From IMG/VR virus record IMGVR_UViG_3300046665_000548, positions 1-64,000 of that record: a stretch of DNA of 64,000 nucleotides, one strand, 5' to 3'. This document shows positions 1 through 64,000 of the stretch, piece after piece. The position numbers and the translations under genes are program-made. The notes beneath the pieces were generated by a model. The model had not been told where the DNA came from, made no database searches, and saw only the letters and a program-made list of their open reading frames with translations. Each line of letters starts with the position of its first letter. Position 1 is the first letter of the stretch.

Positions 1-23
1 GCGAAAGCTGATATATTCACCCC

Positions 24-164
24 ATGTACTTGTAGCTGCACCTCGCCCCTTTCATTGGTCTCGCTTCTGCGGGCGACCAGCTATATACGTATAACGCTCG
101 TGATCGGTTAATTCCGACGCGGGCGTTTTTTGTTTTTCATCGTACTATTGGAGATTGTAAATGA
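24..164 (+). other. Candidate amber-containing leader ORF (M-Y-L-UAG; 46 codons if read through)
   Basis: ATG TAC TTG TAG CTG CAC at 24-41; frame stays open to TGA 162-164, overlapping ATG 161; TATATT at 12-17 lies 6 nt upstream. Confidence 0.45.
93..137 (+). terminator. Intrinsic terminator/attenuator hairpin
   Basis: AACGCTCG...CGGGCGTT stem followed by a T-rich tract. Confidence 0.65.
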
Positions 165-553
165 GTTGGCTTGCCACCCTACTGGGTAGCAAGGCGAAGA
201 GCCTTGTCGAGCGTCACGAAGACGCTGAAGAATTTGAACAAGAAGATTTGGACGTTTGGGATTCCACCGACGATTACGGCTATGCGGATGACGAGATTAT
301 CGGCACCGAGGAGTGGGAAGATCAGAAAGGAATGGAAGACCTCAAGCGTTCTCTCAAGCTCAATGCCAAGTGGTTTCTGGTGAAGGTCGTTAATTTCAAT
401 TCAGGCACATTGGCCGAACAGATTGAATGGCTCACGGAAAACTGTGGAGGTCAGTACAAGCGTGTTGGATGGTCATCGGGCTGTTCAACGAAGGTCGGAA
501 TCGCGTTCGAGCGGCCGAACGATGCGTTCTTCTACAAGCTTCGGTGGCGTTAA
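161..553 (+). CDS. Hypothetical protein, FKLRW-ended paralog family
   Basis: GGAG SD; ends FERPNDAFFYKLRWR. Confidence 0.8.
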   Translation: MSWLATLLGSKAKSLVERHEDAEEFEQEDLDVWDSTDDYGYADDEIIGTEEWEDQKGMEDLKRSLKLNAKWFLVKVVNFNSGTLAEQIEWLTENCGGQYKRVGWSSGCSTKVGIAFERPNDAFFYKLRWR

Positions 554-828
554 TGGCAACCCAGATTTTCAAACCACAAAGTATGCGCATTCGCCCGTTC
601 ATGAGAAGGCATCTGCCGTCCATGTGGGGCGTGTCCAGGATATGCAGATTTCATCACAAGGTAAACCTGCGTACCGAGCATATAACCCAGGCTATGAAAG
701 AATGGATTGAAGAGCAGCCGGGATTCTATTATCGCAGTGAAGGCAACAAGGTTTTCTACTTTTCAGAACCTTCAGTTGCCTTGTTGTTCAAGATGCGTTT
801 CTTTGGAGATACTGATGAAAATCCCTGA
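553..828 (+). CDS. Hypothetical protein, FKLRW-ended paralog family
   Basis: ATG overlaps previous TAA; FSEPSVALLFKMRFFG. Confidence 0.75.
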   Translation: MATQIFKPQSMRIRPFMRRHLPSMWGVSRICRFHHKVNLRTEHITQAMKEWIEEQPGFYYRSEGNKVFYFSEPSVALLFKMRFFGDTDENP

Positions 829-1135
829 CGAGTGGAACGAGCACCCAGCGTTCGGTGAAGCTCAGATGGTTCTCGGGCCACTGGATATTCCGGCCGCTGA
901 GGAGATCGAAGGCTTTGATTACGGTGAAGACGATTTTCTATTGTTCCGCTGGAATAATAACGCAGTAACGATGATGTTCGAAGGCAATATGGTTGTGTCG
1001 ATATCCTATAGACACAAAGCTGCGGATGGTTCAATCACACGTTATGGAGCAGATTTCTTCATCACTGATCCTGTCCCACAAGTATTTTTTGAGAATATCA
1101 AAAAATCTACACTAACAGGCTTGACGAACAAGTAG
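815..1135 (+). CDS. Hypothetical protein
   Basis: GGAG SD before ATG 815; ends in TAG. Confidence 0.7.
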   Translation: MKIPDEWNEHPAFGEAQMVLGPLDIPAAEEIEGFDYGEDDFLLFRWNNNAVTMMFEGNMVVSISYRHKAADGSITRYGADFFITDPVPQVFFENIKKSTLTGLTNK

Positions 1136-1149
1136 AACCTCGCTAGCTT
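1121..1149 (+). promoter_or_regulatory. Sigma70-type promoter of the Pth2 operon
   Basis: TTGACG-N17-TAGCTT. Confidence 0.65.
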
Positions 1150-1193
1150 AACAATACACGAAGACAGTAACCAACTAAACCAAGGATATTCCA

Positions 1194-1625
1194 ATGTCGC
1201 TGTAGCTGCACCATCACATTGATCTAACGGCTCTCACCACTGAGGCCGAGAACGACCCCTATCGCTTGTACGCCATTGTGCGCGGCGATCTGGAAATGTC
1301 GCCGGGCAAGCTCGCGGCTCAAGCCGGACATGCCTATTGCGACGCGCTCCATGCAGCGCTCACTCGCGATCCCTCTATCCAACAGAAGTATTTCAGGGCG
1401 AATAGCTCGGGGACCAAGGTCACCCTAGTCGCGTCCTCCGAGTTCCGACTCCTTCGCGCATATCAAGACGCGCAGAAGGCCGGATTGCCGTGCGCTCTGA
1501 TCATCGATCAGCATCACGTGCACCCTCCACACTTCGACGGCTCACCCATCATCACGGCGCTCGGGATCGGTCCTGCGCGGCGAGCGGATGTGCACGCCAT
1601 CACGAAGCGGTTCTCCACTCTTTAA
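1194..1625 (+). CDS. pth2: Peptidyl-tRNA hydrolase, Pth2 family, with in-frame UAG at codon 4
   Basis: YAIVRGDLEMSPGKLAAQAGHA, KVTL and TALGIGP motifs; SD AAGGA precedes ATG 1194, in frame with ORF 1266-1625 through TAG 1203-1205. Confidence 0.85.
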
Positions 1626-1651
1626 CCCCTGAAAAACCAAAGGATAAGATC

Positions 1652-1930
1652 ATGACCAACGAAAAGACCTACACGTTCAAGTTCACCACCCGTGAAACCT
1701 ACCTCTCCTATCGCGCCGATTGGAAGGCCGGTTACGCCGATCTCGCAAAAGAGATCAGCGACCTCAAGCGCATCCGCGCAAAGGGCACTCAGTCAGAGAT
1801 GTCCGCCGCTCAGAGCAAGCTCCACTATCTGTCGATCAACGCGACGGAGATGCTGGCCGCACTCAAGGAAGCCAAGCTGGAGGCAGGCCGTCAGTGGGCT
1901 GCTTCCCGTGAAGATCGTGTGGCCGCGTAA
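1652..1930 (+). CDS. Helical hypothetical protein (paralog of N-terminus of 2268-2840)
   Basis: AAGGA SD; FTTRETYLSYRADWKAGYADLAKEI. Confidence 0.8.
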   Translation: MTNEKTYTFKFTTRETYLSYRADWKAGYADLAKEISDLKRIRAKGTQSEMSAAQSKLHYLSINATEMLAALKEAKLEAGRQWAASREDRVAA

Positions 1931-1943
1931 GCGGTCACCCTTC

Positions 1944-2020
1944 GTAGGGGTAGCTGAATGGTTCAAGCACCGGTCCGGAAGGAACGGAGTATGTAGGTTC
2001 GAATCCTACCCCCTACGCCA
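1944..2020 (+). ncRNA. tRNA-like RNA lacking a canonical anticodon loop
   Basis: Acceptor GTAGGGG/CCCCTAC-G-CCA; T arm GTAGG-TTCGAAT-CCTAC; anticodon arm CCGGTCC-GGAA-GGAACGG with no U33. Confidence 0.8.
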
Positions 2021-2040
2021 CATTTTTTTTGGAGGAATAC

Positions 2041-2256
2041 ATGGCCGTCAAATATCTCGATAGCTTCACAGTTTACCCCACGGGTTCTGACGAGAAGATC
2101 AAGTTTGATTCGCTTCACGAAGCACAAGCATACGTCGAGCGGATCGTAGGAAATAGATCGTTCGCGAAACCTTTCCCGAACGAAAAAACCTATCTGTACG
2201 GACCCGGTAACGGCGACACTACACATATGATCCGCCAAGACTGCACATTCATTTAA
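2041..2256 (+). CDS. Hypothetical protein
   Basis: GGAGGA SD before ATG 2041. Confidence 0.75.
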   Translation: MAVKYLDSFTVYPTGSDEKIKFDSLHEAQAYVERIVGNRSFAKPFPNEKTYLYGPGNGDTTHMIRQDCTFI

Positions 2257-2267
2257 GGAGATCGATT

Positions 2268-2840
2268 ATGAGCGCGATGGGAATGCACCCGAAATTCACC
2301 GACAAAGAAGGCTATACCAACTGGATGGCCTCTTGGAAATCCATGTACAAGCAACTTTCTAGCGAGATCACCAAAGACAAGCTTTTCCTGAAGAAAGCTT
2401 TCCGAGAATCGTCTGTCGTTTCCGAAGAGACCAGGAAGCGTCAGAGCAATCTCGTACATAAGCGCGTAATGGCGCACAAGATGATGACCATGCACAAGGA
2501 TGCAAAGGAACGCTGGAAGCGTATCGTCGGCATGCAGAAAGAGATCGATGATCAGATGGCAAGCTTCCCGCTGACGCTGGAGGCCCCGAGCATCGATTTC
2601 CATTTCAACAAGGGCAGCATCGAATTCCCGTTTCTCCCTTCGTGGATCATTAAGTGTAAGGGCAAGACGTTCTACATGAACCATGTCGATTTTGATTGCG
2701 TTGGAACGACTCGCGAGACGCCTGAGCATCCGTCCACCAAAGGTTCGATGCGTTTCCGGCAGTGTTCGCTCGAACTGAGGGCAGATGGATCAGCATCGAT
2801 CAAAAAGAGGCAGCCAGTCGAATTGGCGAAAGTCGCTTGA
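2268..2840 (+). CDS. Two-domain hypothetical protein
   Basis: AAGGAG SD; N-terminus resembles 1652-1930; C-terminal FHFNK...W...RETPEHPSTKGS beta domain. Confidence 0.8.
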   Translation: MSAMGMHPKFTDKEGYTNWMASWKSMYKQLSSEITKDKLFLKKAFRESSVVSEETRKRQSNLVHKRVMAHKMMTMHKDAKERWKRIVGMQKEIDDQMASFPLTLEAPSIDFHFNKGSIEFPFLPSWIIKCKGKTFYMNHVDFDCVGTTRETPEHPSTKGSMRFRQCSLELRADGSASIKKRQPVELAKVA

Positions 2841-2864
2841 CAAAAATCGAATCTGTGTTAGTTT
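2837..2864 (+). promoter_or_regulatory. Sigma70-type promoter
   Basis: TTGACA-N16-TAGTTT. Confidence 0.6.
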
Positions 2865-2882
2865 TGAGGCTCCACGGAGGTC

Positions 2883-3878
2883 TTGAACATGTCGATCCAC
2901 CCCGGCGTAGAACTCGGTACCTATACTGAAGAACTGCGCCGGGTCCCCGTTCACCTGGATCACAAGCCTCATTTGACTTTCGATCTCGCCAAGGCTCTTG
3001 GGCCACAGGCAGTTGCCGAAGCCTCCGAATATTCAGGCGAGACGCTGATCGACCGGGTTCGTAACCTGGGGATGGAAGATTTCGCGAACCTGACGGTCGA
3101 TCAACTCGCCAAGGTTCGTCGCGCCTCGTTCATCATGATGGGTTCCTCTGTAGAGGATGCATTTCGGAACGAGCCGCGTCTTCGCATCATCCAAAAGATT
3201 GAAAACAGCATGTGGCGATGGGGCGTCTCCCGCTCCGGCTGGAATGAGGTCGTTGATGCCTATGATGGCATTCGTCGCTTCACTTTTCATCCCGACTTTG
3301 AGGTCCGGCTCGATCACACCACTGGTCACAACGAGCGCGGCCATAGCCAGTATAGCCGTACGTTTCTCGACGGCGTGTTCGGCTTCCTGATCTATTATCG
3401 AGGCGAGCATGTGATGACGCTCGGCTTTTCGGTCATGAGCAAGCGCCGTCTGCTGATCCAGCAGGTGCAATTGAAGAAGCGTCGCGGAAATCGATGGTTG
3501 TTTAAGCTGTCGAGCAATTACGTGGAGTTCGCTCTTTCTCGCTTCCAGGAAAGCTTTCCGCGTCATCGCCTCTACCTGATCGACGGCGAAGACAACATTC
3601 GTACGAGTCTCAACTCGTATAGTTCTGGTTTGAAGGATGCGGAAAGCCAATTGGAACGCGCGACCGCATCCCTCAAGAAGGCTGCGGGCCAGGACCGAAC
3701 GTACGATTTACGTTCGATTAATCGCGCACTCGATGACAAGCTTTTCTTCAAGGAAAAGATTGAACACGTTCGTGAACAAGTTGGCCGCGTGACTGCGATC
3801 TACGCCAACACTGGCCGATATACTCGCGGCAAGACGTTGGTCGTCAATCGCCTAAAGCATTACGCGCTGGCGGCTTGA
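2883..3878 (+). CDS. Hypothetical protein
   Basis: 331-aa ORF with GGAGG SD (start may be ATG 2889). Confidence 0.8.
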   Translation: MNMSIHPGVELGTYTEELRRVPVHLDHKPHLTFDLAKALGPQAVAEASEYSGETLIDRVRNLGMEDFANLTVDQLAKVRRASFIMMGSSVEDAFRNEPRLRIIQKIENSMWRWGVSRSGWNEVVDAYDGIRRFTFHPDFEVRLDHTTGHNERGHSQYSRTFLDGVFGFLIYYRGEHVMTLGFSVMSKRRLLIQQVQLKKRRGNRWLFKLSSNYVEFALSRFQESFPRHRLYLIDGEDNIRTSLNSYSSGLKDAESQLERATASLKKAAGQDRTYDLRSINRALDDKLFFKEKIEHVREQVGRVTAIYANTGRYTRGKTLVVNRLKHYALAA

Positions 3879-3909
3879 CAGACGGCGCATTCAAGTAGAT
3901 TGATCTTGA

Positions 3910-4080
3910 ATGAAGATTTACATTCTCACCGCGCATAAGGCTGATCCGAATGGCGGCGAGGGCACTACAGAGGTTATGAATTTCGGCTGGACCGATAAGG
4001 CAATAGCGGAAGCCTATAAGGACCAGCATGAAGTCTATTATGACACTCAATTTGAGGTACACGAAATCGATGTGATATAG
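3910..4080 (+). CDS. Small hypothetical protein (56 aa, absent from ORF track)
   Basis: MKIYILTAHKADPNGGEG...FEVHEIDVI, TAG stop; TTGACA at 3875. Confidence 0.65.
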   Translation: MKIYILTAHKADPNGGEGTTEVMNFGWTDKAIAEAYKDQHEVYYDTQFEVHEIDVI

Positions 4081-4090
4081 AACGTCTCTT

Positions 4091-4178
4091 GGGGATGTAG
4101 CTCAGCGGTAGAGCGCCGGTCTCTAAAACCGGGGCGGCCAAAAGCCCGGCGCGGGTTCGAAGCCCGCCATTCCCACCA
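4091..4178 (+). tRNA. Amber suppressor tRNA (anticodon CUA), long variable arm, G4:U69, A73
   Basis: GGGGATG/CATTCCC-A-CCA; anticodon arm CCGGT-CTCTAAA-ACCGG; T arm GCGGG-TTCGAAG-CCCGC. Confidence 0.9.
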
Positions 4179-4179
4179 A

Positions 4180-4256
4180 GCTCCCTTAGCTCAGTTGGTT
4201 AGAGCACTGGACTCTAAATCCGGGGGTCGTCGGTTCGAGCCCGACAGGGAGCGCCA
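4180..4256 (+). tRNA. Amber suppressor tRNA (anticodon CUA), short variable arm, G73
   Basis: GCTCCCT/AGGGAGC-G-CCA; anticodon arm CTGGA-CTCTAAA-TCCGG; T arm GTCGG-TTCGAGC-CCGAC. Confidence 0.9.
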
Positions 4257-4260
4257 GTTA

Positions 4261-4292
4261 GAAAGCCGGGGGAAACCCCGGCTTTCTTTTTC
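4261..4292 (+). terminator. Intrinsic terminator after tRNA pair
   Basis: GAAAGCCGGGG-GAAA-CCCCGGCTTTC plus T tract. Confidence 0.85.
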
Positions 4293-4296
4293 TTCT

Positions 4297-4776
4297 TTAC
4301 ATTACTTCCGCGACGACGCGGCCGACACCACGACCGGTCAGACCGATAGCGCTGGCTGCGCCCTTGGACAGGTCGAGCACGCGACCTTTGATGAATGGGC
4401 CGCGATCATTGACCGTGACGACGACGCTGCGGTCACCGTGGGTGACACGTAGCTTGGTGCCGAACGGCAGCGAACGGTGCGCAGCGGTCATGGCGTTCTG
4501 ATTGAAGCGAGCGCCCGAAGCGGTCTTGTTACCGGCTTCATTGCCGTAATAGGACGCGACGCCAGAAAAGGTGCGTCCGCTTCCAGTCGTCACGGGCGCG
4601 GCGGTTGCGCGAAACGCGTGGTCGAAAAACGACAGGATGGATGGAGTGGTATCTGGCGTCGGCTTGGCGACGCGCTGAGCATGATGCCGATGATGGTGAG
4701 ATTTGGCCGAGGCTGTATCAGCAATCGTGCCGGTCATTAGAAGAGCGAGAGTAGCAACAGTGATAATGGGTTTCAC
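4297..4776 (-). CDS. rlpA: RlpA-family (DPBB) lytic transglycosylase with signal peptide
   Basis: GVASYYG, TASG, TAAHRSLPFGT, VNDRGPF, LDLSKGAA; GTG 4776 after AAGGA. Confidence 0.9.
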   Translation of the reverse strand: MKPIITVATLALLMTGTIADTASAKSHHHRHHAQRVAKPTPDTTPSILSFFDHAFRATAAPVTTGSGRTFSGVASYYGNEAGNKTASGARFNQNAMTAAHRSLPFGTKLRVTHGDRSVVVTVNDRGPFIKGRVLDLSKGAASAIGLTGRGVGRVVAEVM

Positions 4777-4896
4777 GTAATTTCCTTTTGAACATTTAAC
4801 GGAGACCGTTCTACCAAACAATTAGGCGAGAACAAGGACATTAAATGGTTCCGCATATGGCCAATTGGCAACATAAACTTCGTGAAATAACCTACC

Positions 4897-4902
4897 TAAA
4901 TA
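4897..4902 (+). promoter_or_regulatory. T4-like late promoter core
   Basis: cTAAATA 5 nt before ATG 4908. Confidence 0.65.
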
Positions 4903-4907
4903 GGGCT

Positions 4908-5141
4908 ATGACGATAAGCACAGTAGCCCTCATGGAAGCCCAAATAGAATTGGACGATCTCAATCTTGTTGGAATGTTTGTGGATGACGCGGTTGCGATC
5001 CTCCGAGAGACATACAAAAACTTTGACATCAAGGTCGCAGAGCCTAGCGCCAAAGCCAGAGTTGGTGTCATCGATAACACGACAATCTGGGTTTGGATTT
5101 CCTCCGAATCGTATCGAGTGACGGCGCTCGTCCATCAGTAA
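4908..5141 (+). CDS. Small late protein
   Basis: Follows late promoter; N-terminal ALMEA. Confidence 0.65.
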   Translation: MTISTVALMEAQIELDDLNLVGMFVDDAVAILRETYKNFDIKVAEPSAKARVGVIDNTTIWVWISSESYRVTALVHQ

Positions 5142-5147
5142 AGCATC

Positions 5148-5153
5148 TAAATA
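5148..5153 (+). promoter_or_regulatory. T4-like late promoter core
   Basis: cTAAATA 5 nt before ATG 5159. Confidence 0.7.
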
Positions 5154-5158
5154 GACGT

Positions 5159-6004
5159 ATGATGACATTCGTACGCCTAATGGAGCTTGCTGGCCAGCCC
5201 ATTCTCCTTGAACGCCTCACGCCTTCTCAGGCGAAGGCTATTTTTGTTCAGCATGGTGCGCCGGAAACGGCTTTCTCGTCACCAGAAGCGCTCAAAGCGG
5301 CGTGGAAAAAACTCATTATCCAGCATCACCCAGATCGCGGCGGCAGTCCTGGCGTAGCGCAGGAGGTCAACGCGGCCTTCGACGTGCTCAAATCAACGCC
5401 TGTGTCTTCGTCTGGATCAAGTCAAGATTGGCCTGACTACAGCAAGGGCTCGTACGGCCGATCTAGCCAGGAAGATAGTGATCCATATCCGGTATGGGCT
5501 CAAGCGGGATGGTCTGGTGGTGCGCGCGAATCCGGCCGTATCAGCCGTAACGATTATCGCGACATGAATTTCTTCAAGAAGAAGATGTGGGAATTGAGCG
5601 GCCAATCGAAAGAAGAATGGACAATCACTGCATTCGACGGCAGCTTTTTCCGCAATTCTCTGACTGTTTATGGTTCGCCCAAAATTTTCAAAGACATGGC
5701 CGAAGCAATGGTCATGTGGAATTCTAAGGGTGGAAATTCTTATCCGACCCGCGCCGTGTTCGCGTCTCGTCGTCGTTCAAAGAAGATGTACGTGATCTAC
5801 TGTGATGGAAAGTTCATGAGCTTTGATCCGCCCGCCCTCGCTCACGACTCGATGAATGACAATCCAAGTAACGATCAGAGCTTCATGCGACAAATGCCTG
5901 AGATGCTGGATCGGATCATGGCGCAGCGTCAACAGTCGAGAAATTCACGAGCCGAAGCCGAAGATCGCGAATGGCAAGGTCGTACTCGGAACGGAGACAA
6001 TTAA
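5159..6004 (+). CDS. J-domain-containing late protein
   Basis: LKAAWKKLIIQHHPDRGG...QEVNAAFDVL. Confidence 0.8.
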   Translation: MMTFVRLMELAGQPILLERLTPSQAKAIFVQHGAPETAFSSPEALKAAWKKLIIQHHPDRGGSPGVAQEVNAAFDVLKSTPVSSSGSSQDWPDYSKGSYGRSSQEDSDPYPVWAQAGWSGGARESGRISRNDYRDMNFFKKKMWELSGQSKEEWTITAFDGSFFRNSLTVYGSPKIFKDMAEAMVMWNSKGGNSYPTRAVFASRRRSKKMYVIYCDGKFMSFDPPALAHDSMNDNPSNDQSFMRQMPEMLDRIMAQRQQSRNSRAEAEDREWQGRTRNGDN

Positions 6005-6712
6005 GTGCGCTACCACGAAATTATCGAAATGGCTCCGTCTCCTGAAGTGAAAGCGATGCCGCTTTATCACGGTACCAAAACTGAGGAGGCCGCTCGAAAT
6101 ATCCTAGCCAATGGAATTCAGCCTGGAGCCCTTACTCAGGGTAGAGGACATCTCGCTCCGGTTGCGGGCAAGGTCTATCTTACCCCAAGTATCGAGTATG
6201 CGACTATCTATGCGCTCGGTGGCGTCTGGATGACGCACGCGATGCGACCTGAATTGCTAAAGGGAAGCCAGTTCGGTTACGTGTTTGTTGTCGATGGTAA
6301 TGCCTTAACTGACATTCAGCCGGATGAAGACTCAGTAGGAGAATTCATCGGCAAGCATTCGGAACGCAAAAGAAACCCAATCACTGGTCGCTACATCGGA
6401 TGGGACTTTCGATCAGATGGCGTCGATGATCAAGCGAAACGAATGGTTTATCACAACATCAAACATTCGATGACGCCGCGCCAATATGAAGCGTCTTGCG
6501 AAGGGTTCATCGCGGCCCAAGCTGCTGGCGGCAAACGGGCTCTAAAGCGATTGTCAAATGAAGATAAGGCCAATCTCGTCAAGTGGGGCGCTCATATCGC
6601 CCATGACGGTGCGATCCATCCAGTTGCGTGTTGGAAGATCGACAAGATGCGATCCGCAGAGATAGCGAAGGACGCGTCCAATTTCTTTGATATAGCTGAA
6701 CGCGTCCTCTAA
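6005..6712 (+). CDS. Putative ADP-ribosyltransferase-fold protein
   Basis: LYHGT...NILANGI...VYLT...ATIYA; N-terminal MRYHEIIE. Confidence 0.6.
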   Translation: MRYHEIIEMAPSPEVKAMPLYHGTKTEEAARNILANGIQPGALTQGRGHLAPVAGKVYLTPSIEYATIYALGGVWMTHAMRPELLKGSQFGYVFVVDGNALTDIQPDEDSVGEFIGKHSERKRNPITGRYIGWDFRSDGVDDQAKRMVYHNIKHSMTPRQYEASCEGFIAAQAAGGKRALKRLSNEDKANLVKWGAHIAHDGAIHPVACWKIDKMRSAEIAKDASNFFDIAERVL

Positions 6713-6717
6713 ACCTG

Positions 6718-7227
6718 TTAGCGGCAGCCCTTGTTCGAGTAGGCAGTATGACTGTCGAACTTGGCAATCGGGCGAAGCGTTGCGAAGAAAACCTTCGAAT
6801 TAGCTGAAACCCCAACGTTGTCGGTGCGCTTGTAGTAGTGAGCGCACTTCATCTTAGCAGGAAGCGCAACCTTACCCGTGTAAACCTCTTCGGCAACCTG
6901 CGTCGCTACGGTCCAAGCCTTGGCGTCACGGATTGGCTTGCCGCCACCCGCCCACTGGGTCCAAGAAAACTGCTTAGGCTGCCATACGGTCTTGCAAACA
7001 GTGTTGCCCCATTCGCTTTGAGCCAGAGTGCGGTTGACCGTAATCAGAGCGATCAGCTTCTGCGCATTAACCGATTCGCCGCGACCTTCATGGTACACGT
7101 TTTGCGCGAGACATTCCTTCTCACGAGATTGAGTGAACTTGGCGTGACCGGCCATGGTCGCGAGAGGCAGCACGATTGCTGCGGTCAGGAAGGTAGAAAT
7201 CTTCGAAATGAGCTTTTTTGAAAACAC
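6718..7227 (-). CDS. SleB-like cell wall hydrolase (Hydrolase_2) with signal peptide
   Basis: CLAQNVYHEGRGE, VNR, TVCKTVWQPKQFSWT. Confidence 0.9.
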   Translation of the reverse strand: MFSKKLISKISTFLTAAIVLPLATMAGHAKFTQSREKECLAQNVYHEGRGESVNAQKLIALITVNRTLAQSEWGNTVCKTVWQPKQFSWTQWAGGGKPIRDAKAWTVATQVAEEVYTGKVALPAKMKCAHYYKRTDNVGVSANSKVFFATLRPIAKFDSHTAYSNKGCR

Positions 7228-7376
7228 TCTGTTCCCCTATCGTTGCCGCGCTTCGTGCGCTTGGAGACAACTTAGCAGGGGCAGGTTAAACAAACGTTGC
7301 CAGGATAGGACAAGACTAGCGATGGTTAATGCATGGAAAATGCTTGCTATATGGTCGGTTCGTGGTATGATTAGCC

Positions 7377-7844
7377 ATGCAACTTTTTGTCGATTCTGAT
7401 GGGGTCTTTTACGACTTCACCCAACATGTAATTGATCTGTTCGGTATTCATCCCGATCAGTTCTCTGGCGGTCCGAACGCGATGTGGGAAACCATCAACG
7501 CGAACGACACCTTTTGGCAGACCATGCCTTTGATGCCAGACGCTCTCCTGCTTTGGGAGGCCATCAAACCGGCTCGCCCAATCGTGCTCACTGGGTGTCA
7601 TCGCGACAACTATGACAGCATCGTTACGCACAAGGAAAAGCGGTGGCTGGAGGATTTTAGTCAGTCCAGCATCATCACGTGCTTGTCCAAAAACAAGGCA
7701 ATGCACATGGAGAAGCCTGGAGACATCTTGGTGGACGATACCTATCGTATCATCAAGAAGTGGGAGGCTGCTGGTGGTCGCGGTGTTCTGTTCAAGAACG
7801 CGTCCCAGGCTATCGCTGACTTGAAGACCCTCGGGGTTATCTGA
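7377..7844 (+). CDS. HAD-family 5'(3')-deoxyribonucleotidase
   Basis: FVDSDGVFYDF, LTG, ILVDD; TATGAT 5 nt upstream of ATG. Confidence 0.85.
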   Translation: MQLFVDSDGVFYDFTQHVIDLFGIHPDQFSGGPNAMWETINANDTFWQTMPLMPDALLLWEAIKPARPIVLTGCHRDNYDSIVTHKEKRWLEDFSQSSIITCLSKNKAMHMEKPGDILVDDTYRIIKKWEAAGGRGVLFKNASQAIADLKTLGVI

Positions 7845-7847
7845 TCG

Positions 7848-8066
7848 ATGGCTGACGACATGCAGACGCACGTCGCCAAAACGATCTGCTGGGCTGCCGC
7901 GACTGACCTTCGTGAGAGGGACGGTTGCGGCATCTGCTATGAGAACGGTGGCGAATGCAACATGTGGCCGCATTTCATGCGAGAAGCCGATCTCGCTATC
8001 AAAGCGGTTCGCGAATATGCTATGTTGACCCCGAGGAAGAAGCCGAGATTGAACTCGGAACGCTAA
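7848..8066 (+). CDS. Cys-rich hypothetical protein
   Basis: Directly follows the HAD gene. Confidence 0.55.
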   Translation: MADDMQTHVAKTICWAAATDLRERDGCGICYENGGECNMWPHFMREADLAIKAVREYAMLTPRKKPRLNSER

Positions 8067-8069
8067 ATA
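8064..8069 (+). promoter_or_regulatory. T4-like late promoter core
   Basis: cTAAATA upstream of 8098. Confidence 0.65.
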
Positions 8070-8097
8070 CACGGTATTTTTCGTGTAAAGGTGGCAA

Positions 8098-9657
8098 ATG
8101 ACAAAATCTCCTCGTGAAACTCTCTCCGGCATCCGTGGCTGGATGAGCATCATCAACGAAGCGATTGATCCCGATCAGGCAACGGTGGATCAAGCTGCCG
8201 CAGACGCTGTTCTTGAAGACACACCACAAGCAGCTTTCGGTGACGACGGAGGTTCTACAAGTTCGACAACTACGTCAACTCCACAGCAAGCTTTCGGAGA
8301 ACCAGCAGATACTCCGCAAGCAGCGTTTGGCGAACAGGGCGACACTCCGCAGGCAGCTTTCGGGGAGTCGAAATCATTTCGCGATTACCTCGCGTTGGTT
8401 GAAGGCGATGTAGCAGGTGGTGATCAGCGTAAAGTTGATTCTAAGACCTCGCGAGACGATGACACTCCTGGAAAAGACGAGCCCGTTCTTCCTGGCGTGA
8501 TCGAGAATGCTGAGAATCATCAGAAACACGACCGTGCGCTTGGTGAATATAGCATTCGCGGATGGATGAACGTCATCAGCGAAGCAACTATCTCGGAAGA
8601 TGATGGTGATACTGTTACATCCGGTGATGGCCCAACCGGCGAAACCACCGCAACAGTAGACTCAACTCCATCTAGTAGTACAATCAGTTCTGGCGATGGC
8701 CCAACTGGAGAAACTACTGCAACTGTAGATACAACTCCAACCGCGTCTACCGCGTCCACTGGTGGAGATTATGCTGCCGCTTCCGATGCCGGTAACGGAA
8801 ATAGCTCTGTAGCAGATGCTGGCGCGGCTTCCGACGCAGGTAACGGAAATGGTTCGGTTGATCCGACGCCCGGTGGATCGACTCCTACGGCAGCGTCTCC
8901 CTTCGCATCTGGAACATCGGCTTACGCCAGTCATGGAGTAACCGGCGCTACCCCGGACAATCCTTCTACCATGACTGGTGGGTCTCCGTTCACATCCGGA
9001 ACGTCGGCATATAACAGTTATGGCGCAACGGGCGCAGCGCCAACAGCAGGAGCCGATACAACAGGATCGATTTCTAAGCCTGCCGCTGCGGCTCCCGCCG
9101 CTGGCGCGGGCGGTGAGCGAACTTACACTGTTCAGAAGGGCGACACCTTGTCGGGTATCGCTAAGGCTCAGACCGGTGACGGAAGCCGCTCTAGCTACAT
9201 GAAGATGGCTGCCGATAGCGGGATCAAGAACCCAGACATGATTCAGCCGGGTCAGCAAATTAAGATTGGCGGCGGTTCGGCTGCCGCCCCTGCTGCTCAG
9301 GCGGCTCCTCGCGCGGCGGCTCCAGCAGCAGCGGCCCCAGCGGCCCCAGCGGCGGCTCCTCAGGCGGCAGCCTCGGGAACCGGTGGAGTTGGATCGGATT
9401 CGCGTTATGGTGGCCAGAACAGCGTCGCAAGTGCTCCATCTGGAACTGGCGGTGTCGGTTCGGATTCCCGCTACGGCGGCCAAAATACTCCTGCTCCTGG
9501 CGGGGAAGGCGCTCGTGTTTCCGACGCCGCAAATCGCGGTCGCGCGCCCTCTACGACGGGCAGTACCGGAGCACCGGCAAGCGCCGCACCTGCGCCCGCT
9601 GCTCCGACAGGCGGCGCAAGCGTTCGAGATGCGGCAAATCGCTGGCGTCGCGCATAA
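8098..9657 (+). CDS. LysM-domain, low-complexity repeat virion protein
   Basis: YTVQKGDTLSGIAK...GIKNPDMIQPGQQIKI; several internal repeats. Confidence 0.85.
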   Translation: MTKSPRETLSGIRGWMSIINEAIDPDQATVDQAAADAVLEDTPQAAFGDDGGSTSSTTTSTPQQAFGEPADTPQAAFGEQGDTPQAAFGESKSFRDYLALVEGDVAGGDQRKVDSKTSRDDDTPGKDEPVLPGVIENAENHQKHDRALGEYSIRGWMNVISEATISEDDGDTVTSGDGPTGETTATVDSTPSSSTISSGDGPTGETTATVDTTPTASTASTGGDYAAASDAGNGNSSVADAGAASDAGNGNGSVDPTPGGSTPTAASPFASGTSAYASHGVTGATPDNPSTMTGGSPFTSGTSAYNSYGATGAAPTAGADTTGSISKPAAAAPAAGAGGERTYTVQKGDTLSGIAKAQTGDGSRSSYMKMAADSGIKNPDMIQPGQQIKIGGGSAAAPAAQAAPRAAAPAAAAPAAPAAAPQAAASGTGGVGSDSRYGGQNSVASAPSGTGGVGSDSRYGGQNTPAPGGEGARVSDAANRGRAPSTTGSTGAPASAAPAPAAPTGGASVRDAANRWRRA

Positions 9658-9664
9658 GTTATTT

Positions 9665-9696
9665 GGAGGGTATGCGTAATATTTCGCGTACCCTCC
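9665..9696 (+). terminator. Stem-loop after LysM gene
   Basis: GGAGGGTATGCG...CGCGTACCCTCC; no clear T tract. Confidence 0.5.
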
Positions 9697-9801
9697 TGAA
9701 CCGAATTTCAGTGTTCGGTTTCGAATAATCTCGTTATTCAGTTGACGAAAAGCTAAAACTACCTTAGACCCCTGTCACCGAATTTGTCACAGGAGAGGTA
9801 C

Positions 9802-11463
9802 GTGAGCGCATCATCAGCACAGGCCAAACGTTCAACGGCCGAAGACGTTCTAAGTGAAGTCAGTCGTGGCAAGCAGGCGACAGCGCCTAAGCAGCAGGCG
9901 CAAGCCAAGACAAATATCGAAACAAACGCCCTCTATTCAGCAATTTTCTCGGAGAGCCTGACACCGGAGGAGAAGACCGAACAGGTCTCGTCCGTTCTCG
10001 TCGTCGCTGGTACCAAGGAAGATGCTCGGAACCGCGTCAAAGAGCACAACGATTTCAAGGAATGGCTCCAGGATCAGCGCAAGCTGATGGCCCAGGAGGT
10101 CATCAAGCTCACGAATACCGAGACGTTCTCGCAACTCCAGCAAATTTACGACGAACTCGGAAACGGCATCAACAACTTCGAAGAGAAGATGTCGCCGCTG
10201 ACCGATATCGTGGAAGCGCTGTTCAAGCTGCGCACCAACGGGCAGACGCTTAATACGATCAAGGAAATCTCGGAGCAGAAGAAGCTTCGTCAAGAACTTT
10301 CAAATGTTTTCTTCGAAAAACAGCGCGAAGAAGAGAGCATCACATCTATGCTTCGCCAGTACAACGACGACATTATCACTCTCGGTGAGCAGAAGGGCTT
10401 CTTCGGCTTCGGAGGAGTGAAGGAAGAAGCTCGCGTCGAAATTGCTCGCAAACAGCAGCAAATCGCAGAACTGGAAACTCGTCGCGAGGCTATCGCGGCC
10501 GAGGTTGCCGAAACACAGACGAAACTCGACGGCATCAAGTTCACGGGTGAACTCGCGAACGAAAAGATGAAGCTGAAAGAGCTTCTGGACTTGACCAGCG
10601 ACACGCACAAGAAGCGCGTGGACGATTTGGTCATGGCGGCAAACGGGTTCGTGGATAAGGCGGACACGAATATCGCAGTGGTTCGCAGCCAACTCGGCGG
10701 CATGACTACGCAGGTTGAGAATCTGTTCGATGCGAACAATGACATGTCCCGCGTCTATGCGATTCTGGATGAAGGTGAAAAGCGCGCCGAGATCAAGAAC
10801 GCGGCAATTCGCGACGGGCTTATGCCCAAGGAAAACGAGTCCGCCATCGACCGGCTTGCTCGCGAAGAGAAAAAAATGCTGGTTGAAGAGTTCATTGGCT
10901 CACTCCAGCAGTCATCGGTCGATACAGTTGCCACCTTCGCTGATCTCCAGCGTCAGGCTGGCTCCGTGAAGGGCATGCGCGATTCGCTGAACATGCAGAT
11001 CGTGAAGGCTCGTTCCATGGCGACGCGCGGCGTCGCTGGTGTCGCTGACCGGCTCGCAACGGTGGTCAATGCCGTTTCGCAGGCCGCCGTCAATGAATCT
11101 CAGGCATTCGCCGGAGATGCGCTCACGGCAATGCGTGACTCCACCAACCGCATCACCATGCAGGACACCATCAAGAATGCGATGGGTCTGAGCGACGTGA
11201 ACGTGGAATTGGAGAAGGCCCTTGCCGATCTTGGCGAGTTCACCGAGGTTCAGCGCAAAGCTACTGACATTGCGCGTGAAAACCTCACCGACATGCGCGG
11301 CCTCGCAAATCGCATGATGGACGCTGCCCGAGATACTGCCTCGGCCGTCCAAGACAGCCTCGGCGTTGCTGCGGATACTTTCCGCGAGAAGAACGTCGAT
11401 GCTGCTCGTACGGACACCGCCGTTAACAGCGGTGCTTCACCATTCAAACTTGGAAAGGTTTAA
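9802..11463 (+). CDS. Long coiled-coil protein (possibly TelA/KlaA-like)
   Basis: GGAGAGG SD before GTG 9802; heptad-rich; KGFFGFGG patch. Confidence 0.8.
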   Translation: MSASSAQAKRSTAEDVLSEVSRGKQATAPKQQAQAKTNIETNALYSAIFSESLTPEEKTEQVSSVLVVAGTKEDARNRVKEHNDFKEWLQDQRKLMAQEVIKLTNTETFSQLQQIYDELGNGINNFEEKMSPLTDIVEALFKLRTNGQTLNTIKEISEQKKLRQELSNVFFEKQREEESITSMLRQYNDDIITLGEQKGFFGFGGVKEEARVEIARKQQQIAELETRREAIAAEVAETQTKLDGIKFTGELANEKMKLKELLDLTSDTHKKRVDDLVMAANGFVDKADTNIAVVRSQLGGMTTQVENLFDANNDMSRVYAILDEGEKRAEIKNAAIRDGLMPKENESAIDRLAREEKKMLVEEFIGSLQQSSVDTVATFADLQRQAGSVKGMRDSLNMQIVKARSMATRGVAGVADRLATVVNAVSQAAVNESQAFAGDALTAMRDSTNRITMQDTIKNAMGLSDVNVELEKALADLGEFTEVQRKATDIARENLTDMRGLANRMMDAARDTASAVQDSLGVAADTFREKNVDAARTDTAVNSGASPFKLGKV

Positions 11464-11472
11464 GCGGCTCTA

Positions 11473-11498
11473 AGGGGAGGGTAATTCAGCCCTCCCCT
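11473..11498 (+). promoter_or_regulatory. Intercistronic stem-loop
   Basis: AGGGGAGGG...CCCTCCCCT. Confidence 0.5.
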
Positions 11499-11500
11499 AC

Positions 11501-13711
11501 GTGTCTCCAATGGATTTCATGATTCCTATGTCATCTTCTTATCTCATTCGCGGTGCGGATTATCTTGCCAACTATCCTGATTTCCAACTAGTTGGGCGAG
11601 ACGCCGATCTACGAAAGCTTTCATCAATTCTGATCCGCAAAGAAGCCAATTCGACGCTTCTTGTAGGTCCGGAAGGCGTTGGCACGACCGCTCTTTGTCT
11701 CGGCCTTCAGGCCAGCAAGAGCGATCCGGATGCCCCCTTCGACATCGTTAGCAAGCGTCTGCACTGGCTCGACACCGATGGACTTTTTTCATCCGGCGAC
11801 GGCCAGAAAATCAATGAGTTTTTCCAGAAGGCGATGGACGAACTGTCTCAAACGCCTGACTCGATTCTGATCATCGAAGATACGCGAGATTTCATTGAGG
11901 GCTCTCGCAAGTCCGGCAACGATCACTTCATCAACGCCATCACGATGGCGGTGAAGGCTCAAAAGACCCAGGTCATTCTAGAGGTCCGTGACGGCGATCT
12001 CGATCAAGTTCTTAAGTGGCATAGTGACCTTCGCGAGTCCTATACGCTGCTCGATCTCGAAGAGCCGGTTGGCGACGATTTGAAGAGGATTGTCGAAGGC
12101 GTATCCGCATCACTGACGAAGCATCACGGCATCCCGGTCTCGGCCGACGCCCTTCAGGCTGCTATCGATCTGACCAGCAAATATCGCACCGACGATGGTG
12201 TGCTTCCCGTTGCGCAGCCGAAGCGCTCGCTGGCGCTGCTTGACCGTGCGCTATCCACCTATCGATTGGAAGCCCACAAAAATCCACCGGGACTCTCTGC
12301 GCTCCAGCAGATGCTTGCGCGCGCCGAGTCGGCAGAAGCCACTCAGAGCGTGCAGGGCGAAATCGACGCGTTGCTCAAGGAATGGAACGCTCGTCAGACC
12401 GAGATCAAGCGGCTGTACGGAGAGCAGCGCAAGGGCGAGATCAACATCATCGAGTTGAAGGACGAACTCGTTGAAACCCAGAAGAAAGAAGAGGCTCGAC
12501 GCGCTCAGCCAAAAGAAGATGGCAAGAGCGAACAGGAGCAACAGGCCCCTCGACGCATCGGTCTTTTCACAAAAGCTGCGGCGATGGGAGGCTTCGACTC
12601 GGAAGAGGTGGCAAGTCTCAAAACTCGCATTGGCCAGTTTGAAACCGAACTGGAAAGCAACCGCGATGCATTCCGTAAGCTGACCGAAGAGATCAACAAA
12701 GACCTTCAACTCAGCCGCCCCATTGTGGTGGCGGAGTTCAGCCGTATTTCTGGTATCTCGGCCAACAAGCTTGACGAGGACGAGAGGGCAATTCTGCGCA
12801 ATCTGGACGCTACGTTGCGCACAGACGTGTTCGGTCAGGACGAGTCCATTCTTAAGGTTTCAAACGCTATCAAGGTGGCTCGCGTCGGCCGCCGCAATCG
12901 CAGCAAGCCACAGGCTTCATTCATGTTCCTCGGGCCATCCGGGGTCGGCAAGACCCAGGTAGCCAAGTCTATCGCCAAGGCGCTCAAGGGCGACGAAAAA
13001 GCCATGCTGCGCCTCGACATGTCGGAGTACATGGAAAAGCACGCAGTCGCTAAACTGATCGGCGCTCCTCCGGGCTACGAGGGTTTCGAAGCTGGCGGTA
13101 TTCTGACCAATGCCATGCGCAAGGACCGAAATCGGATCATCCTTTTCGATGAGATCGAGAAGGCGCATCCGGACGTGTTCAACATCCTGCTCCAGGTGCT
13201 TGATGACGGTCGTCTGACTGACAACATTGGCCGCGTTGTGTCATTCGATGAAGCAATCATCATCTGCACGACCAACACTGGTCAGCCACATTTCCTCGAT
13301 CAGAGCTTGAGCTTCGAGGAAGCCGAGCGACGGGCTCTGAAGGACTTGGACGAGACCTACCGGGCCGAGTTCCTGAACCGGTTTAACGGTCGGCAGAACA
13401 TCCTGTGCTTCAATCGCCTTGGTCTCGATTCCATCGAGAAGATCGTTCAGCGTGAACTTCGCGATCTCGATGCCGCATACACGGCGGAAGGTGTTTCGTC
13501 GGAAATCAGCAAGGAAGCAATCAAGAGCTTCTGCGCCGATCATTACGATCCGCGCGTGGGTGCTCGTGGCTTGCCCGGCTACATCCAGTCGAACCTTGAA
13601 CCGATCATCGTGGATCGAATTCTCGATCTTCCGAACAGCCACGGCGTGTTCAAGATCGATTACAATAAGGCGAACCGCATCTTTGACGTGCAATTCGAGG
13701 AGGCGGCATAA
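11501..13711 (+). CDS. clpB: ClpB-like AAA+ chaperone without N domain, NBD1 degenerate
   Basis: NBD2 FLGPSGVGKT, RLDMSEYMEKH, LIGAPPGYEG, LFDEIEKAHPDV, GAR; NBD1 GPEGVGTT; start uncertain. Confidence 0.9.
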   Translation: MSPMDFMIPMSSSYLIRGADYLANYPDFQLVGRDADLRKLSSILIRKEANSTLLVGPEGVGTTALCLGLQASKSDPDAPFDIVSKRLHWLDTDGLFSSGDGQKINEFFQKAMDELSQTPDSILIIEDTRDFIEGSRKSGNDHFINAITMAVKAQKTQVILEVRDGDLDQVLKWHSDLRESYTLLDLEEPVGDDLKRIVEGVSASLTKHHGIPVSADALQAAIDLTSKYRTDDGVLPVAQPKRSLALLDRALSTYRLEAHKNPPGLSALQQMLARAESAEATQSVQGEIDALLKEWNARQTEIKRLYGEQRKGEINIIELKDELVETQKKEEARRAQPKEDGKSEQEQQAPRRIGLFTKAAAMGGFDSEEVASLKTRIGQFETELESNRDAFRKLTEEINKDLQLSRPIVVAEFSRISGISANKLDEDERAILRNLDATLRTDVFGQDESILKVSNAIKVARVGRRNRSKPQASFMFLGPSGVGKTQVAKSIAKALKGDEKAMLRLDMSEYMEKHAVAKLIGAPPGYEGFEAGGILTNAMRKDRNRIILFDEIEKAHPDVFNILLQVLDDGRLTDNIGRVVSFDEAIIICTTNTGQPHFLDQSLSFEEAERRALKDLDETYRAEFLNRFNGRQNILCFNRLGLDSIEKIVQRELRDLDAAYTAEGVSSEISKEAIKSFCADHYDPRVGARGLPGYIQSNLEPIIVDRILDLPNSHGVFKIDYNKANRIFDVQFEEAA

Positions 13712-14514
13712 TGACCAGTTGGCTCATTTGGGCAGCGGTGATCTTCGGCGTCACGTCGATTGTCGTCAATCGCGTGCTGCACTCCCCCGTGGGCCTCATT
13801 GGTGCGACCTCATATAGTGATGCGATCCGTCAGGGTCGCATCATTGAGGCCGGAATGCGGTTCATCTTTCAGTTCATCCAGGGATTGGTATGGTTCTTCC
13901 AGAATGTCCTTTACTGGCCTTGGAGCGTCGGCCGTCGCTTTGTTCTATGGGCTTGTAAGCGTTATTACGCACTGTGGCGCTGGGTCGTTATCGGCAAGGA
14001 CGGCTATAGTTCGAAGCCGCGCGCCGGTATGATGGTTACTGCTACGGTTCTTGCATCGGCATTCGCGATCCCTTTCACGATTTCCATGGCTGAGCTTGCT
14101 GGCGACACCTTCATGTATACCGTCTTTGGCGAGGAAGAGGTCGTATTCTTGCACAACACTCACCTCAGTGAGAAAGGCAAGACACATACTATTGACGGCA
14201 GCTTCACGTATCCAAGCTCTCCCGATACGTCTTTGTACTACGTTGTGGAAGACGACGTATTCAGCAACATCTGGAGCATCGCCAAGCATGGTCGGCTATT
14301 TTACCCGGATAGTGTAGCAAGCTCTGTGCCTCCGGTGCCGAGCCGATGTAAAATCGTGAGCTTCGGTGTGCGTCAAAAGTTCTTTGTGCAGCGCTTGCAA
14401 ATCTATCCACAGATGCTCTATGCGACCTGTTGCCCAGACCAGCATGTTTGTCCGTCTGTTGGCGACATCAAACAGTCGGCCATCTTGCAGCAACCAGTCG
14501 CGAAGAATGATTAG
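13711..14514 (+). CDS. Membrane protein
   Basis: Hydrophobic segments; coupled to clpB stop. Confidence 0.75.
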   Translation: MTSWLIWAAVIFGVTSIVVNRVLHSPVGLIGATSYSDAIRQGRIIEAGMRFIFQFIQGLVWFFQNVLYWPWSVGRRFVLWACKRYYALWRWVVIGKDGYSSKPRAGMMVTATVLASAFAIPFTISMAELAGDTFMYTVFGEEEVVFLHNTHLSEKGKTHTIDGSFTYPSSPDTSLYYVVEDDVFSNIWSIAKHGRLFYPDSVASSVPPVPSRCKIVSFGVRQKFFVQRLQIYPQMLYATCCPDQHVCPSVGDIKQSAILQQPVAKND

Positions 14515-15136
14515 TCTCGTACAGTGTGGTGCTGCCAGAGCTTTGCTTGGCTGGACTCATAATGATCTGGCCGCGAAGACCAATGTGCCGGTATCCGTAA
14601 TTGTGGACTTCGAAAGTGGTACGAGTACGCCACCGAGAGAGACTTTAGTCGAACTCCGGTTAGCGTTCACTCTCGAAGGTTGTGTGTTTCGCGACGGCGG
14701 GGTTACGCATCCGCCGCTACGGGACCGCCTTGAACAGAACGAGCGCAAGAACCGCAAAGATGAAAAAGCGCAGCAGAACCTCGCGGACATGAGCAACGAT
14801 GAACTGATGACGCTCCGCGTGACGCTCAATACTGAGCTAGCCGTTGTAAAACGCCAACAGAGCGGAATCATCTCTCGCATCACGACTATCAGCAACGAAT
14901 TGCGTCGTCGGAAGAGCCCCGGCGACACTGTTGATGTGAGCGAACACGCGGTCGTGCGGTATCTGGAACGCCTTCACGGCGTCAACGTGCGTGAAATTCG
15001 TCGCAAGATTAGAGATGCAATTCCGGCTGACGCTGTTCGGGGAGACAAGTTCACAGTAGACGGCATTACCTATGTGATTTCCCACAACGGTCGTGTTACG
15101 ACTCTCTATGAGGACGAATCCTCCGCCGAAGTTTAG
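14507..15136 (+). CDS. XRE-family HTH protein with C-terminal HAxxRxxER domain
   Basis: QCGAARALLGWTHNDLA...IVDFESG; VSEHAVVRYLERLHG. Confidence 0.75.
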   Translation: MISLVQCGAARALLGWTHNDLAAKTNVPVSVIVDFESGTSTPPRETLVELRLAFTLEGCVFRDGGVTHPPLRDRLEQNERKNRKDEKAQQNLADMSNDELMTLRVTLNTELAVVKRQQSGIISRITTISNELRRRKSPGDTVDVSEHAVVRYLERLHGVNVREIRRKIRDAIPADAVRGDKFTVDGITYVISHNGRVTTLYEDESSAEV

Positions 15137-15145
15137 GAATGTCTC

Positions 15146-15958
15146 GTGTATTGGTTGCTGCAACATAATCTGTTTCATGAAAAAGGAATGCGAGACCTGA
15201 TCGCATTTCTGGAACGCATGGGCATCCCGCACTCCGAACACAAGATCATTCCGTTCGTGGGAGAGCTTGAGCCTGACATCGATATTGAAGGCGATGTCAT
15301 TTGTATCGGATCATACTCGATGCGCCATCTTGCCAAGCGCAAAGGATGGGTGCCGGGTGTGTTCGATATGGACGGCATCACATACGAGGACTGTATCAAA
15401 AAGTGGGGCACGGATATGCTCAACTACGATGCGGTTATTGTGCCTCTGTACGACGCTCTAGAGACCTTCGACAGGGTAAATGAAGACGGGTTGATCTTCA
15501 TGCGTCCCATCGCTGACTCCAAAGATTTTGCTGGCGCAGTATTCGAGCGAGGACCGCTCGAATATTTGTGGAAGGGAATCGATTCCTTGGGGGACGAGGC
15601 CGATCCTGCGGGGCTCCGACGAGACACCCTCGTGATGATGTGCGCACCGAAGAACATTGCCCGTGAATATCGCTTCTGGATCGTAGACGGGCGAGTTGTG
15701 ACGGGATCACAATACAAGCTTGGTAGCCGCGTCCTGTACTCAAGTGACATAGACCCGGACGTGAAAACGTTCGCAGTCAGCCGGGTGGCTTCGATCTCAG
15801 TAGATCGTTGGAACCCGTTGAGGGCCTTTGTGCTTGACGTGGCGCTGATGCGGGACGGCTCCAAGAAAGTTGTCGAACTGAACACTTTCAATGCGGCCGG
15901 TCTCTACGCAGCCGATGTAGCAAAAATCGTAGAAGCGATTGAGGGCATGAGATTCTGA
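15146..15958 (+). CDS. ATP-grasp protein (DUF4343/R2K-like)
   Basis: FMRPIADSKDFAG, EYRFWIVDGRVVTGSQY, FVLDVA, VVELN...GLY. Confidence 0.85.
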   Translation: MYWLLQHNLFHEKGMRDLIAFLERMGIPHSEHKIIPFVGELEPDIDIEGDVICIGSYSMRHLAKRKGWVPGVFDMDGITYEDCIKKWGTDMLNYDAVIVPLYDALETFDRVNEDGLIFMRPIADSKDFAGAVFERGPLEYLWKGIDSLGDEADPAGLRRDTLVMMCAPKNIAREYRFWIVDGRVVTGSQYKLGSRVLYSSDIDPDVKTFAVSRVASISVDRWNPLRAFVLDVALMRDGSKKVVELNTFNAAGLYAADVAKIVEAIEGMRF

Positions 15959-16233
15959 TGGACCGGTTGTTCGAAGAGCTTCGTCAATTATCGGCTCAAT
16001 ACGAAATCAAGGTCTTTACGGCCCAACAGTATCCCCGGCCTAAATTTTCACCTTTTTACCGGCCAGGGGCGGCCGAGCAGATTACCGCGTCGGCGCAGAT
16101 TATCATGATCGATTATACATCGACCTTAAACAACCCCAAAACGCTTGACACAGACCAAATACATGGTAGATTGAGTGCATCCACTGAGGGAGCACCTGAT
16201 GCCGCGCTACGTCGGTTACCACGAGACTCGTGA
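15958..16233 (+). CDS. Short ORF resembling a DnaB/gp41 helicase fragment
   Basis: FEELRQLSAQYEIKVFTAQQ; IIMIDY. Confidence 0.4.
   Translation: MDRLFEELRQLSAQYEIKVFTAQQYPRPKFSPFYRPGAAEQITASAQIIMIDYTSTLNNPKTLDTDQIHGRLSASTEGAPDAALRRLPRDS
16145..16172 (+). promoter_or_regulatory. Sigma70-type promoter
   Basis: TTGACA-N16-TAGATT. Confidence 0.65.
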
Positions 16234-16645
16234 ACTGCCGTTCAAGCGCGGCGATAAGGTCATTATTCCGGTCGGAACTCGCGTTCGCTCCTATAACCCG
16301 TCCAAGAAGGATTGGGTGACGACGCGCAAGCAGGTTGTGACCGTCAACACGCTCATGAACGGTATGTCGGTATACCCCAGCCACACGAAGCTCTCTGATA
16401 TCGAGAGCATGTGCCGGGGGAAGAACATTGACGTTAATTCCCATTATATTCGATGGGAACTGCTCATCGCCCAGGCTCATGCAGAACAGGACCCTACCGT
16501 TCGTTCGATGCTCTACCGCGAGCATTACGACTACAGGATTCCGGTCGATAACCCCACGGTTCAGTGGGCCGGAACTGGTGGGTATTGGGCATGGGTGGAC
16601 ATCAACGATATCCTCGCCGCCAATGCCGTTCAGGAGGCCGCATGA
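16199..16645 (+). CDS. Hypothetical protein
   Basis: GGGAG SD before ATG 16199. Confidence 0.75.
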   Translation: MPRYVGYHETRELPFKRGDKVIIPVGTRVRSYNPSKKDWVTTRKQVVTVNTLMNGMSVYPSHTKLSDIESMCRGKNIDVNSHYIRWELLIAQAHAEQDPTVRSMLYREHYDYRIPVDNPTVQWAGTGGYWAWVDINDILAANAVQEAA

Positions 16646-16833
16646 TCGTTTATCGCGGCGGCACTGCATTCTGTCTCGCTGCTCAGCGGCTTGGCGTCCT
16701 GATAGATGCTGGAGACTATTACACGCCCGGTCGGGCGGAGGTTCCTGCTTCGGATGCTTCGGCCTTCGAGCAATTGCTGTCCGAATCATCTATTCCTTTC
16801 ACTCGCGTTACCATGGGAGACCTCAATGGGTAA
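16642..16833 (+). CDS. Hypothetical protein
   Basis: GGAGG SD; ATGA overlap. Confidence 0.65.
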   Translation: MIVYRGGTAFCLAAQRLGVLIDAGDYYTPGRAEVPASDASAFEQLLSESSIPFTRVTMGDLNG

Positions 16834-17107
16834 TATCGTCTACTCCAGCGAGTTCGGCGTCCCTGAGAATGAACAGGGGTTTGGGCTCAACATTGAGGAC
16901 GGCGGTCAAGCCGTCATTGTTCACGCGGGGAAAACGGGTGACGACCATTGCTTCTTTGTGAGGCTCCAGTCGTGGGATGCCCTTGGCGTTCGTCCTCGTG
17001 CCACTCGTGAGAAACCGAACCCGCCCCTCCCCGAGGGGAGTCATCCGCTTATGCAGTCGCTGTTCGGTAAGCGCGTGCGCGTGACTGTCGAGGTTCTGGA
17101 CAAATGA
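16826..17107 (+). CDS. Hypothetical protein
   Basis: GGGAG SD; operon position. Confidence 0.65.
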   Translation: MGNIVYSSEFGVPENEQGFGLNIEDGGQAVIVHAGKTGDDHCFFVRLQSWDALGVRPRATREKPNPPLPEGSHPLMQSLFGKRVRVTVEVLDK

Positions 17108-17577
17108 ACCTCGAACTGGTTGCCGCCGACAATCCGATCTTGCTTACCCCGACCGTCTCATTCCCCTTCGAGAAAGAGGATGCCGAGAAGGTCGCGGAAG
17201 CGATGATCAAGGTGATGCAGGATAAGCGTGGCCTGGGGCTAGCGGCTAACCAAATCGGTTTGCCTTGGTCTATGTTCGTGCTCGATCCCATTCCGCGCGT
17301 CATATTCAACCCGGAGATCATTGCGCACGATGGGGACGAGCTACTGCAACTTGAGGGGTGTTTGACCTATCCCGGCCTCTACGTGAAGATCAAGCGATAC
17401 CAGCACGTCACGGTGCGCTTTCAGGACCGTACCGGTGCGTTCCAGGAGCAGACCTTCTCGGATATCTCGGCTCGTATCGTTCAACACGAAATGGGCCATC
17501 TAGACGGAAAGATTTTCTACAACAAGGCGTCGAGGTTTCATCGCGACGCCGCTCTCAAAAAGTGGAACAGGTCATGA
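17104..17577 (+). CDS. def: Peptide deformylase
   Basis: GLGLAANQ, EGCL, QHEMGHLDG. Confidence 0.95.
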   Translation: MNLELVAADNPILLTPTVSFPFEKEDAEKVAEAMIKVMQDKRGLGLAANQIGLPWSMFVLDPIPRVIFNPEIIAHDGDELLQLEGCLTYPGLYVKIKRYQHVTVRFQDRTGAFQEQTFSDISARIVQHEMGHLDGKIFYNKASRFHRDAALKKWNRS

Positions 17578-17840
17578 AGAGGCTTTCGAATTTCATTCAG
17601 CGCGCATCGAGCACCAAGAAGGTTGATCCGGTACAGGGTCGTATGCTGCTCGACGTGGAGCAACTGATCATGTATTCGGGCGCAACGTTCGGCTACACGA
17701 CGTTCGACGCGGCCGATGTTTCCAAGCCAATTCACCTTGGCGATGGCAACGTGGTCTTTCCGGAGGGTTGGACGACGGCGCAGTGCGCTCAGTGGAGGGC
17801 TGAGAACAATCTCGTTGTGCGCAATATGAGCGTACATTAA
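17574..17840 (+). CDS. Hypothetical protein
   Basis: ATGA overlap with def. Confidence 0.6.
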   Translation: MKRLSNFIQRASSTKKVDPVQGRMLLDVEQLIMYSGATFGYTTFDAADVSKPIHLGDGNVVFPEGWTTAQCAQWRAENNLVVRNMSVH

Positions 17841-17851
17841 AGGGGAAGACT

Positions 17852-18133
17852 TTGACTGCGCGCTATCAGCCACTATTCTTGCGGGCAGAAATTGTCAGTG
17901 ATCCGTTGGTCGTGACAATTAGCGAGAACATTGGACATTTGCATAAAAACTGGCTGAAGTCGGATCAGGCTATCGGTGTTTGGAATTTCCAAACATCACA
18001 AAAGGTCATGCACGTTTATCAGCGGAGTAACGGCAAGACAACAATGCTTCCGATCATTCAAACTGAAGTCGTTACTACGATTTGGTTCTCTGATCTGAAA
18101 ACCGCGCTGGGCTTCAAGCTGACCTTCGGATAG
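17852..18133 (+). CDS. Hypothetical protein, FKLRW-ended paralog family
   Basis: Ends WFSDLKTALGFKLTFG. Confidence 0.7.
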   Translation: MTARYQPLFLRAEIVSDPLVVTISENIGHLHKNWLKSDQAIGVWNFQTSQKVMHVYQRSNGKTTMLPIIQTEVVTTIWFSDLKTALGFKLTFG

Positions 18134-18332
18134 TTGGCCCTTTGATCACTCCGTAGACAATGTTCTGCGGGGTGTTCATTCGTATGGGAATCAAAGTATT
18201 CCGTGGGAACCTACGCCGACAGAAAAACATTTCACAGTCGTGCCAGTAACACTCGATCTCGTCGCCCCGGACTTTAGCCACCGTCATCAGGTAGCCTCCA
18301 GCCATATGAACGACGAGATCGCCTACCTTCAT
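18114..18332 (-). CDS. YodC/DUF2158-like protein
   Basis: MKVGDLVVHMAGGYLMTV...CYWHD. Confidence 0.7.
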   Translation of the reverse strand: MKVGDLVVHMAGGYLMTVAKVRGDEIECYWHDCEMFFCRRRFPRNTLIPIRMNTPQNIVYGVIKGPTIRRSA

Positions 18333-19189
18333 TAGATTTTGCGGAATCGGCTCTCGTTGAGCTTGGACATCAGCGTATTGACGCGCTGGCGAATTTCACG
18401 AGCGTCCTTTACCTTAAGTTCCGGAAGAGCGCGCTCGATTTGATCGAACGACGACATAACGTCATCAATGCTCATACAGTCGCTTACATCATTGCAAGCT
18501 ACTTCGGCGCTTCCTGGTGCAGGAAGGGGCTCAGCGGTCGCCTGGACGGCCTGTAAGGGGCACTCAGCAGCGTCGATGGTCGGTGCATGCTCAACCTCGA
18601 TCTCTACCGAAGGGACCTCCAGAGAACCCATAGCATTGTCAGCGGCCGAAGCTGCTGGCTGGCCTGCGTTGGTCATCATGCCGCCCATGCCTGCGAGTTC
18701 TCGCATGCGAGAGAGGTCCATTACGCCAGTCATCCCCATGACTTGCTCTTCAATCTTCAAATTACGACGTTTTTCCATTTTCAACTTCCCATCAATCATA
18801 ACGCCGACAGTATTTCGCGGCCCGTTTGGAATCTTTACGTTACCCTTGCGGCCATCGCGCGTTAGCACTGGGTCGCCTACGTTCGGGTAAATCTCTTCTT
18901 CGCCAAAGTCCTTGTCTTCAACAGGAGTCTCTTCTGACGGAGACTCAACTGGAGTGTTTTGAAAGAGAGGATTGATATCGGCACCGAGATCGTCTTTATC
19001 GTTCTCGTCATCTTCGTCAGTGGCAGTGCCGGACATCAATCGCTTTGCCTCGGCGGCATTGCCATTACCAGCGGCGTCAAGAGCAGCCATCGCGTCGTTC
19101 ACATCTAGCTCTTCGAGCTTTGCGAGAACCGCGTCCTTGTTCATACCCGTCAGGGTAGCAAGCTTGGCGATGAAATTCTTGTCAGCCAT
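18332..19189 (-). CDS. Acidic late/virion protein
   Basis: LSRMRELAG and KLNES motifs; in late operon. Confidence 0.75.
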   Translation of the reverse strand: MADKNFIAKLATLTGMNKDAVLAKLEELDVNDAMAALDAAGNGNAAEAKRLMSGTATDEDDENDKDDLGADINPLFQNTPVESPSEETPVEDKDFGEEEIYPNVGDPVLTRDGRKGNVKIPNGPRNTVGVMIDGKLKMEKRRNLKIEEQVMGMTGVMDLSRMRELAGMGGMMTNAGQPAASAADNAMGSLEVPSVEIEVEHAPTIDAAECPLQAVQATAEPLPAPGSAEVACNDVSDCMSIDDVMSSFDQIERALPELKVKDAREIRQRVNTLMSKLNESRFRKI

Positions 19190-19352
19190 TATCGTTGTCC
19201 TTCATCGCAATGCGAGTGCGCTTCTTAATCTCGTTTTCGGCGCGTTTTTCGACACGCTTCTGCATGTCCTGATTATTGCGCTTGGACCAAACGAACTGGT
19301 TTCCAGAGCACTTAACCGGACAACGACTTTCGAAAATGTCTAAAAGTTGCAT
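19182..19352 (-). CDS. Small late protein
   Basis: MQLLDIFES; behind late promoter. Confidence 0.6.
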   Translation of the reverse strand: MQLLDIFESRCPVKCSGNQFVWSKRNNQDMQKRVEKRAENEIKKRTRIAMKDNDNG

Positions 19353-19375
19353 GTAATCAAAGCCCAAATACGTGG

Positions 19376-19381
19376 TATTTA
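19376..19381 (-). promoter_or_regulatory. T4-like late promoter core
   Basis: cTAAATA on minus strand. Confidence 0.65.
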
Positions 19382-19383
19382 GC

Positions 19384-19413
19384 AAAAAAAGCCCGGCATG
19401 AAGCCGGGCTTTC
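19384..19413 (-). terminator. Intrinsic terminator
   Basis: AAAGCCCGGC-ATGAA-GCCGGGCTTT with a T tract on the minus strand. Confidence 0.85.
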
Positions 19414-19438
19414 TGTATCTCACGAATGAGACGGTAAC

Positions 19439-19810
19439 TTACGCTACGTTCGAAGCGATGGAGACCGTGACGCTCGACAGGTTGGTAACGCTCAGCGAGG
19501 TGAGGAGAGCGTTAACACCGGCCAGAAGAGCCGTCTGAAGGTCAGCAGCAACCCAAGCGCCAACGTGCTCGATGCAGAACACGAAAGTCGTGTTGCTGGA
19601 GCCGTAAGAAGGGACGCCCATGATGACGGGCTGGCCGCGCGTGGAGATAACTTCGATAGCGCGTTCCAGAGCGACCTGGGAGTTAGCGTTGCCGCCAGCC
19701 GAAGCCAGACGAAGATCGCCGCCGTTGAATACGACAGTGTAGTAATCCAGGTTGCTTCCGATGAAGTCACCAGCAGCTACTGCACCGCCTGCCTTGGTAA
19801 TAAGAGCCAT
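19439..19810 (-). CDS. Probable virion structural protein
   Basis: Own late promoter, AAGGA SD and terminator; Ala/Ser/Val-rich. Confidence 0.75.
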   Translation of the reverse strand: MALITKAGGAVAAGDFIGSNLDYYTVVFNGGDLRLASAGGNANSQVALERAIEVISTRGQPVIMGVPSYGSSNTTFVFCIEHVGAWVAADLQTALLAGVNALLTSLSVTNLSSVTVSIASNVA

Positions 19811-19845
19811 TGTATTGTTCCTTTCCAATGAAGGGTTTGTATCAT

Positions 19846-19851
19846 TATTTA
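19846..19851 (-). promoter_or_regulatory. T4-like late promoter core
   Basis: aTAAATA on minus strand. Confidence 0.65.
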
Positions 19852-19882
19852 TGTTAGCGAGTAAAAATCGGTGACTTACATG

Positions 19883-20824
19883 TCACTCGGCGCTACGAAA
19901 TGGTTTTAATACTTGAGGGGAGCCTTCATACGCGTACCAGTTCACACCATCGGTATAGTGAACCTCGCCATTCATCGGCCATCTCTGTCTTGCACGAAGA
20001 GCGGGTATCTTGTCTTCGTACGGGCCGTCAATCACTTCTCGTGTGTGCCGGTCGGTGACATAATAGCCAGTAGACCAGCGCAAAGCTTTCCCCTCGGATA
20101 CTGGAGCACGACGCAATACTAGCGGCTTATCGTCTGTTTTCTTCTTAGGCTTCGAGTAAATGCCCCAATCGCCATCGGCATCAAATCCCGCTCCGAGACC
20201 ACCGGCCACAGTTGCCACGTTCGAAGAGCAGCTTGCACCAGACGACGCGTCTTCTCGCAACTCTAGCTCACGTTCCATCAGAAAGTGGATGTGTCCGAGC
20301 AGTTCACTTTTGGGGGCACGGGATCGAAGCATCATGTGCAAACGAGTCAACGCTAGTTTCTTGTCCGGGCTCTCCAGAGTCGGCCATTCCATGATCATGC
20401 GGCGAAGACTGCGCATAGCCACGTCGGAGATACGGAGATCAAAATCTAAGCGGACAAATAAGCGTCGGGTTTGCTCATCATGGGGGTGACCCATGGCGTA
20501 CTCTTTGAGCCATCCCATGACTAGCTTGTGGTTCAGCGGATACCAGCTTGAACCCTCCTCGTGCTGCTCCGGCTTAATTGCGTGCAGCAATACGTAAAGA
20601 TCAGTAGCGTTGTTTCGCCACTGATCAAAATTGCCCCAGGTCACAGTCTTGCGGGCGTATTCTCGTGCCCATCTGGTTGTTTCTAGTTCTAAGAACGCGA
20701 TGCGCATTGCGCAAAGGTATAGGAACGTCAATTCCCCGATCTGCTTGGCTTTGTAGCGCTCAAGCGATGCTTTTGACGGGAACAGACTGCTTTCTGACAG
20801 TTGGGATAAGAAAGAAAAACTCAC
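19883..20824 (-). CDS. Late/virion protein
   Basis: MSFSFLSQLSES; TAAATA 4 nt upstream (20829-20834). Confidence 0.8.
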   Translation of the reverse strand: MSFSFLSQLSESSLFPSKASLERYKAKQIGELTFLYLCAMRIAFLELETTRWAREYARKTVTWGNFDQWRNNATDLYVLLHAIKPEQHEEGSSWYPLNHKLVMGWLKEYAMGHPHDEQTRRLFVRLDFDLRISDVAMRSLRRMIMEWPTLESPDKKLALTRLHMMLRSRAPKSELLGHIHFLMERELELREDASSGASCSSNVATVAGGLGAGFDADGDWGIYSKPKKKTDDKPLVLRRAPVSEGKALRWSTGYYVTDRHTREVIDGPYEDKIPALRARQRWPMNGEVHYTDGVNWYAYEGSPQVLKPFRSAE

Positions 20825-20827
20825 GCA

Positions 20828-21025
20828 CTATTTAGTGTGTGTTTCATCATGCATTACATTGCCGAGCCAGCGCATTACCTCCTCGGCAAAGAGATTCGCT
20901 TTTGTTTTGTGGCCATTGACAAAGATGTCATACCGCATCGACAAGCAAAGTCTCGTATCGAGGGCGAAGTTTATGACGATCTTCTTCCCTCGATGTTTAA
21001 TGTCGATGATTGGCTTAGCCGCCAC
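20828..21025 (-). CDS. Hypothetical protein
   Basis: Operon position; TAG stop. Confidence 0.55.
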   Translation of the reverse strand: MAAKPIIDIKHRGKKIVINFALDTRLCLSMRYDIFVNGHKTKANLFAEEVMRWLGNVMHDETHTK

Positions 21026-21266
21026 TTACAACCTGCTGCGGTTGCTGTTGGGCTCTGGCGCGAAAGTATTCCAAGACGAACAGCCGGATTGCTGACGACA
21101 GATTGCCGTGTTTGCGATTGGCGTCGATCTCTGCGATGACCCCCGCAACATTCATTTTGCGCAGGTTGGCAATTTCCTTCACGCCGCTCCAGAACTCCTC
21201 TTCGAGGCTCACGCTCGTCTTGTGACCCGCAACAACAACGGATCGCTTCACTACCGGTGATTTCAT
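21015..21266 (-). CDS. Ribbon-helix-helix protein (alphaproteobacterial RHH_4 type)
   Basis: KRSVVVAGHKTSVSLEEEFW...NLSSAIRLFVL. Confidence 0.9.
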   Translation of the reverse strand: MKSPVVKRSVVVAGHKTSVSLEEEFWSGVKEIANLRKMNVAGVIAEIDANRKHGNLSSAIRLFVLEYFRARAQQQPQQVVSGG

Positions 21267-21632
21267 TTACTTAAGCTCCACCGAGACGTTCAACGTCGAG
21301 CAGCCGCCACCGGCTCGGTTGCTGCCGCAAATTCGCAGTGAAAAACTGTCTTGGCCATCAAAGTTACGACCCGGAACGTAAACTGCTCCGGATGTCGAAG
21401 TCTGAGCCGAGCCCTTCTGCGGCCGAGCGACGAGTGAAACTTTCTCGACCGTTGCTACGCCACTCAAAACCCATGCAAGCCTGCACGTCCCGGCGCGACT
21501 ACCCGTAAGAGAGACCTGTTCGGTCTCGTTCTGATATTTCCAGTTCATTCGAGACTGTTGACAGTCCGCCCAAGCCGATGAAGATGCCAGCAGGCTCGCG
21601 CCAATGATCAATCCAAGTACACGATGTCTCAT
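21267..21632 (-). CDS. Secreted small beta protein
   Basis: Signal peptide ending AWA; YVPGRNFDGQDSFS. Confidence 0.75.
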   Translation of the reverse strand: MRHRVLGLIIGASLLASSSAWADCQQSRMNWKYQNETEQVSLTGSRAGTCRLAWVLSGVATVEKVSLVARPQKGSAQTSTSGAVYVPGRNFDGQDSFSLRICGSNRAGGGCSTLNVSVELK

Positions 21633-21660
21633 TTTGTATTCATCTCTCCGTTGATCTTAG

Positions 21661-22024
21661 AGATGATTACATACTTCTTGCCACGTCAAGCGTTTTTTGA
21701 TCTTAATCCGGAACGGGTACCGTTAGAGATAGCCGCTGCCGTATTGCTCGGCAAATTCCTGGGCAGATGCTTCGTTGTCCGCTCGCCACGCAAGATATCG
21801 ACCCGATTCGCCCCTCATCCCCTCTTCCGCAGCCCTCACGAACTGCTCGCCAGTAAACTGATGGATGGTCGTTTCTGCGGGGTCGCAACCGGGATTTCGG
21901 GATTCGGACGCTTCAGCGTCGTACGCCGCACGAAAGGCCGTAATAAACCGCGAAATAAAGCCCATAATCATCTCCATGTTGTATGAAGATGATCACATAC
22001 TTTCGCAATCTGTCAAGCGTTTTT
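21661..22024 (-). repeat. Two near-identical promoter cassettes (21661-21698 and 21987-22024)
   Basis: AGATGATyACATACTT...GTCAAGCGTTTTT twice, i.e. TTGAC promoters on minus. Confidence 0.7.
21723..21977 (-). CDS. Hypothetical protein
   Basis: Between the duplicated promoters; start uncertain. Confidence 0.6.
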   Translation of the reverse strand: MEMIMGFISRFITAFRAAYDAEASESRNPGCDPAETTIHQFTGEQFVRAAEEGMRGESGRYLAWRADNEASAQEFAEQYGSGYL

Positions 22025-23710
22025 GGAAGCGTTAATGTAGGACCAAAGCGTGGCGGCCATCTTCTGGTAGCCTTCTTTACCAGAAGCAAGTGTCGTCATC
22101 ATCGTTTCAAACTCTTCGAAGCTTCGTGCCTGCTGGGCGGCTTTGAATATCTCGGTGGCGCTTTGGGGATCAACACCGGCCTGCCGCATATGCTTGGCAA
22201 AGCTGGAGTTCCGGTTGGTCGATGTAGCCTGTGGTTTGGCACCACCAGTGTTTGGCTGAACGCTTTGTGGTCCAGACTGCCCATAACGCTGTCCAGGAAA
22301 ACTGCCTGTTTGGCGATACCGAAGATATTGAGACATCTTCGGGTCCATCGGGCTCAGCTTACGCGATGCGTCCAGAATTTGTGGGTCATGGAGGAGTTTC
22401 ATCACGATGGATGAAACGATCTTGTCGAAACCTTCCTTTGAAACCGGATCATTGGTAGCCTCGAAGAATAGGCGGAAGCTTTCATTGATTTTGCGCTTGT
22501 TGCTGACGCCATTCTCGATCAGGTAGACGGCATAGTCGATAACGCGCTCAAAGCTTTCTTTTCTGGTCGGACGTAGACCTGCCTTCTGAAGCTCACCGTT
22601 CAAATCGTAATCGGTAGGTTGCTGATCCCGCGCCGCCATCAAAGGCTGCATGATCTTCTGAAGCTCAGGCATGCTCTTCATCAATGAAGGGTTCTGCTTC
22701 AGCTTCTGAAGGAACGCGATGGCCCTATTCTTTTCGGTTCCACCATGGTCAACAGCAAACCCGACAAGCTCTTTCACGAGCGGAAGAATGGTTCCCTTAT
22801 CGTAGGTCGGCTTAGCAGAGTCGGTCGCAGCACCGCTGTTAACGGCGGCCATGATATCGCTAAACGACTTGTTCTGAAAGTTCGCGAACGTTGGATTCAT
22901 CGCCTGAGTGGGAGAATTTCCTTGTGTCGCCCAAAGTGTCGGCTGTAGCGGCTTCGGCTTGGCCTTAGGCGTGCGTGGGCGACGTGCTGCTGGGGTGGCT
23001 GGAGCCGCCGCAGACGGAGCCGGAGTAGCAGCAGCAGGCGCTGCGGCAGGCGTAGCCGTGGGAGTGGGAGCGGAGATGGCCGGAGCAACTGGCGTGGCTG
23101 GTGGCACTGCGGCCGGAGCAGGCGCAGCGCTCGAAGCAGCAGGCGCAGCGTTAGAGTTTGCGGCGGGTCTGTCGTACCCAGGCCAGCCATCGGCTGCTCT
23201 TTTTGCCGCTGTTGCCGGATTAGGTCTGGCCGTGCCGTCACGTCCAACCGAGAATTGATCACTCCAACGTCCGCCCGATGCGCTAGGAGCGCTGGCGGCG
23301 GGAGCCGTCGAGGCCGGGGTAGAAGCCTGTGGGGCAGCAGGAGACGATTGCGGAGCGGCGGCTGCTGCTGGAGCGGCTGCCTGCGGAGATGAAGCTGGCG
23401 CAGGCTTCTCAAAATCATCAGGAGATAGTTGGACATGATAGTAGAGATTTGCGAATGCTGTAATCTGGCCTTCGGTAGGCTCTTTGATACCATGAGTGGA
23501 CGCATATTCGGTCCAGTCGCTGTTGACTTTCTTCTGCCAATCCCGACGCAGTTTGTTACCGGCACTGGTTTTACCACCAGAATTTTTGATGGCTTCTACG
23601 CCCTTCTTGGCAAGCTTATGGATTCCCTTAGCAGCAGCAACAGCACCATTTGCTACCAAATCCTCTGCATGACCAAGTGGGCCTTTTTCGTCAACGCGCT
23701 TCGTAGTCAT
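22013..23710 (-). CDS. Ala/Pro-rich late/virion protein
   Basis: 565 aa; LIEN and INESF motifs; late operon. Confidence 0.8.
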   Translation of the reverse strand: MTTKRVDEKGPLGHAEDLVANGAVAAAKGIHKLAKKGVEAIKNSGGKTSAGNKLRRDWQKKVNSDWTEYASTHGIKEPTEGQITAFANLYYHVQLSPDDFEKPAPASSPQAAAPAAAAAPQSSPAAPQASTPASTAPAASAPSASGGRWSDQFSVGRDGTARPNPATAAKRAADGWPGYDRPAANSNAAPAASSAAPAPAAVPPATPVAPAISAPTPTATPAAAPAAATPAPSAAAPATPAARRPRTPKAKPKPLQPTLWATQGNSPTQAMNPTFANFQNKSFSDIMAAVNSGAATDSAKPTYDKGTILPLVKELVGFAVDHGGTEKNRAIAFLQKLKQNPSLMKSMPELQKIMQPLMAARDQQPTDYDLNGELQKAGLRPTRKESFERVIDYAVYLIENGVSNKRKINESFRLFFEATNDPVSKEGFDKIVSSIVMKLLHDPQILDASRKLSPMDPKMSQYLRYRQTGSFPGQRYGQSGPQSVQPNTGGAKPQATSTNRNSSFAKHMRQAGVDPQSATEIFKAAQQARSFEEFETMMTTLASGKEGYQKMAATLWSYINASKNA

Positions 23711-23716
23711 GGGTGC

Positions 23717-23980
23717 TTAGACCTTTTTCTTGGATTCCCTAATCTGCTGGATTTTACGACGAAATTTGCCGTCATCCTGGCTCTTGATGCTGTTGAAGAG
23801 CCGACGAGTAAGCTCGTCGGCCGTCTCAGAATCATAATTCTCTTTGATAAGGTTCATTAGGTGCGTGACGCTGCTAATGACCTGGATAGCTCTGCCTTCG
23901 ATGAACAGATCACTGTTCGTCGCTGTCTTTGGTACGTAATCCGCTAATTCATCCAGAATACTGGAAAACTTCTTATCCAA
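23717..23980 (-). CDS. Phage late protein
   Basis: SILDEL...IEGRA...LIKENY...RRLFNSIKSQDDGKFRRKI. Confidence 0.8.
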   Translation of the reverse strand: MDKKFSSILDELADYVPKTATNSDLFIEGRAIQVISSVTHLMNLIKENYDSETADELTRRLFNSIKSQDDGKFRRKIQQIRESKKKV

Positions 23981-24260
23981 GATTTTGTCTGCCTTCTTTG
24001 TGCCTGCGGATCAGATTTTCGACCATTTCGGCCGCATTTGCGAAACCGTCTTCATAACCAAGGGCGTAATCCCCGCCCGAGGTTTCCATTACAGAGCGCA
24101 TCTTAAAAACAAGTTCTTCCAGATCACTAATAATAATGGGGGTAATAGCAGGTTCAGATGTGACCTCCTCTACCACGGGCTCATTGTCCGCGCTTTTGCG
24201 CAGGTTTTCAGCGAGCACGATGTACTCCTTCATATAGTCAAGATGATCTAAAGCATGCAT
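23973..24260 (-). CDS. Late protein
   Basis: TAAATA (24268-24273) 7 nt upstream of ATG. Confidence 0.7.
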   Translation of the reverse strand: MHALDHLDYMKEYIVLAENLRKSADNEPVVEEVTSEPAITPIIISDLEELVFKMRSVMETSGGDYALGYEDGFANAAEMVENLIRRHKEGRQNLG

Positions 24261-24287
24261 GATAGGCTATTTAGCCTTTCACTCATC

Positions 24288-25742
24288 TCAGTTCTCGTTA
24301 CGATTTCTGATCTTGCTCATTAGAGACATCATGTCGTTACGAGGCGTCGCCGCAGGGGCTTGTTCTGCCGGTGCATTAACGCTCGTGGTAACCTGAGCTT
24401 GTTTCGTCTTCTTGTCGGCAAGCTCTGCTTTCACCTCTTCGGTCGTCTTAGGTCGCAGAGTATCCTCTGTTCCCTCCGGATCGGTAATACGGAGCGACGA
24501 TGGGTCGTACGCAAGCTCGATCTTCTGGCCAACTGCTGCTGACGAACGTGTCTTCAAGAATTGAATTTGATAGACACCGCGATCACGCATGGCCTGGGAC
24601 GTGAAGATACCAAACAGAGCGTCGCACGAGTTGATCTTCGAGATACCGCCCGCGATGTGACTGTGATCGAACTCCTGAGCTTCGACCGATTGACGGTTAA
24701 GCTGAGAGGCAGACACCATCAGACAGTCCAGATCGAACGACATGGCACGCAATTCTTCTGAAACATACTTGTCCTTTGCGAACAGGTTTGTGGGGTCGAT
24801 GCGCTTGTTGTTCGGATGAAGCAGATCGAGATAGTCGATGACCAGCGCATCAACCTTCTCACCAGTCTTGATCTCTACCTCTTTCACGTAGGCGCGAAGG
24901 TCGTTGGCCGACGTGCCTGCCTCAGGAAATTTCTTCAGACGAAGCTTGCCTTTGTTTTCCATCCTGGTTTTCTGGATGGTGTAGGCAACTTCCTTCATGT
25001 TTGGGAAGATTTCCTTGGTGCTGAAACCCGACACCATGGCGTCGAGGCGCATAGCCACAAGGTCTTCTGCAAGCTCAAGGGTGATGTACAGGACGTTTAG
25101 ACCCTGAAAGGTCCAATTGAGTGCGAGGTTCTGAAGCCAGAGGCTCTTGCCCGAGCCTGAACCACCCGCGAACAAGTAAAGCGCCTTGCGCGTGAAGCCG
25201 CCGTAGAGCTTGTCATCAAGCGTCTTCCAACCCGTGGACACAAAGTTAGATTTGTCCCTCAACCGCTCAAGCCTCTGTATTGGATTATCGAAGTAATCCA
25301 TACCCAAGTCGCGTGTCAGACTGATCTGCTGGGCTTCTTTAACCCGTCGCTCAACCTCGGCCCCTTGGCCCTGCTCCAAAAGGTCTACCGATTCGATGAT
25401 GGTGAGTTCAAGTGCTTTGTAACGACAGAAGCCCTCAATGTGCTTGAGATACCATTCTTTATGAGCGCCGAAGTCCTGGAATGGTTCGACAGTCGTATTC
25501 GTCATCCCCTTCAACATCTCGAAGGTGGGAGTGCGATGGTGCTCGTTGGCGTAATCGAGAATGAAACGTGCTGCGGGTCGCAGCGGGGCATCAAAAAACT
25601 CTGGCTGGATAATGTTTTGGGAGAGCGCGAAGCACTCAGAATCCGTCATCAAATAGGAAAGTAAAAGATTTTGTAGTCCAGCGTGATAGTTCTCGTGCGT
25701 ATCCTTGAGATCGGTTTTCTTCTTATTATTGAAATCATTCAT
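24288..25742 (-). CDS. 41: DnaB-like replicative helicase (T4 gp41-like)
   Basis: AGGSGSGKS, YITLEL, LVIDYLD, SASQLNR, KTR. Confidence 0.95.
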   Translation of the reverse strand: MNDFNNKKKTDLKDTHENYHAGLQNLLLSYLMTDSECFALSQNIIQPEFFDAPLRPAARFILDYANEHHRTPTFEMLKGMTNTTVEPFQDFGAHKEWYLKHIEGFCRYKALELTIIESVDLLEQGQGAEVERRVKEAQQISLTRDLGMDYFDNPIQRLERLRDKSNFVSTGWKTLDDKLYGGFTRKALYLFAGGSGSGKSLWLQNLALNWTFQGLNVLYITLELAEDLVAMRLDAMVSGFSTKEIFPNMKEVAYTIQKTRMENKGKLRLKKFPEAGTSANDLRAYVKEVEIKTGEKVDALVIDYLDLLHPNNKRIDPTNLFAKDKYVSEELRAMSFDLDCLMVSASQLNRQSVEAQEFDHSHIAGGISKINSCDALFGIFTSQAMRDRGVYQIQFLKTRSSAAVGQKIELAYDPSSLRITDPEGTEDTLRPKTTEEVKAELADKKTKQAQVTTSVNAPAEQAPAATPRNDMMSLMSKIRNRNEN

Positions 25743-26824
25743 TAGTATAGCAACTTCCTTTGTTGAGCAATCTTAGCAGGATTTTTAGTAGCAGTCTGAA
25801 TTATAGAAAGTATTGTCCAGATTCGCCCATATCTCTTTACAGCTTCGGCAGGGTCTTTTACGTCGTGCTCCCACCAATTCATCGTGGCGTTCTCTTCGCG
25901 AAACGCGGGGAATGCCACATGCCATTTCTGCTCCAGTGCTACATCAATAAGAGCATTGCCGCGCCGATCACGATCAGGAACGAGGATTGGAATCTTGCCG
26001 TAGCTGTTGATCCACGCAATCTGTTGTGCGTTGAGGCGAGAGCCTAGTGTTCCAGCAGCATCAATTGCGATTGCATCAAAGATGCCTTCGCACAAAAGTA
26101 TGTACTTACGATCTGCTAGGCCGAACGTGCGGGCGTTGTAGATGTAGTTCGGTCCGACCTCCATGTGATAGCGCTGACTCGAATCAGGATCGATATGGCG
26201 CGAGGTATACCCGACTGTCTGGCTCATATGGGTGAGCGGAATGATCACGCGGCGGTTCATGCCGTGCTTTCCCGGCTCTGGTGTCCAGTAATATGGAACT
26301 GCGGTCGCGATCTCCTCGCCACGCGAATACAAGTATTCGAGAACTGCCAAGAAGTTTGGGTCTGGCTCGTTCGTTTCGTAATGCGCCGCCCATTTTTCCA
26401 AAGTCTGTGCTCCGGTCGGAAGGGAGCGGCTTTCAAAGGTCGGCACAAACGTTTCTGGCAGGAGCGCCATCGCTTCAGGGCTAGACTCGAACATCGAGCG
26501 ATACTGCATCGCCTTATGGTTCAAGCGCTTCACGTCCATATCGGACATGCCAAGCTCCATCAAAAAGCTTTGCAAGCCCTTTGATAGTAAGGTCCCACTC
26601 ACGTACTTTGCTGCGAAACCACAATTGAAGCAGTGGATTTTGATTTCATTGGTACGTGTGATGCCGCACCGGAAGCGACGATCAGCCGACTCTCCACGGC
26701 GAACGCACATCGGGCAACAAATTTCGATTGTGCTGCGCTTATTACGACGACGAGCGGGGAGATTGTTCGTGATCGCGTTCCAGACGAAATCGTCCGAAAT
26801 CAATCGCTCAATAAAACTGGCCAT
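25742..26824 (-). CDS. 61: DNA primase (T4 gp61-like)
   Basis: CPMC...HCFNC zinc finger; Toprim EGIFDA and PDRD. Confidence 0.9.
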   Translation of the reverse strand: MASFIERLISDDFVWNAITNNLPARRRNKRSTIEICCPMCVRRGESADRRFRCGITRTNEIKIHCFNCGFAAKYVSGTLLSKGLQSFLMELGMSDMDVKRLNHKAMQYRSMFESSPEAMALLPETFVPTFESRSLPTGAQTLEKWAAHYETNEPDPNFLAVLEYLYSRGEEIATAVPYYWTPEPGKHGMNRRVIIPLTHMSQTVGYTSRHIDPDSSQRYHMEVGPNYIYNARTFGLADRKYILLCEGIFDAIAIDAAGTLGSRLNAQQIAWINSYGKIPILVPDRDRRGNALIDVALEQKWHVAFPAFREENATMNWWEHDVKDPAEAVKRYGRIWTILSIIQTATKNPAKIAQQRKLLY

Positions 26825-26890
26825 GAAACAACTTAATCAATGAATTCCCGATCCTATCGAATCAGGCTCGGCCAAGTCAATTGATCAGAG

Positions 26891-27271
26891 TTATTCGTCG
26901 TCCGGGCGACGCACGAGAGTAACCTGTCGCTTTCTCACACGACGAGCGATGGTCTCTTGTAAGCTCACCGCTGGTCCAGCAATCAAGTTGAAGTCCTTTC
27001 TTGAGAAATGCTTCAAGAATGGCCTGAAGGGACGAAAGTCCTGGCCGAGGAAAATGTTGATCGGGATTTGACGATTCGACTCCCACCACCAACGCTCGCC
27101 AAGCTCTAGAAACTCTTTTCGCAGTTCTTCAACTGGGATGAGGTCCAAGACGTACATGGAAAGCAATTGGTTATCAGAGTTCTGAATGATCCCCAAATAA
27201 TGAACTTCTTGCAGGCATCCGTACGATAAGAACGGAAAGCTCTCAAGGATTTTTGCGACGCGTGTATCCAT
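26891..27271 (-). CDS. Phage protein of unknown function
   Basis: FPFLS...WWWESNRQIPINIFL; late promoter 10 nt upstream. Confidence 0.8.
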   Translation of the reverse strand: MDTRVAKILESFPFLSYGCLQEVHYLGIIQNSDNQLLSMYVLDLIPVEELRKEFLELGERWWWESNRQIPINIFLGQDFRPFRPFLKHFSRKDFNLIAGPAVSLQETIARRVRKRQVTLVRRPDDE

Positions 27272-27281
27272 AATATGGGGG

Positions 27282-27324
27282 TATTTAGTATAGAAAAAAC
27301 AACGTTGATCGAACGCGATAAATA
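27282..27324. promoter_or_regulatory. Back-to-back late promoters
   Basis: TATTTA 27282-27287 (minus) and TAAATA 27319-27324 (plus). Confidence 0.7.
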
Positions 27325-27329
27325 TCTTC

Positions 27330-36518: not shown

Positions 36519-36620
36519 CTTACGGACGAAGGGTCAACAAATACCGGGCGCGGTTCTCCCCACCGCACAAGGTTGCTCAGGAGCCCCGTAGGAGATATAT
36601 GCTCTTACGGGGTTTCCTTT
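36519..36620 (+). ncRNA. Candidate late small RNA with anti-SD loop
   Basis: TAAATA 36513-36518; hairpin GCGGT-TCTCCCC-ACCGC; strong terminator 36580-36620; no ORF. Confidence 0.35.
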
Positions 36621-36877
36621 TATCCCCATCTCAATTTGAAATGGGTCGCCGCAACCGGATCATTAAAGCAGAATTTGTAGTTGATGCACGCCCATTGCGC
36701 GCTTAGATCGATGGCCCATTGTGAATTTGGACCAAGCGTTGTTCCTGTCTTGCCGAAATTATCCCGGCACCAATCCATCGCTTCCCACATGTGATCCAGT
36801 TTGTATTCGTAATCCACAACAAACGGGAAATAGCTCGGACCTTCGTTGACCATTTCAGAATATGTTAGCTTATGCAT
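36620..36877 (-). CDS. Hypothetical protein, FKLRW-ended paralog family
   Basis: AMDWCRDNFG...FNDPVAATHFKLRWG. Confidence 0.8.
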   Translation of the reverse strand: MHKLTYSEMVNEGPSYFPFVVDYEYKLDHMWEAMDWCRDNFGKTGTTLGPNSQWAIDLSAQWACINYKFCFNDPVAATHFKLRWG

Positions 36878-36885
36878 GAAACACT

Positions 36886-37203
36886 TTATCCCCAGAAGAC
36901 ACGAAAAAGTGCGGCGTCTGTTTGGCTACGAAAGCAAAAGTTCTCTCCGAGCATGTCCCATCGAGCAGACTCATCAAGCTTCCATGAAAGCTCAAGCATT
37001 TGTTCAAGAGGTAAAGTGAATGCCATCTGCCCGTATTCGCTTTTGCACCAATCAATCGCTGCATTGAGCTTTCTTCTTTGAGAGCCACGGTCGGCCTCTT
37101 CAGGTAGACTAACCGAATGCGGCATGTTTTGCTGAATGAACTTTGCTATCTCATGTAACTTTAGCATATAGATATTATTCACGGCAATCATAAGACGTAA
37201 CAC
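36886..37203 (-). CDS. Hypothetical protein, FKLRW-ended paralog family
   Basis: AIDWCKSEYG...FRSQTDAALFRVFWG; start may be 37167. Confidence 0.75.
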   Translation of the reverse strand: MLRLMIAVNNIYMLKLHEIAKFIQQNMPHSVSLPEEADRGSQRRKLNAAIDWCKSEYGQMAFTLPLEQMLELSWKLDESARWDMLGENFCFRSQTDAALFRVFWG

Positions 37204-37254
37204 CGAGGTATAATGACAAAGGGAGGAGTTGAACTCCTCCCTTGCCTAATATTA

Positions 37255-38187
37255 TTACTTTGGATTAGCCCTATCCCTGATTGCAGGGAGCGCGTTTGTA
37301 ACCGCCCGTAGAAGATTATCGTACGCGCCAGAATTGCGGTCGATCCAGTCAGTATTTGCGATAAACACCGCATCTACCGCGAACGTGTTGGCTGAGGAGT
37401 GACCGAAGAGCGCACCGGACGGCATAAGGCTGCCATAGGTACCGCTAGGGATTGCTTCGTAGGTGTAGATCGGACGGCCCTTGGCGTCCTTTTCTTTGTC
37501 AACGCCTTCGTTAACGTTAACGAGAACTACCTTGTCGGCAAACTTCTGCGCATCTTTCTTCAGAAGCTGATCACCAAGACCACCGACGTAAAGCGTGCAA
37601 GTTACCTCGGAACCGTCCTGGATGGCCGTTAGAGCCCGCAGACCGTCCTTAGGAGAGGTTTCGATGTCCTTGTAGCGATCCTTGTCGGTAGCGAGCAGGA
37701 ACTGCCACACAACGTTCGCCCCCGTCCCCTCGGGACCGATAGCCACGACGTGACCCTTCTTCAAATGCGAGAGCTTGGTGATCCCAGATTCGCGATTGCA
37801 AAGAAGGTGAACGTATTCCTTGTACATGGCCATACCACGTTCGACCTTCGAGATCGAAGTCGGGTCTAGTTCTTTGTACACCCGGATAGCATCGTTCTGA
37901 GCGAATGCCACGTCGCATGATCCGTTGGTGACACGCTGGACGTTTTCCAGCGAACCCTGCGTCAGAACTGGCTGGATAGCCATCGACGGCGCGAAACGTG
38001 CCATCTGCTGAGCAGCATAGAAATAGTTTCCGCCTTGTCTGCCGGTGCAGACGCGAAGAACCGGCTTCGTCTGTGCTCCACCAGCGCTGGGCGAACCCAT
38101 CTGTCCTGGTGGACGATACTGAGCCAGTGCCGTTGTCGAACATACCACGACGGCAAGCGCGGCCAAAATGCGAGTGAAACTTTTCAT
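37255..38187 (-). CDS. TAXI-family TRAP substrate-binding protein
   Basis: Signal peptide; TGRQGGNY, TQGSLENV, AFAQND, YKEYVHL, IGPEGTG. Confidence 0.85.
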   Translation of the reverse strand: MKSFTRILAALAVVVCSTTALAQYRPPGQMGSPSAGGAQTKPVLRVCTGRQGGNYFYAAQQMARFAPSMAIQPVLTQGSLENVQRVTNGSCDVAFAQNDAIRVYKELDPTSISKVERGMAMYKEYVHLLCNRESGITKLSHLKKGHVVAIGPEGTGANVVWQFLLATDKDRYKDIETSPKDGLRALTAIQDGSEVTCTLYVGGLGDQLLKKDAQKFADKVVLVNVNEGVDKEKDAKGRPIYTYEAIPSGTYGSLMPSGALFGHSSANTFAVDAVFIANTDWIDRNSGAYDNLLRAVTNALPAIRDRANPK

Positions 38188-38264
38188 AAGAAATGCCTCG
38201 AAAGGAGTGAAGGTTTGGAAGAGGGAGGATGGCACCAAAGTTAGATGCCACCCGATATTGTCGA

Positions 38265-39002
38265 TTACCAGTCGCTTGACGACGAGGAAGAAGAAGACCC
38301 CGAGTCGTAAGACGAAGAAGAACCAGAATCGTAAGACGAGGAAGACGACGATCCCCAATCACTAGACGAAGATGAGGAAGACGAAGAGGATGATCCCCAT
38401 GAAGAATCGCTAGACGAAGAAGAGGATGACGACGACTTGTCGAGTTCTTCCGATGTGATCGGAGCGAGAGCTTCACCATAACGTTCGGTGCTCTTGCTAT
38501 AAGAGCCGCTGTCAAGCTGTTCCGAAGTAATCGGAGCCAAAGCAGCAGGCTCGTCACTGGTCGGAGCCCGATCATAGACATGGTGAACAGTAGTTGACGA
38601 CGAAGCCTGAGTGCCATGGTTCGACAACATCGATCCAATCATCATTCCGAGCGCGATATCGCCGGTAGTGCTGCTGGTGTTGTTGATAGTGGTCGTAGGC
38701 TGGGTCGGAGTCGGCTGAGTTGCAGTCTGCTGAGTCGTATAACCGCTTGAATAACCGCCGCCAGTGTAACCTCTGCCAGCATAAGGGGCATTACGAGCTT
38801 CTTCCATTCGAGCCACTGCGGCGGCAACACGATCTTCTTCAACAGCAGCACTAGCCGAATAAAGCTTGTAGCCAATCCACGCACCGTACAAAGCGAGAGC
38901 AGCGATAATCAACAAACCGCCTTTCGTTGCTGCAATGTACAAGAGGCCGAGAACGATGAGAATATCGAGCGTAGCCTTGATCTTTCCGTATTTTTCCAAC
39001 AT
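38265..39002 (-). CDS. Membrane protein with Ser/Asp-rich tail
   Basis: Two TM segments; C-terminal SSSSDWG/SYDSG repeats. Confidence 0.8.
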   Translation of the reverse strand: MLEKYGKIKATLDILIVLGLLYIAATKGGLLIIAALALYGAWIGYKLYSASAAVEEDRVAAAVARMEEARNAPYAGRGYTGGGYSSGYTTQQTATQPTPTQPTTTINNTSSTTGDIALGMMIGSMLSNHGTQASSSTTVHHVYDRAPTSDEPAALAPITSEQLDSGSYSKSTERYGEALAPITSEELDKSSSSSSSSSDSSWGSSSSSSSSSSSDWGSSSSSSYDSGSSSSYDSGSSSSSSSSDW

Positions 39003-39069
39003 TTGAATGAAATATACTTTCTAAAAAAAAGGGGAGCCCGGAATGGACTCCCCCTGTATAGAAGCGTGA

Positions 39070-39417
39070 TTAGCGCTTCTTCTTACCCTTGACAGTTTCC
39101 TTTACAGCTTCCTCTACCTGCTCAACCGCAGACTTTGCGGTATCAACGGCAGAGTGAGCAGCACGCGAGGCAGCATCGACGGCGGTTGCAGATGCGGTTT
39201 CAACCGCATCAACAGCACCCGTGAAGGCGGTCTCGGTGGATTCGATGATGTCCTTCGTTTGGCCACTGGTAGAGATCGCAGCACGGACCGCGAGAGCAGC
39301 GGCAACAACCGCTACACCGAGAGCAATGATGGAGATCAGACCAGTCGTGAACACGACGAAGAAGAGGGCAACAACAGCCAAAACGGCATAGGCCCAGAAA
39401 CGAATGTTAGACAACAT
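39070..39417 (-). CDS. Membrane protein
   Basis: GAGG SD; two TM segments then Ala-rich helix. Confidence 0.75.
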   Translation of the reverse strand: MLSNIRFWAYAVLAVVALFFVVFTTGLISIIALGVAVVAAALAVRAAISTSGQTKDIIESTETAFTGAVDAVETASATAVDAASRAAHSAVDTAKSAVEQVEEAVKETVKGKKKR

Positions 39418-39476
39418 AATGGTCCTCAAAAAAAGAGAAGTCTCAAAAAAACGTAATCAATAAAAATCAAGTTTGA

Positions 39477-39553
39477 TGGTGTGGGAGGAAGGATTTGAAC
39501 CCCCGACCTCTGAGCTTGCATCTCAGCGCGCTACCAGACTGCGCCACCCCCAC
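39477..39553 (-). tRNA. Atypical tRNA, anticodon GCA (nominally Cys), A73
   Basis: GTGGGGG/CTCCCAC-A-CCA; D arm GCGC-AGTCTGGTA-GCGC; CTGAG-ATGCAAG-CTCAG. Confidence 0.8.
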
Positions 39554-39606
39554 ATCAATAATTCAGGTCTAGACCTCGGGAACTCTAGAGTCAAATTCCA
39601 AATGTA

Positions 39607-40191
39607 CTACGACTTCTTCCTAGTCCGAGCGGCTACAAAACCGCTCTCCTCTCGACCGAATACAGTCAATGAAGCAACTAGCATGTGGGCTGGTTGATTG
39701 ACCAACCATAAACAAGTTTCTGCGACATCATCTGGAGAAAGTTTTGTTATTCCCGTTGCCCATTCCCCCATCGGAGTTTCTACATATCCAGGTTTGATAT
39801 TGATGATCCGGCAGGCCGACGACCTAGATAGTTGCTCCGATGCCTTGTCAAGCGCGGCTTTATTGATGGCATAGAATGATCTATCCAACATGATCCCATC
39901 TGAGGCCGTACTCGATATATTCACGATAGTCTTGGATTTTTGATTCTGCCAAATATCGCGTATGGCAAAGAGCAGATTGATCTGAGCGAAACCGTTTTGG
40001 AACGAGAATGCGTTGTTCACGAATACATCGCTCTTGGATGCCTCGGCCGCGATTTTGAAAGCCATTCCTGGCTCTGTTAAATCATGACCGGTCGCTCTGG
40101 AAAATCCCGTTACTGTATGACCTTCTGCGGTGTACCGATCAGCTATTGCTTTTCCGATCCCGGAGGTATGCCCAGTGATGGCGATTTTCAT
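39607..40191 (-). CDS. Short-chain dehydrogenase/reductase
   Basis: ITGHTSGIG, VNNA, NISS, YAINK, PGYVET. Confidence 0.9.
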   Translation of the reverse strand: MKIAITGHTSGIGKAIADRYTAEGHTVTGFSRATGHDLTEPGMAFKIAAEASKSDVFVNNAFSFQNGFAQINLLFAIRDIWQNQKSKTIVNISSTASDGIMLDRSFYAINKAALDKASEQLSRSSACRIINIKPGYVETPMGEWATGITKLSPDDVAETCLWLVNQPAHMLVASLTVFGREESGFVAARTRKKS

Positions 40192-40505
40192 GCTTCTTTT
40201 TTCGTCCGAGTTCGCTTTGGAGCGGCAGTGACTTTTGGCTTACGGCTTCGTGCCCTTGGTTTGGCCTTCGGGGCGGGCTCCTCGGTGTTTTCGGCCGCCA
40301 ATTTGGTGAGATCGATGTGCATCGAACCGGAGATGACAGGGAAGCTCTCTGGCGCAGTCGCCACTGGTTTAGCACCGGTCGGGTCTACGAGATCGAGAAG
40401 CGCGCGCATGGCGGCCTCAAGCTCTACAGCGGCGGCACGAAGGTTTCCCTTTCGATTCCACATCCCAAACATGTCGAGGTGAATTTCTACTTCTTTTCTG
40501 GTCAT
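40188..40505 (-). CDS. Hypothetical protein with basic tail
   Basis: AAGGA SD; Lys/Arg-rich C-terminus. Confidence 0.7.
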   Translation of the reverse strand: MTRKEVEIHLDMFGMWNRKGNLRAAAVELEAAMRALLDLVDPTGAKPVATAPESFPVISGSMHIDLTKLAAENTEEPAPKAKPRARSRKPKVTAAPKRTRTKKEA

Positions 40506-40515
40506 TGTTTTTTCC

Positions 40516-41022
40516 TTAGGTGAAAATCTTCGTGATATCGAGAGATTCTGGAAGCTTGTTGGTGTCCTTCACAAAATATGCGCAGATCGGATCAGGCCCG
40601 TCTGTCAGAGGGACAGCCAGGATATGGCCGTATTTGAGACGCGGCATATGCCACGTGACATCAGGGAAGATGTTTTCGATAGTGATCTCAAAGAAGCTTG
40701 GCATGTAGCTCTTTATCGGATTAAGACCGAACGCTGAGAAGTCTCTGTCATTGAGGTGCTTTAACTCAATGATTTCCATGAAGCCGAAATCCTTGTCAGA
40801 AATGACAATGGACCAGTCTAGCGGCATCTGAATCTTGTAGGGGCCGATTTTCAAATCGGCGGCCGGACGCGGGAATACATCCAGGAAGATCAAGGGAATG
40901 AACATAAAGTCCACGTCTGCTTGATTGGAATAGTCGAGCACACAGTATCGTAGATCGTCTGATACTTGATTCGGCAAATCGTTCATGGAAAATGTTGTGT
41001 TTTCCGGGGTCAAAAGTCTCAG
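40516..41022 (-). CDS. Phage protein of unknown function (probable CTG start)
   Basis: GAGAGGA SD precedes CTG-AGA-CTT-TTG; PLIFL, MPLDWS, VTWHMPRLK. Confidence 0.75.
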   Translation of the reverse strand: MRLLTPENTTFSMNDLPNQVSDDLRYCVLDYSNQADVDFMFIPLIFLDVFPRPAADLKIGPYKIQMPLDWSIVISDKDFGFMEIIELKHLNDRDFSAFGLNPIKSYMPSFFEITIENIFPDVTWHMPRLKYGHILAVPLTDGPDPICAYFVKDTNKLPESLDITKIFT

Positions 41023-41122
41023 AGTAATCCTCTCTTGGTGCAGCGTGGCACCTGAACTAATATTGTTACCCCTGTAGTTTTATCTGAATAAATTCCCACG
41101 GGCAATAATTTAGCAGTGAGAA

Positions 41123-41401
41123 TTAGCCACCTTCTATGATCTCATCACATAGTATTGCCAGTACGTGGCCGTGGCACAGTTGTGGTGCGCAAAAACAGAT
41201 TAGGTTTTTGCCGCGAAGCTCTGGGATGAACGGCAGTAGGTGAGAGCCTTTGTCGGTGATCCAGTGTGCGTATTTCGCTACGACGGCCTCGCGGTCGCCA
41301 TCCGGGCCGATCTTAAAAGGATTTCCCCATCGGCTGCCTCGGCCGATATACACGTCATCAGGGGTAGGCTTGTGGGTGTATTTGTTAACGACGTTGGTCA
41401 T
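41123..41401 (-). CDS. DUF4326-family protein
   Basis: VYIGRGSRWGNPF, LRGKNLICFCAPQLCHGHVL. Confidence 0.9.
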   Translation of the reverse strand: MTNVVNKYTHKPTPDDVYIGRGSRWGNPFKIGPDGDREAVVAKYAHWITDKGSHLLPFIPELRGKNLICFCAPQLCHGHVLAILCDEIIEGG

Positions 41402-41718
41402 AGCCAAAACAGTTTAAAGAGGGCCGCATCATTCTTTGACTTGAAGCCCACCATGAGCCAATCCGTCACTACAAAGTCGCTCCGACTTTGTTCATACAGC
41501 CATGCCTTGATAGCGCCGAGCTTGACTCTTTCGCTTTCTTTGTCCTTCGAGAAAACCAAAGACTTCAGGTCCAACGAGTATTCGTAGTCATCCCCGTAAA
41601 AACCTTCAAAAATTCTCCTACGAGCATTGGCTGTTAGGCTCACTAGAAAAGCTTTGTCTATCTCCATGTATGGTTGCTCCAACATGAGAGTCGCAATCTG
41701 TTGTTCAAATCCACTCAC
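41398..41718 (-). CDS. Hypothetical protein, FKLRW-ended paralog family
   Basis: Ends FKSKNDAALFKLFWL. Confidence 0.75.
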   Translation of the reverse strand: MSGFEQQIATLMLEQPYMEIDKAFLVSLTANARRRIFEGFYGDDYEYSLDLKSLVFSKDKESERVKLGAIKAWLYEQSRSDFVVTDWLMVGFKSKNDAALFKLFWL

Positions 41719-42248
41719 GATGTCTTCTGTCGAAGTAAACTACCGCTCTGATAAAGGTCTACGATATGCTCAAATGTAGCCTTTAATCCGATCTGAAAGG
41801 CGATCCGTACTGCGTTTTGATTGGCAACCAAGTGTGGTCTCTGCGTATCGACCAGCGTGGGACGATCATTTTTGTAAGTGTGTTGATAAACACAACGTCC
41901 ATCTTCGTGCCATTCGATGGGAGCGTAATGCTCGGCTTCCGGGGTTAGCGGAAACTGGATCACGCACCCACGCTCGTCATCGACGTGCAAATTGATTCCA
42001 AGGTGGGGAAAGAATTGCAGCAAGGCTGGTTGGACTGGAATATCTCCAAAGCAAAATTCGTCCAACAGAATGTTGATGTATGGAAAACGAGCGCGGTGAT
42101 CCTCCATAAGCTTTAGGACCTTGTGATGGTGAATTCCCCCTTTGCTATTACGAAAGAAGGTCATTTCTGGCTTTAGCGTCTTCGCCATCTCATGCAGTTG
42201 TGCTCGGTCGTAAGTTACCTCAGGGATTTCGAGCGCGTACGGCAGCAT
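41715..42248 (-). CDS. Putative 2OG-Fe(II)/cupin-type oxygenase
   Basis: HVD...LVDTQRPHLV...R. Confidence 0.65.
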   Translation of the reverse strand: MLPYALEIPEVTYDRAQLHEMAKTLKPEMTFFRNSKGGIHHHKVLKLMEDHRARFPYINILLDEFCFGDIPVQPALLQFFPHLGINLHVDDERGCVIQFPLTPEAEHYAPIEWHEDGRCVYQHTYKNDRPTLVDTQRPHLVANQNAVRIAFQIGLKATFEHIVDLYQSGSLLRQKTS

Positions 42249-43702
42249 CAGTAGTTCACCTTAGATATTTTGAACGGGTACTCGGCATCCTTGTAAAAGA
42301 CCTTTCGCTTGGCTAGATGGCGACCAGAGAATTTCAGGGTCGAGCACAGATCGTAGATGTTCACAGCATCCTTATCGCCAGCCTTGCGCAAGCCGCGTCC
42401 GATGCTCTGAATTACGCGAACGAAAGACTTTCCTGCTTCCACCAAAACAAGGTTGAAGATGCGAGGAATGTTGATGCCGACCGCCGCCACGCCATAGGTC
42501 GCGATGATGATCTTGCCCTCTGCGGTCTGGACCTCTTTGTATTCTTTCTTGCGATCCTTTGATTTCACGCGCCCACTGATGAACACGCTATCTGGAATCA
42601 TCTCCTGAAGGTACTCGCCAGTCTCAATTCGATCTACCAGGATCAGCGTGTTGCCGGTCTTGTTGATCTCAAAGCAATAGTCCGCAATCCAATCCAGGCG
42701 TGGCTTGTGCGTAGTGAGGTATTCGTACTCATCCGGATAGGTTCGAAATTCCACGTCATCATCTACGGTCTGAATGATATCCACCGAGCACGCCGCGAGA
42801 ACGCCTTCGTCCTGGAGCGTCTTCGCGCGAATCTCCCCCACTACTGGGCCAATTGTGGAGAGGAGGGTCAGGAATTCGAAGTCCTCTTTCGGCACAGTGC
42901 CGGTTAGGCCCCATCGAATCGGTACATGCGCGAGCGCGTCGCCCATCAGGTTCTTTAGAACGTCAGCCTTGGCGCTGTGACATTCGTCAATCTGAACGCA
43001 AATCACGCCGTCCGTGAGAGCCTTCAACACTGTAGTATCGCATGTCATCTTGGAGTTCTTGGATGTATATCCGAGAGACTGCCACGTGATGATCGTGTGA
43101 GTGTGACCTAGCTCTTTGCGGTCACCAAAGTAGACTCCCGTGTCTAGACCGAGGTTAAGAAAGTCTTCTTCCGTCTGCTCCACAAGAGATTTCGATGGGA
43201 CTACGACCAGCGTGCGCCCGTATGGCTCGCAAAGCTTAGAAAGTGATGCGGTCAGGAGCGTCTTGCCAGCCCCGGTCGAAATGCTCTGGATGCTTTGAAG
43301 ATTATCCAGGTAGTTCTTGATAGCTTCGACCTGATAGTCGCGCAGGATGATGGGCTCGCCCGCTGCCGGATGACCTTCAGGCCACACCGTATCCGCGAAT
43401 AGCTCCTCAGTAGGCTCAGGGAAGGAGAAATTGAATTGAGGGCGCTGATCATCGATCTCGATCTCGTAGCCTTCGTCAATCACGATAGGCAATACGCGTT
43501 CGAGCAAATTGATATACGTGCCGCCGCCGACGCTAGCGAAGCCGACCTTACCGTCCCAACGTCCCAACTTGAACGCTGGCATATGCCGGGCGTAAGGGAC
43601 GAAGAACTTAAGCTTTTCGACAATCTTTCTTCTAACGAACGGGTCTAAATCGACAAATTTGCAATTAACCTGATCGTCTATTCTAAGAATACACTTCTTC
43701 AT
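42248..43702 (-). CDS. uvsW: SF2 DNA helicase (T4 UvsW-like)
   Basis: LRDYQ, TGAGKT, DECH, GLTGT, QSIGRGLR. Confidence 0.95.
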   Translation of the reverse strand: MKKCILRIDDQVNCKFVDLDPFVRRKIVEKLKFFVPYARHMPAFKLGRWDGKVGFASVGGGTYINLLERVLPIVIDEGYEIEIDDQRPQFNFSFPEPTEELFADTVWPEGHPAAGEPIILRDYQVEAIKNYLDNLQSIQSISTGAGKTLLTASLSKLCEPYGRTLVVVPSKSLVEQTEEDFLNLGLDTGVYFGDRKELGHTHTIITWQSLGYTSKNSKMTCDTTVLKALTDGVICVQIDECHSAKADVLKNLMGDALAHVPIRWGLTGTVPKEDFEFLTLLSTIGPVVGEIRAKTLQDEGVLAACSVDIIQTVDDDVEFRTYPDEYEYLTTHKPRLDWIADYCFEINKTGNTLILVDRIETGEYLQEMIPDSVFISGRVKSKDRKKEYKEVQTAEGKIIIATYGVAAVGINIPRIFNLVLVEAGKSFVRVIQSIGRGLRKAGDKDAVNIYDLCSTLKFSGRHLAKRKVFYKDAEYPFKISKVNY

Positions 43703-43788
43703 TTACTCGCAACAACTTTACTGAAATATACTTGAAGCCTAACGGCCTCGTAGCAGATCGGCAATAATCGCCTGCTATACTTATCGGT

Positions 43789-44139
43789 TTATGAGAACGT
43801 CAGCTTGTACAGAGTGGCATCGTGAACGTCTGAAAACCACGCCGTCGATCCCGCTGCTGGGTTATTGTCGTAAAATCCGACTTGTCCTCTGCATTGATCT
43901 TTCACGAATAGTGCAAAATCGTCAAAGCTAGGAGCATGCGAAAAATCGGCGCGATGAGGACAGCATTGCTCCATCACGCATTCATATGCAGTAACCGCGT
44001 CTTCGTAACTGACACGCCACGTTTTAGTGAGAAAGAACTTCTCCGCTCTATCGTAATGCCAAAAGAACGGAGATGGTTTGGTGCCGAGAAGCTTTACCCC
44101 GTATCGAGTAAGAGTGGAGACTAGAACGCTGTCGCTCAT
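43789..44139 (-). CDS. Hypothetical protein, FKLRW-ended paralog family
   Basis: Ends WFSDVHDATLYKLTFS. Confidence 0.75.
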   Translation of the reverse strand: MSDSVLVSTLTRYGVKLLGTKPSPFFWHYDRAEKFFLTKTWRVSYEDAVTAYECVMEQCCPHRADFSHAPSFDDFALFVKDQCRGQVGFYDNNPAAGSTAWFSDVHDATLYKLTFS

Positions 44140-44483
44140 CCCCATCTCAACTTGAACTCAATAGCATGCGTCTGCTTTGCAAAATGAAATACCCAGAAAA
44201 TCCGTTGCGTGCCATCTTCTGAATCTTCAAACACCGCGTGGTAGTAATACTGATCTGCACCGGGAAAACGATCTAATAACCAGAGCAATATATCTTCGCC
44301 AGCATTTTGAATTACACTATCCCAATTCAGAACTACTTTATGGATCATCATCGGTGGCATTGGTCCATGCGCCCTTGGTGGCGGAACCTCCAGTTCATAC
44401 GTCCATCTAGCCTTCAACATGAGATATCTCGCTTGAACAACAATTTTCTCGATATCAAATTCCATCTCAGAAAAAGTCACCAA
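44136..44483 (-). CDS. Hypothetical protein, FKLRW-ended paralog family
   Basis: Ends FAKQTHAIEFKLRWG. Confidence 0.75.
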   Translation of the reverse strand: MVTFSEMEFDIEKIVVQARYLMLKARWTYELEVPPPRAHGPMPPMMIHKVVLNWDSVIQNAGEDILLWLLDRFPGADQYYYHAVFEDSEDGTQRIFWVFHFAKQTHAIEFKLRWG

Positions 44484-45348
44484 CGGAAACCTTCAATGTA
44501 TCTTCGTCAAGCGCGGATTTTTCATCCTTCGGGTAGTAGTCTTCCTCGGGCATTTTAAACTTGAGCAAGTCCGTAATCACGTTGAACATGAAATAAGTGT
44601 CTACAGGTCTGAATTTGACGAAGCCGCGCGCCTGAAGGTTCTCAAACAAGCCAACTCTACCCCGCTCCACCGGAGGTGGATTAATGCAGTTGAGCGGCGC
44701 GGTTGGAAAGATCGTCGCCACCGCATGGGAGACTTGTTGCTCTGCTCTGGAACCCCACCCGACCTGGGGGAGCAGTTGGCGACCTACAGGACAGATAACA
44801 ATTGTGCGAGGGAATTCTCGTGCCGGGCCGTGATACTTTGCTCCGTGCGGAGAAGTTACATCAAACCGTTCATGTTCGGTATGGGCGTCGAGAACCAAGA
44901 GTCCCTGGCGTCGGCTATTAATGACATCATGATTGACGAGATCATTCGGGCTCAAGATTAACATCTGTGCCGTATCATCCGATGCCTTCTCGGTGATGGT
45001 TATCCCTAAACGACGGGCGAGCACCGCCCATTCGCCAGCATGCCAAGTAGCGACCACAATAGGGAACGCGTTTGCCAACAAAGCGCTCCCCAGGATGGCT
45101 CGACGTGCCAACATAGCTTGTTCCGAGACCACAACGGCGCGGTTCTGACAGTCGGCCAATTGTTGGATGGTCAGCTTTTCTTCTTTGGTCGGATTAAACT
45201 TGAGACGAGCGAAATCCTCTTCTTGAAGAAGCCCGACCTCCGCGAGATTGCTGATTTCCGGATCAACCTCAGTGTTTGAGATCGACGCGAGCTTTACGAT
45301 CCGGCGCGCAGCACCCGGAGTAGCCTTCAGTACGAATTCCTGGTTCAA
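44467..45348 (-). CDS. Hypothetical protein (possibly degenerate helicase-like fold)
   Basis: TTG 45348 after GGAG; LLVLDAH. Confidence 0.65.
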   Translation of the reverse strand: MNQEFVLKATPGAARRIVKLASISNTEVDPEISNLAEVGLLQEEDFARLKFNPTKEEKLTIQQLADCQNRAVVVSEQAMLARRAILGSALLANAFPIVVATWHAGEWAVLARRLGITITEKASDDTAQMLILSPNDLVNHDVINSRRQGLLVLDAHTEHERFDVTSPHGAKYHGPAREFPRTIVICPVGRQLLPQVGWGSRAEQQVSHAVATIFPTAPLNCINPPPVERGRVGLFENLQARGFVKFRPVDTYFMFNVITDLLKFKMPEEDYYPKDEKSALDEDTLKVSVGDFF

Positions 45349-46025
45349 ACTACTTCTCCGTTCAAAACGTTTTGTACCCACCAAGCGATCAGTTCATTAT
45401 CACCAACCTCTGCTGAGATCAGGCCGACCTCTGGATCGACAGCAAAACCGGCCGGTTGGTCGAGCGAATTGGACGCACGCACGAGATATTCGACAACTTC
45501 ATCATCGAAGCCGAAACGATGCTTAGAGATAAGCTCCTGCACAGGCTTGATGGTGTCTCGCGTTACCGGAACAACCCAAACGCGATGCTGAGAATGGAAC
45601 CAGTTGTACTTTTCGATCATGCCGGTGCCCTTCGGTCGAAGACGTTTGATGTCGTTTTTGATGACATCGTTCATCTTAAATCTGAAGGCTAAGCAGTTGT
45701 CGCCTATGTACCGAACCTCGCGAGGAACACTCGCGCTCGTATACGGAGTATGCCGATATGTTGGGAACTCGATGAGGTTCCTGATCTTTTGTTCTTCGAC
45801 CAGTTCAGCGACAACCATTTTGCGCTCAAAACGCTTGAGCATTTTGAGGACAATCTTGGACTGCTCGGTTGAAAGCGGTTTGTCTTTTCGGATGTAGGCA
45901 ACGACGTTCGTGACGAATCGAAGGTCCCAATTCTGTTCAGTCGAAACCGCATCTACAAATTGAATTCCATAATCGTCAACCTTCAGCAATTTCGCGAGAA
46001 GTTCGAGGCCATCTTCAACCTTCAT
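45345..46025 (-). CDS. Phage protein of unknown function
   Basis: AAGGA SD; PLSTEQ; WFHSQHRVWVVP. Confidence 0.75.
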   Translation of the reverse strand: MKVEDGLELLAKLLKVDDYGIQFVDAVSTEQNWDLRFVTNVVAYIRKDKPLSTEQSKIVLKMLKRFERKMVVAELVEEQKIRNLIEFPTYRHTPYTSASVPREVRYIGDNCLAFRFKMNDVIKNDIKRLRPKGTGMIEKYNWFHSQHRVWVVPVTRDTIKPVQELISKHRFGFDDEVVEYLVRASNSLDQPAGFAVDPEVGLISAEVGDNELIAWWVQNVLNGEVV

Positions 46026-46102
46026 CGTAAAGTCCTTTTTTGCAATAAACAGACCTTGGACTGCTCGGTTCGAGATGTCAAAATGTGTCGTTTCGAAATC
46101 CC

Positions 46103-46130
46103 TTGACGAAATCCAATTTCCATGTAGATT
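46103..46130 (+). promoter_or_regulatory. Sigma70-type promoter, probably leaderless transcript
   Basis: TTGACG-N16-TAGATT, ATG 6 nt later. Confidence 0.6.
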
Positions 46131-46136
46131 GGTGTG

Positions 46137-46454
46137 ATGCAACAACCGTGGACCCCCGGTGTTACCGTCGAATCAGTGGATGACCTGTATTCTCGCAGGG
46201 ATGCTATGGATATCGACGGGTATTACGAGCAAGGGGAAGTTAATCCTTGGGAGGGCCGGTGTGCAGTGGTCCCGAGGACGGCTCGGTTCTACTGCATGGT
46301 GCCGTCCGATGATGGGCAGCGTCTCACTATGGCGCGGGTACTTTTGCGAGGCGTTGCCATGCGCCGAAAAGTTCGCGAGGTCGTGCGTGAAAAGCACGAA
46401 ATCAATTATAACCAGTTCGCTGCTCCTGGGCAGATTGTGGTTCTTTACGTCTAA
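46137..46454 (+). CDS. Hypothetical protein
   Basis: First gene of plus-strand operon. Confidence 0.65.
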   Translation: MQQPWTPGVTVESVDDLYSRRDAMDIDGYYEQGEVNPWEGRCAVVPRTARFYCMVPSDDGQRLTMARVLLRGVAMRRKVREVVREKHEINYNQFAAPGQIVVLYV

Positions 46455-46463
46455 GGGGTCTTC

Positions 46464-47846
46464 GTGATCAAAATTCACAATTTCCGAGCCGGTTTCGCCA
46501 CTAACTCGTCTTCTTCGCATAGCGTGGTGCTGATCCCCGACGACTTGATAGGACAAGTGGCCTCTATCGACGGAGACCATGGCGATTATGGTTGGAATTA
46601 TTTCCGCCTCACGTCACAGGAAGAGAAGCTTCGGTATCTCGCGGCGCAGTGCGTTGCTGGCGGATGGGGTCAGTATAGCGATGATATTCGTTCAGCGATC
46701 CTGGCCGAGGTGCCGGAGGTCGAGTTCGACAGTGGCGATTATGTTGACCATCAGTCGGTGATGACAATTGGCAGCTTCAACCCCACATTGCTGAAGGGGC
46801 TGATTCGCCTTTTCAGGTCCCCAAAGGTCGTCGTACTCGGAGGCAATGATAACTCAGACTCTACCATCAATCACATTGATGGTCAGGTGGAGGAACCGCT
46901 GACGACAGCGTTGGCGAACACCTACGAATGTAAAGTCAGATTTGATAACGGCACTGCTGTTATCATGAACAAATATACGGGCGATAAGGCGAGAATTTCG
47001 CTGGACGACCGGGACTATACTAAAGCCACCTATCCGGAATTGGTCGATTTGAAGATCACCGATTGGTGCGATGTGGGTTGCCAGTTCTGCTACCAGTCTT
47101 CAACGAAGAACGGTAAGCACGCCGACATGGCCGTTATCAGTTCCGTGCTGGAAATGCTCGCAAAGATGGAGGTCTTCGAGATCGCCATCGGCGGCGGCGA
47201 GCCTACCTCGCATCCTCATTTTCTTGAAATTTTGGCCAAATGCTCTCGCGTCGGAATCAAGCCGAATTTCACTACCCTTTCTCGTAAATGGCTTAGTGAT
47301 CCGCTCATGGTTGAAGCGGTGCAGACCGATGTCGGCGGTATTGGCGTTTCTTGCTTGAGCGCTAAGGGTCTCGCGTTGGTCGATGAAATCAAAAAAGCAG
47401 TTACCACCGCATACGGCGGCGGACCGAAAGTCATGGCACAACATGTGCTGGGCAGCGTCCCGCTGTGGGTGACGGCCGAATTCCTAAATGCGGCCTTTGA
47501 AGCGAAACACGCCGTTTTGCTTCTCGGCTACAAAGATGTCGGGTTCGGCAAGGATTACGAGCGCCACGACGGCGGCGATGTGCCATTGTTTCTCAAGACC
47601 GGCGTCCAGAAGTTCGACGGAAAAGCCAGCCTCAGCGTCGATACGGCGCTTGTGGATCGGTATCCTGAATTGGTGAGCGCACTCGGTGCAGTCGAGGCCC
47701 AGGTGTCTAGCCCAGAGGGCAAGTTCTCCTGCTATGTTGACGCCGTAGAAGGTCTGATCGGACCATCCTCGTATGTCCAGGCATCCGAGATGGAAAAGCT
47801 GCCGACTTCCTTGGCGGACTTTGTGAAGGTTTTTGCGAGCTTCTGA
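46464..47846 (+). CDS. Radical SAM protein fused to N-terminal TNSSS-motif domain
   Basis: RAGFATNSSSSHS; CDVGCQFC; GGGEPTSHP. Confidence 0.9.
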   Translation: MIKIHNFRAGFATNSSSSHSVVLIPDDLIGQVASIDGDHGDYGWNYFRLTSQEEKLRYLAAQCVAGGWGQYSDDIRSAILAEVPEVEFDSGDYVDHQSVMTIGSFNPTLLKGLIRLFRSPKVVVLGGNDNSDSTINHIDGQVEEPLTTALANTYECKVRFDNGTAVIMNKYTGDKARISLDDRDYTKATYPELVDLKITDWCDVGCQFCYQSSTKNGKHADMAVISSVLEMLAKMEVFEIAIGGGEPTSHPHFLEILAKCSRVGIKPNFTTLSRKWLSDPLMVEAVQTDVGGIGVSCLSAKGLALVDEIKKAVTTAYGGGPKVMAQHVLGSVPLWVTAEFLNAAFEAKHAVLLLGYKDVGFGKDYERHDGGDVPLFLKTGVQKFDGKASLSVDTALVDRYPELVSALGAVEAQVSSPEGKFSCYVDAVEGLIGPSSYVQASEMEKLPTSLADFVKVFASF

Positions 47847-47882
47847 GGGGGTCAGTTGCAATTTCGCGGTAATGGAGGCCAG

Positions 47883-48611
47883 ATGCGTTTTAGCGGCTCA
47901 GTTCGCTTCTACGACCGTCTTACGCCGTCTCTATCCAATTCATGTTATCTGGCGCGCGTCCAGCAGATGGTCGCGGCCGAATGGTTTGCTGAAAAGGATT
48001 TTTGCGACCACGGTGAAGAAGGTCCTTTCGCAAAGGAAATTGCATACGAACACGCCACCGAGTGGTATCATACAACTCTTCGCAACGATTGGGTTCAGCA
48101 CGGGTACGTGTTTGTCTCCAAACCTATTTGGGATGCCGGGGCATACGTTGTCGATGTCGGGTTAACTGACATGGGAGAGGACGCTCTCAAATCCATTCGG
48201 CAAGGCTACGTGTGGGACCATCCTGATCTTGTCGAGGGCACAAAGGGGGTCAATATTCCGGATACTTTAACACACTGGCGAAGGCTTATTGCGTTATTCC
48301 ATCCGGACACACCGACCCCTTCTGATCTGATTGACATGGTTCGCTCCGTATCACAGTTACCAAATATAGAATTGCACGTTCTATCCGATGATCTCGATAG
48401 TGCGATCCAGGCCCATGCGGCTGGAATGTTCTGGGATGAAAAGTCTCGTGAGCCGGACATCGAAAAATCGCTGAATTATTGGCGGATGCGAATCAAATCA
48501 ATCGAGACGCACGGCGATCCCTTGTTCAAACGGATCACTGCTGTATCCGAACATCCGGCAATGAAGCCCATCTTGTCGGAACTTATGATGTGGAAAATCT
48601 GTTTAGAGTGA
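47883..48611 (+). CDS. Hypothetical protein
   Basis: GGAGG SD before ATG 47883. Confidence 0.75.
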   Translation: MRFSGSVRFYDRLTPSLSNSCYLARVQQMVAAEWFAEKDFCDHGEEGPFAKEIAYEHATEWYHTTLRNDWVQHGYVFVSKPIWDAGAYVVDVGLTDMGEDALKSIRQGYVWDHPDLVEGTKGVNIPDTLTHWRRLIALFHPDTPTPSDLIDMVRSVSQLPNIELHVLSDDLDSAIQAHAAGMFWDEKSREPDIEKSLNYWRMRIKSIETHGDPLFKRITAVSEHPAMKPILSELMMWKICLE

Positions 48612-48734
48612 ATGGCTTCCGGTAAGGTTTGGGTTTGCTCTCTGCAAGTTATTGATGTAGAACAAATGACAAATCTCCACACAGAGTCCTGAGAAAAACA
48701 AACAGGCCGAGGGCCAAAGGGCTGGTCGCTATCA

Positions 48735-49151
48735 ATGAGTGAAGAATCCGTACATGGCCTTGTACCAACAGCACTTGTACCAACAGCACTTGAAGATATT
48801 CTAGCGTCGTTCAATAACAGCGAGACGGTCAAGTTCGGCGCTACAGGCGAGAGTTTGATTCAACGTTTATTCCGTAGGGCGTTCATTTTGATAATGGAGC
48901 ACAATGGAGTAACGGAATTCTTCAATAAACCGGTAGAGTACGAAGACACGATATTTGCCTACTACTCGGCAGAGGTAGTGAACGATTCGAAAATTATCTA
49001 TCTTAATGGGGCCGATTACATTCGGATTAACGACGAGGATGAGTGTGCAGTGATTGCCCGGCTCAAAGTTGGCGAAGGCGTTGCTTCGACTTACTACGTG
49101 GCCGCGACTAGCGAGTCGTTCGTTACTATGGCGATCATGAAGTTCACTTAA
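48735..49151 (+). CDS. Hypothetical protein (distant FKLRW-family ending)
   Basis: 138-aa ORF ending SESFVTMAIMKFT. Confidence 0.65.
   Translation: MSEESVHGLVPTALVPTALEDILASFNNSETVKFGATGESLIQRLFRRAFILIMEHNGVTEFFNKPVEYEDTIFAYYSAEVVNDSKIIYLNGADYIRINDEDECAVIARLKVGEGVASTYYVAATSESFVTMAIMKFT
48759..48791 (+). repeat. 15-nt tandem duplication
   Basis: CTTGTACCAACAGCA x2 plus CTT (LVPTA-LVPTA-L). Confidence 0.85.
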
Positions 49152-49159
49152 GGAGAACT

Positions 49160-49378
49160 ATGCAGTACATTACACAGGGCAACACGAACTTCACGATTAG
49201 AGGCGAACCGCTTAAGAAGCACACGGTGATCCGTGAGGATAAGCTTGCTCGTCTCGATAAGGTGACCGAGATTTCGAGTTTGCATCTGACCGGCCTGAAC
49301 CTTGGAGAGATCGTTACTCTGTTTCAACGGAGAGGCCCGCATTTAATGATTCGCCCGCGCAACGTCACGCTTCACTAG
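49160..49378 (+). CDS. Hypothetical protein
   Basis: AAGGAG SD. Confidence 0.65.
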   Translation: MQYITQGNTNFTIRGEPLKKHTVIREDKLARLDKVTEISSLHLTGLNLGEIVTLFQRRGPHLMIRPRNVTLH

Positions 49379-49388
49379 GGAGAGTTCT

Positions 49389-49871
49389 ATGGGACCGGAG
49401 GATATTCGCTGGCTCAAGATGCAACGGTGGATCAGTCATTGCATTGAGGAGATCGGGTGGGCTGCGGTCTACGTCTTTCCAACGCCGGACAAGCCAGACC
49501 TTATTCCATTCACGTACACCATCGGGCTTACGTCGAAGAATCTTCCTGAACTCATCCTGTTTGGATTGGGCGACAGGCAGGCCCACGGCATCATCTCTTC
49601 GGCAATTGCAAACCTCGATCTCACAACGGTTGAGGAGTATGTGTCGTATAATGAGGTCAGCAAAAACCTCCCTGTTGAGTTTCGCGACCTCCCGCAAAGC
49701 TCGGTTGAAGAATATCTCTGTCAGGCAAGCGCCTATTACAGCGATAAAAAGCTGGTTCGAGCCCGACAACTAATTTGGCCGGATGCTAAAGGCCGGTTTC
49801 CTTGGCATAGGGACTGTGAACCGAAATATGCTCGCCTCCAAAGCGAAGTAATCGACTGGAGATTAAACTGA
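49389..49871 (+). CDS. DUF4262-family protein
   Basis: GWAAVYV, FTYTIGL, PELILFGL, QLIWPDAKGRFPW. Confidence 0.85.
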   Translation: MGPEDIRWLKMQRWISHCIEEIGWAAVYVFPTPDKPDLIPFTYTIGLTSKNLPELILFGLGDRQAHGIISSAIANLDLTTVEEYVSYNEVSKNLPVEFRDLPQSSVEEYLCQASAYYSDKKLVRARQLIWPDAKGRFPWHRDCEPKYARLQSEVIDWRLN

Positions 49872-50296
49872 TGCCTCTTTTTCCACTCGTCATCGGTGAA
49901 GGTGAGCGCGAAACAATTAAAGCTCTTGTCGAAACGGCTGAAGAGCAGATGATCAAGCATGACCAAATGCTTGAATTGGTCGCAAAGTCTGAGCGTGGCG
50001 AACCTGTTGGCGGTTCGATGAATGATCATCTGACAATTCAAATTCCGGTGAATTACCAAGCCACCTTCACCGTGGAAGAACATGCTCCAGAGCGGCCATT
50101 TCGTCACCTTTCAGTTTCCATCGTCAATGGGAGAAAGGGACGCGGCCCTGCGCCAGAGGCCATGGCTATGGTGATGAAAGAATTCGGTTTCCGTGGGTCT
50201 ACAACGGACCCCAATTCGAGGCTTGTAGTGTACCCGGAGACGCTAGCTGACGGAACGTTCGCCGTGAATGTCCTGGAGCCGATGCAAGACAACTGA
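49871..50296 (+). CDS. Hypothetical protein
   Basis: RHLSVS motif; coupled start. Confidence 0.7.
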   Translation: MPLFPLVIGEGERETIKALVETAEEQMIKHDQMLELVAKSERGEPVGGSMNDHLTIQIPVNYQATFTVEEHAPERPFRHLSVSIVNGRKGRGPAPEAMAMVMKEFGFRGSTTDPNSRLVVYPETLADGTFAVNVLEPMQDN

Positions 50297-50297
50297 C

Positions 50298-50570
50298 ATG
50301 GCTTTTGTGATCAAGGACCGTGTTTCAAAGCAGTATTTCGCGCGCGGCGGAGGGTTCAATTCAAACATCAATCTGGCGAAGCAGTATGCGAATGTGTCTC
50401 AAGCCAATACCACTCTGAAGGCTGAGCTTCGCAACTGGCCTTCCTCCGCTGGGACGTTCAAAACATGTATCATCGTAGAAGTTCTGCTGCTTGACTTATC
50501 AGAGGTCAGCGATGTTCAGCGACCTTTGCTCGATGATCTTCTTCTAGTTCGTAAGCTTGAAGGGGCCTAA
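50298..50570 (+). CDS. Hypothetical protein
   Basis: Operon position. Confidence 0.6.
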   Translation: MAFVIKDRVSKQYFARGGGFNSNINLAKQYANVSQANTTLKAELRNWPSSAGTFKTCIIVEVLLLDLSEVSDVQRPLLDDLLLVRKLEGA

Positions 50571-50779
50571 GGCTCTGTAATTCGAGGGCCGATCTCTACA
50601 AGCTGTTGTTCGAACCATGGGTCTTGGCTACCCATGAGGCTCCACGTTTTTACTCGATTGTCCCAACCACCCGGCTGCCACCGATCTTGGCCGGGAAATT
50701 TTATCCAATAGTAGCCGGTTTCTCTATCAACGTCGGAATGCTTCAGATGGTACTGAAGAAGATAGTCTATTCTCGACAT
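50567..50779 (-). CDS. Hypothetical protein
   Basis: GGAGG SD; GYYW...EIGPRI. Confidence 0.65.
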   Translation of the reverse strand: MSRIDYLLQYHLKHSDVDRETGYYWIKFPGQDRWQPGGWDNRVKTWSLMGSQDPWFEQQLVEIGPRITEP

Positions 50780-50791
50780 AGGTCCCTCCGG

Positions 50792-51700
50792 TTATCTTTT
50801 CGCCAAATAGTCTAGAATCGCCATTCGAACAGCAACTCCGTACTCAACTTGCTTTCGAATAACAGAATTTTCACCGTCCGCAACATCAGACGCGATTTCC
50901 GTCCCTCGGTTCATCGGACCTGGATGCATGACCATAACGTCCGGAATGGCCAAGGCCATTTTTTCGGCTGTTAGTCCGTAATTGTCATGGTAATCCTCCA
51001 TAGAAAATTCCGGCATGTCAGTAAAGCGCTCTTTTTGAATGCGCAGCATCATGATCGCATTAGCGTCTTCGATACCCTCCTCCATATTGGAGAGGATCGG
51101 AATGCCGGGAAAGTCTTCGGCCGCAGGCTGCATGGCCGGAGGTGCGACAAGACGAACTCTTGCTCCCAGTTTGGAAAGCAACAGTGCGTTCGACCGAGCT
51201 ACGCGAGAATGTTTGATATCTCCGCAGATTGCGACGTTGATGTTATCGAGCGTCTTGAAACGATCCACCAATACAAGGGCGTCCGCCATCGCTTGCGTCG
51301 GATGCTCGTTAGTGCCGTCGCCCCCGTTGATCACGGGGCAACCTGCATATTGATGATGATCGTGAGGGGCAAAGTTCTGCGGATGGCGAATGACAAAGAT
51401 ATCCGGCTTCATAGCGCTGAGTGTAAGCAAGGTGTCTTTCAGAGACTCGCCCTTCTGAGCCGACGATCCCGCCTCGGTTACGTTCACAACGTCGAGCCCG
51501 AGTCTCTTTCCAGCGATCTCGAATGATACGCGAGTTCGAGTGGAATTCTCGTAGAACAAGTTTATCAGCGTAAGGCCGTTCAGGAAATTGTACTTCTTGT
51601 CGCTCTTCGAACGGTTAGACCGAACGTATTGCCAAGCATCATCTAGAATTGTGTTGATGGTATCAAGATCGAGACTGTCGATGCCGAGAAAATGACGCAT
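50792..51700 (-). CDS. pyrB: Aspartate carbamoyltransferase catalytic subunit
   Basis: FYENSTRT, KGES, HPTQ, GDIKHSRVARS, RIQKER, HPGP. Confidence 0.96.
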   Translation of the reverse strand: MRHFLGIDSLDLDTINTILDDAWQYVRSNRSKSDKKYNFLNGLTLINLFYENSTRTRVSFEIAGKRLGLDVVNVTEAGSSAQKGESLKDTLLTLSAMKPDIFVIRHPQNFAPHDHHQYAGCPVINGGDGTNEHPTQAMADALVLVDRFKTLDNINVAICGDIKHSRVARSNALLLSKLGARVRLVAPPAMQPAAEDFPGIPILSNMEEGIEDANAIMMLRIQKERFTDMPEFSMEDYHDNYGLTAEKMALAIPDVMVMHPGPMNRGTEIASDVADGENSVIRKQVEYGVAVRMAILDYLAKR

Positions 51701-51815
51701 AAAGAAATGATCCTGAACGATGATTAAACCTTCGAATTGGTATCGGACACTGAAGATGGTTGCAACCATTTTGTCCAAGATATAGGGTATTTCATCACAT
51801 CAATGAGGACTAGCG

Positions 51816-52061
51816 ATGTCAATTGACTTCACAAAACTCCAGCCTGTCTCAGTCGAGGTTGATCCGAATGAAGAGGTATCAGCGATCATCAAGATGCAGC
51901 CCGGTCGCAAACCATCGAAATACCGAATGCGTATCGTGGATGACATTTACACGATTGACACCACGAGAGGAGAGTTCGACCGTCTTCAGAAGAGTGACGA
52001 TGTGATATCGATTACTCTGAACGAGAAGCTATCTATGATAGGTGATGTTCCAGATAAATAA
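51816..52061 (+). CDS. Hypothetical protein
   Basis: GAGGA SD. Confidence 0.65.
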   Translation: MSIDFTKLQPVSVEVDPNEEVSAIIKMQPGRKPSKYRMRIVDDIYTIDTTRGEFDRLQKSDDVISITLNEKLSMIGDVPDK

Positions 52062-52064
52062 TGG

Positions 52065-52304
52065 ATGACTGACACACCGACAGAAGAAACACCACTTGGC
52101 CCGCGTACGCGTGTTACTGCTGCCGCCATCGGTGGATCGTTCGCGATGGGAATGGCGATCTACCTTGTATTAAAGGGATCGCCAACCAACTCTCTTCACG
52201 AGAGTGCCCTGTCATGGTCTTACTTGATGATGGTTGGTATCCTCATTGGTCTCGGTTTTGGGGCGATCAAAGACCTCATGCCGTCTTGGTTCGTCAAAAA
52301 GTAA
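52065..52304 (+). CDS. Two-TM late membrane protein (holin candidate)
   Basis: TAAATA 52055-52060; two TM helices; basic C-terminus. Confidence 0.55.
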   Translation: MTDTPTEETPLGPRTRVTAAAIGGSFAMGMAIYLVLKGSPTNSLHESALSWSYLMMVGILIGLGFGAIKDLMPSWFVKK

Positions 52305-52544
52305 TTAACCCGGCCAGGGGTGAGACAGCGTAACATTAATGCTTTCCATGATATCGCCACCACACGCAGTTGCGCGCAGGTTGTCTATCGTGCATGAATA
52401 CACACCAGGATCGTTGTTGCTCTCGATAGCATCGGCAAACGCCCGTAGTTTGGCCGCTATAATTTGGTGAGCTTTTTCTCGACCTAACTCATCACAGAGC
52501 AGACGGTAGGTGTACTTTTTACCCTTCGGGGCTACGTCGCTCAT
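52305..52544 (-). CDS. Hypothetical protein
   Basis: ATGA overlap with pth2 stop. Confidence 0.6.
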   Translation of the reverse strand: MSDVAPKGKKYTYRLLCDELGREKAHQIIAAKLRAFADAIESNNDPGVYSCTIDNLRATACGGDIMESINVTLSHPWPG

Positions 52545-52909
52545 AGGAGCCTCAAGCGTTTGAGAAAAGCCGGGAGTTCGTCGTGATAAGCCGGGCCGAA
52601 CGCGCACACAGTTGCTGTGTTCGGTTCGAGTTCTGAACGGCCAGCGTCATGGATAATATAGGTCGGTATCCCGGCCTGTCTTGCCTCTTCATGAACACGG
52701 CGCAACGCGGTCTCGCTGTCAGCCCGAACTGTTATCTTAGGGGTTGCATCTTCGAGATACTTCGAGAATATCTCAGGCTGCTGTTTCTGAGCCACAAGAT
52801 GCAAGTGTCCAAAAGCATGACCGGCCTGAGCACAAGCCTTGCCAATGCTCATACCGAGATCGGTACGCACGGCCAGCCACATCTTCAATTCACGTTTAGG
52901 CGTATCCAT
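52541..52909 (-). CDS. pth2: Second peptidyl-tRNA hydrolase, Pth2 family
   Basis: VRTDLGMSIGKACAQAGHA, KITV, DAGRSE, TVCAFGP. Confidence 0.92.
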   Translation of the reverse strand: MDTPKRELKMWLAVRTDLGMSIGKACAQAGHAFGHLHLVAQKQQPEIFSKYLEDATPKITVRADSETALRRVHEEARQAGIPTYIIHDAGRSELEPNTATVCAFGPAYHDELPAFLKRLRLL

Positions 52910-52915
52910 TTGATC

Positions 52916-53407
52916 CTACCATGGCCTTATAGCGATCTGATCCGTCGTCAGATTTTGAAGATCGTTGAAACGGATATCCCCCTCAGCCTGATTCTTGATG
53001 CGATAAAGCTCCATCATAGTCGAACCGTCCATATTACGGCGATCTCTCAGGCTAAGAGTTACAAAGAAATCGTCACTATCGATGACCGATGGCGAATTGT
53101 TTCTCTCGTCGCAAATCACATCAGAGCTATAGAGCAAACCCTGATTTGTGAAATTGACTAGAATTGTCTTGAAAAAACTAGCGACAAATGCTCGCTGAAA
53201 GGAGTCGTTGTGTGCGAACAGCAACCCGCCGTCTTCTGTGCGAAAGCGACTTGCCCACCAACTGACGCGATATGCCGTCAGCAGATTGACGTGCGCCCTC
53301 GTCCGAGGCGGAAGCAAGGGCGCGATCTCGACGTACTTACGCAGTTGCTCGGAAATATTGCGAGTCAGCCGGTCAGGATAATCTAAACCTGCAAACTGCA
53401 TTGCCAT
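52916..53407 (-). CDS. Stand-alone tail-sheath C-terminal-domain-like protein
   Basis: LFAHNDSFQR...VICDERNNSPSVID. Confidence 0.6.
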   Translation of the reverse strand: MAMQFAGLDYPDRLTRNISEQLRKYVEIAPLLPPRTRAHVNLLTAYRVSWWASRFRTEDGGLLFAHNDSFQRAFVASFFKTILVNFTNQGLLYSSDVICDERNNSPSVIDSDDFFVTLSLRDRRNMDGSTMMELYRIKNQAEGDIRFNDLQNLTTDQIAIRPW

Positions 53408-53409
53408 CC

Positions 53410-53652
53410 TCAGGTATTAGCCGGTGTCGAAGCCGCCGCTTTCTTCAGAACTGCATTCACGGTCATCTTGTGAATTGGATATTCGAGGATCATGAAGCAG
53501 AGCGCGGCTACGCCAAAACCGATGATCTTCGGATCAATACCCATCGGGGATACAAACGGTTCTATGAGAGGGGTTTGAGCGAACAGTGTCCAAGAATATC
53601 CTGCGCTGCCGCAGACAAGGAAAAGAAGGGCGTGAAAAAATATACGTGCCAT
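53410..53652 (-). CDS. Small membrane protein
   Basis: GGAG SD; two hydrophobic segments. Confidence 0.65.
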   Translation of the reverse strand: MARIFFHALLFLVCGSAGYSWTLFAQTPLIEPFVSPMGIDPKIIGFGVAALCFMILEYPIHKMTVNAVLKKAAASTPANT

Positions 53653-53669
53653 GGGGTTACTCCGGGGAA

Positions 53670-53957
53670 TTAAGACTTAAAGCGAATCCAGAACAGAGTT
53701 GCGTCTGCTTCTGTGGAAACTTCGATGAACGTGTATACGTTCGACTGGCAGATGAAATGGGAAATGCCGTAAGATTCAAGCCATGCTGACATCTCAGCAA
53801 GGTCATCATCCGTCTGCCTTCGTTCAAAGAAGAAGACATGATCGGTGCCTTGCCAATCTTCGCGGCGCTTTTGCTCGTCCGGACGAGCAAACGATACTAT
53901 CTCAAGAAAATAGTCTTCGTACTTCTTCCTATCAATAGTTTGTAGTTTCACTGTCAT
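53670..53957 (-). CDS. Hypothetical protein, FKLRW-ended paralog family
   Basis: MSAWLE...TEADATLFWIRFKS. Confidence 0.7.
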   Translation of the reverse strand: MTVKLQTIDRKKYEDYFLEIVSFARPDEQKRREDWQGTDHVFFFERRQTDDDLAEMSAWLESYGISHFICQSNVYTFIEVSTEADATLFWIRFKS

Positions 53958-54008
53958 GATACTCGCCTAATACAGGCAGCGTATTACGCGAGCCCTCCAA
54001 GGTCAATT

Positions 54009-54272
54009 TTATCCCTGCGCGCCTATTGGAAGACCGTCACGATAGATGACGGCGCGTTTACCTAAAGGCGGGCCAAGATCGTGGTCGTAGATACCATCCA
54101 GGGGCGTTTCTGTCCCGCACGTTACCGCGCAGACCTTGCCGTCCGGGGACCGCATGTAAGTGGGACCGCCACAAGTCTCATCGGCATGTTGGAGACGGCG
54201 GCAGTCTTCATCGAACGTCCACCCTGCCGCCTGTAGGTTTTTGGTCTGTTCGAAGCGTCCGAATTCCACCAC
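54009..54272 (-). CDS. Hypothetical protein
   Basis: AAGGA SD. Confidence 0.6.
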   Translation of the reverse strand: MVEFGRFEQTKNLQAAGWTFDEDCRRLQHADETCGGPTYMRSPDGKVCAVTCGTETPLDGIYDHDLGPPLGKRAVIYRDGLPIGAQG

Positions 54273-54273
54273 T

Positions 54274-54534
54274 CTATCCTTCCTTCATAAAGGGCTCGGA
54301 AATGTCCCACGCCCAGTTGATGTTCTTTGCAACCGACAGCATATCAAAGGAAGCGTTTTCCAGGCTCTGCGCGAGCTTAAAGCGTTCTCTCCCGGAATCT
54401 GCTTTTGCGTCCTTATCAAGCTGCTCTGCGATGGCGTAGAGCAGATCGCGCAGCGCATCGTAGCGAAGGTCTGTGATCGCCTTAGCCGCATCCTGGTGGC
54501 TCTCAAAGCCTTTGAGAAGGGGTGAGTGCCGCAT
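54274..54534 (-). CDS. Hypothetical protein
   Basis: DLRYDAL...DSGRER...WDISEPFM. Confidence 0.7.
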   Translation of the reverse strand: MRHSPLLKGFESHQDAAKAITDLRYDALRDLLYAIAEQLDKDAKADSGRERFKLAQSLENASFDMLSVAKNINWAWDISEPFMKEG

Positions 54535-55139
54535 CAGCGCACCAAGAGCCGGTCGGCGTGCTGTGAGCACCACGAGGACGTGGCGGTTTCCGTGCGTTTT
54601 CCGCAGAACCGTTTGTCTTCGATGGGGATTTCCAACTGGTCGCCCCAAAGCGGCCAGCGACACTGGCAGCTTTTCACGTCAAAGAAACTGACGCCATTGC
54701 CATTGACCACAGGGCGTTCGAGGACTGGCTCACTCTGTTTGATGATTGGAGTGGGGTGCCACGGGAGATCGATTACATCGTCGTCGCCATCGTCGTCTTC
54801 TACCTGTTCTGCCACAACCTCAACGGGTTCTGGCTTAACTACAACGGGCTTGGACTTGGGTTTAGGGGGCTCGACGGCCTCCGTCTCGGTTGCTTTCTCT
54901 TCGGAAGCCTTGGGCTTCTTCGAGACGGCATTACCGGACTTTCCTCGAAGGACAGGGTTCTCGTATTTCTTGATGTCATCCCGAACTTTTGAGGTTCGAT
55001 GCATCTTGCCGATTACGGAATTGCGCGTCGTGCCAAGCTCATCGGCAATCTGCTGCGCGCCTGCGCCGTTGTTCCACATGACAATGGCGCGTTCAGTCGT
55101 CGCCTCTGTCCATTCAAATCTTACGTCCATGAACCACAT
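54534..55139 (-). CDS. gcrA: GcrA cell-cycle regulator homolog
   Basis: WT...WNNGAGAQQIADELGTTRNSVIGKMHR; CRWP...RFCG...WCSQH. Confidence 0.9.
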   Translation of the reverse strand: MWFMDVRFEWTEATTERAIVMWNNGAGAQQIADELGTTRNSVIGKMHRTSKVRDDIKKYENPVLRGKSGNAVSKKPKASEEKATETEAVEPPKPKSKPVVVKPEPVEVVAEQVEDDDGDDDVIDLPWHPTPIIKQSEPVLERPVVNGNGVSFFDVKSCQCRWPLWGDQLEIPIEDKRFCGKRTETATSSWCSQHADRLLVR

Positions 55140-55237
55140 CCATCCAAAAAACGAATCAGTTGTTTATTTTGGTATGCGTCGTTCAGACGAACGTCAAGCA
55201 GAATGGTTGGTTCCCCACGGTTTTTTCGGTAAAATGG

Positions 55238-64000: not shown

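What the first reader, a model, noticed from the sequence alone, without database searches (positions are those of the whole stretch)
12..164. Amber-containing leader that would read through a terminator into the next gene
TATATT(12-17) is followed 6 nt later by ATG TAC TTG TAG, consistent with a leaderless start. If UAG is decoded, the frame runs without stops through a hairpin (56-79) and the terminator (93-137). It ends at TGA 162-164 in an ATGA overlap with gene 161. It shares TGTAGCTGCACC, in the same frame, with the pth2 start. Inference: an attenuator that senses amber suppression.
Basis: partly seen in the sequence, partly recalled or inferred. Interest (0 to 1): 0.75.

Follow-up and report, generated by a model that had tools for sequence, protein, structure and literature searches.

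The report
Amber-gated leader in a huge phage
A 607-kb phage puts an amber stop codon at the fourth codon of a short leader and of its peptidyl-tRNA hydrolase gene, so these genes probably switch on only when the phage's own amber-suppressor tRNAs are working; the same trick, with matching stop codon and tRNA, recurs in dozens of huge phages and gives their 'orphan' suppressor tRNAs a target.

Summary
Window 12-160 is the spacer between kptA (stop at 9-11) and an unknown gene (161-553) at the start of a circular 607,744-bp phage genome.

**The leader.** It has a promoter-like site, ATG + 2 codons + TAG, a structured domain, an intrinsic terminator, and a frame open to an ATGA overlap with gene 161.
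- It recurs in 8 sequences from about 5 lineages, including the cultured Sinorhizobium phage Phosso.
- ATG and TAG are invariant while neighbouring bases differ.
- The read-through frame is open in all 8. Counting one sequence per lineage, it is open in 5 of 5, against 1 of 10 for the other two frames.

**pth2.** It starts the same way (ATG TCG CTG TAG).
- In 75 of 82 distinct phage Pth2 loci the first in-frame stop before the domain is an early TAG; in 5 it is TGA.
- Linked suppressor tRNAs match: 43 TAG with CUA, 3 TGA with UCA, and no mismatches.
- Atu_ph07 pairs a TGA gate with its published tRNA-UCA.

**Reading.** The window carries two tRNA-CUA genes at 4091-4256. The best reading is a suppression-dependent gate: a ribosome must pass UAG to defeat the terminator and couple into gene 161. 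No transcript or protein data exist. I rate it a new variant of a known kind.

The parts
1..11 (+). 3' end of kptA/Tpt1 (RNA 2'-phosphotransferase); stop TGA at 9-11
   Evidence: The contig ends overlap by 146 nt, so the upstream sequence is the genome end. The ORF L002 951-1511 hits PF01885 at 1e-50.
9..17 (+). Promoter-like extended -10 (TGa TATATT). Its -35 (TTGCAC) lies 16 nt upstream, outside the window (genome 607588-607593).
   Evidence: TTGCnn, 16-17 nt, TAnnn(T/A), then 6-9 nt to the ATG, in all 5 loci checked. It is below the threshold of the consensus scan. Inferred, with no TSS data.
24..35 (+). Gate: ATG TAC TTG TAG, with the amber as codon 4 at 33-35. No Shine-Dalgarno sequence, so probably a leaderless start.
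   Evidence: ATG followed by 2 to 7 codons and then TAG is conserved in 8 leaders, while the codons in between vary.
24..164 (+). Read-through frame of 46 codons ending at TGA 162-164 (ATGA overlap with gene 161)
   Evidence: The frame is open in 8 of 8 leaders. Counting one sequence per lineage, it is open in 5 of 5, and the other two frames are open in 1 of 10. The peptide is not conserved: 4 synonymous against 13 non-synonymous changed codons versus L119.
31..85 (+). 5' structured domain. UGUAGCUG (31-38) pairs with CAGCUAUA (78-85) and encloses the hairpin at about 57-78.
   Evidence: Minimum-free-energy folds. In L119, L121 and L125 the mini-ORF strand likewise pairs with the strand just 5' of the terminator, using different sequences.
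94..138 (+). Intrinsic terminator: stem 94-126 with a one-base bulge, U-run 127-138
   Evidence: Across 4 sequences 100% of cells are paired and 2 pairs show compensatory changes.
150..553 (+). Shine-Dalgarno GGAG (150-153) and gene 161-553: 130 aa, unknown function, small alpha/beta C-terminal domain
   Evidence: no family hit. Homologues found. AF2 model pLDDT 66, with no significant fold match.
1121..1149 (+). Promoter-like site of pth2: TTGACG, 17 nt, TAGCTT
   Evidence: Both hexamers are identical in L119 while the spacer differs. Inferred.
1194..1625 (+). pth2 (peptidyl-tRNA hydrolase, PTH2 family), starting at ATG 1194 after Shine-Dalgarno AAGGA (1182-1186), with an amber at codon 4 (1203-1205)
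   Evidence: PF01981 at 1.7e-21; the match begins upstream of TTG 1266. TTG 1266 corresponds to CTC in L119, and L119's TTG corresponds to CTA here, so only the ATG is a shared start. The stretch from TAG to the domain shows 7 synonymous against 4 non-synonymous changed codons.
4091..4256 (+). Two amber-suppressor tRNA genes (anticodon CUA): 4091-4178 with a long variable arm, and 4180-4256
   Evidence: ARAGORN. Rfam tRNA scores of 64 and 69 bits. Both are conserved in L119 with compensatory changes in the acceptor stem.
4260..4297 (+). Strong intrinsic terminator that closes the plus-strand gene block 161-4256

Best explanation
Window 12-160 is a regulatory leader. Its control codon is an amber stop that only the phage's own suppressor tRNAs can read.

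**Proposed mechanism**
1. A sigma-70-like promoter with an extended -10 starts the transcript at or next to AUG 24, giving a leaderless message.
2. A ribosome makes Met-Tyr-Leu and meets UAG at codon 4.
3. If release factor 1 wins, the ribosome leaves. The 5' domain (31-85) and the terminator (94-138) fold, and transcription stops before gene 161.
4. If tRNA-CUA (genes at 4091-4256) decodes UAG, the ribosome keeps translating a frame that is kept free of stops. It unzips the 5' domain, and the freed strand can pair with the terminator's 5' arm. The ribosome then runs into the terminator itself, so RNA polymerase reads on.
5. The ribosome ends at the ATGA overlap and can couple into gene 161.

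pth2, 1 kb downstream, carries the same start module (ATG TCG CLG-equivalent: ATG TCG CTG TAG), here inside the coding frame, so Pth2 protein also requires suppression. The device therefore reports the balance of suppressor decoding against termination at UAG.

**Shown in silico**
- The anatomy of the leader.
- Its conservation in other phages.
- That pth2 needs read-through.
- That the gate codon and the suppressor anticodon match across phages.

**Inferred**
- The transcription start.
- That termination or anti-termination actually happens.
- The amino acid inserted at UAG.
- The biological purpose of the gate.
For: **The leader**
- The anatomy is as described.
- The same leader stands before gene-161 homologues in L119, L121, L122/L123, L125, L249, L250 and the cultured phage Phosso. 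ATG and TAG are invariant. The mini-ORF has 3, 4 or 8 sense codons.
- No Shine-Dalgarno sequence was seen in the leaders inspected. The promoter-like hexamers were checked in five loci.
- The read-through frame is open in 8 of 8. It ends in an ATGA or TAATG overlap with the gene in 4, fuses in frame in 3, and ends 4 codons inside the gene in 1.
- Taking one sequence per lineage, 5 of 5 leader frames are open against 1 of 10 other frames. My own Fisher calculation gives about 0.002.
- The terminator helix is fully paired, with two compensatory pairs.
- With the first 45 nt masked as if by a ribosome past the gate, and the fold limited to the RNA made before the terminator's 3' arm, the 3' strand of the upstream domain pairs with the terminator's 5' arm in WIN, L119, L121 and L122 (not in L249). 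With the ribosome absent or at the gate, that pairing does not form.
- In Phosso the segment after the gate pairs with the Shine-Dalgarno sequence and start of the gene (z = -4.06). That is a different block with the same logic.

**pth2**
- The only start codon shared by the window and L119 is the ATG before the TAG.
- The 20 codons between TAG and the domain evolve as coding sequence: 7 synonymous against 4 non-synonymous changed codons.
- Of 82 distinct Pth2 loci, 75 have TAG, 5 TGA and 2 TAA as the first upstream in-frame stop. Most have an ATG 1-7 codons before it (usually after a Shine-Dalgarno-like motif) and no start after it.

**Codon and anticodon match**
- 43 TAG loci hold tRNA-CUA, 3 TGA loci hold tRNA-UCA, and there are no mismatches.
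- Atu_ph07 has a TGA gate and a published tRNA-UCA (PMC6102473).
- Phosso has a TAG gate and two tRNA-CUA genes.
- The window's suppressor tRNAs are conserved with compensatory changes.
Against: - There is no transcript, 3'-end or protein evidence. No RNA run was listed.
- The promoter is weak by consensus (3 of 6 in the -35) and is not called by the scan.
- An open frame of this length is individually likely in GC-rich sequence (P 0.29-0.67), and several leaders are related to each other.
- In full-length folds the terminator wins thermodynamically unless its own 5' arm is masked. Any antiterminator would therefore have to act kinetically.
- The leader peptide is not conserved. That is expected for this model, but it also fits non-coding RNA.
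- L122 shows no pairing of the mini-ORF with the pre-terminator strand.
- In three lineages the leader is in frame with the gene, so read-through would add an N-terminal extension, which the model does not need.
- Phosso has no clear terminator.
- Five Pth2 loci have ATG directly after TAG, and two TGA-gated loci have GTG directly after TGA. In those loci, re-initiation could replace suppression.
Confidence: 0.6

Rival explanations
1. The mini-ORF is a true three-codon ORF that ends at UAG, and nothing reads through in the leader. Its translation alone would matter. It could act as a lambda bar-like minigene that yields short peptidyl-tRNA, which is a Pth substrate. Alternatively it could be a ribosome-loading or stand-by site that holds the 5' domain open.
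For: - The ORF is 3 codons long in most leaders.
- It lies beside a peptidyl-tRNA hydrolase gene.
- The peptide after TAG is not conserved.
- Each open frame is individually unremarkable.
Against: - The frame after TAG is open in 8 of 8 leaders. Per lineage it is open in 5 of 5, against 1 of 10 for the other frames.
- It ends at or overlapping the start of the gene.
- The same module in pth2 must be read through.
- Matching suppressor tRNAs are present.
- Mini-ORF length varies (3, 4 or 8 sense codons) and there is no Shine-Dalgarno sequence, unlike bar minigenes.
Confidence: 0.15
2. The leader is an untranslated RNA element. It could be a 5' stem-loop that stabilises the message, a protein operator on the near-palindrome TGTAGCTGCA, or a T-box-like leader in which UAG pairs directly with the CUA anticodon of the suppressor tRNA.
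For: - The region is strongly structured (z = -3.77; Phosso z = -4.06).
- The 5' end pairs with the pre-terminator strand in four leaders.
- UGGU, which could pair with an ACCA tRNA end, is present at 56-59.
Against: - ATG and TAG are invariant at a fixed distance from the -10, while both strands of the helix differ between lineages. A helix alone would not hold them fixed.
- The palindrome is absent from the other lineages.
- UGGU is UCGU in the closest relative.
- No Rfam family, T-box included, matches at E up to 1.
Confidence: 0.1
3. The leader has no function of its own. It would be a decayed copy of the 5' end of pth2, left in front of gene 161 when the operon was rearranged, lying in an ordinary spacer that also holds the kptA terminator.
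For: - In L124, L127, L126 and L120 the gene-161 homologue lies directly downstream in the same gene block, after pth2 in L124 and L127, with no leader of its own.
- The leader and the pth2 start share 19 of 24 bases in the window.
Against: - A remnant would not keep ATG, TAG, a promoter-like site and an open frame across lineages whose gene-161 proteins are only 37-55% identical.
- The upstream gene differs between lineages, so the hairpin is not simply the kptA terminator.
Confidence: 0.1

Closest known systems
pyrBI and trp/his leader-peptide transcription attenuators of enteric bacteria (from established knowledge)
   Same: - A promoter-proximal short ORF is followed by an intrinsic terminator in front of the structural gene.
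- The position of the leader ribosome decides whether the terminator forms.
- As in pyrBI, the leader ORF runs through the terminator.
- As in trp, the rate-limiting codon reports the supply of one tRNA.
   Different: - The control codon is a stop codon read by a virus-encoded suppressor tRNA in competition with a release factor, not a run of sense codons.
- The start looks leaderless.
- The ORF ends in an overlap with the next gene, or fuses with it.
- Nothing has been shown experimentally.
Stop-codon recoding in phages with suppressor tRNAs (code-15-like; bioRxiv 10.1101/2021.08.26.457843; PMC9523058)
   Same: A phage-encoded tRNA-CUA makes expression of phage genes depend on suppression in a standard-code host, and this has been proposed to act as a timing device.
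   Different: - Here TAG still ends about 19% of the long ORFs.
- Internal TAGs could not be confirmed.
- There is no genome-wide excess of ATG-N6-TAG.
- The stop sits at codons 2-16, mostly 3, 4 or 8, of a few specific genes next to the tRNA gene. It is a gate rather than a code change.
bldA tRNA-Leu(UAA) and TTA-codon control in Streptomyces (from established knowledge; compare PMC10732093)
   Same: A single dedicated tRNA gates a small set of genes that carry its codon.
   Different: The gated codon there is a rare sense codon and the system is cellular. Here it is a stop codon in a virus, so the release factor competes with the tRNA.
prfB (RF2) autoregulation through an early in-frame UGA (from established knowledge)
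   Same: An early in-frame stop in a translation-factor gene makes its expression depend on how efficiently that stop is terminated.
   Different: - prfB escapes by a +1 frameshift at a slippery site with an internal Shine-Dalgarno sequence. Here the frame is unchanged and a cognate suppressor tRNA is supplied.
- Pth2 is not the factor that reads the stop.
Lambda bar minigenes (from established knowledge)
   Same: A very short ORF whose product is a short peptidyl-tRNA, functionally tied to peptidyl-tRNA hydrolase.
   Different: - bar minigenes have a Shine-Dalgarno sequence, two codons and a real stop.
- Here the frame after the stop is conserved open, and in pth2 it encodes the enzyme.

Membership tests
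Leader-peptide transcription attenuator | Short ORF that starts close to a promoter, upstream of the regulated gene | tested here: met
   ATG at 24 lies 6 nt after a -10-like hexamer. The arrangement is conserved in 5 loci and the ORF is present in 8 leaders. The promoter itself is inferred (searches do not call it).
Leader-peptide transcription attenuator | Intrinsic terminator between the leader start and the structural gene | tested here: met
   Stem 94-126 plus a U-run; covariation. Phosso lacks a clear terminator and has a helix that sequesters the Shine-Dalgarno sequence instead.
Leader-peptide transcription attenuator | Control codon(s) whose decoding depends on the sensed tRNA | tested here: met
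   TAG is invariant at codon 4, 5 or 9 of the leader. Cognate tRNA-CUA genes lie in the same genomes.
Leader-peptide transcription attenuator | Ribosome position changes terminator formation, through an antiterminator or by overlapping the terminator | tested here: inconclusive
   The frame crosses the terminator in the window and its relatives. A predicted pairing of the domain's 3' strand with the terminator's 5' arm appears only when 45 nt are masked. In full-length folds the terminator is always favoured.
Leader-peptide transcription attenuator | Regulated termination observed on RNA | not testable with these tools
   No RNA run was listed.
Genome-wide stop-codon recoding (code 15-like phage) | Phage-encoded suppressor tRNA | tested here: met
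   Two tRNA-CUA genes.
Genome-wide stop-codon recoding (code 15-like phage) | Many genes, typically late ones, with internal in-frame recoded stops | tested here: inconclusive
   A coding-like extension follows 16% of TAG-ended ORFs, against about 8% for TAA and TGA. The two window cases are separate genes, and five other candidates had no Pfam hit. TAG ends 146 of 781 long ORFs.
T-box riboswitch | Match to the T-box model; conserved specifier loop and a UGGN bulge that pairs with the tRNA 3' end | tested here: not met
   No Rfam hit other than tRNAs at E up to 1. UGGU at 56-59 is not conserved in L119.
Lambda bar-type minigene | Shine-Dalgarno sequence plus a 2-3 codon ORF ended by a real stop | tested here: not met
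   No Shine-Dalgarno sequence precedes the leader ATG. The frame after the stop is conserved open. Toxicity was not testable.
PTH2 peptidyl-tRNA hydrolase (the gene at 1194-1625) | Full-length match to PF01981 above the gathering score | tested here: met
   77 bits against a cut-off of 23; profile positions 1-114 of 115 matched.

The most novel reading that the evidence does not exclude
In a wide clade of huge phages the suppressor tRNA would be mainly a dedicated regulator, not a tool for changing the genetic code. It would form a private codon-anticodon pair (UAG with CUA, or UGA with UCA) with an early stop placed in pth2 and a few neighbouring genes, or in leaders in front of them. This circuit would measure suppressor decoding against release-factor activity. 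In the window it may feed back positively, because the tRNA genes lie downstream in the same plus-strand block. It would explain why cultured jumbo phages that carry suppressor tRNAs have no known targets.
Probability: 0.45. Interest if true: 0.85.

Novelty: new variant of a known kind. Interest (0 to 1): 0.8.

Why it matters
- **Targets for orphan suppressor tRNAs.** Jumbo-phage papers report suppressor tRNAs whose targets were not found or not narrowed down. The XacN1 authors found none, and the Atu_ph07 authors only noted many UGA stops (PMC5852040, PMC6102473). This work gives concrete targets with co-varying codon and anticodon.
- **Annotation errors.** Pth2 is annotated from an ATG inside its domain in Atu_ph07 and Phosso.
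- **A new kind of control codon.** The leader would be an attenuator whose control codon is a stop codon.
- **Testability.** Phosso infects the non-pathogenic Sinorhizobium meliloti and carries both the pth2 gate and a leader, so the idea can be tested at the bench.
- **Synthetic biology.** The device is also a compact, natural design for expression switches that depend on a suppressor tRNA.

Tried and rejected
- **Motif as a repeated promoter or operator.** Rejected. The 12-mer has only two relevant copies in 607 kb. A scan of viral contigs for the 16-base pattern returned 112 scattered single hits, which I judge to be about chance level.
- **Close relatives through gene 161, pth2 or kptA as single proteins in viral contigs.** This found nothing, or only unrelated AT-rich phages. 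Relatives were found through the protein database and its contigs and through profile-based scans.
- **Genome-wide code change.** The crude ORF-coverage test was uninformative. The TAG-extension excess is modest. Pfam could not confirm internal TAGs. There is no excess of ATG-N6-TAG followed by an open frame, nor of Shine-Dalgarno + ATG + early TAG apart from pth2.
- **A thermodynamic antiterminator in the full leader.** Not found.
- **Automatic alignment of the leaders.** MAFFT mis-aligned the ATG and TAG, so the comparisons were anchored by hand.
- **Function of gene 161.** No Pfam or PHROG family, and no significant fold match.
- **RNA evidence.** None was listed.
- **XacN1 pth.** It has no gate, so that phage's suppressor targets remain unknown.
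- **Identity of the amino acid inserted at UAG.** It could not be derived. tRNA 4091-4178 has a Trp-like anticodon arm plus a long variable arm, and tRNA 4180-4256 resembles the phage's Phe and Lys tRNAs but has G73.

Full report
**Where the window lies.** The window is the first 64 kb of a 607,744-bp virus record. Its ends overlap by 146 nt at 99% identity, so the genome can be read as a circle and the sequence before window position 1 is the genome end (locus L002). GC content is 51.7%. The genome carries 57 tRNA genes and a tmRNA. The only suppressor tRNAs are two with anticodon CUA at window 4091-4178 and 4180-4256.

**The observation.**
- TATATT lies at 12-17, followed by six bases.
- ATG TAC TTG TAG occupies 24-35.
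- The frame then has no further stop until TGA 162-164, which overlaps ATG 161.
- An inner hairpin lies at about 57-78.
- A long hairpin at 94-126 is followed by UUUUUUGUUUUU. Region 12-165 folds at z = -3.77.
- TGTAGCTGCACC occurs at 31-42 and 1201-1212, each seven bases after an ATG in the same frame.

Taken alone these features are not beyond chance. The 12-mer search is not significant within the window. An open 42-codon frame has P of about 0.38. The third genomic copy of the 12-mer is an unrelated Val-Ala-Ala-Pro stretch in a repeat.

**Context.**
- The upstream gene is kptA/Tpt1 (PF01885, 1e-50) and ends at TGA 9-11. Window 12-160 is therefore a spacer, not a gene tail.
- Downstream lie gene 161-553 (130 aa, no family), two small ORFs, and then pth2 (PF01981, 1.7e-21).
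- These are followed by further small genes, a tRNA-like gene, the two tRNA-CUA genes and a strong terminator at 4260-4287. All are on the plus strand.

**pth2 needs read-through.**
- The Pfam match begins two codons before TTG 1266, the first conventional start. That TTG has no Shine-Dalgarno sequence, whereas ATG 1194 has AAGGA upstream.
- The closest relative is L119, a 124-kb metagenome contig whose gene-161 protein is 88% identical. It has the same 23 bases, ATGTCGCTGTAGCTGCACCATCA.
- The window's TTG 1266 corresponds to CTC in L119, and L119's own TTG corresponds to CTA in the window. The ATG before the TAG is therefore the only shared start.
- The 20 codons between TAG and the domain differ at 11 codons, 7 of them synonymous. 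This is the pattern of the domain itself, which has 24 synonymous against 4 non-synonymous changed codons. That stretch is translated, so the amber must be decoded.

**The gate is a family-wide feature.** Profile scans gave about 100 Pth2 loci from viral and metagenome contigs, many of them from contigs of 200-540 kb.
- Among 82 distinct loci, the first in-frame stop upstream of the domain is TAG in 75, TGA in 5 and TAA in 2.
- Most have an ATG 1-7 codons before the stop, usually after a Shine-Dalgarno-like motif. The gate is most often codon 3, 4 or 8, and there is usually no start codon after it.
- Suppressor tRNAs within the fetched flanks match without exception: 43 TAG loci with tRNA-CUA, 3 TGA loci with tRNA-UCA, and none crossed. 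My own calculation gives 1 in 15,180 if the lineages were independent, which they are not fully.
- In many loci the tRNA-CUA gene lies only 18-175 nt before the gate.

Cultured phages agree:
- Agrobacterium phage Atu_ph07 has ATG, five codons and TGA in frame with the domain. Its only suppressor tRNA is UCA (PMC6102473).
- Sinorhizobium phage Phosso has ATG AAG TAT TAG and two tRNA-CUA genes.
- Both records annotate the gene from an ATG inside the domain.
- XacN1, whose authors could not find targets for its two tRNA-CUA genes (PMC5852040), has a more distant pth without a gate.

I found no paper that describes this arrangement.

**The leader is conserved.** Gene-161 homologues with an upstream spacer all show the same plan. 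They are L119, L121, L122 (identical to L123), L125, L249, L250 and Phosso.
- **Start.** A promoter-like pair of hexamers is followed by a pyrimidine-rich 6-9 nt without a Shine-Dalgarno sequence and then ATG. In the five loci checked systematically the pattern is TTGCnn, 16-17 nt, TAnnn(T/A). L249, L250 and Phosso were read by eye.
- **Gate.** Two sense codons follow the ATG (three in L250, seven in Phosso), then TAG.
- **Frame.** The frame then has no stop up to the gene.
- **Variation.** The codons between ATG and TAG differ (TAC TTG, TTC CTG, ACG TAT, ACC TAT, ACC TTG). The near-palindrome is absent outside the window's lineage.
- **End of the frame.** It ends in an ATGA overlap in the window, L125 and Phosso, and in a TAATG overlap in L119. 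It continues in frame into the gene in L121, L122 and L249, and ends four codons inside the gene in L250.
- **Statistics.** Taking one sequence per lineage, 5 of 5 leader frames are open against 1 of 10 for the other two frames. My own Fisher calculation gives about 0.002. A first-order Markov model is weaker, with a product of about 0.014 over six sequences, some of them related.
- **Peptide.** It is not conserved: 4 synonymous against 13 non-synonymous changed codons, like the other frames. If the leader is translated, what matters is the act of translation, not the product.

**Structure.**
- The terminator helix is kept, with 100% pairing and two compensatory pairs in four sequences.
- In the window, L119, L121 and L125 the mini-ORF strand pairs with the strand just before the terminator, using different sequences.
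- In full-length folds the terminator forms unless its own 5' arm is masked.
- I also folded only the RNA made before the 3' arm exists, with 45 nt masked as if by a ribosome past the gate. The freed 3' strand of the upstream domain then pairs with the terminator's 5' arm in four of five leaders. It does not when the ribosome is absent or sits at the gate.
- In Phosso the segment after the gate pairs with the Shine-Dalgarno sequence and start codon of the gene (z = -4.06). The block there looks translational.
- No Rfam family matches the leader.

**Mechanism proposed.**
1. The transcript starts at or next to AUG 24.
2. A ribosome reaches UAG at codon 4.
3. If release factor 1 acts, the ribosome leaves, the structures fold, and either transcription stops at 138 or the gene start stays masked.
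4. If the phage tRNA-CUA decodes UAG, the ribosome continues. It opens the domain, prevents the terminator from forming, and ends at the ATGA overlap, where it can couple into gene 161.

pth2 uses the same gate inside its own coding frame. The steps from the transcription start onward are inferred. Because the tRNA-CUA genes lie downstream in the same plus-strand block, with no strong terminator between 138 and 4260, positive feedback is possible. However, pth2 has its own promoter-like site, and there may be another at 3874, so this is speculative.

Why Pth2 is gated is unknown. One possibility is that placing the stop early wastes nothing when suppression is off and makes expression track the ratio of suppressor to release-factor activity.

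**How far the genetic code is changed.** TAG ends 146 of 781 long ORFs. TAG-ended ORFs more often continue as coding-like sequence (16% against about 8%). The cases I tested were separate genes or had no family hit. I see a handful of gates, not a code change.

A few other genes beside pth2 carry the same early amber in other phages: one family in L139 and L173, another in L187 and L201.

**Rivals.** I considered four alternatives:
- a true three-codon minigene;
- an untranslated structure, operator or T-box-like element;
- a decayed copy of the pth2 start with no function;
- re-initiation in place of suppression.

The first three do not explain the invariant ATG and TAG together with the open frame and the matching tRNAs. 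Re-initiation may apply in the few Pth2 loci where ATG or GTG directly follows the gate.

**Verdict.** It is a new variant of known kinds, namely leader-peptide attenuation and suppressor-tRNA-dependent phage gene expression. Interest is high, because it supplies targets for orphan suppressor tRNAs and can be tested in cultured phages.

Noticed in passing
window 1944-2020 (L119 7482-7557): A tRNA-like gene with an over-long anticodon loop. ARAGORN calls a 4-base anticodon (ggaa) here and tRNA-Pro (agg) in the relative. The anticodon arm is identical in both.
   Followed up: partly
window 127 and 138, against genome 607725 and 607736: The 146-nt terminal overlap differs at two bases, both in the U-run of the leader terminator (T against G, C against A). 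This may be assembly noise at the contig end or a population variant.
   Followed up: no
window 1-11 and L002 951-1511: kptA runs 11 codons longer here than in the close relative L119, where a TAA stands at the corresponding place.
   Followed up: no
L236 (Atu_ph07 MF403008 198552-198884) and L237 (Phosso PV764938 176653-176985): The Pth2 homologues of two cultured jumbo phages are annotated from an ATG inside the PTH2 domain, and Atu_ph07's is labelled hypothetical. The conserved N-terminal part lies behind an in-frame TGA or TAG.
   Followed up: yes
L139 6531, L173 5373, L187 5796, L201 6173: Two further gene families beside pth2 start with a Shine-Dalgarno sequence, ATG, 1-2 codons and TAG. 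One is about 190 aa and the other 110 aa, and neither has a Pfam hit or a copy in this genome. In L139 the two gates share TAG ATT GAT AA.
   Followed up: partly
75 TAG gates in Pth2 loci: The base after the gate is G in 44, A in 26, C in 4 and T in 1. The residue before it is most often Leu, Thr or Ser. The lineages are not independent.
   Followed up: partly
window 2268-2837: This 190-aa protein is 38% identical to Atu_ph07 AUZ95033, the second gene after pth2 there. A metallophosphatase follows in several relatives. Together these suggest a conserved RNA-repair or translation module around pth2.
   Followed up: partly
G000 about 267.0-267.4 kb, minus strand: Repeated coding-like units carry an in-frame TGA at the same position of each unit (F*PMLVG). 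It may be the wrong strand of a repeat protein.
   Followed up: no
G000 576377-576796: A permuted tmRNA gene (tag ANDNVAVSEYALAA), in addition to 57 tRNA genes.
   Followed up: no
window 3874-3905: TTGACA, 15 nt, TAGATT before gene 3910 and the two tRNA-CUA genes. This is a possible separate promoter for the suppressors (read by eye).
   Followed up: no

Follow-up and report, generated by a model that had tools for sequence, protein, structure and literature searches.

The peptidyl-tRNA hydrolase gene pth2, at positions 1194–1625 of the window (here, the first 64 kb of the 607,744-bp viral contig IMGVR_UViG_3300046665_000548), probably carries a programmed stop-codon gate that is under the control of the phage's own suppressor tRNA. 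The contig belongs to a jumbo phage that is distantly related to Agrobacterium phage Atu_ph07, the ClpB-like proteins of the two being 50% identical. The first 8 kb of the window matched no phage nucleotide record, and Atu_ph07 and the Sinorhizobium phage Phosso were found by a protein-level search. The elements of the gated gene are as follows:

1183–1187, plus strand: Shine–Dalgarno (SD) sequence AAGGA, 6 nt 5' of the ATG at 1194, read directly
1194–1202, plus strand: mini-ORF ATG TCG CTG (M-S-L), read directly and taken as the true start of pth2
1203–1205, plus strand: gate codon, an in-frame TAG with C as the next base, codon 4 of pth2, read directly
1206–1625, plus strand: PTH2 hydrolase body, 139 codons and a TAA (1623–1625), Pfam PF01981
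1266–1268, plus strand: TTG without an SD, the start chosen by gene callers, most likely a mere Leu codon

Because an in-frame TAA occupies positions 1176–1178, the ATG at 1194 is the first possible start. Direct reading bore out the preliminary description of this DNA, in which the SD AAGGA and ATG 1194 led into M-S-L-TAG in frame with the hydrolase. The frame is unchanged across the stop, with the ATG frame continuing into the body, and the +1 frame meets a TAA after 6 codons. No ATG, GTG, or TTG was present in the 20 codons read between TAG 1203–1205 and TTG 1266, and it is for want of an ordinary start after the TAG that gene callers begin at TTG 1266 and predict a product of 119 aa. The preliminary description had also noted that this TTG lacks an SD. 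We agree, and the conserved part of the protein begins 5' of it: the peptide E-A-E-N-D-P-Y-R, encoded upstream of TTG 1266, is kept at the protein level in homologs, and the homolog-conserved stretch E-x-E-x-D-P-Y-R-L-Y-A-I begins 12 codons after the window TAG, well before the TTG. In sequences from two public sequencing runs, which were weak matches that represent relatives only (most aligned pieces were <90% identical to the window), positions 1265–1266 were T and C, and TTG 1266 was replaced by the synonymous Leu codon CTG, indicating that it is not a conserved start. Judging from these comparisons, translation of pth2 begins upstream of TTG 1266. The promoter that had been placed at 1121–1149 was not confirmed: a consensus scan did not call it, and by our own reading its −10 hexamer fits at three of six positions.

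Within the 64-kb window, this is the sole occurrence of an SD and ATG followed by a short ORF, a TAG, and a long ORF without a nearby start. A looser early-stop pattern has a background of 3–6% of the other ORFs in related loci for each of the three stop codons. The RNA structure around the window gate was no different from that of shuffled sequences (z = −0.57).

The body of pth2 encodes a divergent predicted peptidyl-tRNA hydrolase. It matched the PTH2 family (PF01981) with E = 1e-21 and 77.4 bits, compared with a Pfam gathering cut-off of 23, and covered positions 3–114 of the 115 in the profile. The AlphaFold model of the body had a pLDDT of 89, and its best PDB matches were all Pth2 proteins, with E values down to 2e-10 and target-normalised TM-scores up to 0.93; the archaeal and eukaryotic (including human) entries 2zv3, 1wn2, 1q7s, and 1xty had target-normalised TM-scores of 0.86–0.93 against the model. 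K35 of the G-K-x-x-A-Q motif and D101 at the D-A-G-x-T loop position (numbered in the translation of 1206–1622) were invariant in 25 clade members and aligned to the same columns as the Lys and Asp of solved Pth2 proteins. The fold and the Lys/Asp positions are therefore those of archaeal and eukaryotic Pth2, from which the gated clade differs in an N-terminal extension with a D-P-Y-R motif and in a loop of the form D-Q-H-H-V-x-P-P-H-F-D-G-S-P instead of D-A-G-x-T. The homolog alignment thus agreed with the earlier statement that the catalytic loop is unusual. In the window, it reads IIDQHHVHPPHFDGSP; the canonical A-G-x-T after the Asp is absent, and Q-H-H-V-H-P-P-H-F-D-G-S-P stands there instead, with a 4-residue insertion.

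A second, canonical PTH2 gene is present in the window at 52541–52915 on the minus strand (D-A-G-R-S-E loop; Pfam 5e-31). Its own ATG lies two codons past the in-frame TAG that ends an upstream 163-aa ORF (52916–53407, minus strand), and amber suppression would join the two into a 289-residue protein. A scan for conservation of this TAG returned the window's own contig only.

Two genes for tRNAs with the anticodon CUA lie 2.9 kb downstream of pth2 in a plus-strand block that they share with it, which is closed by a hairpin directly 3' of the tRNAs:

4091–4178, plus strand: tRNA with the amber-suppressor anticodon CUA, a long variable arm, A73 as discriminator, and an encoded CCA (ARAGORN; Rfam tRNA, 64.2 bits)
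4180–4256, plus strand: second tRNA with CUA as its anticodon, of ordinary size, with G73 as discriminator and an encoded CCA (ARAGORN; Rfam, 68.7 bits)
4260–4297, plus strand: strong intrinsic-terminator-like hairpin and T run, with a 12-bp stem containing 8 G-C pairs and a T-rich tail

These tRNA genes, which the preliminary description had not spotted, are the decisive element of the locus. In the ARAGORN structures, both form a cloverleaf with CUA in a 7-nt anticodon loop. Among the fetched tRNAs, the nearest relative of the tRNA at 4091–4178 was a tRNA-Tyr(GUA) (72%). The nearest relatives of the tRNA at 4180–4256 were suppressors adjoining pth2, namely the UCA tRNA of L011 (81%) and the CUA tRNAs of L002, L022, and L024 (79%); its closest resemblance is to recoding tRNAs associated with pth2 in other phages, regardless of the anticodon of the latter.

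A further tRNA-like gene, which scored 50.7 bits against the Rfam tRNA model, is located at 1944–2020 on the plus strand. Its anticodon arm can be read as an 8-nt loop or as a 7-bp helix with a GGAA tetraloop cap and hence offers no normal anticodon, and the gene may encode a four-base decoder or a tRNA mimic that lacks an anticodon. The relative L001 shows the same oddity with a GAAA cap (7638–7710), likewise a short distance 3' of pth2. Other window genes encode a ClpB-like ATPase (11501–13711, plus strand) and an alanyl-tRNA-synthetase-like fragment (29017–29880, plus strand); together with both PTH2 genes and the four genes for tRNAs or tRNA-like RNAs, they constitute an unusually rich translation and proteostasis set.

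To compare the start of pth2 among relatives, homologous loci were collected from contigs of viral and metagenome origin and from the isolate genomes of Atu_ph07 and Phosso. In approximately 80 of the approximately 92 distinct jumbo-phage homologs, including those of the cultured phages Atu_ph07 and Phosso, a start, 1–12 codons, and a stop were found just 5' of the domain. The census of the approximately 92 distinct clade sequences was as follows:

Start, 1–12 codons, in-frame TAG: 43
Start, 1–12 codons, in-frame TGA: 4–5
Start, 1–12 codons, in-frame TAA: 5
Stop, then +1 frame: 33
Stop, then −1 frame (chance control): 2
No such feature: 3

When one labelling rule was applied to all genes, 74 of 93 clade genes had a gated start only, compared with 0 of 52 outgroup PTH2 genes, 44 of which had an ordinary SD and start. 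The distant phage PTH2 genes of XacN1, Xoo-sp13, phiM12, and phiCbK likewise had ordinary ATG starts and no gate; as pth2 of XacN1 starts normally, the amber suppressors of that phage are not explained by pth2. On this comparative evidence, the early stop is a conserved and clade-specific feature of these Pth2 genes. Nearly every gated homolog has an SD at the same distance from its mini-ORF ATG. The sequence ATG TCG CTG TAG recurs identically in L002–L004 and L093, and a synonymous MSL-TAG occurs in L006 and L019, the proteins of these six loci being 60–73% identical to the window Pth2. Across the clade, both the length (1–12 codons) and the sequence of the mini-ORF drift (ML, MT, MSL, MKEL, MNKQ, MKY, MIGEHF, and others), and the flanking codons diverge while the early stop stays. 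The gate reads M-K-Y-TAG in Phosso (L085), where a tRNA-CUA gene is located 4.5 kb upstream, and M-I-G-E-H-F-TGA in Atu_ph07 (L084).

That gene callers truncate pth2 might suggest a pseudogene or an assembly error at the TAG. This explanation has almost no probability left, given that the stop is kept in approximately 80 independent assemblies and two isolate genomes with diverging flanking codons, and that the domain has retained its invariant catalytic residues and has a confidently modelled fold. The preliminary description had called for the upstream regions of homologs to be compared, and the approximately 80 lineages with an early stop exclude a sequencing error or a unique mutation; they also support its claim that the TAG is part of the gene, with readthrough apparently needed for full-length Pth2.

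In both isolate genomes, pth2 is annotated from an internal Met, the M of D-L-E-M (Atu_ph07, record positions 198552–199001; Phosso, record positions 176491–176985), which leaves out the conserved N-terminal part and the gated start. In six homologs (L141, L150, L128, L151, L134, and L165), the PTH2 domain itself is interrupted by one more in-frame TAG, which follows D-D-P or a comparable sequence, and the phages concerned may use TAG more widely as a sense codon. In L008, L009, L011, L018, L020, and L021, phage tmRNA genes are found at most a few kb away from pth2, which suggests a gene neighborhood for ribosome rescue and tRNA recycling.

The type of gate corresponded to the anticodon of the nearby tRNA. 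Where a recoding-type tRNA was located within 6 kb, it fitted the gate in 33 of 33 cases, with 0 mismatched pairs; sign tests of this match were not significant, because the phylogenetically independent contrasts are few (2–3 for TAG versus TGA and 1–2 for in-frame versus +1). The cases were distributed as follows:

In-frame TAG gate with tRNA-CUA: 21 cases
In-frame TGA gate with tRNA-UCA: 4 cases
TAG-C, then +1 frame, with an ordinary-sized tRNA carrying GCUA in the anticodon loop: 8 cases

The GCUA in the anticodon loop is the four-base complement of UAGC. Gate and tRNA were found to have switched together between sister phages: TAG/CUA in Phosso corresponds to TGA/UCA in Atu_ph07, and TAG/CUA in L010 to TGA/UCA in L090. 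The match in Atu_ph07 is based on the statement of its authors that UCA is its only suppressor tRNA (PMC6102473). In L018 and L120, M-L-TAG-A is followed by the +1 frame, and the adjoining tRNA has an 8-nt anticodon loop containing UCUA. In approximately half of the gated loci, no matching tRNA was seen within 6 kb, and no UUA tRNA was seen beside the TAA gates. The strength of the argument, which is drawn from sequence, lies in the exact codon–anticodon fit and the absence of exceptions. The matching across phages lends indirect support to the decoding of UAG by the phage tRNA-CUA in vivo, and we infer that readthrough of the gate does occur.

These comparisons also bear on the possibility that M-S-L-stop is a separate leader, that the ribosome reinitiates at CTG 1206 or TTG 1266, and that the suppressor tRNAs are unrelated neighbors. 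The codon directly after the stop is GTG, a possible coupled start, in three TGA loci (L008, L011, and L090) and CTG, a near-cognate start, in the window, L006, L019, and L091; moreover, pth2 often sits among tRNA genes anyway. However, the post-stop codon in many lineages is a non-initiating one (GTT, CAC, GAT, GAA, ACT, or AAA), TTG 1266 is CTG in close relatives, and some lineages have a further TAG inside the domain. Stop type and tRNA anticodon also agree in 33 of 33 cases, and 33 lineages would need a +1 shift right after the stop, compared with two in the −1 control class. We consider reinitiation improbable.

The relatives in which the frame changes at the stop provide further information on the gate. 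In one sub-clade, the 5' end of the gene forms a +1 cassette consisting of an ATG, 1–8 codons, and TAG-C, after which the gene goes on in the +1 frame (e.g., L098, 5928–6011; L129, 5859–5942 and 8221–8304; L154, 5910–5993 and 7539–7622). A near-invariant nucleotide motif follows the stop and is succeeded at a fixed distance by a hairpin, for which at least eight different stem sequences were found. When the cassettes were folded singly, the hairpin beat shuffled sequences by more than one standard deviation (z < −1) in 18 of 24 cassettes. RNAalifold recovered an invariant 3-bp stem only, since the alignment does not bring the variable hairpin into register. The tRNA with GCUA in its loop was near the +1 gate in eight loci and immediately upstream of pth2 in the four examined. 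The +1 cassettes may represent natural four-base or +1 decoding.

The gate is also found on a second gene. In one sub-clade, an HD-like gene of approximately 195 aa lies between a few hundred bases and approximately 2 kb downstream of pth2 (e.g., L012, 7537–8127; L118, 6359–6961; L122, 6431–7031); its product has a Y-H-D-C-G-K-P motif and a Pfam HD score at the cut-off. In all 16 loci where this gene is gated, its gate is of the same type as that of pth2 on the same contig, and the nucleotides after the stop are shared too; in 13 other loci, it is ungated and has an ordinary ATG. No homolog of this gene was found in the window. As the HD-like gene shares the gate type of pth2, the gate behaves as a transferable cis cassette that responds to one trans factor.

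The preliminary description had suggested that the mini-ORF acts as a minigene similar to lambda bar: its drop-off product would be a Pth substrate, and the locus would sense the demand for Pth and feed back on readthrough. The layout of SD, ATG, one to three codons, and stop that is known from toxic minigenes is indeed that of the window mini-ORF, the gated product is a peptidyl-tRNA hydrolase, and phage tmRNA genes adjoin pth2 in several relatives. This feedback is nevertheless unlikely. No step connects low Pth activity to more readthrough, the length (1–12 codons) and sequence of the mini-ORF are not conserved, the HD-like gene of relatives carries the same gate, and the second PTH2 of the window (52541–52915) has its own ATG two codons past the upstream TAG and no mini-ORF gate. 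The gating of the HD-like gene and the free drift of the mini-ORF point instead to a general tRNA-dependent gate, not to a Pth-specific sensor.

The genome is not recoded as a whole, and TAG still ends ordinary genes. TAG is the terminator of 11 of the 73 well-scoring window ORFs, and the in-frame continuations past these stops are mostly short and poorly scoring; no other gene with an early TAG was found in the 64 kb. The GC content is approximately 52%. The situation is similar in Atu_ph07, where a strict scan of 199.7 kb (41% of 490 kb, 424 ORFs) identified pth2 as the sole in-frame gated gene (TGA), and whose authors count TGA as a terminator 267 times (PMC6102473). These observations make it very improbable that the code is reassigned, with TAG serving as a sense codon genome-wide or in the entire set of late genes, so that the TAG of pth2 would be one of many. 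Such a reassignment would be in keeping with the two CUA tRNAs encoded by the phage, with the second TAG inside pth2 in a few relatives, and with the existence of recoded phages that have suppressor tRNAs (bioRxiv 10.1101/2021.08.26.457843). A phage-encoded suppressor tRNA, as in code 15-type recoding, is present in the window, but in-frame TAG in a large share of genes was not found, pth2 being the only case in 64 kb.

Three pairs of window ORFs are joined in frame by a TAG. Both members of each pair start separately, and the domains are unrelated in those cases for which a Pfam family was identified, which also speaks against reassignment; readthrough at these pairs was rejected. An HTH/sigma-70 region 4-like ORF (28210–28998, plus strand) ends in a TAG in frame with the ORF at 29017–29880 (plus strand), a match to the class II alanyl-tRNA synthetase family (tRNA-synt_2c). 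The two would be fused by suppression, and the TAG between them is probably there by chance. A seemingly gated ORF at position 8036 of L002 was discarded as an ordinary gene with an internal-Met start, homologous to 2268–2840 of the window.

Under the reading that we prefer, a stop-codon gate operated by the phage tRNA, ribosomes would start at ATG 1194, make M-S-L, and meet UAG at codon 4, where the host release factor 1 and the phage tRNA-CUA would compete. If release factor 1 wins, only the tripeptide would be produced; if UAG is decoded by an amber suppressor (4091–4178 or 4180–4256), full-length Pth2 of 143 residues would result. Because Pth2 would be made only upon readthrough, its output would be tied to the amount of working phage suppressor tRNA. 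Such a gate would be least costly at the very start of the gene, where a failed attempt wastes no more than a tripeptide. The biological purpose of the gate is a matter of conjecture, and two candidates may be offered. The first is a feed-forward arrangement, in which an enzyme that cleans up peptidyl-tRNA is scaled to suppressor activity: suppressors would cause readthrough, stalled ribosomes, and dropped peptidyl-tRNA, and Pth2 would match the remedy to the burden. The tmRNA genes beside pth2 in several relatives fit the ribosome-rescue module that this implies. The second is a timer or interlock, which would hold the enzyme back until the set of phage tRNAs has been expressed.

A broader proposal, which we put forward tentatively and at slightly less than even odds as a whole, is that the gate is part of a small recoding regulon run by this group of jumbo phages, in which a dedicated tRNA and a transferable 5' cassette (SD, ATG, a few codons, and a stop) switch on tRNA-maintenance enzymes. 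As conceived jointly, these enzymes would be Pth2 and, in some phages, the HD-domain protein; the cassette and tRNA would exist in the matched flavors UAG/CUA, UGA/UCA, UAG-C with a GCUA loop, and UAG-A with an 8-nt UCUA loop; and the +1 flavor would be helped by the conserved downstream RNA element.

In full-text searches, no paper was found that connects pth2 with suppressor tRNAs. Publications on related phages mention suppressor and hydrolase separately and leave the suppressor targets open: the authors of XacN1 sought such targets and found none, and those of Atu_ph07 could point only to many TGA stops (PMC6102473). Many large standard-code phages carry suppressor tRNAs without known targets, and the pth2 gate is a conserved and specific candidate target. 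The two cultured phages represent both flavors, TGA/UCA in Atu_ph07 (Agrobacterium) and TAG/CUA in Phosso (Sinorhizobium). The logic that we offer is that of a phage tRNA serving as a translational switch for a translation-quality-control enzyme. If the regulon reading is true, the so far unexplained suppressor tRNAs of standard-code phages would gain their first conserved targets, and quadruplet-type decoding would have a natural example in which it is used for regulation. The +1 variants, if they represent natural four-base decoding with matched tRNAs, may be of use in recoding and genetic-code expansion work. Annotation currently truncates gated pth2 genes at an internal Met or Leu, and the correction concerns approximately 80 of the contigs examined.

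Several known systems resemble the pth2 gate in part. The bldA gene of Streptomyces encodes a tRNA-Leu(UAA) that serves the few genes with the rare TTA codon, without a competitor. Both systems use a dedicated tRNA as a trans-acting switch for very few genes marked by one special codon; however, bldA reads a rare sense codon, whereas the pth2 gate is a stop codon, at which the tRNA would compete with a release factor. The prfB gene for release factor 2 is autoregulated by a +1 frameshift at an early in-frame UGA. It shares with pth2 an early in-frame stop in a translation-factor gene with C as the next base, and the +1 sub-clade of relatives, in which stop-C is followed by the +1 frame, resembles it formally. 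In the window, by contrast, the frame is constant, the product does not recognize the stop, a matched tRNA is supplied in trans, and the gate has neither a CUU-type slippery codon nor an internal SD. The lambda bar and other toxic minigenes consist of an SD, an ATG, one to three codons, and a stop. These minigenes are free-standing, whereas the stop of the pth2 gate shares its frame with the enzyme gene that follows and is conserved together with that gene and with a matching suppressor.

The nearest comparison is with the recoded gut phages of codes 15 and 4, in which stop-codon recoding has been proposed to time late genes and 26–71% of genes, mostly structural and lysis genes, are recoded in genomes of low GC content (Borges et al., bioRxiv 10.1101/2021.08.26.457843). 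In both systems, the suppressor is encoded by the phage, in-frame stops would block translation until the suppressor is present, and TAG and TGA versions exist, with switching between close relatives. The recoded gut phages have shed the stop codon as a terminator, whereas the window phage, at approximately 52% GC, still ends genes with TAG. Furthermore, the gate described here is a single stop within the first few codons of one enzyme family, joined in some relatives by the HD-like gene; it occurs in frame-shifted flavors as well, and at least two cultured phages carry it.

Follow-up and report, generated by a model that had tools for sequence, protein, structure and literature searches.

A tRNA-shaped RNA with a GNRA-capped arm in place of the anticodon arm in a huge-phage gene row

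The gene row and the RNA within it

The window, the whole 64,000-nt stretch of DNA analysed here, makes up the first part of a phage record of 607,744 bp (G000, IMGVR_UViG_3300046665_000548) that CheckV rates as complete. All genes from 161 to 4256 are on the + strand. Their order is PTH2, orf92, the tRNA-shaped RNA, orf71, orf190, orf331, a small ORF, two tRNAs with CUA anticodons and a terminator. The features used below are as follows, in window coordinates unless G000 is named.

1266-1625, + strand: peptidyl-tRNA hydrolase PTH2 (Pfam PF01981, E 1.3e-21)
1652-1930, + strand: orf92, 92 aa, with its stop 13 nt before the RNA
1919-1938, + strand: 8-bp hairpin with a GUAA tetraloop, invariant in three loci and predicted in the fold of 1905-2045
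1944-2020, + strand: tRNA-shaped RNA, 77 nt (Rfam tRNA, ARAGORN, cloverleaf MFE)
1944-1950/2010-2016, + strand: its acceptor stem, 7 Watson-Crick bp
1953-1968, + strand: its D arm
1970-1987, + strand: 18-nt arm in place of the anticodon arm, CCGGTCC-GGAA-GGAACGG
1993-2009, + strand: its T arm, 5-bp stem and loop TTCGAAT
2017 and 2018-2020, + strand: discriminator G and encoded CCA, read from the sequence of the RNA
2041-2256, + strand: orf71, 71 aa (ORF list), RBS GGAGG
2268-2840, + strand: orf190, 190 aa, 83-86% conserved in the RNA-carrying clade
2883-3878, + strand: orf331, 331 aa, a family with 87 homologues
4091-4178, + strand: CUA-anticodon (amber-suppressor-type) tRNA with a long variable arm (ARAGORN, Rfam)
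4180-4256, + strand: second CUA-anticodon tRNA (ARAGORN, Rfam)
4260-4297, + strand: intrinsic-terminator-like hairpin, 12 pairs and a T run (consensus scan)
G000 607052-607549, + strand: RNA 2'-phosphotransferase Tpt1/KptA, right at the end of the record
G000 212067-212954, - strand: GluRS catalytic core, 295 aa (gltX_bact, 254 bits)

Apart from one arm, the RNA has the body of a canonical elongator tRNA (RF00005). It shares with it the acceptor stem, the discriminator and CCA, U8, the D-loop GG (G18G19), the 15-48 pair (here A15/U48), the T arm and a 5-nt variable loop. The first-pass annotation had described the acceptor stem, T arm and encoded CCA as perfect, and our reading of the sequence agrees. 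Conversely, where canonical tRNA presents a 7-nt loop with U33 and a free triplet, the phage RNA has an 18-nt arm closed by a GGAA tetraloop of the GNRA type (1977-1980). Position 33 is C instead of U, and the 7-nt anticodon loop is absent. The two strands of the arm form seven stacked pairs, namely C-G, C-G, G-C, G·A, U-A, C-G and C-G. The stem CCGGT/AACGG resembles that of the neighboring long-arm CUA tRNA (CCGGT/ACCGG).

In an Infernal-type search the Rfam tRNA model RF00005 scored 50.7 bits against 1944-2017 (E 6e-8 over the window, gathering score 29), with an alignment (cmscan) that skips 12 nt of the anticodon loop; nothing else of note was found among Rfam families at this site at E<=10. 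ARAGORN reports 1944-2020 as 'tRNA-???', modelling an 8-nt loop with the 4-base anticodon ggaa. Folded in full, the RNA has a cloverleaf as its MFE structure, in which the tetraloop closes the arm (-28.5 kcal/mol, z -2.1). The nearest-neighbor energy of the arm is -6.9 kcal/mol in the closed form and +0.8 kcal/mol with an open 8-nt loop, so that the closed form is better by about 7.7 kcal/mol, and both loop-closing C-G pairs have a predicted pair probability above 0.998. The earlier description of an 18-nt arm that lacks U33 and extends into a GNRA-capped stem is therefore borne out by the sequence and by the closed MFE fold. A cloverleaf with a sealed arm is present at 1944-2020 well beyond chance.

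The RNA is closely packed between its neighbors. The GUAA hairpin ends 5 nt before it, and the stop codon of orf92 (1928-1930) lies inside the loop of this hairpin. All 20 nt of the hairpin are invariant in the three loci compared below, including the non-coding 3' strand, while the next 4-5 nt vary. The hairpin probably protects the 3' end of the upstream mRNA or takes part in its processing. On the other side, the RBS and start codon of orf71 follow about 20 nt past the CCA end. The hairpin at 4260-4297 likely marks the end of the operon that holds the RNA.

Several of the neighboring proteins have no assigned family. Family searches gave no match for orf71. The N-terminal domains of orf92 and orf190 are paralogous (BLASTP E 3e-7) and belong to no known family. 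Most homologues of orf331 come from very large phage contigs, of which the longest reaches 1.27 Mb, and tRNAs or translation genes are often close by. The structural model of orf331 (pLDDT 94) has a helical N-domain and a GNAT-like core, into which a long antiparallel helical hairpin is inserted; the structural matches to GNAT are weak, those to the helical hairpin are generic, and no named family matches. The two CUA tRNAs score 64.2 and 68.7 bits against the Rfam model; L001-L003 carry them too, as do more distant relatives. The first of them (4091-4178) combines a type-I-like D arm with the long variable arm.

The wider setting is rich in tRNA metabolism. The record holds 57 tRNA genes, among them two tRNA-Phe(GAA) and two tRNA-Ser(GGA), and a permuted tmRNA at 576377-576796. 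PTH2 lies in the operon, two genes upstream of the RNA, and Tpt1 lies just upstream across the record ends. Since Tpt1 precedes the same gene row in the related loci L001 and L002, the record is circularly permuted at its ends. The 295-aa GluRS core has no anticodon-binding domain and is nearer to GluRS than to GluQRS. TAG terminates 12% of the long ORFs of G000. Recoding of TAG was considered and rejected, as reading it as sense adds no more coverage than reading other stops does, and the phage seems to use the standard code despite the two CUA tRNAs.

Conservation of the fold and the arm

Among loci with readable DNA, a synteny search anchored on the proteins of orf331, orf92 and orf190 led to L001 and to L002/L499/L500 only. 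Orthologous RNAs occupy the same position in two of these related phage contigs, which hold the closest homologues of orf331 (L002:5100-5176 and L001:4226-4301). In both, an orf92 orthologue directly precedes the RNA, and PTH2 is also upstream of the orthologous RNA in L001 and L500.

The three RNAs are 88-96% identical between loci. By comparison, the orthologous ORFs on either side agree at just 52-56% of their four-fold degenerate sites, and neutral divergence is therefore near saturation. The 18-nt arm is 100% identical across all three loci. Outside the arm there are 12 substitutions among the three sequences, and each preserves the structure. Three are compensatory double changes: pair 3-70 from A-U to G-C (G3-C70 in L002), pair 12-23 from U-A to G-C, and the tertiary pair 15-48 from A·U to G·C (G·C in L001). 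The pair 13·22 changes from G·A to A·G, and one G-C becomes G-U. The remaining differences are one D-loop deletion and two at variable positions. Taken over 22 pairs in three sequences, 66 of 66 cells are paired, compared with 38-50% in controls with slid partners.

The probability that an unconstrained arm would remain unchanged in both lineages is about 2e-10, and for its six unpaired or non-Watson-Crick positions alone it is about 6e-4. The check for covariation among relatives thus gave compensatory changes at 3-70, 12-23 and 15-48 and none in the arm. The arm pairs never vary among the three sequences, so covariation cannot prove the closed form of the arm, nor does the conservation of the arm significantly exceed that of the other stems. 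At the level of sequence comparison, these results establish purifying selection on both the fold and the exact arm sequence of the tRNA-shaped RNA.

The first-pass annotation had argued from the intact stems against simple decay. The invariant arm, the compensatory changes and the near-saturated neutral divergence support that argument. Odd tRNAs in phage arrays are usually labelled pseudo or 'OTHER' by annotators, and the RNA could on this precedent be taken for a decaying pseudogene or a chance cloverleaf. However, identity of 88-96% against near-saturated neutral sites, changes of the structure-preserving kind alone, no broken pair among the 66 cells and the Rfam score make this reading extremely improbable and point to a functional RNA.

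DNA patterns for the RNA or its arm, both exact and gapped, had no match in IMG/VR, and the same patterns gave one match in JGI metagenomes, which is attributed to chance. In GTDB genomes there were at least 120 pattern matches, one of them tRNA-like (Nocardia sp., described below). Two DNA sequencing runs contain the region at about 90% likeness, and another contig has a 108-nt gap at the corresponding place. No RNA run in which the stretch occurs was listed, and the one RNA run examined gave zero reads. Distant phages, in which the 190-aa protein is 50-59% identical, keep PTH2 and the CUA tRNAs at the locus and have no RNA of this design there; in one such clade (L502-L504) a GIY-YIG endonuclease gene (3715-4671, - strand) occupies the site. 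The CUA tRNA of that clade, at 5610-5687 (+ strand), has C33 instead of U33.

A normal 7-nt loop was looked for in the relatives. The close ones have the same arm, the distant ones have no gene at the locus, and no orthologue with a 7-nt loop was found among the related loci. There is no close paralogue among the 57 tRNAs of the phage, and a nearest-neighbor comparison with 964 phage tRNAs gave no clear isotype relative.

Decoding and other sealed tRNA look-alikes

The tRNA-shaped RNA is very probably a non-decoding structured RNA, because it has neither an open loop nor U33 with which to pair with a codon. The proposal of a non-decoding tRNA mimic, made from the first reading of this DNA, is supported by the strong preference for the closed tetraloop form and by the retention of the arm in the orthologues. 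The competing view is that the RNA is a decoding tRNA with an 8-nt loop, which would either read UUCC as a +1 suppressor or read the triplet UUC or UCC. ARAGORN models exactly such a loop with the anticodon GGAA, functional 8-nt-loop tRNAs exist (SufB2, yeast mitochondrial tRNA-Thr), and the CUA tRNA of a related phage has C33 as well. The 8-nt-loop suppressors (SufB2/sufA6, SufJ) and yeast mitochondrial tRNA-Thr(UAG) likewise have one extra nucleotide in the arm (18 instead of 17). However, those tRNAs have U33, an open loop and a recognizable parent isoacceptor, whereas the ends of the loop in the phage RNA form two C-G pairs under the GNRA cap, at the energetic advantage given above, and no parent is apparent.

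The codon usage of the phage also bears on this point. In 564 long ORFs, 707 of 4,312 UUC codons (16.4%) are followed in frame by C. This falls within the range of 14-21% for the other NNC codons followed by C, and UUC-C is therefore not avoided. Among candidate +1 junctions that join long frames, UUCC occurs 11 times, against a mean of 16.7 per quadruplet. Thus, unlike what would be expected next to such suppressor tRNAs, the phage genome has no trace of UUCC use or avoidance. In addition, the phage already owns two tRNA-Phe(GAA) and two tRNA-Ser(GGA), and the 14-16-nt arms of other capped look-alikes cannot open into a usable loop. The closed arm, C33, the missing UUCC signature and the existing Phe and Ser tRNAs together make quadruplet decoding, or decoding of an additional triplet, very improbable. 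The earlier judgment that a frameshift suppressor is the less likely reading holds.

We searched IMG/VR for other RNAs of this design with a pattern that placed CC-GGAA-GG at the correct spacing from a T arm, which gave at least 117 matches. These patterns required the cap, so that the counts given here are counts among the matches listed and not class frequencies. Among the matches listed, GGAA-capped arms of 5-6 bp were found in L188, L191, L192, L230 and L247. The element at L188:2908-2977 sits in an array of 33 tRNAs and that at L192:4646-4716 in an array of 15, while L247:11466-11535 has a body and D arm like those of tRNA-Glu. A GAGA version of the pattern gave, among the matches listed, L374, L372, L325, L341 and L375. 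Of these, L374:4886-4962 has 7 bp under the GAGA cap and also an 18-nt arm, L372:4543-4627 has an 11-bp stem with a GAGA cap, and L325:2480-2556 is another member. A control pattern with the non-GNRA sequence AGAG gave, among the matches listed, L391, whose arm has a GGAA cap, and two tRNAs in which the loop reads CAGAGGG. The latter two (L460, L466) are short and unrelated, with A33 and with C32 and G38 able to pair.

Most of the capped look-alikes score above the Rfam threshold for tRNA, at 41-51 bits, and a cloverleaf is the predicted fold for most; in this check the model did not match L375 and L341 at the site of the cap, and L391 was outside the scan. The arms vary in length from 14 to 26 nt, with stems of 5-11 bp and GGAA or GAGA caps. 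This variation argues for abolition of the loop rather than for docking of the arm tip at a fixed distance.

In Nocardia sp., L051:5407-5481 (- strand) is a weak tRNA-like element (30 bits) without CCA but with an 18-nt GGAA-capped arm; it was not found in 150 other genomes of the family. Entries labelled 'tRNA-OTHER' or pseudo-tRNA occur in the tRNA arrays of cultured Klebsiella phages. One of these phages (OR472445, L497) has two such entries in its array, at 1018-1092 and 1454-1532: a 'pseudo tRNA-Ser' whose loop is 6 nt long and a 'tRNA-OTHER' that resembles the window RNA in its 3' half. Sister phages are unannotated in this region. A search of the literature found no description of capped tRNA look-alikes, although an existing description is still possible. 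It is conceivable, though unlikely, that sealed-anticodon look-alikes make up a recurrent, undescribed class of phage small RNAs, which would serve as uncleavable, non-miscoding surrogates that blunt host tRNA-targeting immune enzymes. The huge-phage RNA would then be a conserved member with a sequence-specific arm tip.

Possible roles of the RNA

Our best overall explanation, which we regard as evenly balanced, is that the locus encodes a non-decoding tRNA-shaped RNA released from an operon with PTH2 and two amber-suppressor tRNAs. As part of a row of same-strand genes, it is probably cut from a polycistronic transcript, likely by the tRNA-processing enzymes of the host. RNase P would likely cut at G1944, which would put the conserved GUAA hairpin at the new 3' end of the upstream mRNA, and 3' trimming would proceed to the CCA. 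The released RNA would likely not decode. Being almost certainly unable to read codons, it must act through its tRNA body if it acts after release. We tentatively propose that it does so in trans as a harmless tRNA surrogate, which enzymes that recognize the tRNA shape or the CCA end may bind without cleavage of an anticodon loop and without miscoding. A trans-acting role of this kind falls just short of being probable, and we rank it first because of the invariant arm tip, the recurrence of such RNAs in tRNA arrays, the neighboring genes for tRNA repair and recycling, and the literature on defense tRNases.

The most likely specific role would be that of a decoy or competitive inhibitor of host tRNA-targeting defense enzymes, although by itself this assignment is tentative and rather unlikely. 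Classical anticodon nucleases recognize the anticodon loop, and an RNA that has none would be a poor decoy for them. Substrate mimics also titrate catalytic enzymes poorly unless binding is tight. Defense tRNases that cut the anticodon arm are documented (PMC13056530), and phage tRNAs with altered anticodon loops are reported to escape host anticodon nucleases (PMC10264068). The present case resembles both in that the phages are rich in tRNAs and the change lies where the nucleases attack. However, the escaping tRNAs still decode, whereas in the phage RNA the loop is abolished. Any benefit must therefore come from binding and not from replacing a cleaved tRNA.

The RNA may instead act purely in cis: cleavage by RNase P and 3' processing at this site would separate the mRNA of orf92 from that of orf71-orf190, and the released RNA would be inert. 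Non-decoding tRNA look-alikes released by tRNA-processing enzymes are known in mascRNA (MALAT1) and the vtRNAs of gammaherpesvirus 68. Like them, the phage RNA has a tRNA-like fold that adjoins another transcript, with a stable structure on the upstream RNA, and is very probably non-decoding. It lies directly 3' of a transcript whose new end would carry a conserved hairpin of the protective type, as in mascRNA. The eukaryotic and eukaryotic-viral RNAs are reduced cloverleaves, whereas the phage RNA has a complete bacterial-type body and an encoded CCA. The position within the operon and the invariant upstream hairpin are consistent with such punctuation, as is the fact that selection has kept the acceptor stem, the D stem and the 15-48 pair, which RNase P needs for recognition of the elbow. 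Conversely, RNase P needs no anticodon arm, yet all 18 nt of the arm are unchanged, including the free N and R positions of the loop and the G·A pair. The encoded CCA and the perfect discriminator context would also be unneeded, and in other phages the capped look-alikes lie among closely packed real tRNAs, which supply cut sites of their own. We therefore consider a purely cis role unlikely. Less likely still is that an anticodon-blind synthetase charges the RNA and a transferase uses it as an aminoacyl donor for non-ribosomal transfer. The intact acceptor stem, G73 and encoded CCA would permit charging, PTH2 is in the same operon, the phage encodes a GluRS core without an anticodon-binding domain, and the GNAT-like core with helical hairpin of orf331 is an arrangement found also in Fem transferases, which is a weak indication. 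However, the RNA has none of the known anticodon-independent identity sets (no G3·U70, long variable arm or G-1) and no clear isotype relative among the phage tRNAs compared above. Moreover, the structural matches of orf331 are generic and its family is present in many phages without this RNA nearby. The acceptor stem also differs from those of the phage tRNA-Glu set, and a tRNA-Glu link through the truncated GluRS was rejected on this mismatch. Donation is thus improbable.

Ribosome rescue, another of the roles suggested in the first-pass annotation, is unlikely, as the phage has its own tmRNA and the RNA does not have the G3·U70 alanine identity. The tRNA-like domain of tmRNA likewise mimics a tRNA, has no anticodon and still relies on its acceptor and T arm. 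However, tmRNA has G3·U70 and a tag reading frame and has no anticodon arm, whereas the phage RNA is 77 nt long with A3-U70, or G3-C70 in L002. A further possibility is that the arm mimics the apex of SRP RNA helix 8 on a tRNA scaffold and engages host Ffh or FtsY. The 13 nt at 1972-1984 are identical to G48-A60 of E. coli 4.5S RNA, which covers the tetraloop, two C-G pairs, U-A and G·A; this 13-mer occurs once in the 608-kb genome against about 0.02 expected, and its tetraloop and G·A pair are invariant. Relative to 4.5S helix 8, the tetraloop, G48, G49, A59 and A60 are thus matched, but most of the protein-binding internal loops are missing: A47, G61 and C62 of the symmetric loop and the whole asymmetric loop are absent. 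In addition, the Rfam consensus has G-C where the phage RNA has U-A, the RF00169 model gives no match, the capped arms elsewhere use GAGA and other stems, and the resemblance was spotted after the fact. The 13-nt identity may be coincidental, and SRP mimicry is extremely improbable. An SRP system of the phage itself was also considered and rejected, with no SRP model match and no phage SRP protein (Ffh or FtsY) found in G000.

Why phages carry tRNA genes is debated, and recent work ties them to host defenses that cut or modify tRNAs. A conserved tRNA-shaped RNA that is almost certainly non-decoding, and that keeps all tRNA features except decoding, separates the functions of the tRNA body from translation. 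If it is expressed, it would offer a direct handle on which host or phage proteins recognize the tRNA shape during infection. If it is only a processing signal, it would be a clean case in a bacterial virus of tRNA-like punctuation combined with a protective hairpin. Genes of this kind are now labelled 'pseudo', 'OTHER' or 'undetermined' in annotation and passed over, and simple patterns already turn up several more capped look-alikes.

Other unusual tRNA genes occur in the same record. One Rfam tRNA match is 143 nt long (G000 252292-252434, - strand), a tRNA-Lys is 87 nt long (137536-137622, + strand) and a tRNA-Asn 86 nt (343310-343395, + strand). These overlong matches may hold introns or extra arms.

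Follow-up and report, generated by a model that had tools for sequence, protein, structure and literature searches.

Two structurally different tRNAs with the amber anticodon CUA, here called sup1 and sup2, stand in tandem in the window, the whole 64,000-nucleotide stretch of phage DNA that was analysed. The explanation we favour, with moderate confidence, is that one transcription unit ends in these two functional, non-redundant amber suppressors, which work in trans at the UAG codons of natural stops. Phage suppressor tRNAs are commonly attributed to the needs of recoded genomes, whereas this pair is fixed in megaphages that use the standard code; it makes testable what use suppressor tRNAs are to a phage with nothing to recode.

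Architecture and conservation of the two tRNAs

Both tRNAs scored well above the RF00005 gathering score of 29 bits (Table 1). The sequence and the ARAGORN structures bear out what the sequence-only reading had described: the loop CTCTAAA in both tRNAs, a single A between them, an 18-nt variable region, a 4-bp D stem, G4:U69 and A73 in sup1, and a short variable arm and G73 with no A20 in sup2. Each 7-nt anticodon loop combines the anticodon CUA with U33 and a purine at position 37, the pattern by which a tRNA was classed as an amber suppressor. The D arm of sup1 is of the class-I type, with a 7-nt loop; G4:U69 is part of a 7-bp acceptor stem, and the stem of the variable arm comprises only about 3 bp. 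The compact sup2 has a 5-nt variable loop and a 9-nt D loop (AGUUGGUUA) in which position 20 is U; its acceptor stem is perfectly paired and includes G1:C72. Acceptor and T stems are arranged 7/5 in both tRNAs, unlike the 8/4 or 9/3 arrangement of allo-tRNA (Mukai et al., PMC5389517).

In its anticodon arm (CCGGU-CUCUAAA-ACCGG), sup1 matches the Trp arm except at position 35; over the whole body, it comes closest (73-76% identity) to phage tRNA-Trp(CCA) genes that combine a class-I D arm with a long variable arm. Compared with class II tRNAs (Leu, Ser, Tyr), sup1 shares the long variable arm and lacks the 3-bp D stem with its enlarged D loop; a class-II D arm is present in the phage's own tRNAs for Leu, Ser and Tyr.

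The tandem recurs, 1-nt spacer included, in two further phage contigs: L462, whose copy of the neighbouring protein is 66% identical, and L463/L464, with 61% identity. This recurrence indicates that the arrangement is not due to chance. Orthologous loci were anchored on the conserved 331-aa protein upstream, which has 87 homologues and is syntenic in L462, L463 and L464; among homologues of at most 53% identity, synteny is lost. Across the three sup1 orthologues (window, L462, L463), 100% of the cells in the stem alignment are paired, with six compensatory pairs; slid controls yield no more than two such pairs and no more than 50% of cells paired. No variation is seen in the D arm, in the anticodon arm or at 17 of the 18 variable-region bases, while the other stems vary. 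G1-G3:C70-C72, A73 and the long variable region are likewise kept in all three phage lineages. Pair 4:69, by contrast, is G:U in the window and U:A and A:U in the orthologues, so that G4:U69, which had been proposed as an identity element, does not hold as one. Pair 3:70 is G:C in all three, not the G3:U70 of tRNA-Ala.

Four huge phages that are more distant (G001-G004) likewise carry the sup2 type. In an alignment of the five CUA tRNAs of this family (the window phage, G000, included), 12 of 21 pairs change on both sides, giving a score that none of 500 shuffles reached, and when the L462 and L463 copies are added, the anticodon loop and G73 are invariant in all seven sequences. Among sense tRNAs, those closest to sup2 are Phe, Asn, Met and Ile (75-82% identity); body similarity was rejected as a guide to its isotype, as the likeness reflects a generic compact body. 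The claim that the two tRNAs differ at classical identity positions is upheld, and these differences are conserved across three phage lineages. Both bodies have been kept while the neighbouring protein diverged to 61-66% identity, which argues against redundancy and fits different charging enzymes.

The same data bear on whether the two genes decode at all. They might be relics, tRNA-like decoys or primers in which the CUA anticodon has no function, a view compatible with the lack of an in-frame UAG to decode (see below) and with the apparently 'inactive' suppressor tRNAs discussed for standard-code phages (PMC12386605). We regard it as highly improbable: across three lineages for sup1 and across seven sequences for sup2, the anticodon loops stay invariant while the stems covary; working tRNAs are also indicated by the CCA that each gene encodes, by T and D loops of canonical form and by the high Rfam scores; and relics would not hold CUA across phages 12 points of G+C apart.

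Table 1. Features of the window around the tandem tRNAs and the window-encoded synthetase genes.
Feature	Position	Strand	Details
Peptidyl-tRNA hydrolase, PTH2 type	1266..1625	+	Pfam PF01981, 1.3e-21; syntenic in L462
Third unusual tRNA	1944..2020	+	ARAGORN; Rfam 50.7 bits; G73, encoded CCA
Hypothetical protein, 331 aa, conserved	2883..3878	+	No Pfam or PHROG match
ORF, 56 codons, upstream of sup1	3910..4080	+	TAG stop 10 nt before sup1; no Pfam match
sup1 (amber-suppressor tRNA 1)	4091..4178	+	ARAGORN 88 nt; Rfam RF00005 64.2 bits
sup1 anticodon CUA	4123-4125	+	Loop CTCTAAA
sup1 variable region, 18 nt	4133-4150	+	
sup1 A73	4175	+	Encoded CCA at 3' end
Spacer, single base A	4179..4179	+	Same A in L462, L463, L464
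sup2 (amber-suppressor tRNA 2)	4180..4256	+	ARAGORN 77 nt; Rfam RF00005 68.7 bits
sup2 anticodon CUA	4214-4216	+	Loop CTCTAAA
sup2 G73	4253	+	Encoded CCA at 3' end
Intrinsic terminator, hairpin + T tract	4260..4297	.	12-bp G+C-rich stem 4260-4287
DPBB (RlpA-like lytic transglycosylase)	4297..4821	-	Pfam PF03330, 1.1e-26; same place in L464
Hydrolase_2	6718-7227		
LysM protein	8098-9657		
AlaRS catalytic-domain fragment, 287 aa	29017..29880	+	PF01411 profile 5-130, 281-317 of 552
TrpRS, full length, bacterial type	33519..34520	+	PF00579; TIGR00233 298.9 bits, cut-off 176.75

The strong terminator noted earlier after the pair was confirmed by folding (-24.3 kcal/mol, z = -5.41; none of 200 shuffles folds as well), and L463/L464 carry a hairpin of other sequence at the same position. 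The terminator is probably bidirectional, ending the tRNA unit and adjoining the 3' end of the convergent DPBB gene, the first of a cell-wall hydrolase cluster that includes Hydrolase_2 and a LysM protein. Upstream, the 56-codon ORF, whose place in L463/L464 is taken by a 57-aa ORF, is probably co-transcribed with sup1. In the mechanism we favour, a precursor transcribed from the upstream ORFs would be halted at the hairpin, RNase P and 3' trimming would presumably release two CCA-ended tRNAs, and both would read UAG through CUA in a canonical 7-nt loop.

Further upstream in this conserved neighbourhood lies a third unusual tRNA, whose 8-nt anticodon loop (CCGGAAGG) is taken by ARAGORN to hold a four-base anticodon, GGAA. 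In its orthologues in L463 and L462 the anticodon arm is invariant and the acceptor stem shows a compensatory change. The PTH2-type peptidyl-tRNA hydrolase, which belongs to this neighbourhood too, has homologues in G002 and G004.

An exact-pattern search for sup1 in IMG/VR returned no matches, a search there with the neighbouring protein found no relatives, and a metagenome scan yielded four distant loci, none with the tRNAs. One contig from a sequencing run (X1) contains a diverged copy of 2815-3437 and 4090-4428; the search of sequencing runs for the locus as RNA found none, only DNA contigs. The main tRNA region of Agrobacterium phage Atu_ph07 contains no CUA tRNA.

Genetic code and natural UAG stops

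The phage uses the standard code. Its genome (607,744 bp, 52% G+C, from soil) has Atu_ph07 as its closest isolate, and its host is probably an alphaproteobacterium. Summed gene-model scores were 28977 for code 11 and 28825 with TAG as sense, from a crude coding-potential model in which 50-codon windows score 0.17 +/- 0.10 when coding and -0.18 +/- 0.11 off frame. Under code 11, 79% of the genome is taken up by ORFs of 150 aa or more. Genes end at TAA (325), TGA (282) and TAG (79, about 11.5% of genes), TAG being the rarest stop. No PCRF-domain release factor (RF1/RF2) was found in the 607,744-bp genome; RF2 is frequently, though not always, encoded by recoded phages. G001, G002 and G004 are likewise standard-code phages.

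Against this background we weighed the reading that the tandem is part of a code-change module, in which the tRNAs translate phage genes with in-frame UAG (code 15), for example late or lysis genes. Two observations point that way: the tRNAs adjoin the cell-wall hydrolase cluster, and raw long same-frame ORFs follow TAG more often (0.32) than the other stops (0.16-0.19). The raw excess, however, comes from antisense shadow ORFs. Once these are removed, same-frame gene junctions number 29, 18 and 6, the last for TAG (6 of 53), in proportion to stop usage, and all six TAG junctions have a start codon within five codons. Stop-spanning homology alignments, with a single exception, ran antisense to a longer real ORF; in the exceptional case, the stop faces a gap and the upstream side is non-coding. 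No conserved gene was interrupted by TAG in the comparison with G001, G002 and G004, which covers only genes shared with these three distant relatives, and no ORF devoid of a start codon followed a TAG. Together with the better score of code 11, its coverage, the lack of RF1/RF2 and the standard code of the relatives, these results make a code-change module very unlikely. In all, about four to five approaches detected no in-frame TAG in phage genes, though in-frame TAGs near gene ends or in short orphan genes could have been missed.

Programmed read-through was considered as well and rejected, as extensions after TAG are neither in excess nor longer (medians 15, 14 and 13 codons, p = 0.37). 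Nearby back-up stops are not enriched after TAG-ending genes.

Given the standard code, the lack of detectable in-frame UAG and the lack of a release factor, the tRNAs serve no recoded gene set. Under the favoured reading of two suppressors acting in trans, their targets would instead be the natural UAG stops of the phage and of some host genes. The benefit may be one of three: interference with the host or with its defences, C-terminal extension of a few proteins, or buffering of nonsense mutations in a very large genome. Efficient suppression would also alter the phage's own proteins, since UAG ends some 79 predicted phage genes without back-up stops.

Candidate charging enzymes

Full-length TrpRS, TyrRS (455158-456324 of the genome, minus strand), SerRS (168865-170151) and AspRS (160116-162002) are encoded by the phage, together with truncated LeuRS- and GluRS-like proteins. 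TyrRS, SerRS and the LeuRS-like protein are located outside the window and would be better candidates for sup1 than those named earlier; among the genomes examined, only that of the window phage carries synthetases. The AlaRS-like enzyme earlier put forward for sup1 proved to be a 287-aa fragment (TIGR00344 73.3 bits against a cut-off of 457), and alanine was rejected for sup1 on this ground and because its orthologues lack G4:U69. Pyrrolysine, suggested by the ARAGORN label tRNA-Pyl, was rejected too: tRNA-Pyl was defined by a 3-nt variable loop, a 6-bp anticodon stem, a small D loop and a PylRS in the genome, whereas these tRNAs have variable regions of 18 and 5 nt, 5-bp anticodon stems and D loops of 7 and 9 nt, and the PylS_Cterm match reached 23.9 bits against a cut-off of 178.

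The earlier proposal of TrpRS for sup2 held up in part. The window does encode a full-length TrpRS, which by its sequence is a candidate for charging the tRNAs; on the other hand, TrpRS is absent from G001, G002 and G004, which have the sup2 type and none of this phage's synthetases. Because these relatives manage without phage synthetases, a host enzyme most likely charges the sup2 type, rather than the phage TrpRS. Under the favoured explanation, different enzymes would probably charge the two tRNAs. Judged by E. coli identity rules, which may not be those of the host, Gln would be the likeliest product for sup2, with Trp second. For sup1, these rules would point to an enzyme with a preference for A73: Tyr or Lys would rank first and Leu or Ser after them, and the phage TyrRS and SerRS are candidates.

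The two tRNAs might instead be redundant. One enzyme that mainly reads U35 could charge both; in that event a host enzyme would supply the same amino acid, most likely Gln, and the tandem would be a matter of dosage. The loop CUCUAAA and G10 are common to both tRNAs, and sup1 has G2:C71 and G3:C70, which are GlnRS elements in E. coli. TAG to Gln is the only reassignment observed in phages whose code differs from that of their host (bioRxiv 10.1101/2021.08.26.457843), and CUA tRNAs show a tendency towards glutaminylation (bioRxiv 10.1101/2021.08.26.457843; PMC12386605). We nevertheless consider redundancy unlikely: the tandem maintains very different bodies whose discriminators, A73 in one and G73 in the other, do not vary, while selection for dosage alone would favour copies of a single gene; the weak 1:72 pair present in all Gln and Trp tRNAs of these phages is found in neither tRNA; and an alphaproteobacterial host may lack GlnRS.

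Alternatively, sup1 could be charged specifically by a phage synthetase (TyrRS, SerRS, TrpRS or a truncated enzyme) that recognises the invariant variable region and A73 with the GGG/CCC end, which would give the phage a UAG channel independent of the host. Conservation is suggestive here, with 17 of 18 variable-region bases and the whole anticodon stem fixed as other stems vary. In this data set, sup1 is found only in the lineage of the synthetase-encoding window phage; the L462 and L463 contigs were seen near the locus only, so they do not address co-occurrence. In A73, G1:C72, U35 and its long arm, sup1 has the main elements of bacterial tRNA-Tyr; the phage TyrRS and SerRS are both full length, and one phage tRNA-Ser has A73. 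The class-I D arm, unlike that of Tyr, Ser and Leu tRNAs, and the short variable stem of sup1 weigh against such a private pair, which we treat as a tentative alternative with a modest chance of being right. For genetic-code engineering, the pair supplies natural material in the form of a long-armed Trp-type body whose discriminator has changed and which may match a phage synthetase.

A broader and rather doubtful extension is that the lineage keeps a cassette for non-standard decoding (PTH2, the tRNA with the 8-nt loop and the two suppressors), with sup1 the substrate of a phage synthetase and UAG read as two amino acids. In such a cassette, sup1 would be a re-identified Trp-type tRNA, made orthogonal to host TrpRS and GlnRS by its invariant variable region and new A73 end, and of the two amino acids one would be controlled by the host and the other by the phage.

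Relation to known suppressor systems

sup1 resembles E. coli Su7 (supU) in having the Trp anticodon arm with C35 changed to U. Su7 keeps A1:U72 and G73 and is charged by both GlnRS and TrpRS. The G73 and A1:U72 combination, present in all five Trp tRNAs of this phage clade, is missing from sup1, whose A73 and G1:C72 are both invariant; unlike in Su7, these and the 18-nt variable region should remove Gln and Trp identities. In the favoured explanation, sup1 would thus be a Trp-type body with U35 whose acceptor end now reads G1-G3:C70-C72 with A73, and sup2 a compact tRNA with G1:C72 and G73. With supF-type tRNA-Tyr(CUA), sup1 shares the long variable arm, A73 and G1:C72, and its loop differs from the Tyr loop CUGUAAA at position 34 only; its D arm, unlike the class-II arm of supF, consists of a 4-bp stem and a 7-nt loop, and its body resembles tRNA-Trp and compact phage tRNAs, not tRNA-Tyr.

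Suppressor tRNAs are known from standard-code phages (bioRxiv 10.1101/2021.08.26.457843; PMC12386605). In those described, including clade 8 of the Zeta crAss-like phages (PMC12386605) and standard-code relatives of recoded phages (Borges et al.), a CUA tRNA is kept with no in-frame TAG and TAG is the rarest stop, as is the case here, and the roles proposed there (host perturbation, anti-defence, pre-adaptation to recoding) apply equally. Here, unlike in those phages, two structurally different CUA tRNAs form a fixed tandem, and they do so in a 608-kb, 52% G+C soil phage rather than a low-G+C gut phage. Back-up stops near TAG, reported for Zeta crAss-like phages (PMC12386605), are not enriched in this genome. 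As in recoded crAss-like, Lak and Jade phages, a suppressor tRNA stands beside lysis-type genes and the genome encodes TrpRS; the Jade 'code-change module' consists of a suppressor tRNA, TrpRS and RF1 upstream of lysis genes. Unlike code-15 phages, this one has no recoded genes and no release factor, and its TrpRS lies 29 kb away and is missing from relatives with the sup2 type.

The architecture of a long-arm CUA tRNA recurs in IMG/VR contigs, some of them apparently TAG-recoded. Phage tRNA-Trp(CCA) with a long variable arm was found in at least 120 IMG/VR contigs, and gut phages have long-arm CUA tRNAs in at least 80 contigs. These families share with sup1 the anticodon-arm sequence, the long variable region and often the class-I D arm, and two lineages have a long and a short CUA tRNA 3-4 nt apart. 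Unlike sup1, most members have A1, U1 or G1 opposite U72, or a mismatch, together with G73. A motif conserved in the variable region of the gut CUA family, CUCUGAAG, is replaced by GGCCAAAAGCC in sup1. A literature search for long-armed phage Trp and CUA tRNA families found no description of them; the pair thus points to large families that are apparently undescribed.

Local alignment of the variable arm with the anticodon arm gave p = 0.006 for sup1 and 0.02 for L180 and L134, values that refer to mononucleotide shuffles of very short sequences; in the gut family, the fold register of the variable arm is inconsistent. That the sup1 variable arm may be a duplicate or mimic of the anticodon arm is, on this sequence likeness, an idea rather than a finding, and long variable hairpins with a sense-like anticodon loop might act as surrogate synthetase recognition elements. 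The variable region of sup1 contains CCAAAA, the 3' part of the Trp anticodon loop, and sense-like loops appear in variable hairpins as CUG in gut-phage suppressors and as CCA in sup1 and L180.

Structure and conservation of the tandem

ARAGORN predicted four tRNA genes in the window, two of which, sup1 and sup2, carry a CUA anticodon and lie on the plus strand, separated by a single A (position 4179). Their Rfam scores are 64.2 and 68.7 bits, respectively, against a gathering score of 29, and both share the anticodon loop CTCTAAA and a gene-encoded CCA. In the ARAGORN structure, sup1 has acceptor and T stems of 7/5 bp, a D stem of 4 bp with a D loop of 7 nt, an 18-nt variable region (4133-4150), G4:U69 and A73; in sup2 the variable loop is 5 nt, position 73 is G and A20 is absent. 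The sequence, these structures and the hairpin fold bear out each structural detail that the sequence-only reading had described, among them two CUA tRNAs with this loop, 1 nt apart, their variable regions and discriminator bases A73 and G73, and the terminator behind them. The lowest-energy fold that RNAfold gives for sup1 departs from the cloverleaf (-38.3 kcal/mol versus -31.9 for the cloverleaf-like centroid): within 4115-4150, the variable region pairs through its 3' end with the 5' strand of the anticodon stem. Both segments are invariant among orthologues.

The convergent DPBB gene has its 3' end at the terminator, which is therefore probably bidirectional. No sigma-70-like promoter was found directly upstream of the pair, which is probably co-transcribed with the ORFs at 2883-3878 and 3910-4080. 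The latter, a 56-codon plus-strand ORF just 5' of sup1, has a TAG stop; its frame is open again at 4081-4452 (+), across both tRNA genes, until a TAG at 4450, probably a chance by-product of the tRNAs and of the DPBB gene on the opposite strand.

Features of the locus, synthetases and other unusual tRNAs (window positions unless prefixed; G000, complete contig; G001 and G004, distant relatives; L466, another contig)
Feature	Position	Strand	Remarks
PTH2-type (archaeal/eukaryotic-type) peptidyl-tRNA hydrolase	1266-1625	+	just 5' of 8-nt-loop tRNA
8-nt-loop tRNA	1944-2020	+	loop CCGGAAGG; ARAGORN four-base anticodon GGAA; G73, CCA
sup1	4091-4178	+	CUA anticodon; ARAGORN, Rfam
sup2	4180-4256	+	CUA anticodon; ARAGORN, Rfam
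Terminator hairpin + T run	4260-4297		stem 12 bp, G+C-rich; -24.3 kcal/mol, z = -5.4
DPBB lytic transglycosylase	4297-4821	-	
SleB-like Hydrolase_2	6718-7227	-	
LysM protein	8098-9657		
AlaRS fragment	29017-29880	+	
TrpRS	33519-34520		full-length
Truncated synthetases outside the window	G000:157481-158785		
	G000:212066-212953	-	
	G000:590844-591602	-	
	G000:236924-237295	-	
Long-armed tRNAs with class-I anticodons	G000:137536-137622, 343310-343395		
	G001:40612-40701, 45937-46025, 46961-47048		
	G004:362145-362231		
	L466:2183-2270		

The two genes differ in depth of conservation. One sup2-type CUA tRNA occurs in each of G001-G004, huge IMG/VR phages of 247-519 kb whose ClpB-like protein is 55-56% identical to that of the complete contig (G000); the three analysed as full sequences (G001, G002 and G004) have about 40% G+C. 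In the five-sequence alignment of sup2, both partners have changed in 12 of the 21 base pairs and 91% of cells are paired, a score that no control alignment (shuffled or slid) came near. The family invariants are G1:C72, the D arm, the loop CUCUAAA and G73-CCA.

The tandem itself was sought with the 331-aa protein encoded at 2883-3878 (+) as query, by inspecting the contigs of its closest homologues. It is complete in L462 (a 124-kb JGI contig; neighbour protein 66% identical) and in L463/L464 (two Logan assemblies; 61%), always in the order 88-nt CUA tRNA, single A, 77-nt CUA tRNA and convergent DPBB gene. Synteny was gone wherever the neighbour protein's homologue was no more than 53% identical. 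A 3,575-nt contig from a further sequencing run (X1) matches 2815-3437 and 4090-4428 in diverged form. All cells are paired in the sup1 orthologues, with six compensatory pairs (acceptor positions 4-7 and T stem); G1-G3:C70-C72, A73, the entire D and anticodon arms and 17 of the 18 variable-region bases are invariant. Pair 4:69 is G:U, U:A and A:U across the three lineages; thus the G4:U69 singled out in the sequence-only reading is present in the window copy and is not a conserved feature. Phage suppressor tRNAs are already known, standard-code phages included. In an incomplete coverage of the literature, we found no description of two amber suppressors of different structure conserved in tandem.

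Genetic code and host

The window is the initial 64 kb of one 607,744-bp virus contig (51.7% G+C) with 57 tRNA genes and a tmRNA, assigned to a huge phage by PHROG and Pfam matches (DnaB-type helicase, virion protein and ClpB-like ATPase). As far as the sequence tells, this phage has no UAG codons to decode. ORFs of at least 150 aa span 79% of the contig under the standard code, and the codon-usage gene model scored best under code 11 (28977, versus 28825 with TAG as sense). Stops in the 686 modelled genes are TAA (325), TGA (282) and TAG (79); back-up stops are not enriched after TAG in these genes, and in-frame extensions past TAG are not longer than past other stops (medians of 15, 14 and 13 codons; Mann-Whitney p = 0.37). 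In the raw counts, long ORFs in the same frame were in excess after TAG, but this disappeared once ORFs antisense to real genes were dropped. The remaining junctions (TAA 29, TGA 18, TAG 6) are proportional to stop usage, and a start codon lies within five codons in all six TAG cases.

We also matched peptides read through every stop codon to the ORFs of three relatives. All stop-spanning alignments lay opposite a longer, better-scoring ORF, save one unconvincing case in which a gap stands opposite the stop and the sequence upstream has a non-coding score. The contig has no gene that starts after TAG without a nearby start codon, and no release-factor gene. The three relatives tested (G001, G002 and G004) use the standard code too, TAG ending 6-10% of their long ORFs. 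Two TAG-separated gene pairs lie in frame: an HTH / sigma-70 region-4-like protein (28210-28998, +) six codons upstream of the AlaRS-like fragment, which suppression would fuse, and an HTH_3 protein (14366-15136) followed by an R2K ATP-grasp protein (15146-15958). The number of such pairs is not above chance.

The nearest isolate is Agrobacterium phage Atu_ph07 (ClpB-like protein 49.6% identical in amino acids). The tmRNA (G000:576377-576796) is permuted and of the alphaproteobacterial type (RF04321, 102.5 bits; RF01849, 65.1 bits), with the tag ANDNVAVSEYALAA, and a rhizosphere metagenome is among the only sequencing runs in which related sequence was found. These points make a soil alphaproteobacterium the probable host. 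A tmRNA is also present in G001 and G002.

Identity elements and candidate synthetases

The acceptor stem of sup1 is that of the phage's own tRNA-Asp and varies among orthologues. Its conserved core is Trp-tRNA-like, the anticodon arm being a Trp arm with C35 changed to U, and its closest whole-body relatives are phage tRNA-Trp(CCA) genes (73-76% identity) that combine a class-I D arm with a long variable arm, likewise starting GGCGG. Long-armed tRNA-Trp(CCA) genes are very common in phages: a pattern scan found them in at least 120 IMG/VR contigs (L342-L461, e.g. L438:1307-1392, L349 and L350). These tRNAs are 80-92 nt long and of Trp type at G73, U72 faces A1 or G1, and the D arm is class-II-like in many. 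Long-armed CUA tRNAs were matched in at least 80 IMG/VR contigs (L101-L180; e.g. L103:4235-4325, L102:1226-1394 and L164:340-512), and most of those listed have the sup1 architecture (4-bp D stem, 6-8-nt D loop, 18-25-nt variable region). Unlike sup1, most have G73 together with U1 or A1 in a 1:72 pair that is weak or mismatched, a Gln/Trp-like acceptor end. Among the matches listed, two lineages pair a long with a short CUA tRNA 3-4 nt apart, and some of the contigs look TAG-recoded. In most of L101-L180 the variable region holds a conserved CUCUGAAG motif, which equals the tRNA's own anticodon loop with A36 changed to G, i.e. a Gln-like CUG loop; the L180 tRNA has a Trp-like variable loop, GUCCAAA. 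Within the same incomplete coverage, we found no description of the class-I body with a long arm, of long-armed phage tRNA-Trp(CCA) genes, or of the breadth of long-armed Trp and CUA phage tRNAs.

The Trp tRNAs of this phage clade all have A1:U72 and G73, and the Gln tRNAs U1:A72 and G73, whereas sup1 has invariant G1:C72 and A73; judged by these elements, it has left both identity sets. The main bacterial Tyr elements are A73, G1:C72, U35 and a long arm, and A73, U35 and GGG/CCC form a Lys-type combination. Since sup1 matches both, our ranked guesses for its amino acid are Tyr or Lys, with Leu or Ser possible.

In sup2, G1:C72 and G73 recur as in the Asp, Ser and some Arg tRNAs of these phages. 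Arg identity requires A20 and C35, and Asp identity G34, C36 and C38, all of which sup2 lacks. A tRNA-Pyl was ruled out by the wrong structure and the absence of PylRS from the genome. Under E. coli identity rules, glutaminylation is the likeliest fate of a compact CUA tRNA with G73, and for sup2 we rank Gln as the likeliest product, Trp second. CUA tRNAs are prone to glutaminylation (bioRxiv 10.1101/2021.08.26.457843).

The contig encodes full-length TrpRS, TyrRS, SerRS and AspRS, a ThrRS shortened at the N-terminus, and no GlnRS. The AlaRS-like enzyme proposed in the sequence-only reading proved to be a 287-aa fragment (73 bits versus a cut-off of 457). Other truncated proteins are a LeuRS-like 434-aa core without the editing domain, a GluRS-like 295-aa catalytic domain without the anticodon-binding domain, a GlyRS-like fragment and a 201-aa class-II-like fragment next to tRNA-His. 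G001, G002 and G004 keep the sup2 type and have none of these synthetases, so that a host enzyme is the economical explanation for charging sup2.

Possible role and neighbouring genes

Two conserved CUA tRNA genes precede one terminator in a phage without recoded targets. That two different bodies have long been kept in a fixed tandem argues against sup1 and sup2 being interchangeable. Co-transcribed and then processed, they would be charged by different enzymes, as had been proposed from sequence, and would act in trans at the UAG codons that naturally terminate host and phage messages. The benefit might be a weakened host or host defence, as proposed for the 'silent' suppressors of Zeta crAss-like phages (PMC12386605), a few extended proteins, or tolerance of nonsense mutations or pre-adaptation to recoding (bioRxiv 10.1101/2021.08.26.457843).

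The neighbourhood is suggestive: the same syntenic block holds the PTH2 gene and the 8-nt-loop tRNA, and the phage has its tmRNA, which may handle ribosomes past read-through stops. The PTH2 gene keeps its synteny in L462, and homologues of it occur in G002 and G004; a Tpt1/KptA-like RNA 2'-phosphotransferase gene lies in the same block of L462 and L463. The 8-nt-loop tRNA, the third conserved one, has orthologues at L463:3100-3176 and L462:2226-2301; the anticodon arm is invariant across them, and the acceptor stem shows a compensatory change (A3:U70 to G3:C70). It may decode quadruplets or act in frameshifting. Odd loop sizes are also seen in tRNAs of G001 and G004. A cell-wall-active gene cluster (4297-9657) adjoins the tRNAs and is syntenic in L464.

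Long-armed tRNAs of 86-90 nt also occur with the class-I anticodons Lys UUU, Asn GUU, Met CAU, Gln CUG, Ile UAU and Cys GCA; some have class-II-like bodies, and the 'Lys UUU' tRNA of G000 has C73. CUA tRNAs carrying the full set of alanine identity elements (G3:U70, A73 and a GGGAGAGC-type D loop) were seen at L270:334-408, L305:334-408 and L283:1324-1398, on contigs rich in tRNA genes from the bins of a Phocaeicola MAG and an uncultured bacterium, and are candidates for natural Ala-inserting amber suppressors. Those of L270 and L305 have the 5' acceptor strand GGGGAUG, the same as sup1.

What the first reader, a model, noticed from the sequence alone, without database searches (positions are those of the whole stretch)
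4897..52065. Many late genes appear leaderless
TAAATA lies only 4-10 nt before the start codon with no SD at 4908 (5 nt), 5159 (5), 20824 (4), 24260 (7), 27271 (10), 27330 (5) and 52065 (4). Established: T4 late transcripts start about 6 nt after TATAAATA. Inference: these mRNAs begin at or near the AUG and could escape inhibition of SD-dependent initiation. Sigma70-type cases at 7377 and 46137 look similar.
Basis: partly seen in the sequence, partly recalled or inferred. Interest (0 to 1): 0.6.

Follow-up and report, generated by a model that had tools for sequence, protein, structure and literature searches.

The report
Leaderless late genes in a huge phage
In this 608-kb phage, and in several uncultured relatives, almost half of the T4-style late promoters sit so close to a start codon that the messenger RNA should begin at the AUG itself; this is statistically solid and not seen in T4, but no RNA data exist to prove it.

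Summary
The window is the first 64 kb of a 607,744-bp phage genome with T4-like replication genes and a gp55-like late sigma factor.

All seven reported TAAATA-to-start spacings are exact, and I found an eighth site at 35272(-). Genome-wide, 94 of 210 TAAATA sites have an ATG 4-7 nt downstream, with peaks at 4 nt (27 sites) and 5 nt (44 sites). The background is about 4.6 per offset (p about 6e-43).

TAAATA behaves as a promoter:
- It lies 12-53 nt upstream of 52 SD-led genes, including tail sheath and baseplate hub.
- It lies 7-19 nt before five tRNA 5' ends.
- It is rare inside coding sequence.

With T4 geometry (motif at -11 to -6), a 5-nt spacer puts +1 on the A of ATG.

The start codons hold up:
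- 55 of 79 have no upstream in-frame start.
- SD is at or below random frequency.
- Family profiles and orthologues align from residues 1-4.
- Four divergent gene pairs have only 28-58 nt between their ATGs.

A sigma70-like promoter class shows the same fusion (ATG 6 nt after the -10 element).

The trait recurs in five related phage contigs (three of 415-561 kb, two fragments of 40-75 kb). It is absent from T4 and PA5oct.

The idea that these mRNAs escape a block on SD-dependent initiation is not supported. No TSS data exist.

The parts
4897..4910 (+). Late-type promoter core TAAATA (4897-4902), 5-nt spacer, ATG 4908. ORF 4908-5141 (77 aa).
   Evidence: Best coding frame of six (score 6.2). 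No family hit.
5148..6004 (+). TAAATA (5148-5153), 5-nt spacer, ATG 5159. ORF 5159-6004 (281 aa) with a weak DnaJ-like match. N-terminus MMTFVRLMELAG.
   Evidence: The homologue in relative G001 has CATAAATA-acgc-ATG with N-terminus MSFSLLRLLELSG.
19883..20834 (-). TAAATA (20834-20829), 4-nt spacer, GTG 20824. ORF 19883-20824 (313 aa).
   Evidence: This is the first start in the ORF. The GTG start is atypical for a leaderless mRNA. No relatives found.
23973..24273 (-). TAAATA (24273-24268), 7-nt spacer, ATG 24260. ORF 23973-24260 (95 aa). It lies in the 27-nt gap after the gp41-like helicase gene.
   Evidence: An alternative SD-led in-frame start lies 14 codons downstream. No relatives found.
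26891..27287 (-). TAAATA (27287-27282), 10-nt spacer, ATG 27271. ORF 26891-27271 (126 aa, phrog_11637). Predicted short leader of about 5 nt, not leaderless.
   Evidence: The PHROG profile aligns residue 9 to profile position 5 of 119. There are 24 orthologues; 22 have TAAATA 5-35 nt upstream, five of them at 5-6 nt.
27319..28100 (+). TAAATA (27319-27324), 5-nt spacer, ATG 27330. ORF 27330-28100 (256 aa) with a weak match to a virion structural protein. It is divergent from the 27271 gene, with only 58 nt between the two ATGs.
   Evidence: The orthologue in G002 (42% identity) aligns from residue 1 and has TAAATA-tcgg-ATG.
52055..52304 (+). TAAATA (52055-52060), 4-nt spacer, ATG 52065. ORF 52065-52304 (79 aa).
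   Evidence: best frame of six, score 4.6. No family hit.
34991..35283 (-). TAAATA (35283-35278), 5-nt spacer, ATG 35272. ORF 34991-35272 (93 aa).
   Evidence: score 15.3.
8064..9657 (+). Leadered late-type promoter for comparison. TAAATA 8064-8069, 28-nt leader with aaaggtgg, ATG 8098 (LysM protein, 519 aa).
59678..61899 (-). Virion structural protein gene. TAAATA 61899-61894, 26-nt leader, GTG 61867 (729 aa). There is also an intragenic, in-frame TAAATA (61613-61608), 4-nt spacer, ATG 61603.
   Evidence: phrog_13484 profile position 17 aligns to residue 99 of the 813-aa reading. That corresponds to residue 15 of the 729-aa reading.
46103..46454 (+). Sigma70-like promoter: TTGACG (46103-46108), 16-nt spacer, TAGATT (46125-46130), 6 nt, ATG 46137 (105 aa).
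   Evidence: (PWM 28.5 bits).
55238..55619 (-). Sigma70-like promoter: TTGACG (55619-55614), 16-nt spacer, TAGTTT (55597-55592), 6 nt, ATG 55585 (115 aa).
   Evidence: (PWM 34.5 bits).
7344..7844 (+). Weaker sigma70-like case: TTGCTA (7344-7349), 16-nt spacer, TATGAT (7366-7371), 5 nt, ATG 7377 (155 aa; 5'-3' deoxyribonucleotidase family).
   Evidence: The PHROG profile aligns from residue 2. The promoter scored below my 14-bit threshold.

Best explanation
VTAAATA (V = not T) is the -10-like late promoter of this phage. It is read by host RNA polymerase carrying the phage's gp55-family sigma factor.

In about 45% of these promoters, a start codon has been placed 4-7 nt after the motif. That is roughly 80-95 sites genome-wide and seven or eight in the window. 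With T4 geometry the motif occupies -11 to -6, so a 5-nt spacer puts +1 on the A of AUG. The transcript then starts with AUG or carries 1-2 extra nucleotides. It has no Shine-Dalgarno sequence, so initiation would follow the leaderless route, in which a ribosome with initiator tRNA binds a 5'-terminal AUG.

Downstream cistrons of the same operons use ordinary SD sites, as does the other half of the late promoters (leaders of 12-53 nt). About a fifth of the phage's sigma70-like promoters (GCTTGACR-N13-TGGTAGATT) are built the same way, with ATG 6 nt after the -10 hexamer.

Shown here: the motif, the spacing, its statistics, its conservation and the start-codon assignments. Inferred: which sigma factor reads the motif, the exact transcription start, and the initiation route.
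For: 1. Spacing. ATG follows TAAATA at offset 4 in 27 sites and at offset 5 in 44, against about 4.6 elsewhere. This does not depend on gene calls. The reversed-pattern control gives 6 against 71.

2. TAAATA is a promoter, not an RNA signal.
- It lies 12-53 nt upstream of 52 genes with SD sites in between. Only 7 of those also have an ATG at +4-7.
- It lies 7-19 nt before the mature 5' end of five tRNAs. For the three closest of these (7-8 nt), that puts the start within about 8 nt of the motif.
- Only 38 of 210 sites fall in called coding sequence, which covers 75% of the genome.
- No positions upstream of -12 are conserved.
- A gp55-family sigma factor is encoded (phrog_12791, E = 5e-65; 45% identity to the PA5oct late sigma).
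- No phage RNAP beta-prime was found.
- Downstream genes include tail sheath, baseplate hub, tail fibre and virion proteins.

3. Geometry. The T4 gp55 open-complex structure flips bases at -12, -9 and -8. This places TATAAATA at -13 to -6, so +1 is the sixth nt after the motif (PMC7892883). In the 5-nt class the base before ATG is C or T in 31 of 35 cases, the usual pyrimidine(-1)/purine(+1) pattern.

4. The start codons are real.
- 55 of 79 have no upstream in-frame start.
- A strict SD occurs in 6 of 79, against 219 of 542 other genes and 11% at random positions.
- Only 12 of 79 have any SD-led in-frame start within 40 codons downstream.
- ATG is the start in 77 of 88.
- PHROG profiles align from residues 3-4 for a tail-sheath-like protein and a virion protein.
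- About 25-30 otherwise unrelated proteins share an N-terminal peptide that begins at this Met.

5. Architecture.
- Four divergent pairs have 28-58 nt between their ATGs, filled by two back-to-back motifs.
- In the 111-117 kb operon, genes of one N-terminal family are TAAATA-fused when first and SD-led when internal.
- Some sites sit directly after terminator-like hairpins.

6. Conservation.
- 6 of 8 gene pairs shared with relative G001 (26-59% amino-acid identity) keep TAAATA-N4-6-ATG, while the spacer sequence differs.
- The orthologue of the 27330 gene in G002 keeps it.
- One orthologue instead has the same promoter with a 29-nt leader, GAGGA and GTG.
- The pattern is enriched in G003 (52 vs 7), G004 (72 vs 7) and G006 (48 vs 0).

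7. The first 36 nt of these ORFs are predicted to be less structured than those of other genes (p = 0.002).

8. A -10-like box at a fixed short distance from the start codon is the accepted computational signature of leaderless genes (PMC3160421).
Against: - No transcription start site has been mapped. No RNA run holds this phage.
- gp33 and gp45 homologues were not detected, so the T4 mechanism is only partly documented.
- The 4-nt class prefers G at -1. That does not fit a fixed +1 and may mean a GAUG 5' end.
- A few sites use GTG or TTG, which work poorly on leaderless mRNAs in model bacteria.
- 24 of 79 ORFs could be extended upstream, and 12 have a possible downstream SD-led start.
- The gene calls come from my own crude Markov gene finder.
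- The host is unknown, and so is its capacity for leaderless translation.
Confidence: 0.75

Rival explanations
1. The promoters are real, but the adjacent ATG is not the translation start. The proteins begin at downstream SD-led codons, or the ATG is simply a preferred initiating sequence of the polymerase.
For: - Several TAAATA-N5-7-ATG sites before tRNA clusters or SD-led genes open only 3-25 codons.
- 12 of 79 ORFs have an SD-led in-frame start within 40 codons, including window sites 24260 and 27330.
Against: - Only 7 of 52 leadered TAAATA promoters carry an ATG at +4-7, so ATG is not an obligatory promoter element.
- 55 of 79 ORFs have no other upstream start, and most have no SD-led alternative.
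- Profile and orthologue alignments start at residues 1-4.
- A conserved N-terminal peptide starts at this Met.
Confidence: 0.08
2. TAAATA acts at the RNA level. It would be an A/U-rich, SD-independent ribosome-binding or processing signal on longer polycistronic transcripts, so the mRNAs are not leaderless.
For: - The fixed short distance to the start codon would also suit a translation signal.
- Many of these genes lie in co-directional arrays.
Against: - The same motif precedes tRNAs.
- It also lies at variable distance upstream of SD sites.
- Inner cistrons of the same protein family use SD, not TAAATA.
- Divergent pairs with 28-32 nt between their ATGs cannot be fed from upstream on either strand without antisense transcription through the neighbouring gene.
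- The motif matches the T4/cyanophage late promoter, and a gp55-family sigma factor is encoded.
Confidence: 0.05
3. One reading: leaderless late mRNAs exist so that phage translation continues while SD-dependent initiation is shut down late in infection.
For: - The phage encodes two bS21 ribosomal-protein genes. These could alter initiation.
- The arrangement is conserved across a clade.
Against: - The gp23-like major capsid gene is SD-led, with AAGGAG.
- So are tail sheath, baseplate hub and 50 other TAAATA-driven genes.
- So are the inner cistrons of leaderless-first operons.
- Sigma70-type promoters, presumably early, also make leaderless-type fusions.
- No RegB or IF3 homologue was detected.
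Confidence: 0.08
4. Chance or compositional artefact, or inflation by duplicated paralogues.
For: Some of the genes share an N-terminal peptide.
Against: - p about 6e-43.
- Reversed-pattern control: 6 against 71.
- BLASTP finds only seven small families among 88 proteins.
- The pattern replicates in five other phage contigs.
Confidence: 0.01

Closest known systems
T4 late promoters (TATAAATA; gp55 with gp33 and the gp45 clamp) and the cyanophage variant NATAAATA
   Same: - An A/T-rich -10-like element with no -35 element.
- A gp55-family sigma factor is encoded.
- The element lies upstream of virion genes.
- The same core, TAAATA (PMC2988020).
   Different: - Only TAAATA plus 'not T' at -12 is conserved.
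- gp33 and gp45 were not detected.
- In T4 the TAAATA-N4-5-ATG fusion is not enriched (10 against 12 for the control). Here it accounts for about 45% of sites.
Leaderless genes of Actinobacteria, Deinococcus and others (TANNNT box about 12 bp upstream of the start codon)
   Same: - A -10 box at a fixed short distance from the start codon.
- No SD.
- Strong preference for AUG (PMC3160421; PMC4007540 abstract).
   Different: - Here a phage-specific late promoter and sigma factor are involved as well as a sigma70-type one.
- The genome also uses SD widely.
- The host is unknown.
Single leaderless phage mRNAs such as lambda cI from PRM (from my own knowledge)
   Same: Transcription starts at the A of the AUG of a phage gene.
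   Different: Those are isolated regulatory genes. Here about 90-110 genes are affected across two promoter classes, and the trait is shared by a clade.
PA5oct-type jumbo phages (Arenbergviridae), Asteriusvirus phage A4 and Sinorhizobium phage Phosso
   Same: They have the closest late sigma factors (40-45% identity).
   Different: The pattern is not enriched in them: PA5oct 20 against 30 for the control, Phosso 4 against 2, A4 4 against 22. The PA5oct paper reports only sigma70-like promoters.
phiKZ and AR9 jumbo phages (phage-encoded multisubunit RNAPs)
   Same: Large phages with mapped promoters.
   Different: - No leaderless transcripts were found in phiKZ (PMC8244752).
- AR9 5' UTRs are 26-491 nt (PMC5312081).
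- This phage has no RNAP beta-prime match.

Membership tests
T4-type (gp55-dependent) late promoter | A/T-rich -10-like element related to TATAAATA, with no conserved -35 | tested here: met
   VTAAATA is invariant by construction. No position from -25 to -13 is conserved in 79 + 51 sites. The hexamer is 33-fold enriched upstream of starts.
T4-type (gp55-dependent) late promoter | gp55-family sigma factor encoded by the phage | tested here: met
   G000:C1:390863-391693(-). phrog_12791 E = 5e-65; phrog_234 E = 3e-19. 45% identity to the annotated late sigma factor of PA5oct.
T4-type (gp55-dependent) late promoter | gp33 co-activator and gp45 sliding clamp | tested here: inconclusive
   phrog_254, phrog_223 and PF02916 gave no hit, but the controls did not ring either.
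T4-type (gp55-dependent) late promoter | Drives virion and other late genes | tested here: met
   Tail sheath, baseplate hub, tail fibre, virion proteins and a sheath-stabiliser-like protein lie downstream. It also drives NrdA and tRNAs.
T4-type (gp55-dependent) late promoter | Transcription starts about 6 nt after the motif | not testable with these tools
   No RNA run exists. Indirect evidence: three of the five tRNA 5' ends begin 7-8 nt after the motif.
Leaderless mRNA | -10 element at a fixed distance that puts +1 on the start codon | tested here: met
   Modal spacer is 5 nt for the late class (motif ends at -6) and 6 nt for the sigma70 class (hexamer ends at -7).
Leaderless mRNA | No SD; AUG strongly preferred | tested here: met
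   Strict SD in 6 of 79, against 40% of other genes. ATG in 77 of 88.
Leaderless mRNA | The protein N-terminus lies at that codon | tested here: met
   Profile and orthologue alignments start at residues 1-4. There is no proteomic proof.
Leaderless mRNA | Primary 5' end mapped at the start codon | not testable with these tools
   No RNA data.
T4 capsid-targeting-sequence internal head proteins (side observation) | N-terminal peptide of about 10 residues like MKTYQEFIAE, ending in (L/I)xE, on otherwise unrelated proteins | tested here: met
   Examples: MRYHEIINE, MRYSEIVIDE, MNMRDIITLIE. T4 IpII/IpIII have MKTYQEFIAEA. BLASTP finds the proteins unrelated. The concept is described in PMC3012670.
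T4 capsid-targeting-sequence internal head proteins (side observation) | gp21-type prohead protease present | tested here: met
   PF03420, E = 1e-27, at 369678-370142(-).
T4 capsid-targeting-sequence internal head proteins (side observation) | Packaging into heads and cleavage | not testable with these tools
   Needs virion proteomics.

The most novel reading that the evidence does not exclude
A clade of 400-600-kb soil and freshwater phages has moved about half of its late transcription units, and a fifth of its sigma70-type units, to leaderless initiation. This would be part of a phage-controlled translation regime. Phage-encoded bS21 copies, or other factors not yet recognised, would tune host ribosomes so that 5'-AUG phage mRNAs are favoured over host SD-led mRNAs.
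Probability: 0.1. Interest if true: 0.8.

Novelty: new variant of a known kind. Interest (0 to 1): 0.62.

Why it matters
- Scale. If transcription really starts at these AUGs, this is large-scale, clade-conserved use of leaderless mRNAs by a virus with a T4-type late transcription system. I found no report of this in the paper library, and it is absent from T4 and PA5oct.
- Annotation. It gives a simple rule for start codons in huge-phage genomes, where gene callers that rely on ribosome-binding sites may misplace starts.
- Promoter definition. It defines two promoter classes for an uncultured clade.
- Testability. It offers about 100 natural test cases for what makes a leaderless mRNA translatable. 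In particular, operons in which paralogous genes are leaderless when first and SD-led when internal could be used directly in reporter assays.

Tried and rejected
- RNA evidence. The one run search found only four DNA metagenomes (three labelled soil or rhizosphere), each holding 5-7% of the words, and no RNA. I did not use read laying, because DNA contigs cannot show a transcription start.
- Identity. Megablast against the phage collection gave no match.
- Genetic code. Two CTA-anticodon tRNAs suggested TAG recoding. However, ORF coverage under table 11 is already 80-97% per 20-kb bin, and TAG read-through gains no more than TAA read-through. I used table 11 throughout.
- Late-transcription partners. 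gp33 (phrog_254) and gp45 (phrog_223, PF02916) gave no hits, with silent controls, so the result is inconclusive. Sigma70_r2 and RNAP beta-prime were absent.
- SD-inhibition idea. No RegB (PF10715) or IF3_C was found.
- Host. A genome-contig scan with the NrdA-like protein returned short MAG contigs of mixed phyla, which are probably binned phage DNA. It was uninformative.
- Relatives. None were found for the 20824 and 24260 proteins.
- ATG as a promoter element. Rejected, because leadered promoters mostly lack it.
- Paralogue inflation. Rejected by BLASTP clustering.
- Terminators. A terminator directly upstream was found in only 5 of 79 sites with my simple detector, so this adds little.

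Full report
**What the window is**

The window is bases 1-64,000 of a single 607,744-bp contig. IMG/VR lists it as a virus record, and CheckV estimates it as 100% complete. GC content is 51.7% and it carries 57 tRNA genes.

It encodes T4-like gp32, UvsX and UvsW, a gp41-like helicase and a ClpB-like ATPase. It also encodes a gp23-like major capsid protein and a gp21-like prohead protease. Table 11 reads it well. The only sequencing runs that hold small parts of it are DNA metagenomes, three of the four labelled soil or rhizosphere. No RNA run holds it.

**Check of the observation**

None has an SD in the spacer. Each proposed frame has the best coding score of the six frames.

The window holds 16 TAAATA sites, 14 of them outside called genes. 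Seven of the 16 sites with an ATG at offsets 4-7 gives p = 2e-4.

**Genome-wide picture**

I wrote a simple Markov gene finder, which called 589 genes. TAAATA is the most enriched hexamer in the 22 nt before predicted starts, at 33-fold. The distance from TAAATA to the predicted start has a sharp peak at 4-5 nt and a second broad group at 17-35 nt.

The result does not depend on gene calls:
- Of 210 TAAATA sites, an ATG follows at offset 4 in 27, offset 5 in 44, offset 6 in 12 and offset 7 in 11.
- Other offsets average about 4.6 (p = 6e-43).
- The reversed pattern occurs 6 times against 71.
- Among all hexamer/offset pairs, TAAATA at 5 nt and at 4 nt rank first and second.

**Is TAAATA a promoter?**

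Several lines say yes:
- It lies 12-53 nt upstream of 52 predicted genes, mostly with GGAG-type SD sites in between. Only 7 of these also have an ATG at +4-7, so ATG is not part of the promoter itself.
- It lies 7, 7, 8, 10 and 19 nt before the mature 5' ends of five tRNAs. For the closest of these, transcription must start within about 7-8 nt of the motif.
- Only 38 of 210 sites fall inside called coding sequence, although that covers 75% of the genome.
- Nothing upstream of -12 is conserved, and -12 is almost never T.
- The phage encodes a gp55-family sigma factor. Its nearest named relatives are the late sigma factors of PA5oct-type jumbo phages, at 45% identity.
- It has no Sigma70_r2 match and no RNAP beta-prime match.
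- Genes downstream of TAAATA include tail sheath, baseplate hub/lysozyme, tail fibre, a sheath-stabiliser-like protein and virion structural proteins.

T4 late promoters are an 8-bp TATA box at the -10 position (PMC2988020). Cyanophages use NATAAATA (PMC2984593).

**Geometry**

In the T4 gp55 open complex, the flipped bases are at -12, -9 and -8 (PMC7892883). That places TATAAATA at -13 to -6, so +1 is the sixth nucleotide after the motif. A 5-nt spacer, the modal class, therefore puts +1 on the A of ATG.

In the 5-nt class, the base before ATG is C or T in 31 of 35 cases. In the 4-nt class it is G in 19 of 29, which I cannot explain. Those transcripts may begin GAUG.

**Are the start codons right?**

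I examined the 79 ORFs of at least 50 codons with a 4-7-nt spacer:
- 55 have no upstream in-frame start.
- A strict SD occurs in 6 of 79, against 219 of 542 other genes and 11% of random positions.
- Only 12 have any SD-led in-frame start within 40 codons.
- ATG is the start codon in 77 of 88.

Profile alignments agree:
- PHROG profiles align from residue 4 to profile position 2 for a tail-sheath-like protein, and from residue 3 to position 2 for a virion protein.
- phrog_11637 supports the 27271 start.

About 25-30 of these proteins are unrelated by BLASTP. They nevertheless share an N-terminal peptide that begins at this Met.

The first 36 nt of these ORFs are predicted to be less structured than those of other genes (p = 0.002).

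**Architecture**

Four divergent gene pairs have only 28-58 nt between their ATGs, filled by two back-to-back motifs. One pair is in the window (27271/27330). There is no room for a leader.

In the operon at 111-117 kb, genes of one N-terminal family are fused to TAAATA when they come first (111185, 115462). When internal, they carry SD sites. This is what a promoter-plus-leaderless first cistron predicts. It is not what an RNA-level translation signal predicts.

**Conservation**

Relative G001 is a 75-kb fragment.
- 12 of its 29 TAAATA sites have an ATG at +4-6.
- 6 of 8 gene pairs shared with G000 (26-59% amino-acid identity) keep the fusion although the spacer bases differ. These include the homologue of the window's 5159 gene.
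- One orthologue has the same promoter with a 29-nt leader, GAGGA and GTG. Leader length is therefore evolutionarily labile.

The G002 orthologue of the 27330 gene (42% identity) aligns from residue 1 and has TAAATA-tcgg-ATG.

The 27271 gene has 24 orthologues in huge-phage contigs. Of these, 22 have TAAATA 5-35 nt upstream, five of them at 5-6 nt.

| Genome | TAAATA-N4-5-ATG | Reversed control |
|---|---|---|
| G000 (this phage) | 71 | 6 |
| G002 | 3 | 0 |
| G003 | 52 | 7 |
| G004 | 72 | 7 |
| G006 | 48 | 0 |
| G005 | 31 | 29 |
| G007 | 6 | 6 |
| T4 | 10 | 12 |
| PA5oct | 20 | 30 |
| Phosso | 4 | 2 |
| A4 | 4 | 22 |

The trait belongs to part of an uncultured clade. It is not a general feature of gp55-encoding phages.

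**Second promoter class**

A PWM built from TTGAC-N16-TANNNT sites gives the consensus GCTTGACR-N13-TGGTAGATT. It scores 68 hits in the genome and none in the reversed-sequence control. Eleven hits have an ATG exactly 6 nt after the -10 hexamer, which is +1 for a sigma70-type promoter. The background is about 2.1 (p = 7e-6).

Window examples are 46137 and 55585-. Site 7377 has a weaker promoter, but a family profile confirms its N-terminus.

**The escape-from-SD-inhibition idea**

I found nothing for it and several things against it:
- The major capsid gene is SD-led, with AAGGAG.
- So are tail sheath, baseplate hub and the inner operon genes.
- Sigma70-type promoters, presumably early, show the same fusion.
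- No RegB or IF3 homologue was found.
- The two phage bS21 genes are a lead only.

**What is known**

The computational signature used here is a -10 box at a fixed short distance from the start codon. It is the accepted one for leaderless genes (PMC3160421). phiKZ shows no leaderless transcripts and AR9 has long UTRs. The PA5oct paper lists only sigma70-like promoters. Four literature searches found no paper linking leaderless mRNAs to gp55-type late promoters. The library is incomplete, so this is absence of evidence only.

**Verdict**

Leaderless late transcription units are the best explanation (confidence about 0.75). The trait is a new variant of two known things, the T4-type late promoter and leaderless mRNA. 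The missing piece is a mapped transcription start.

Noticed in passing
G000 111185-117700 (locus L085); also 82337, 164076-, 178608-, 188012-, 315589, 346486 and others; window 5159: At least 35 otherwise unrelated proteins begin with MRYxEIIxE or M(N/D)MRDLIxLxE. This resembles the T4 capsid-targeting sequence of internal proteins IpII and IpIII (MKTYQEFIAEA) and ends in the (L/I)xE motif. A gp21-type prohead protease is present. They may be a very large set of packaged and injected proteins.
   Followed up: partly
window 4091-4178, 4180-4256 and 1944-2020: Two adjacent tRNAs have anticodon CTA (amber-suppressor type). A third tRNA has an odd anticodon loop, which ARAGORN reads as 'ggaa'. The genome nevertheless reads well in table 11, and TAG read-through gains no more ORF coverage than TAA read-through.
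   Followed up: partly
G000 440677-440832(+) and 510818-510976(-): Two phage-encoded ribosomal protein bS21 genes, both above the Pfam cut-off.
   Followed up: no
G000 149093, 162641, 343185, 523712, 238128-, 219177-: TAAATA-N5-7-ATG opens ORFs of only 11-24 codons just upstream of tRNA clusters. These could be leaderless mini-ORFs or non-coding 5' ends of tRNA precursors.
   Followed up: no
window 61601-61613(-): An intragenic TAAATA with an in-frame ATG 4 nt downstream lies inside the virion structural protein gene (59678-61867). It may be an internal promoter that makes a product 88 residues shorter at the N-terminus.
   Followed up: no
genome-wide; window 3875-3901, 46103-46130, 55592-55619(-): There is a very uniform sigma70-like promoter, GCTTGACR-N13-TGGTAGATT, with an almost invariant 16-nt spacer (68 hits, none in the control). 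From memory, the CTTGAC -35 element resembles alpha-proteobacterial promoters, which hints at the host. I did not test this.
   Followed up: partly
genome-wide late promoters: The base before the ATG is C or T when the spacer is 5 nt, but G when it is 4 nt. The position before TAAATA is almost never T, although T4 has A at -12 and T at -13.
   Followed up: partly
G001 (L038-L041) sigma70-like promoters: In relative G001, a conserved ATCA lies 6-9 nt after the -10 hexamer in most sigma70-like promoters. It is probably the start-site region.
   Followed up: no
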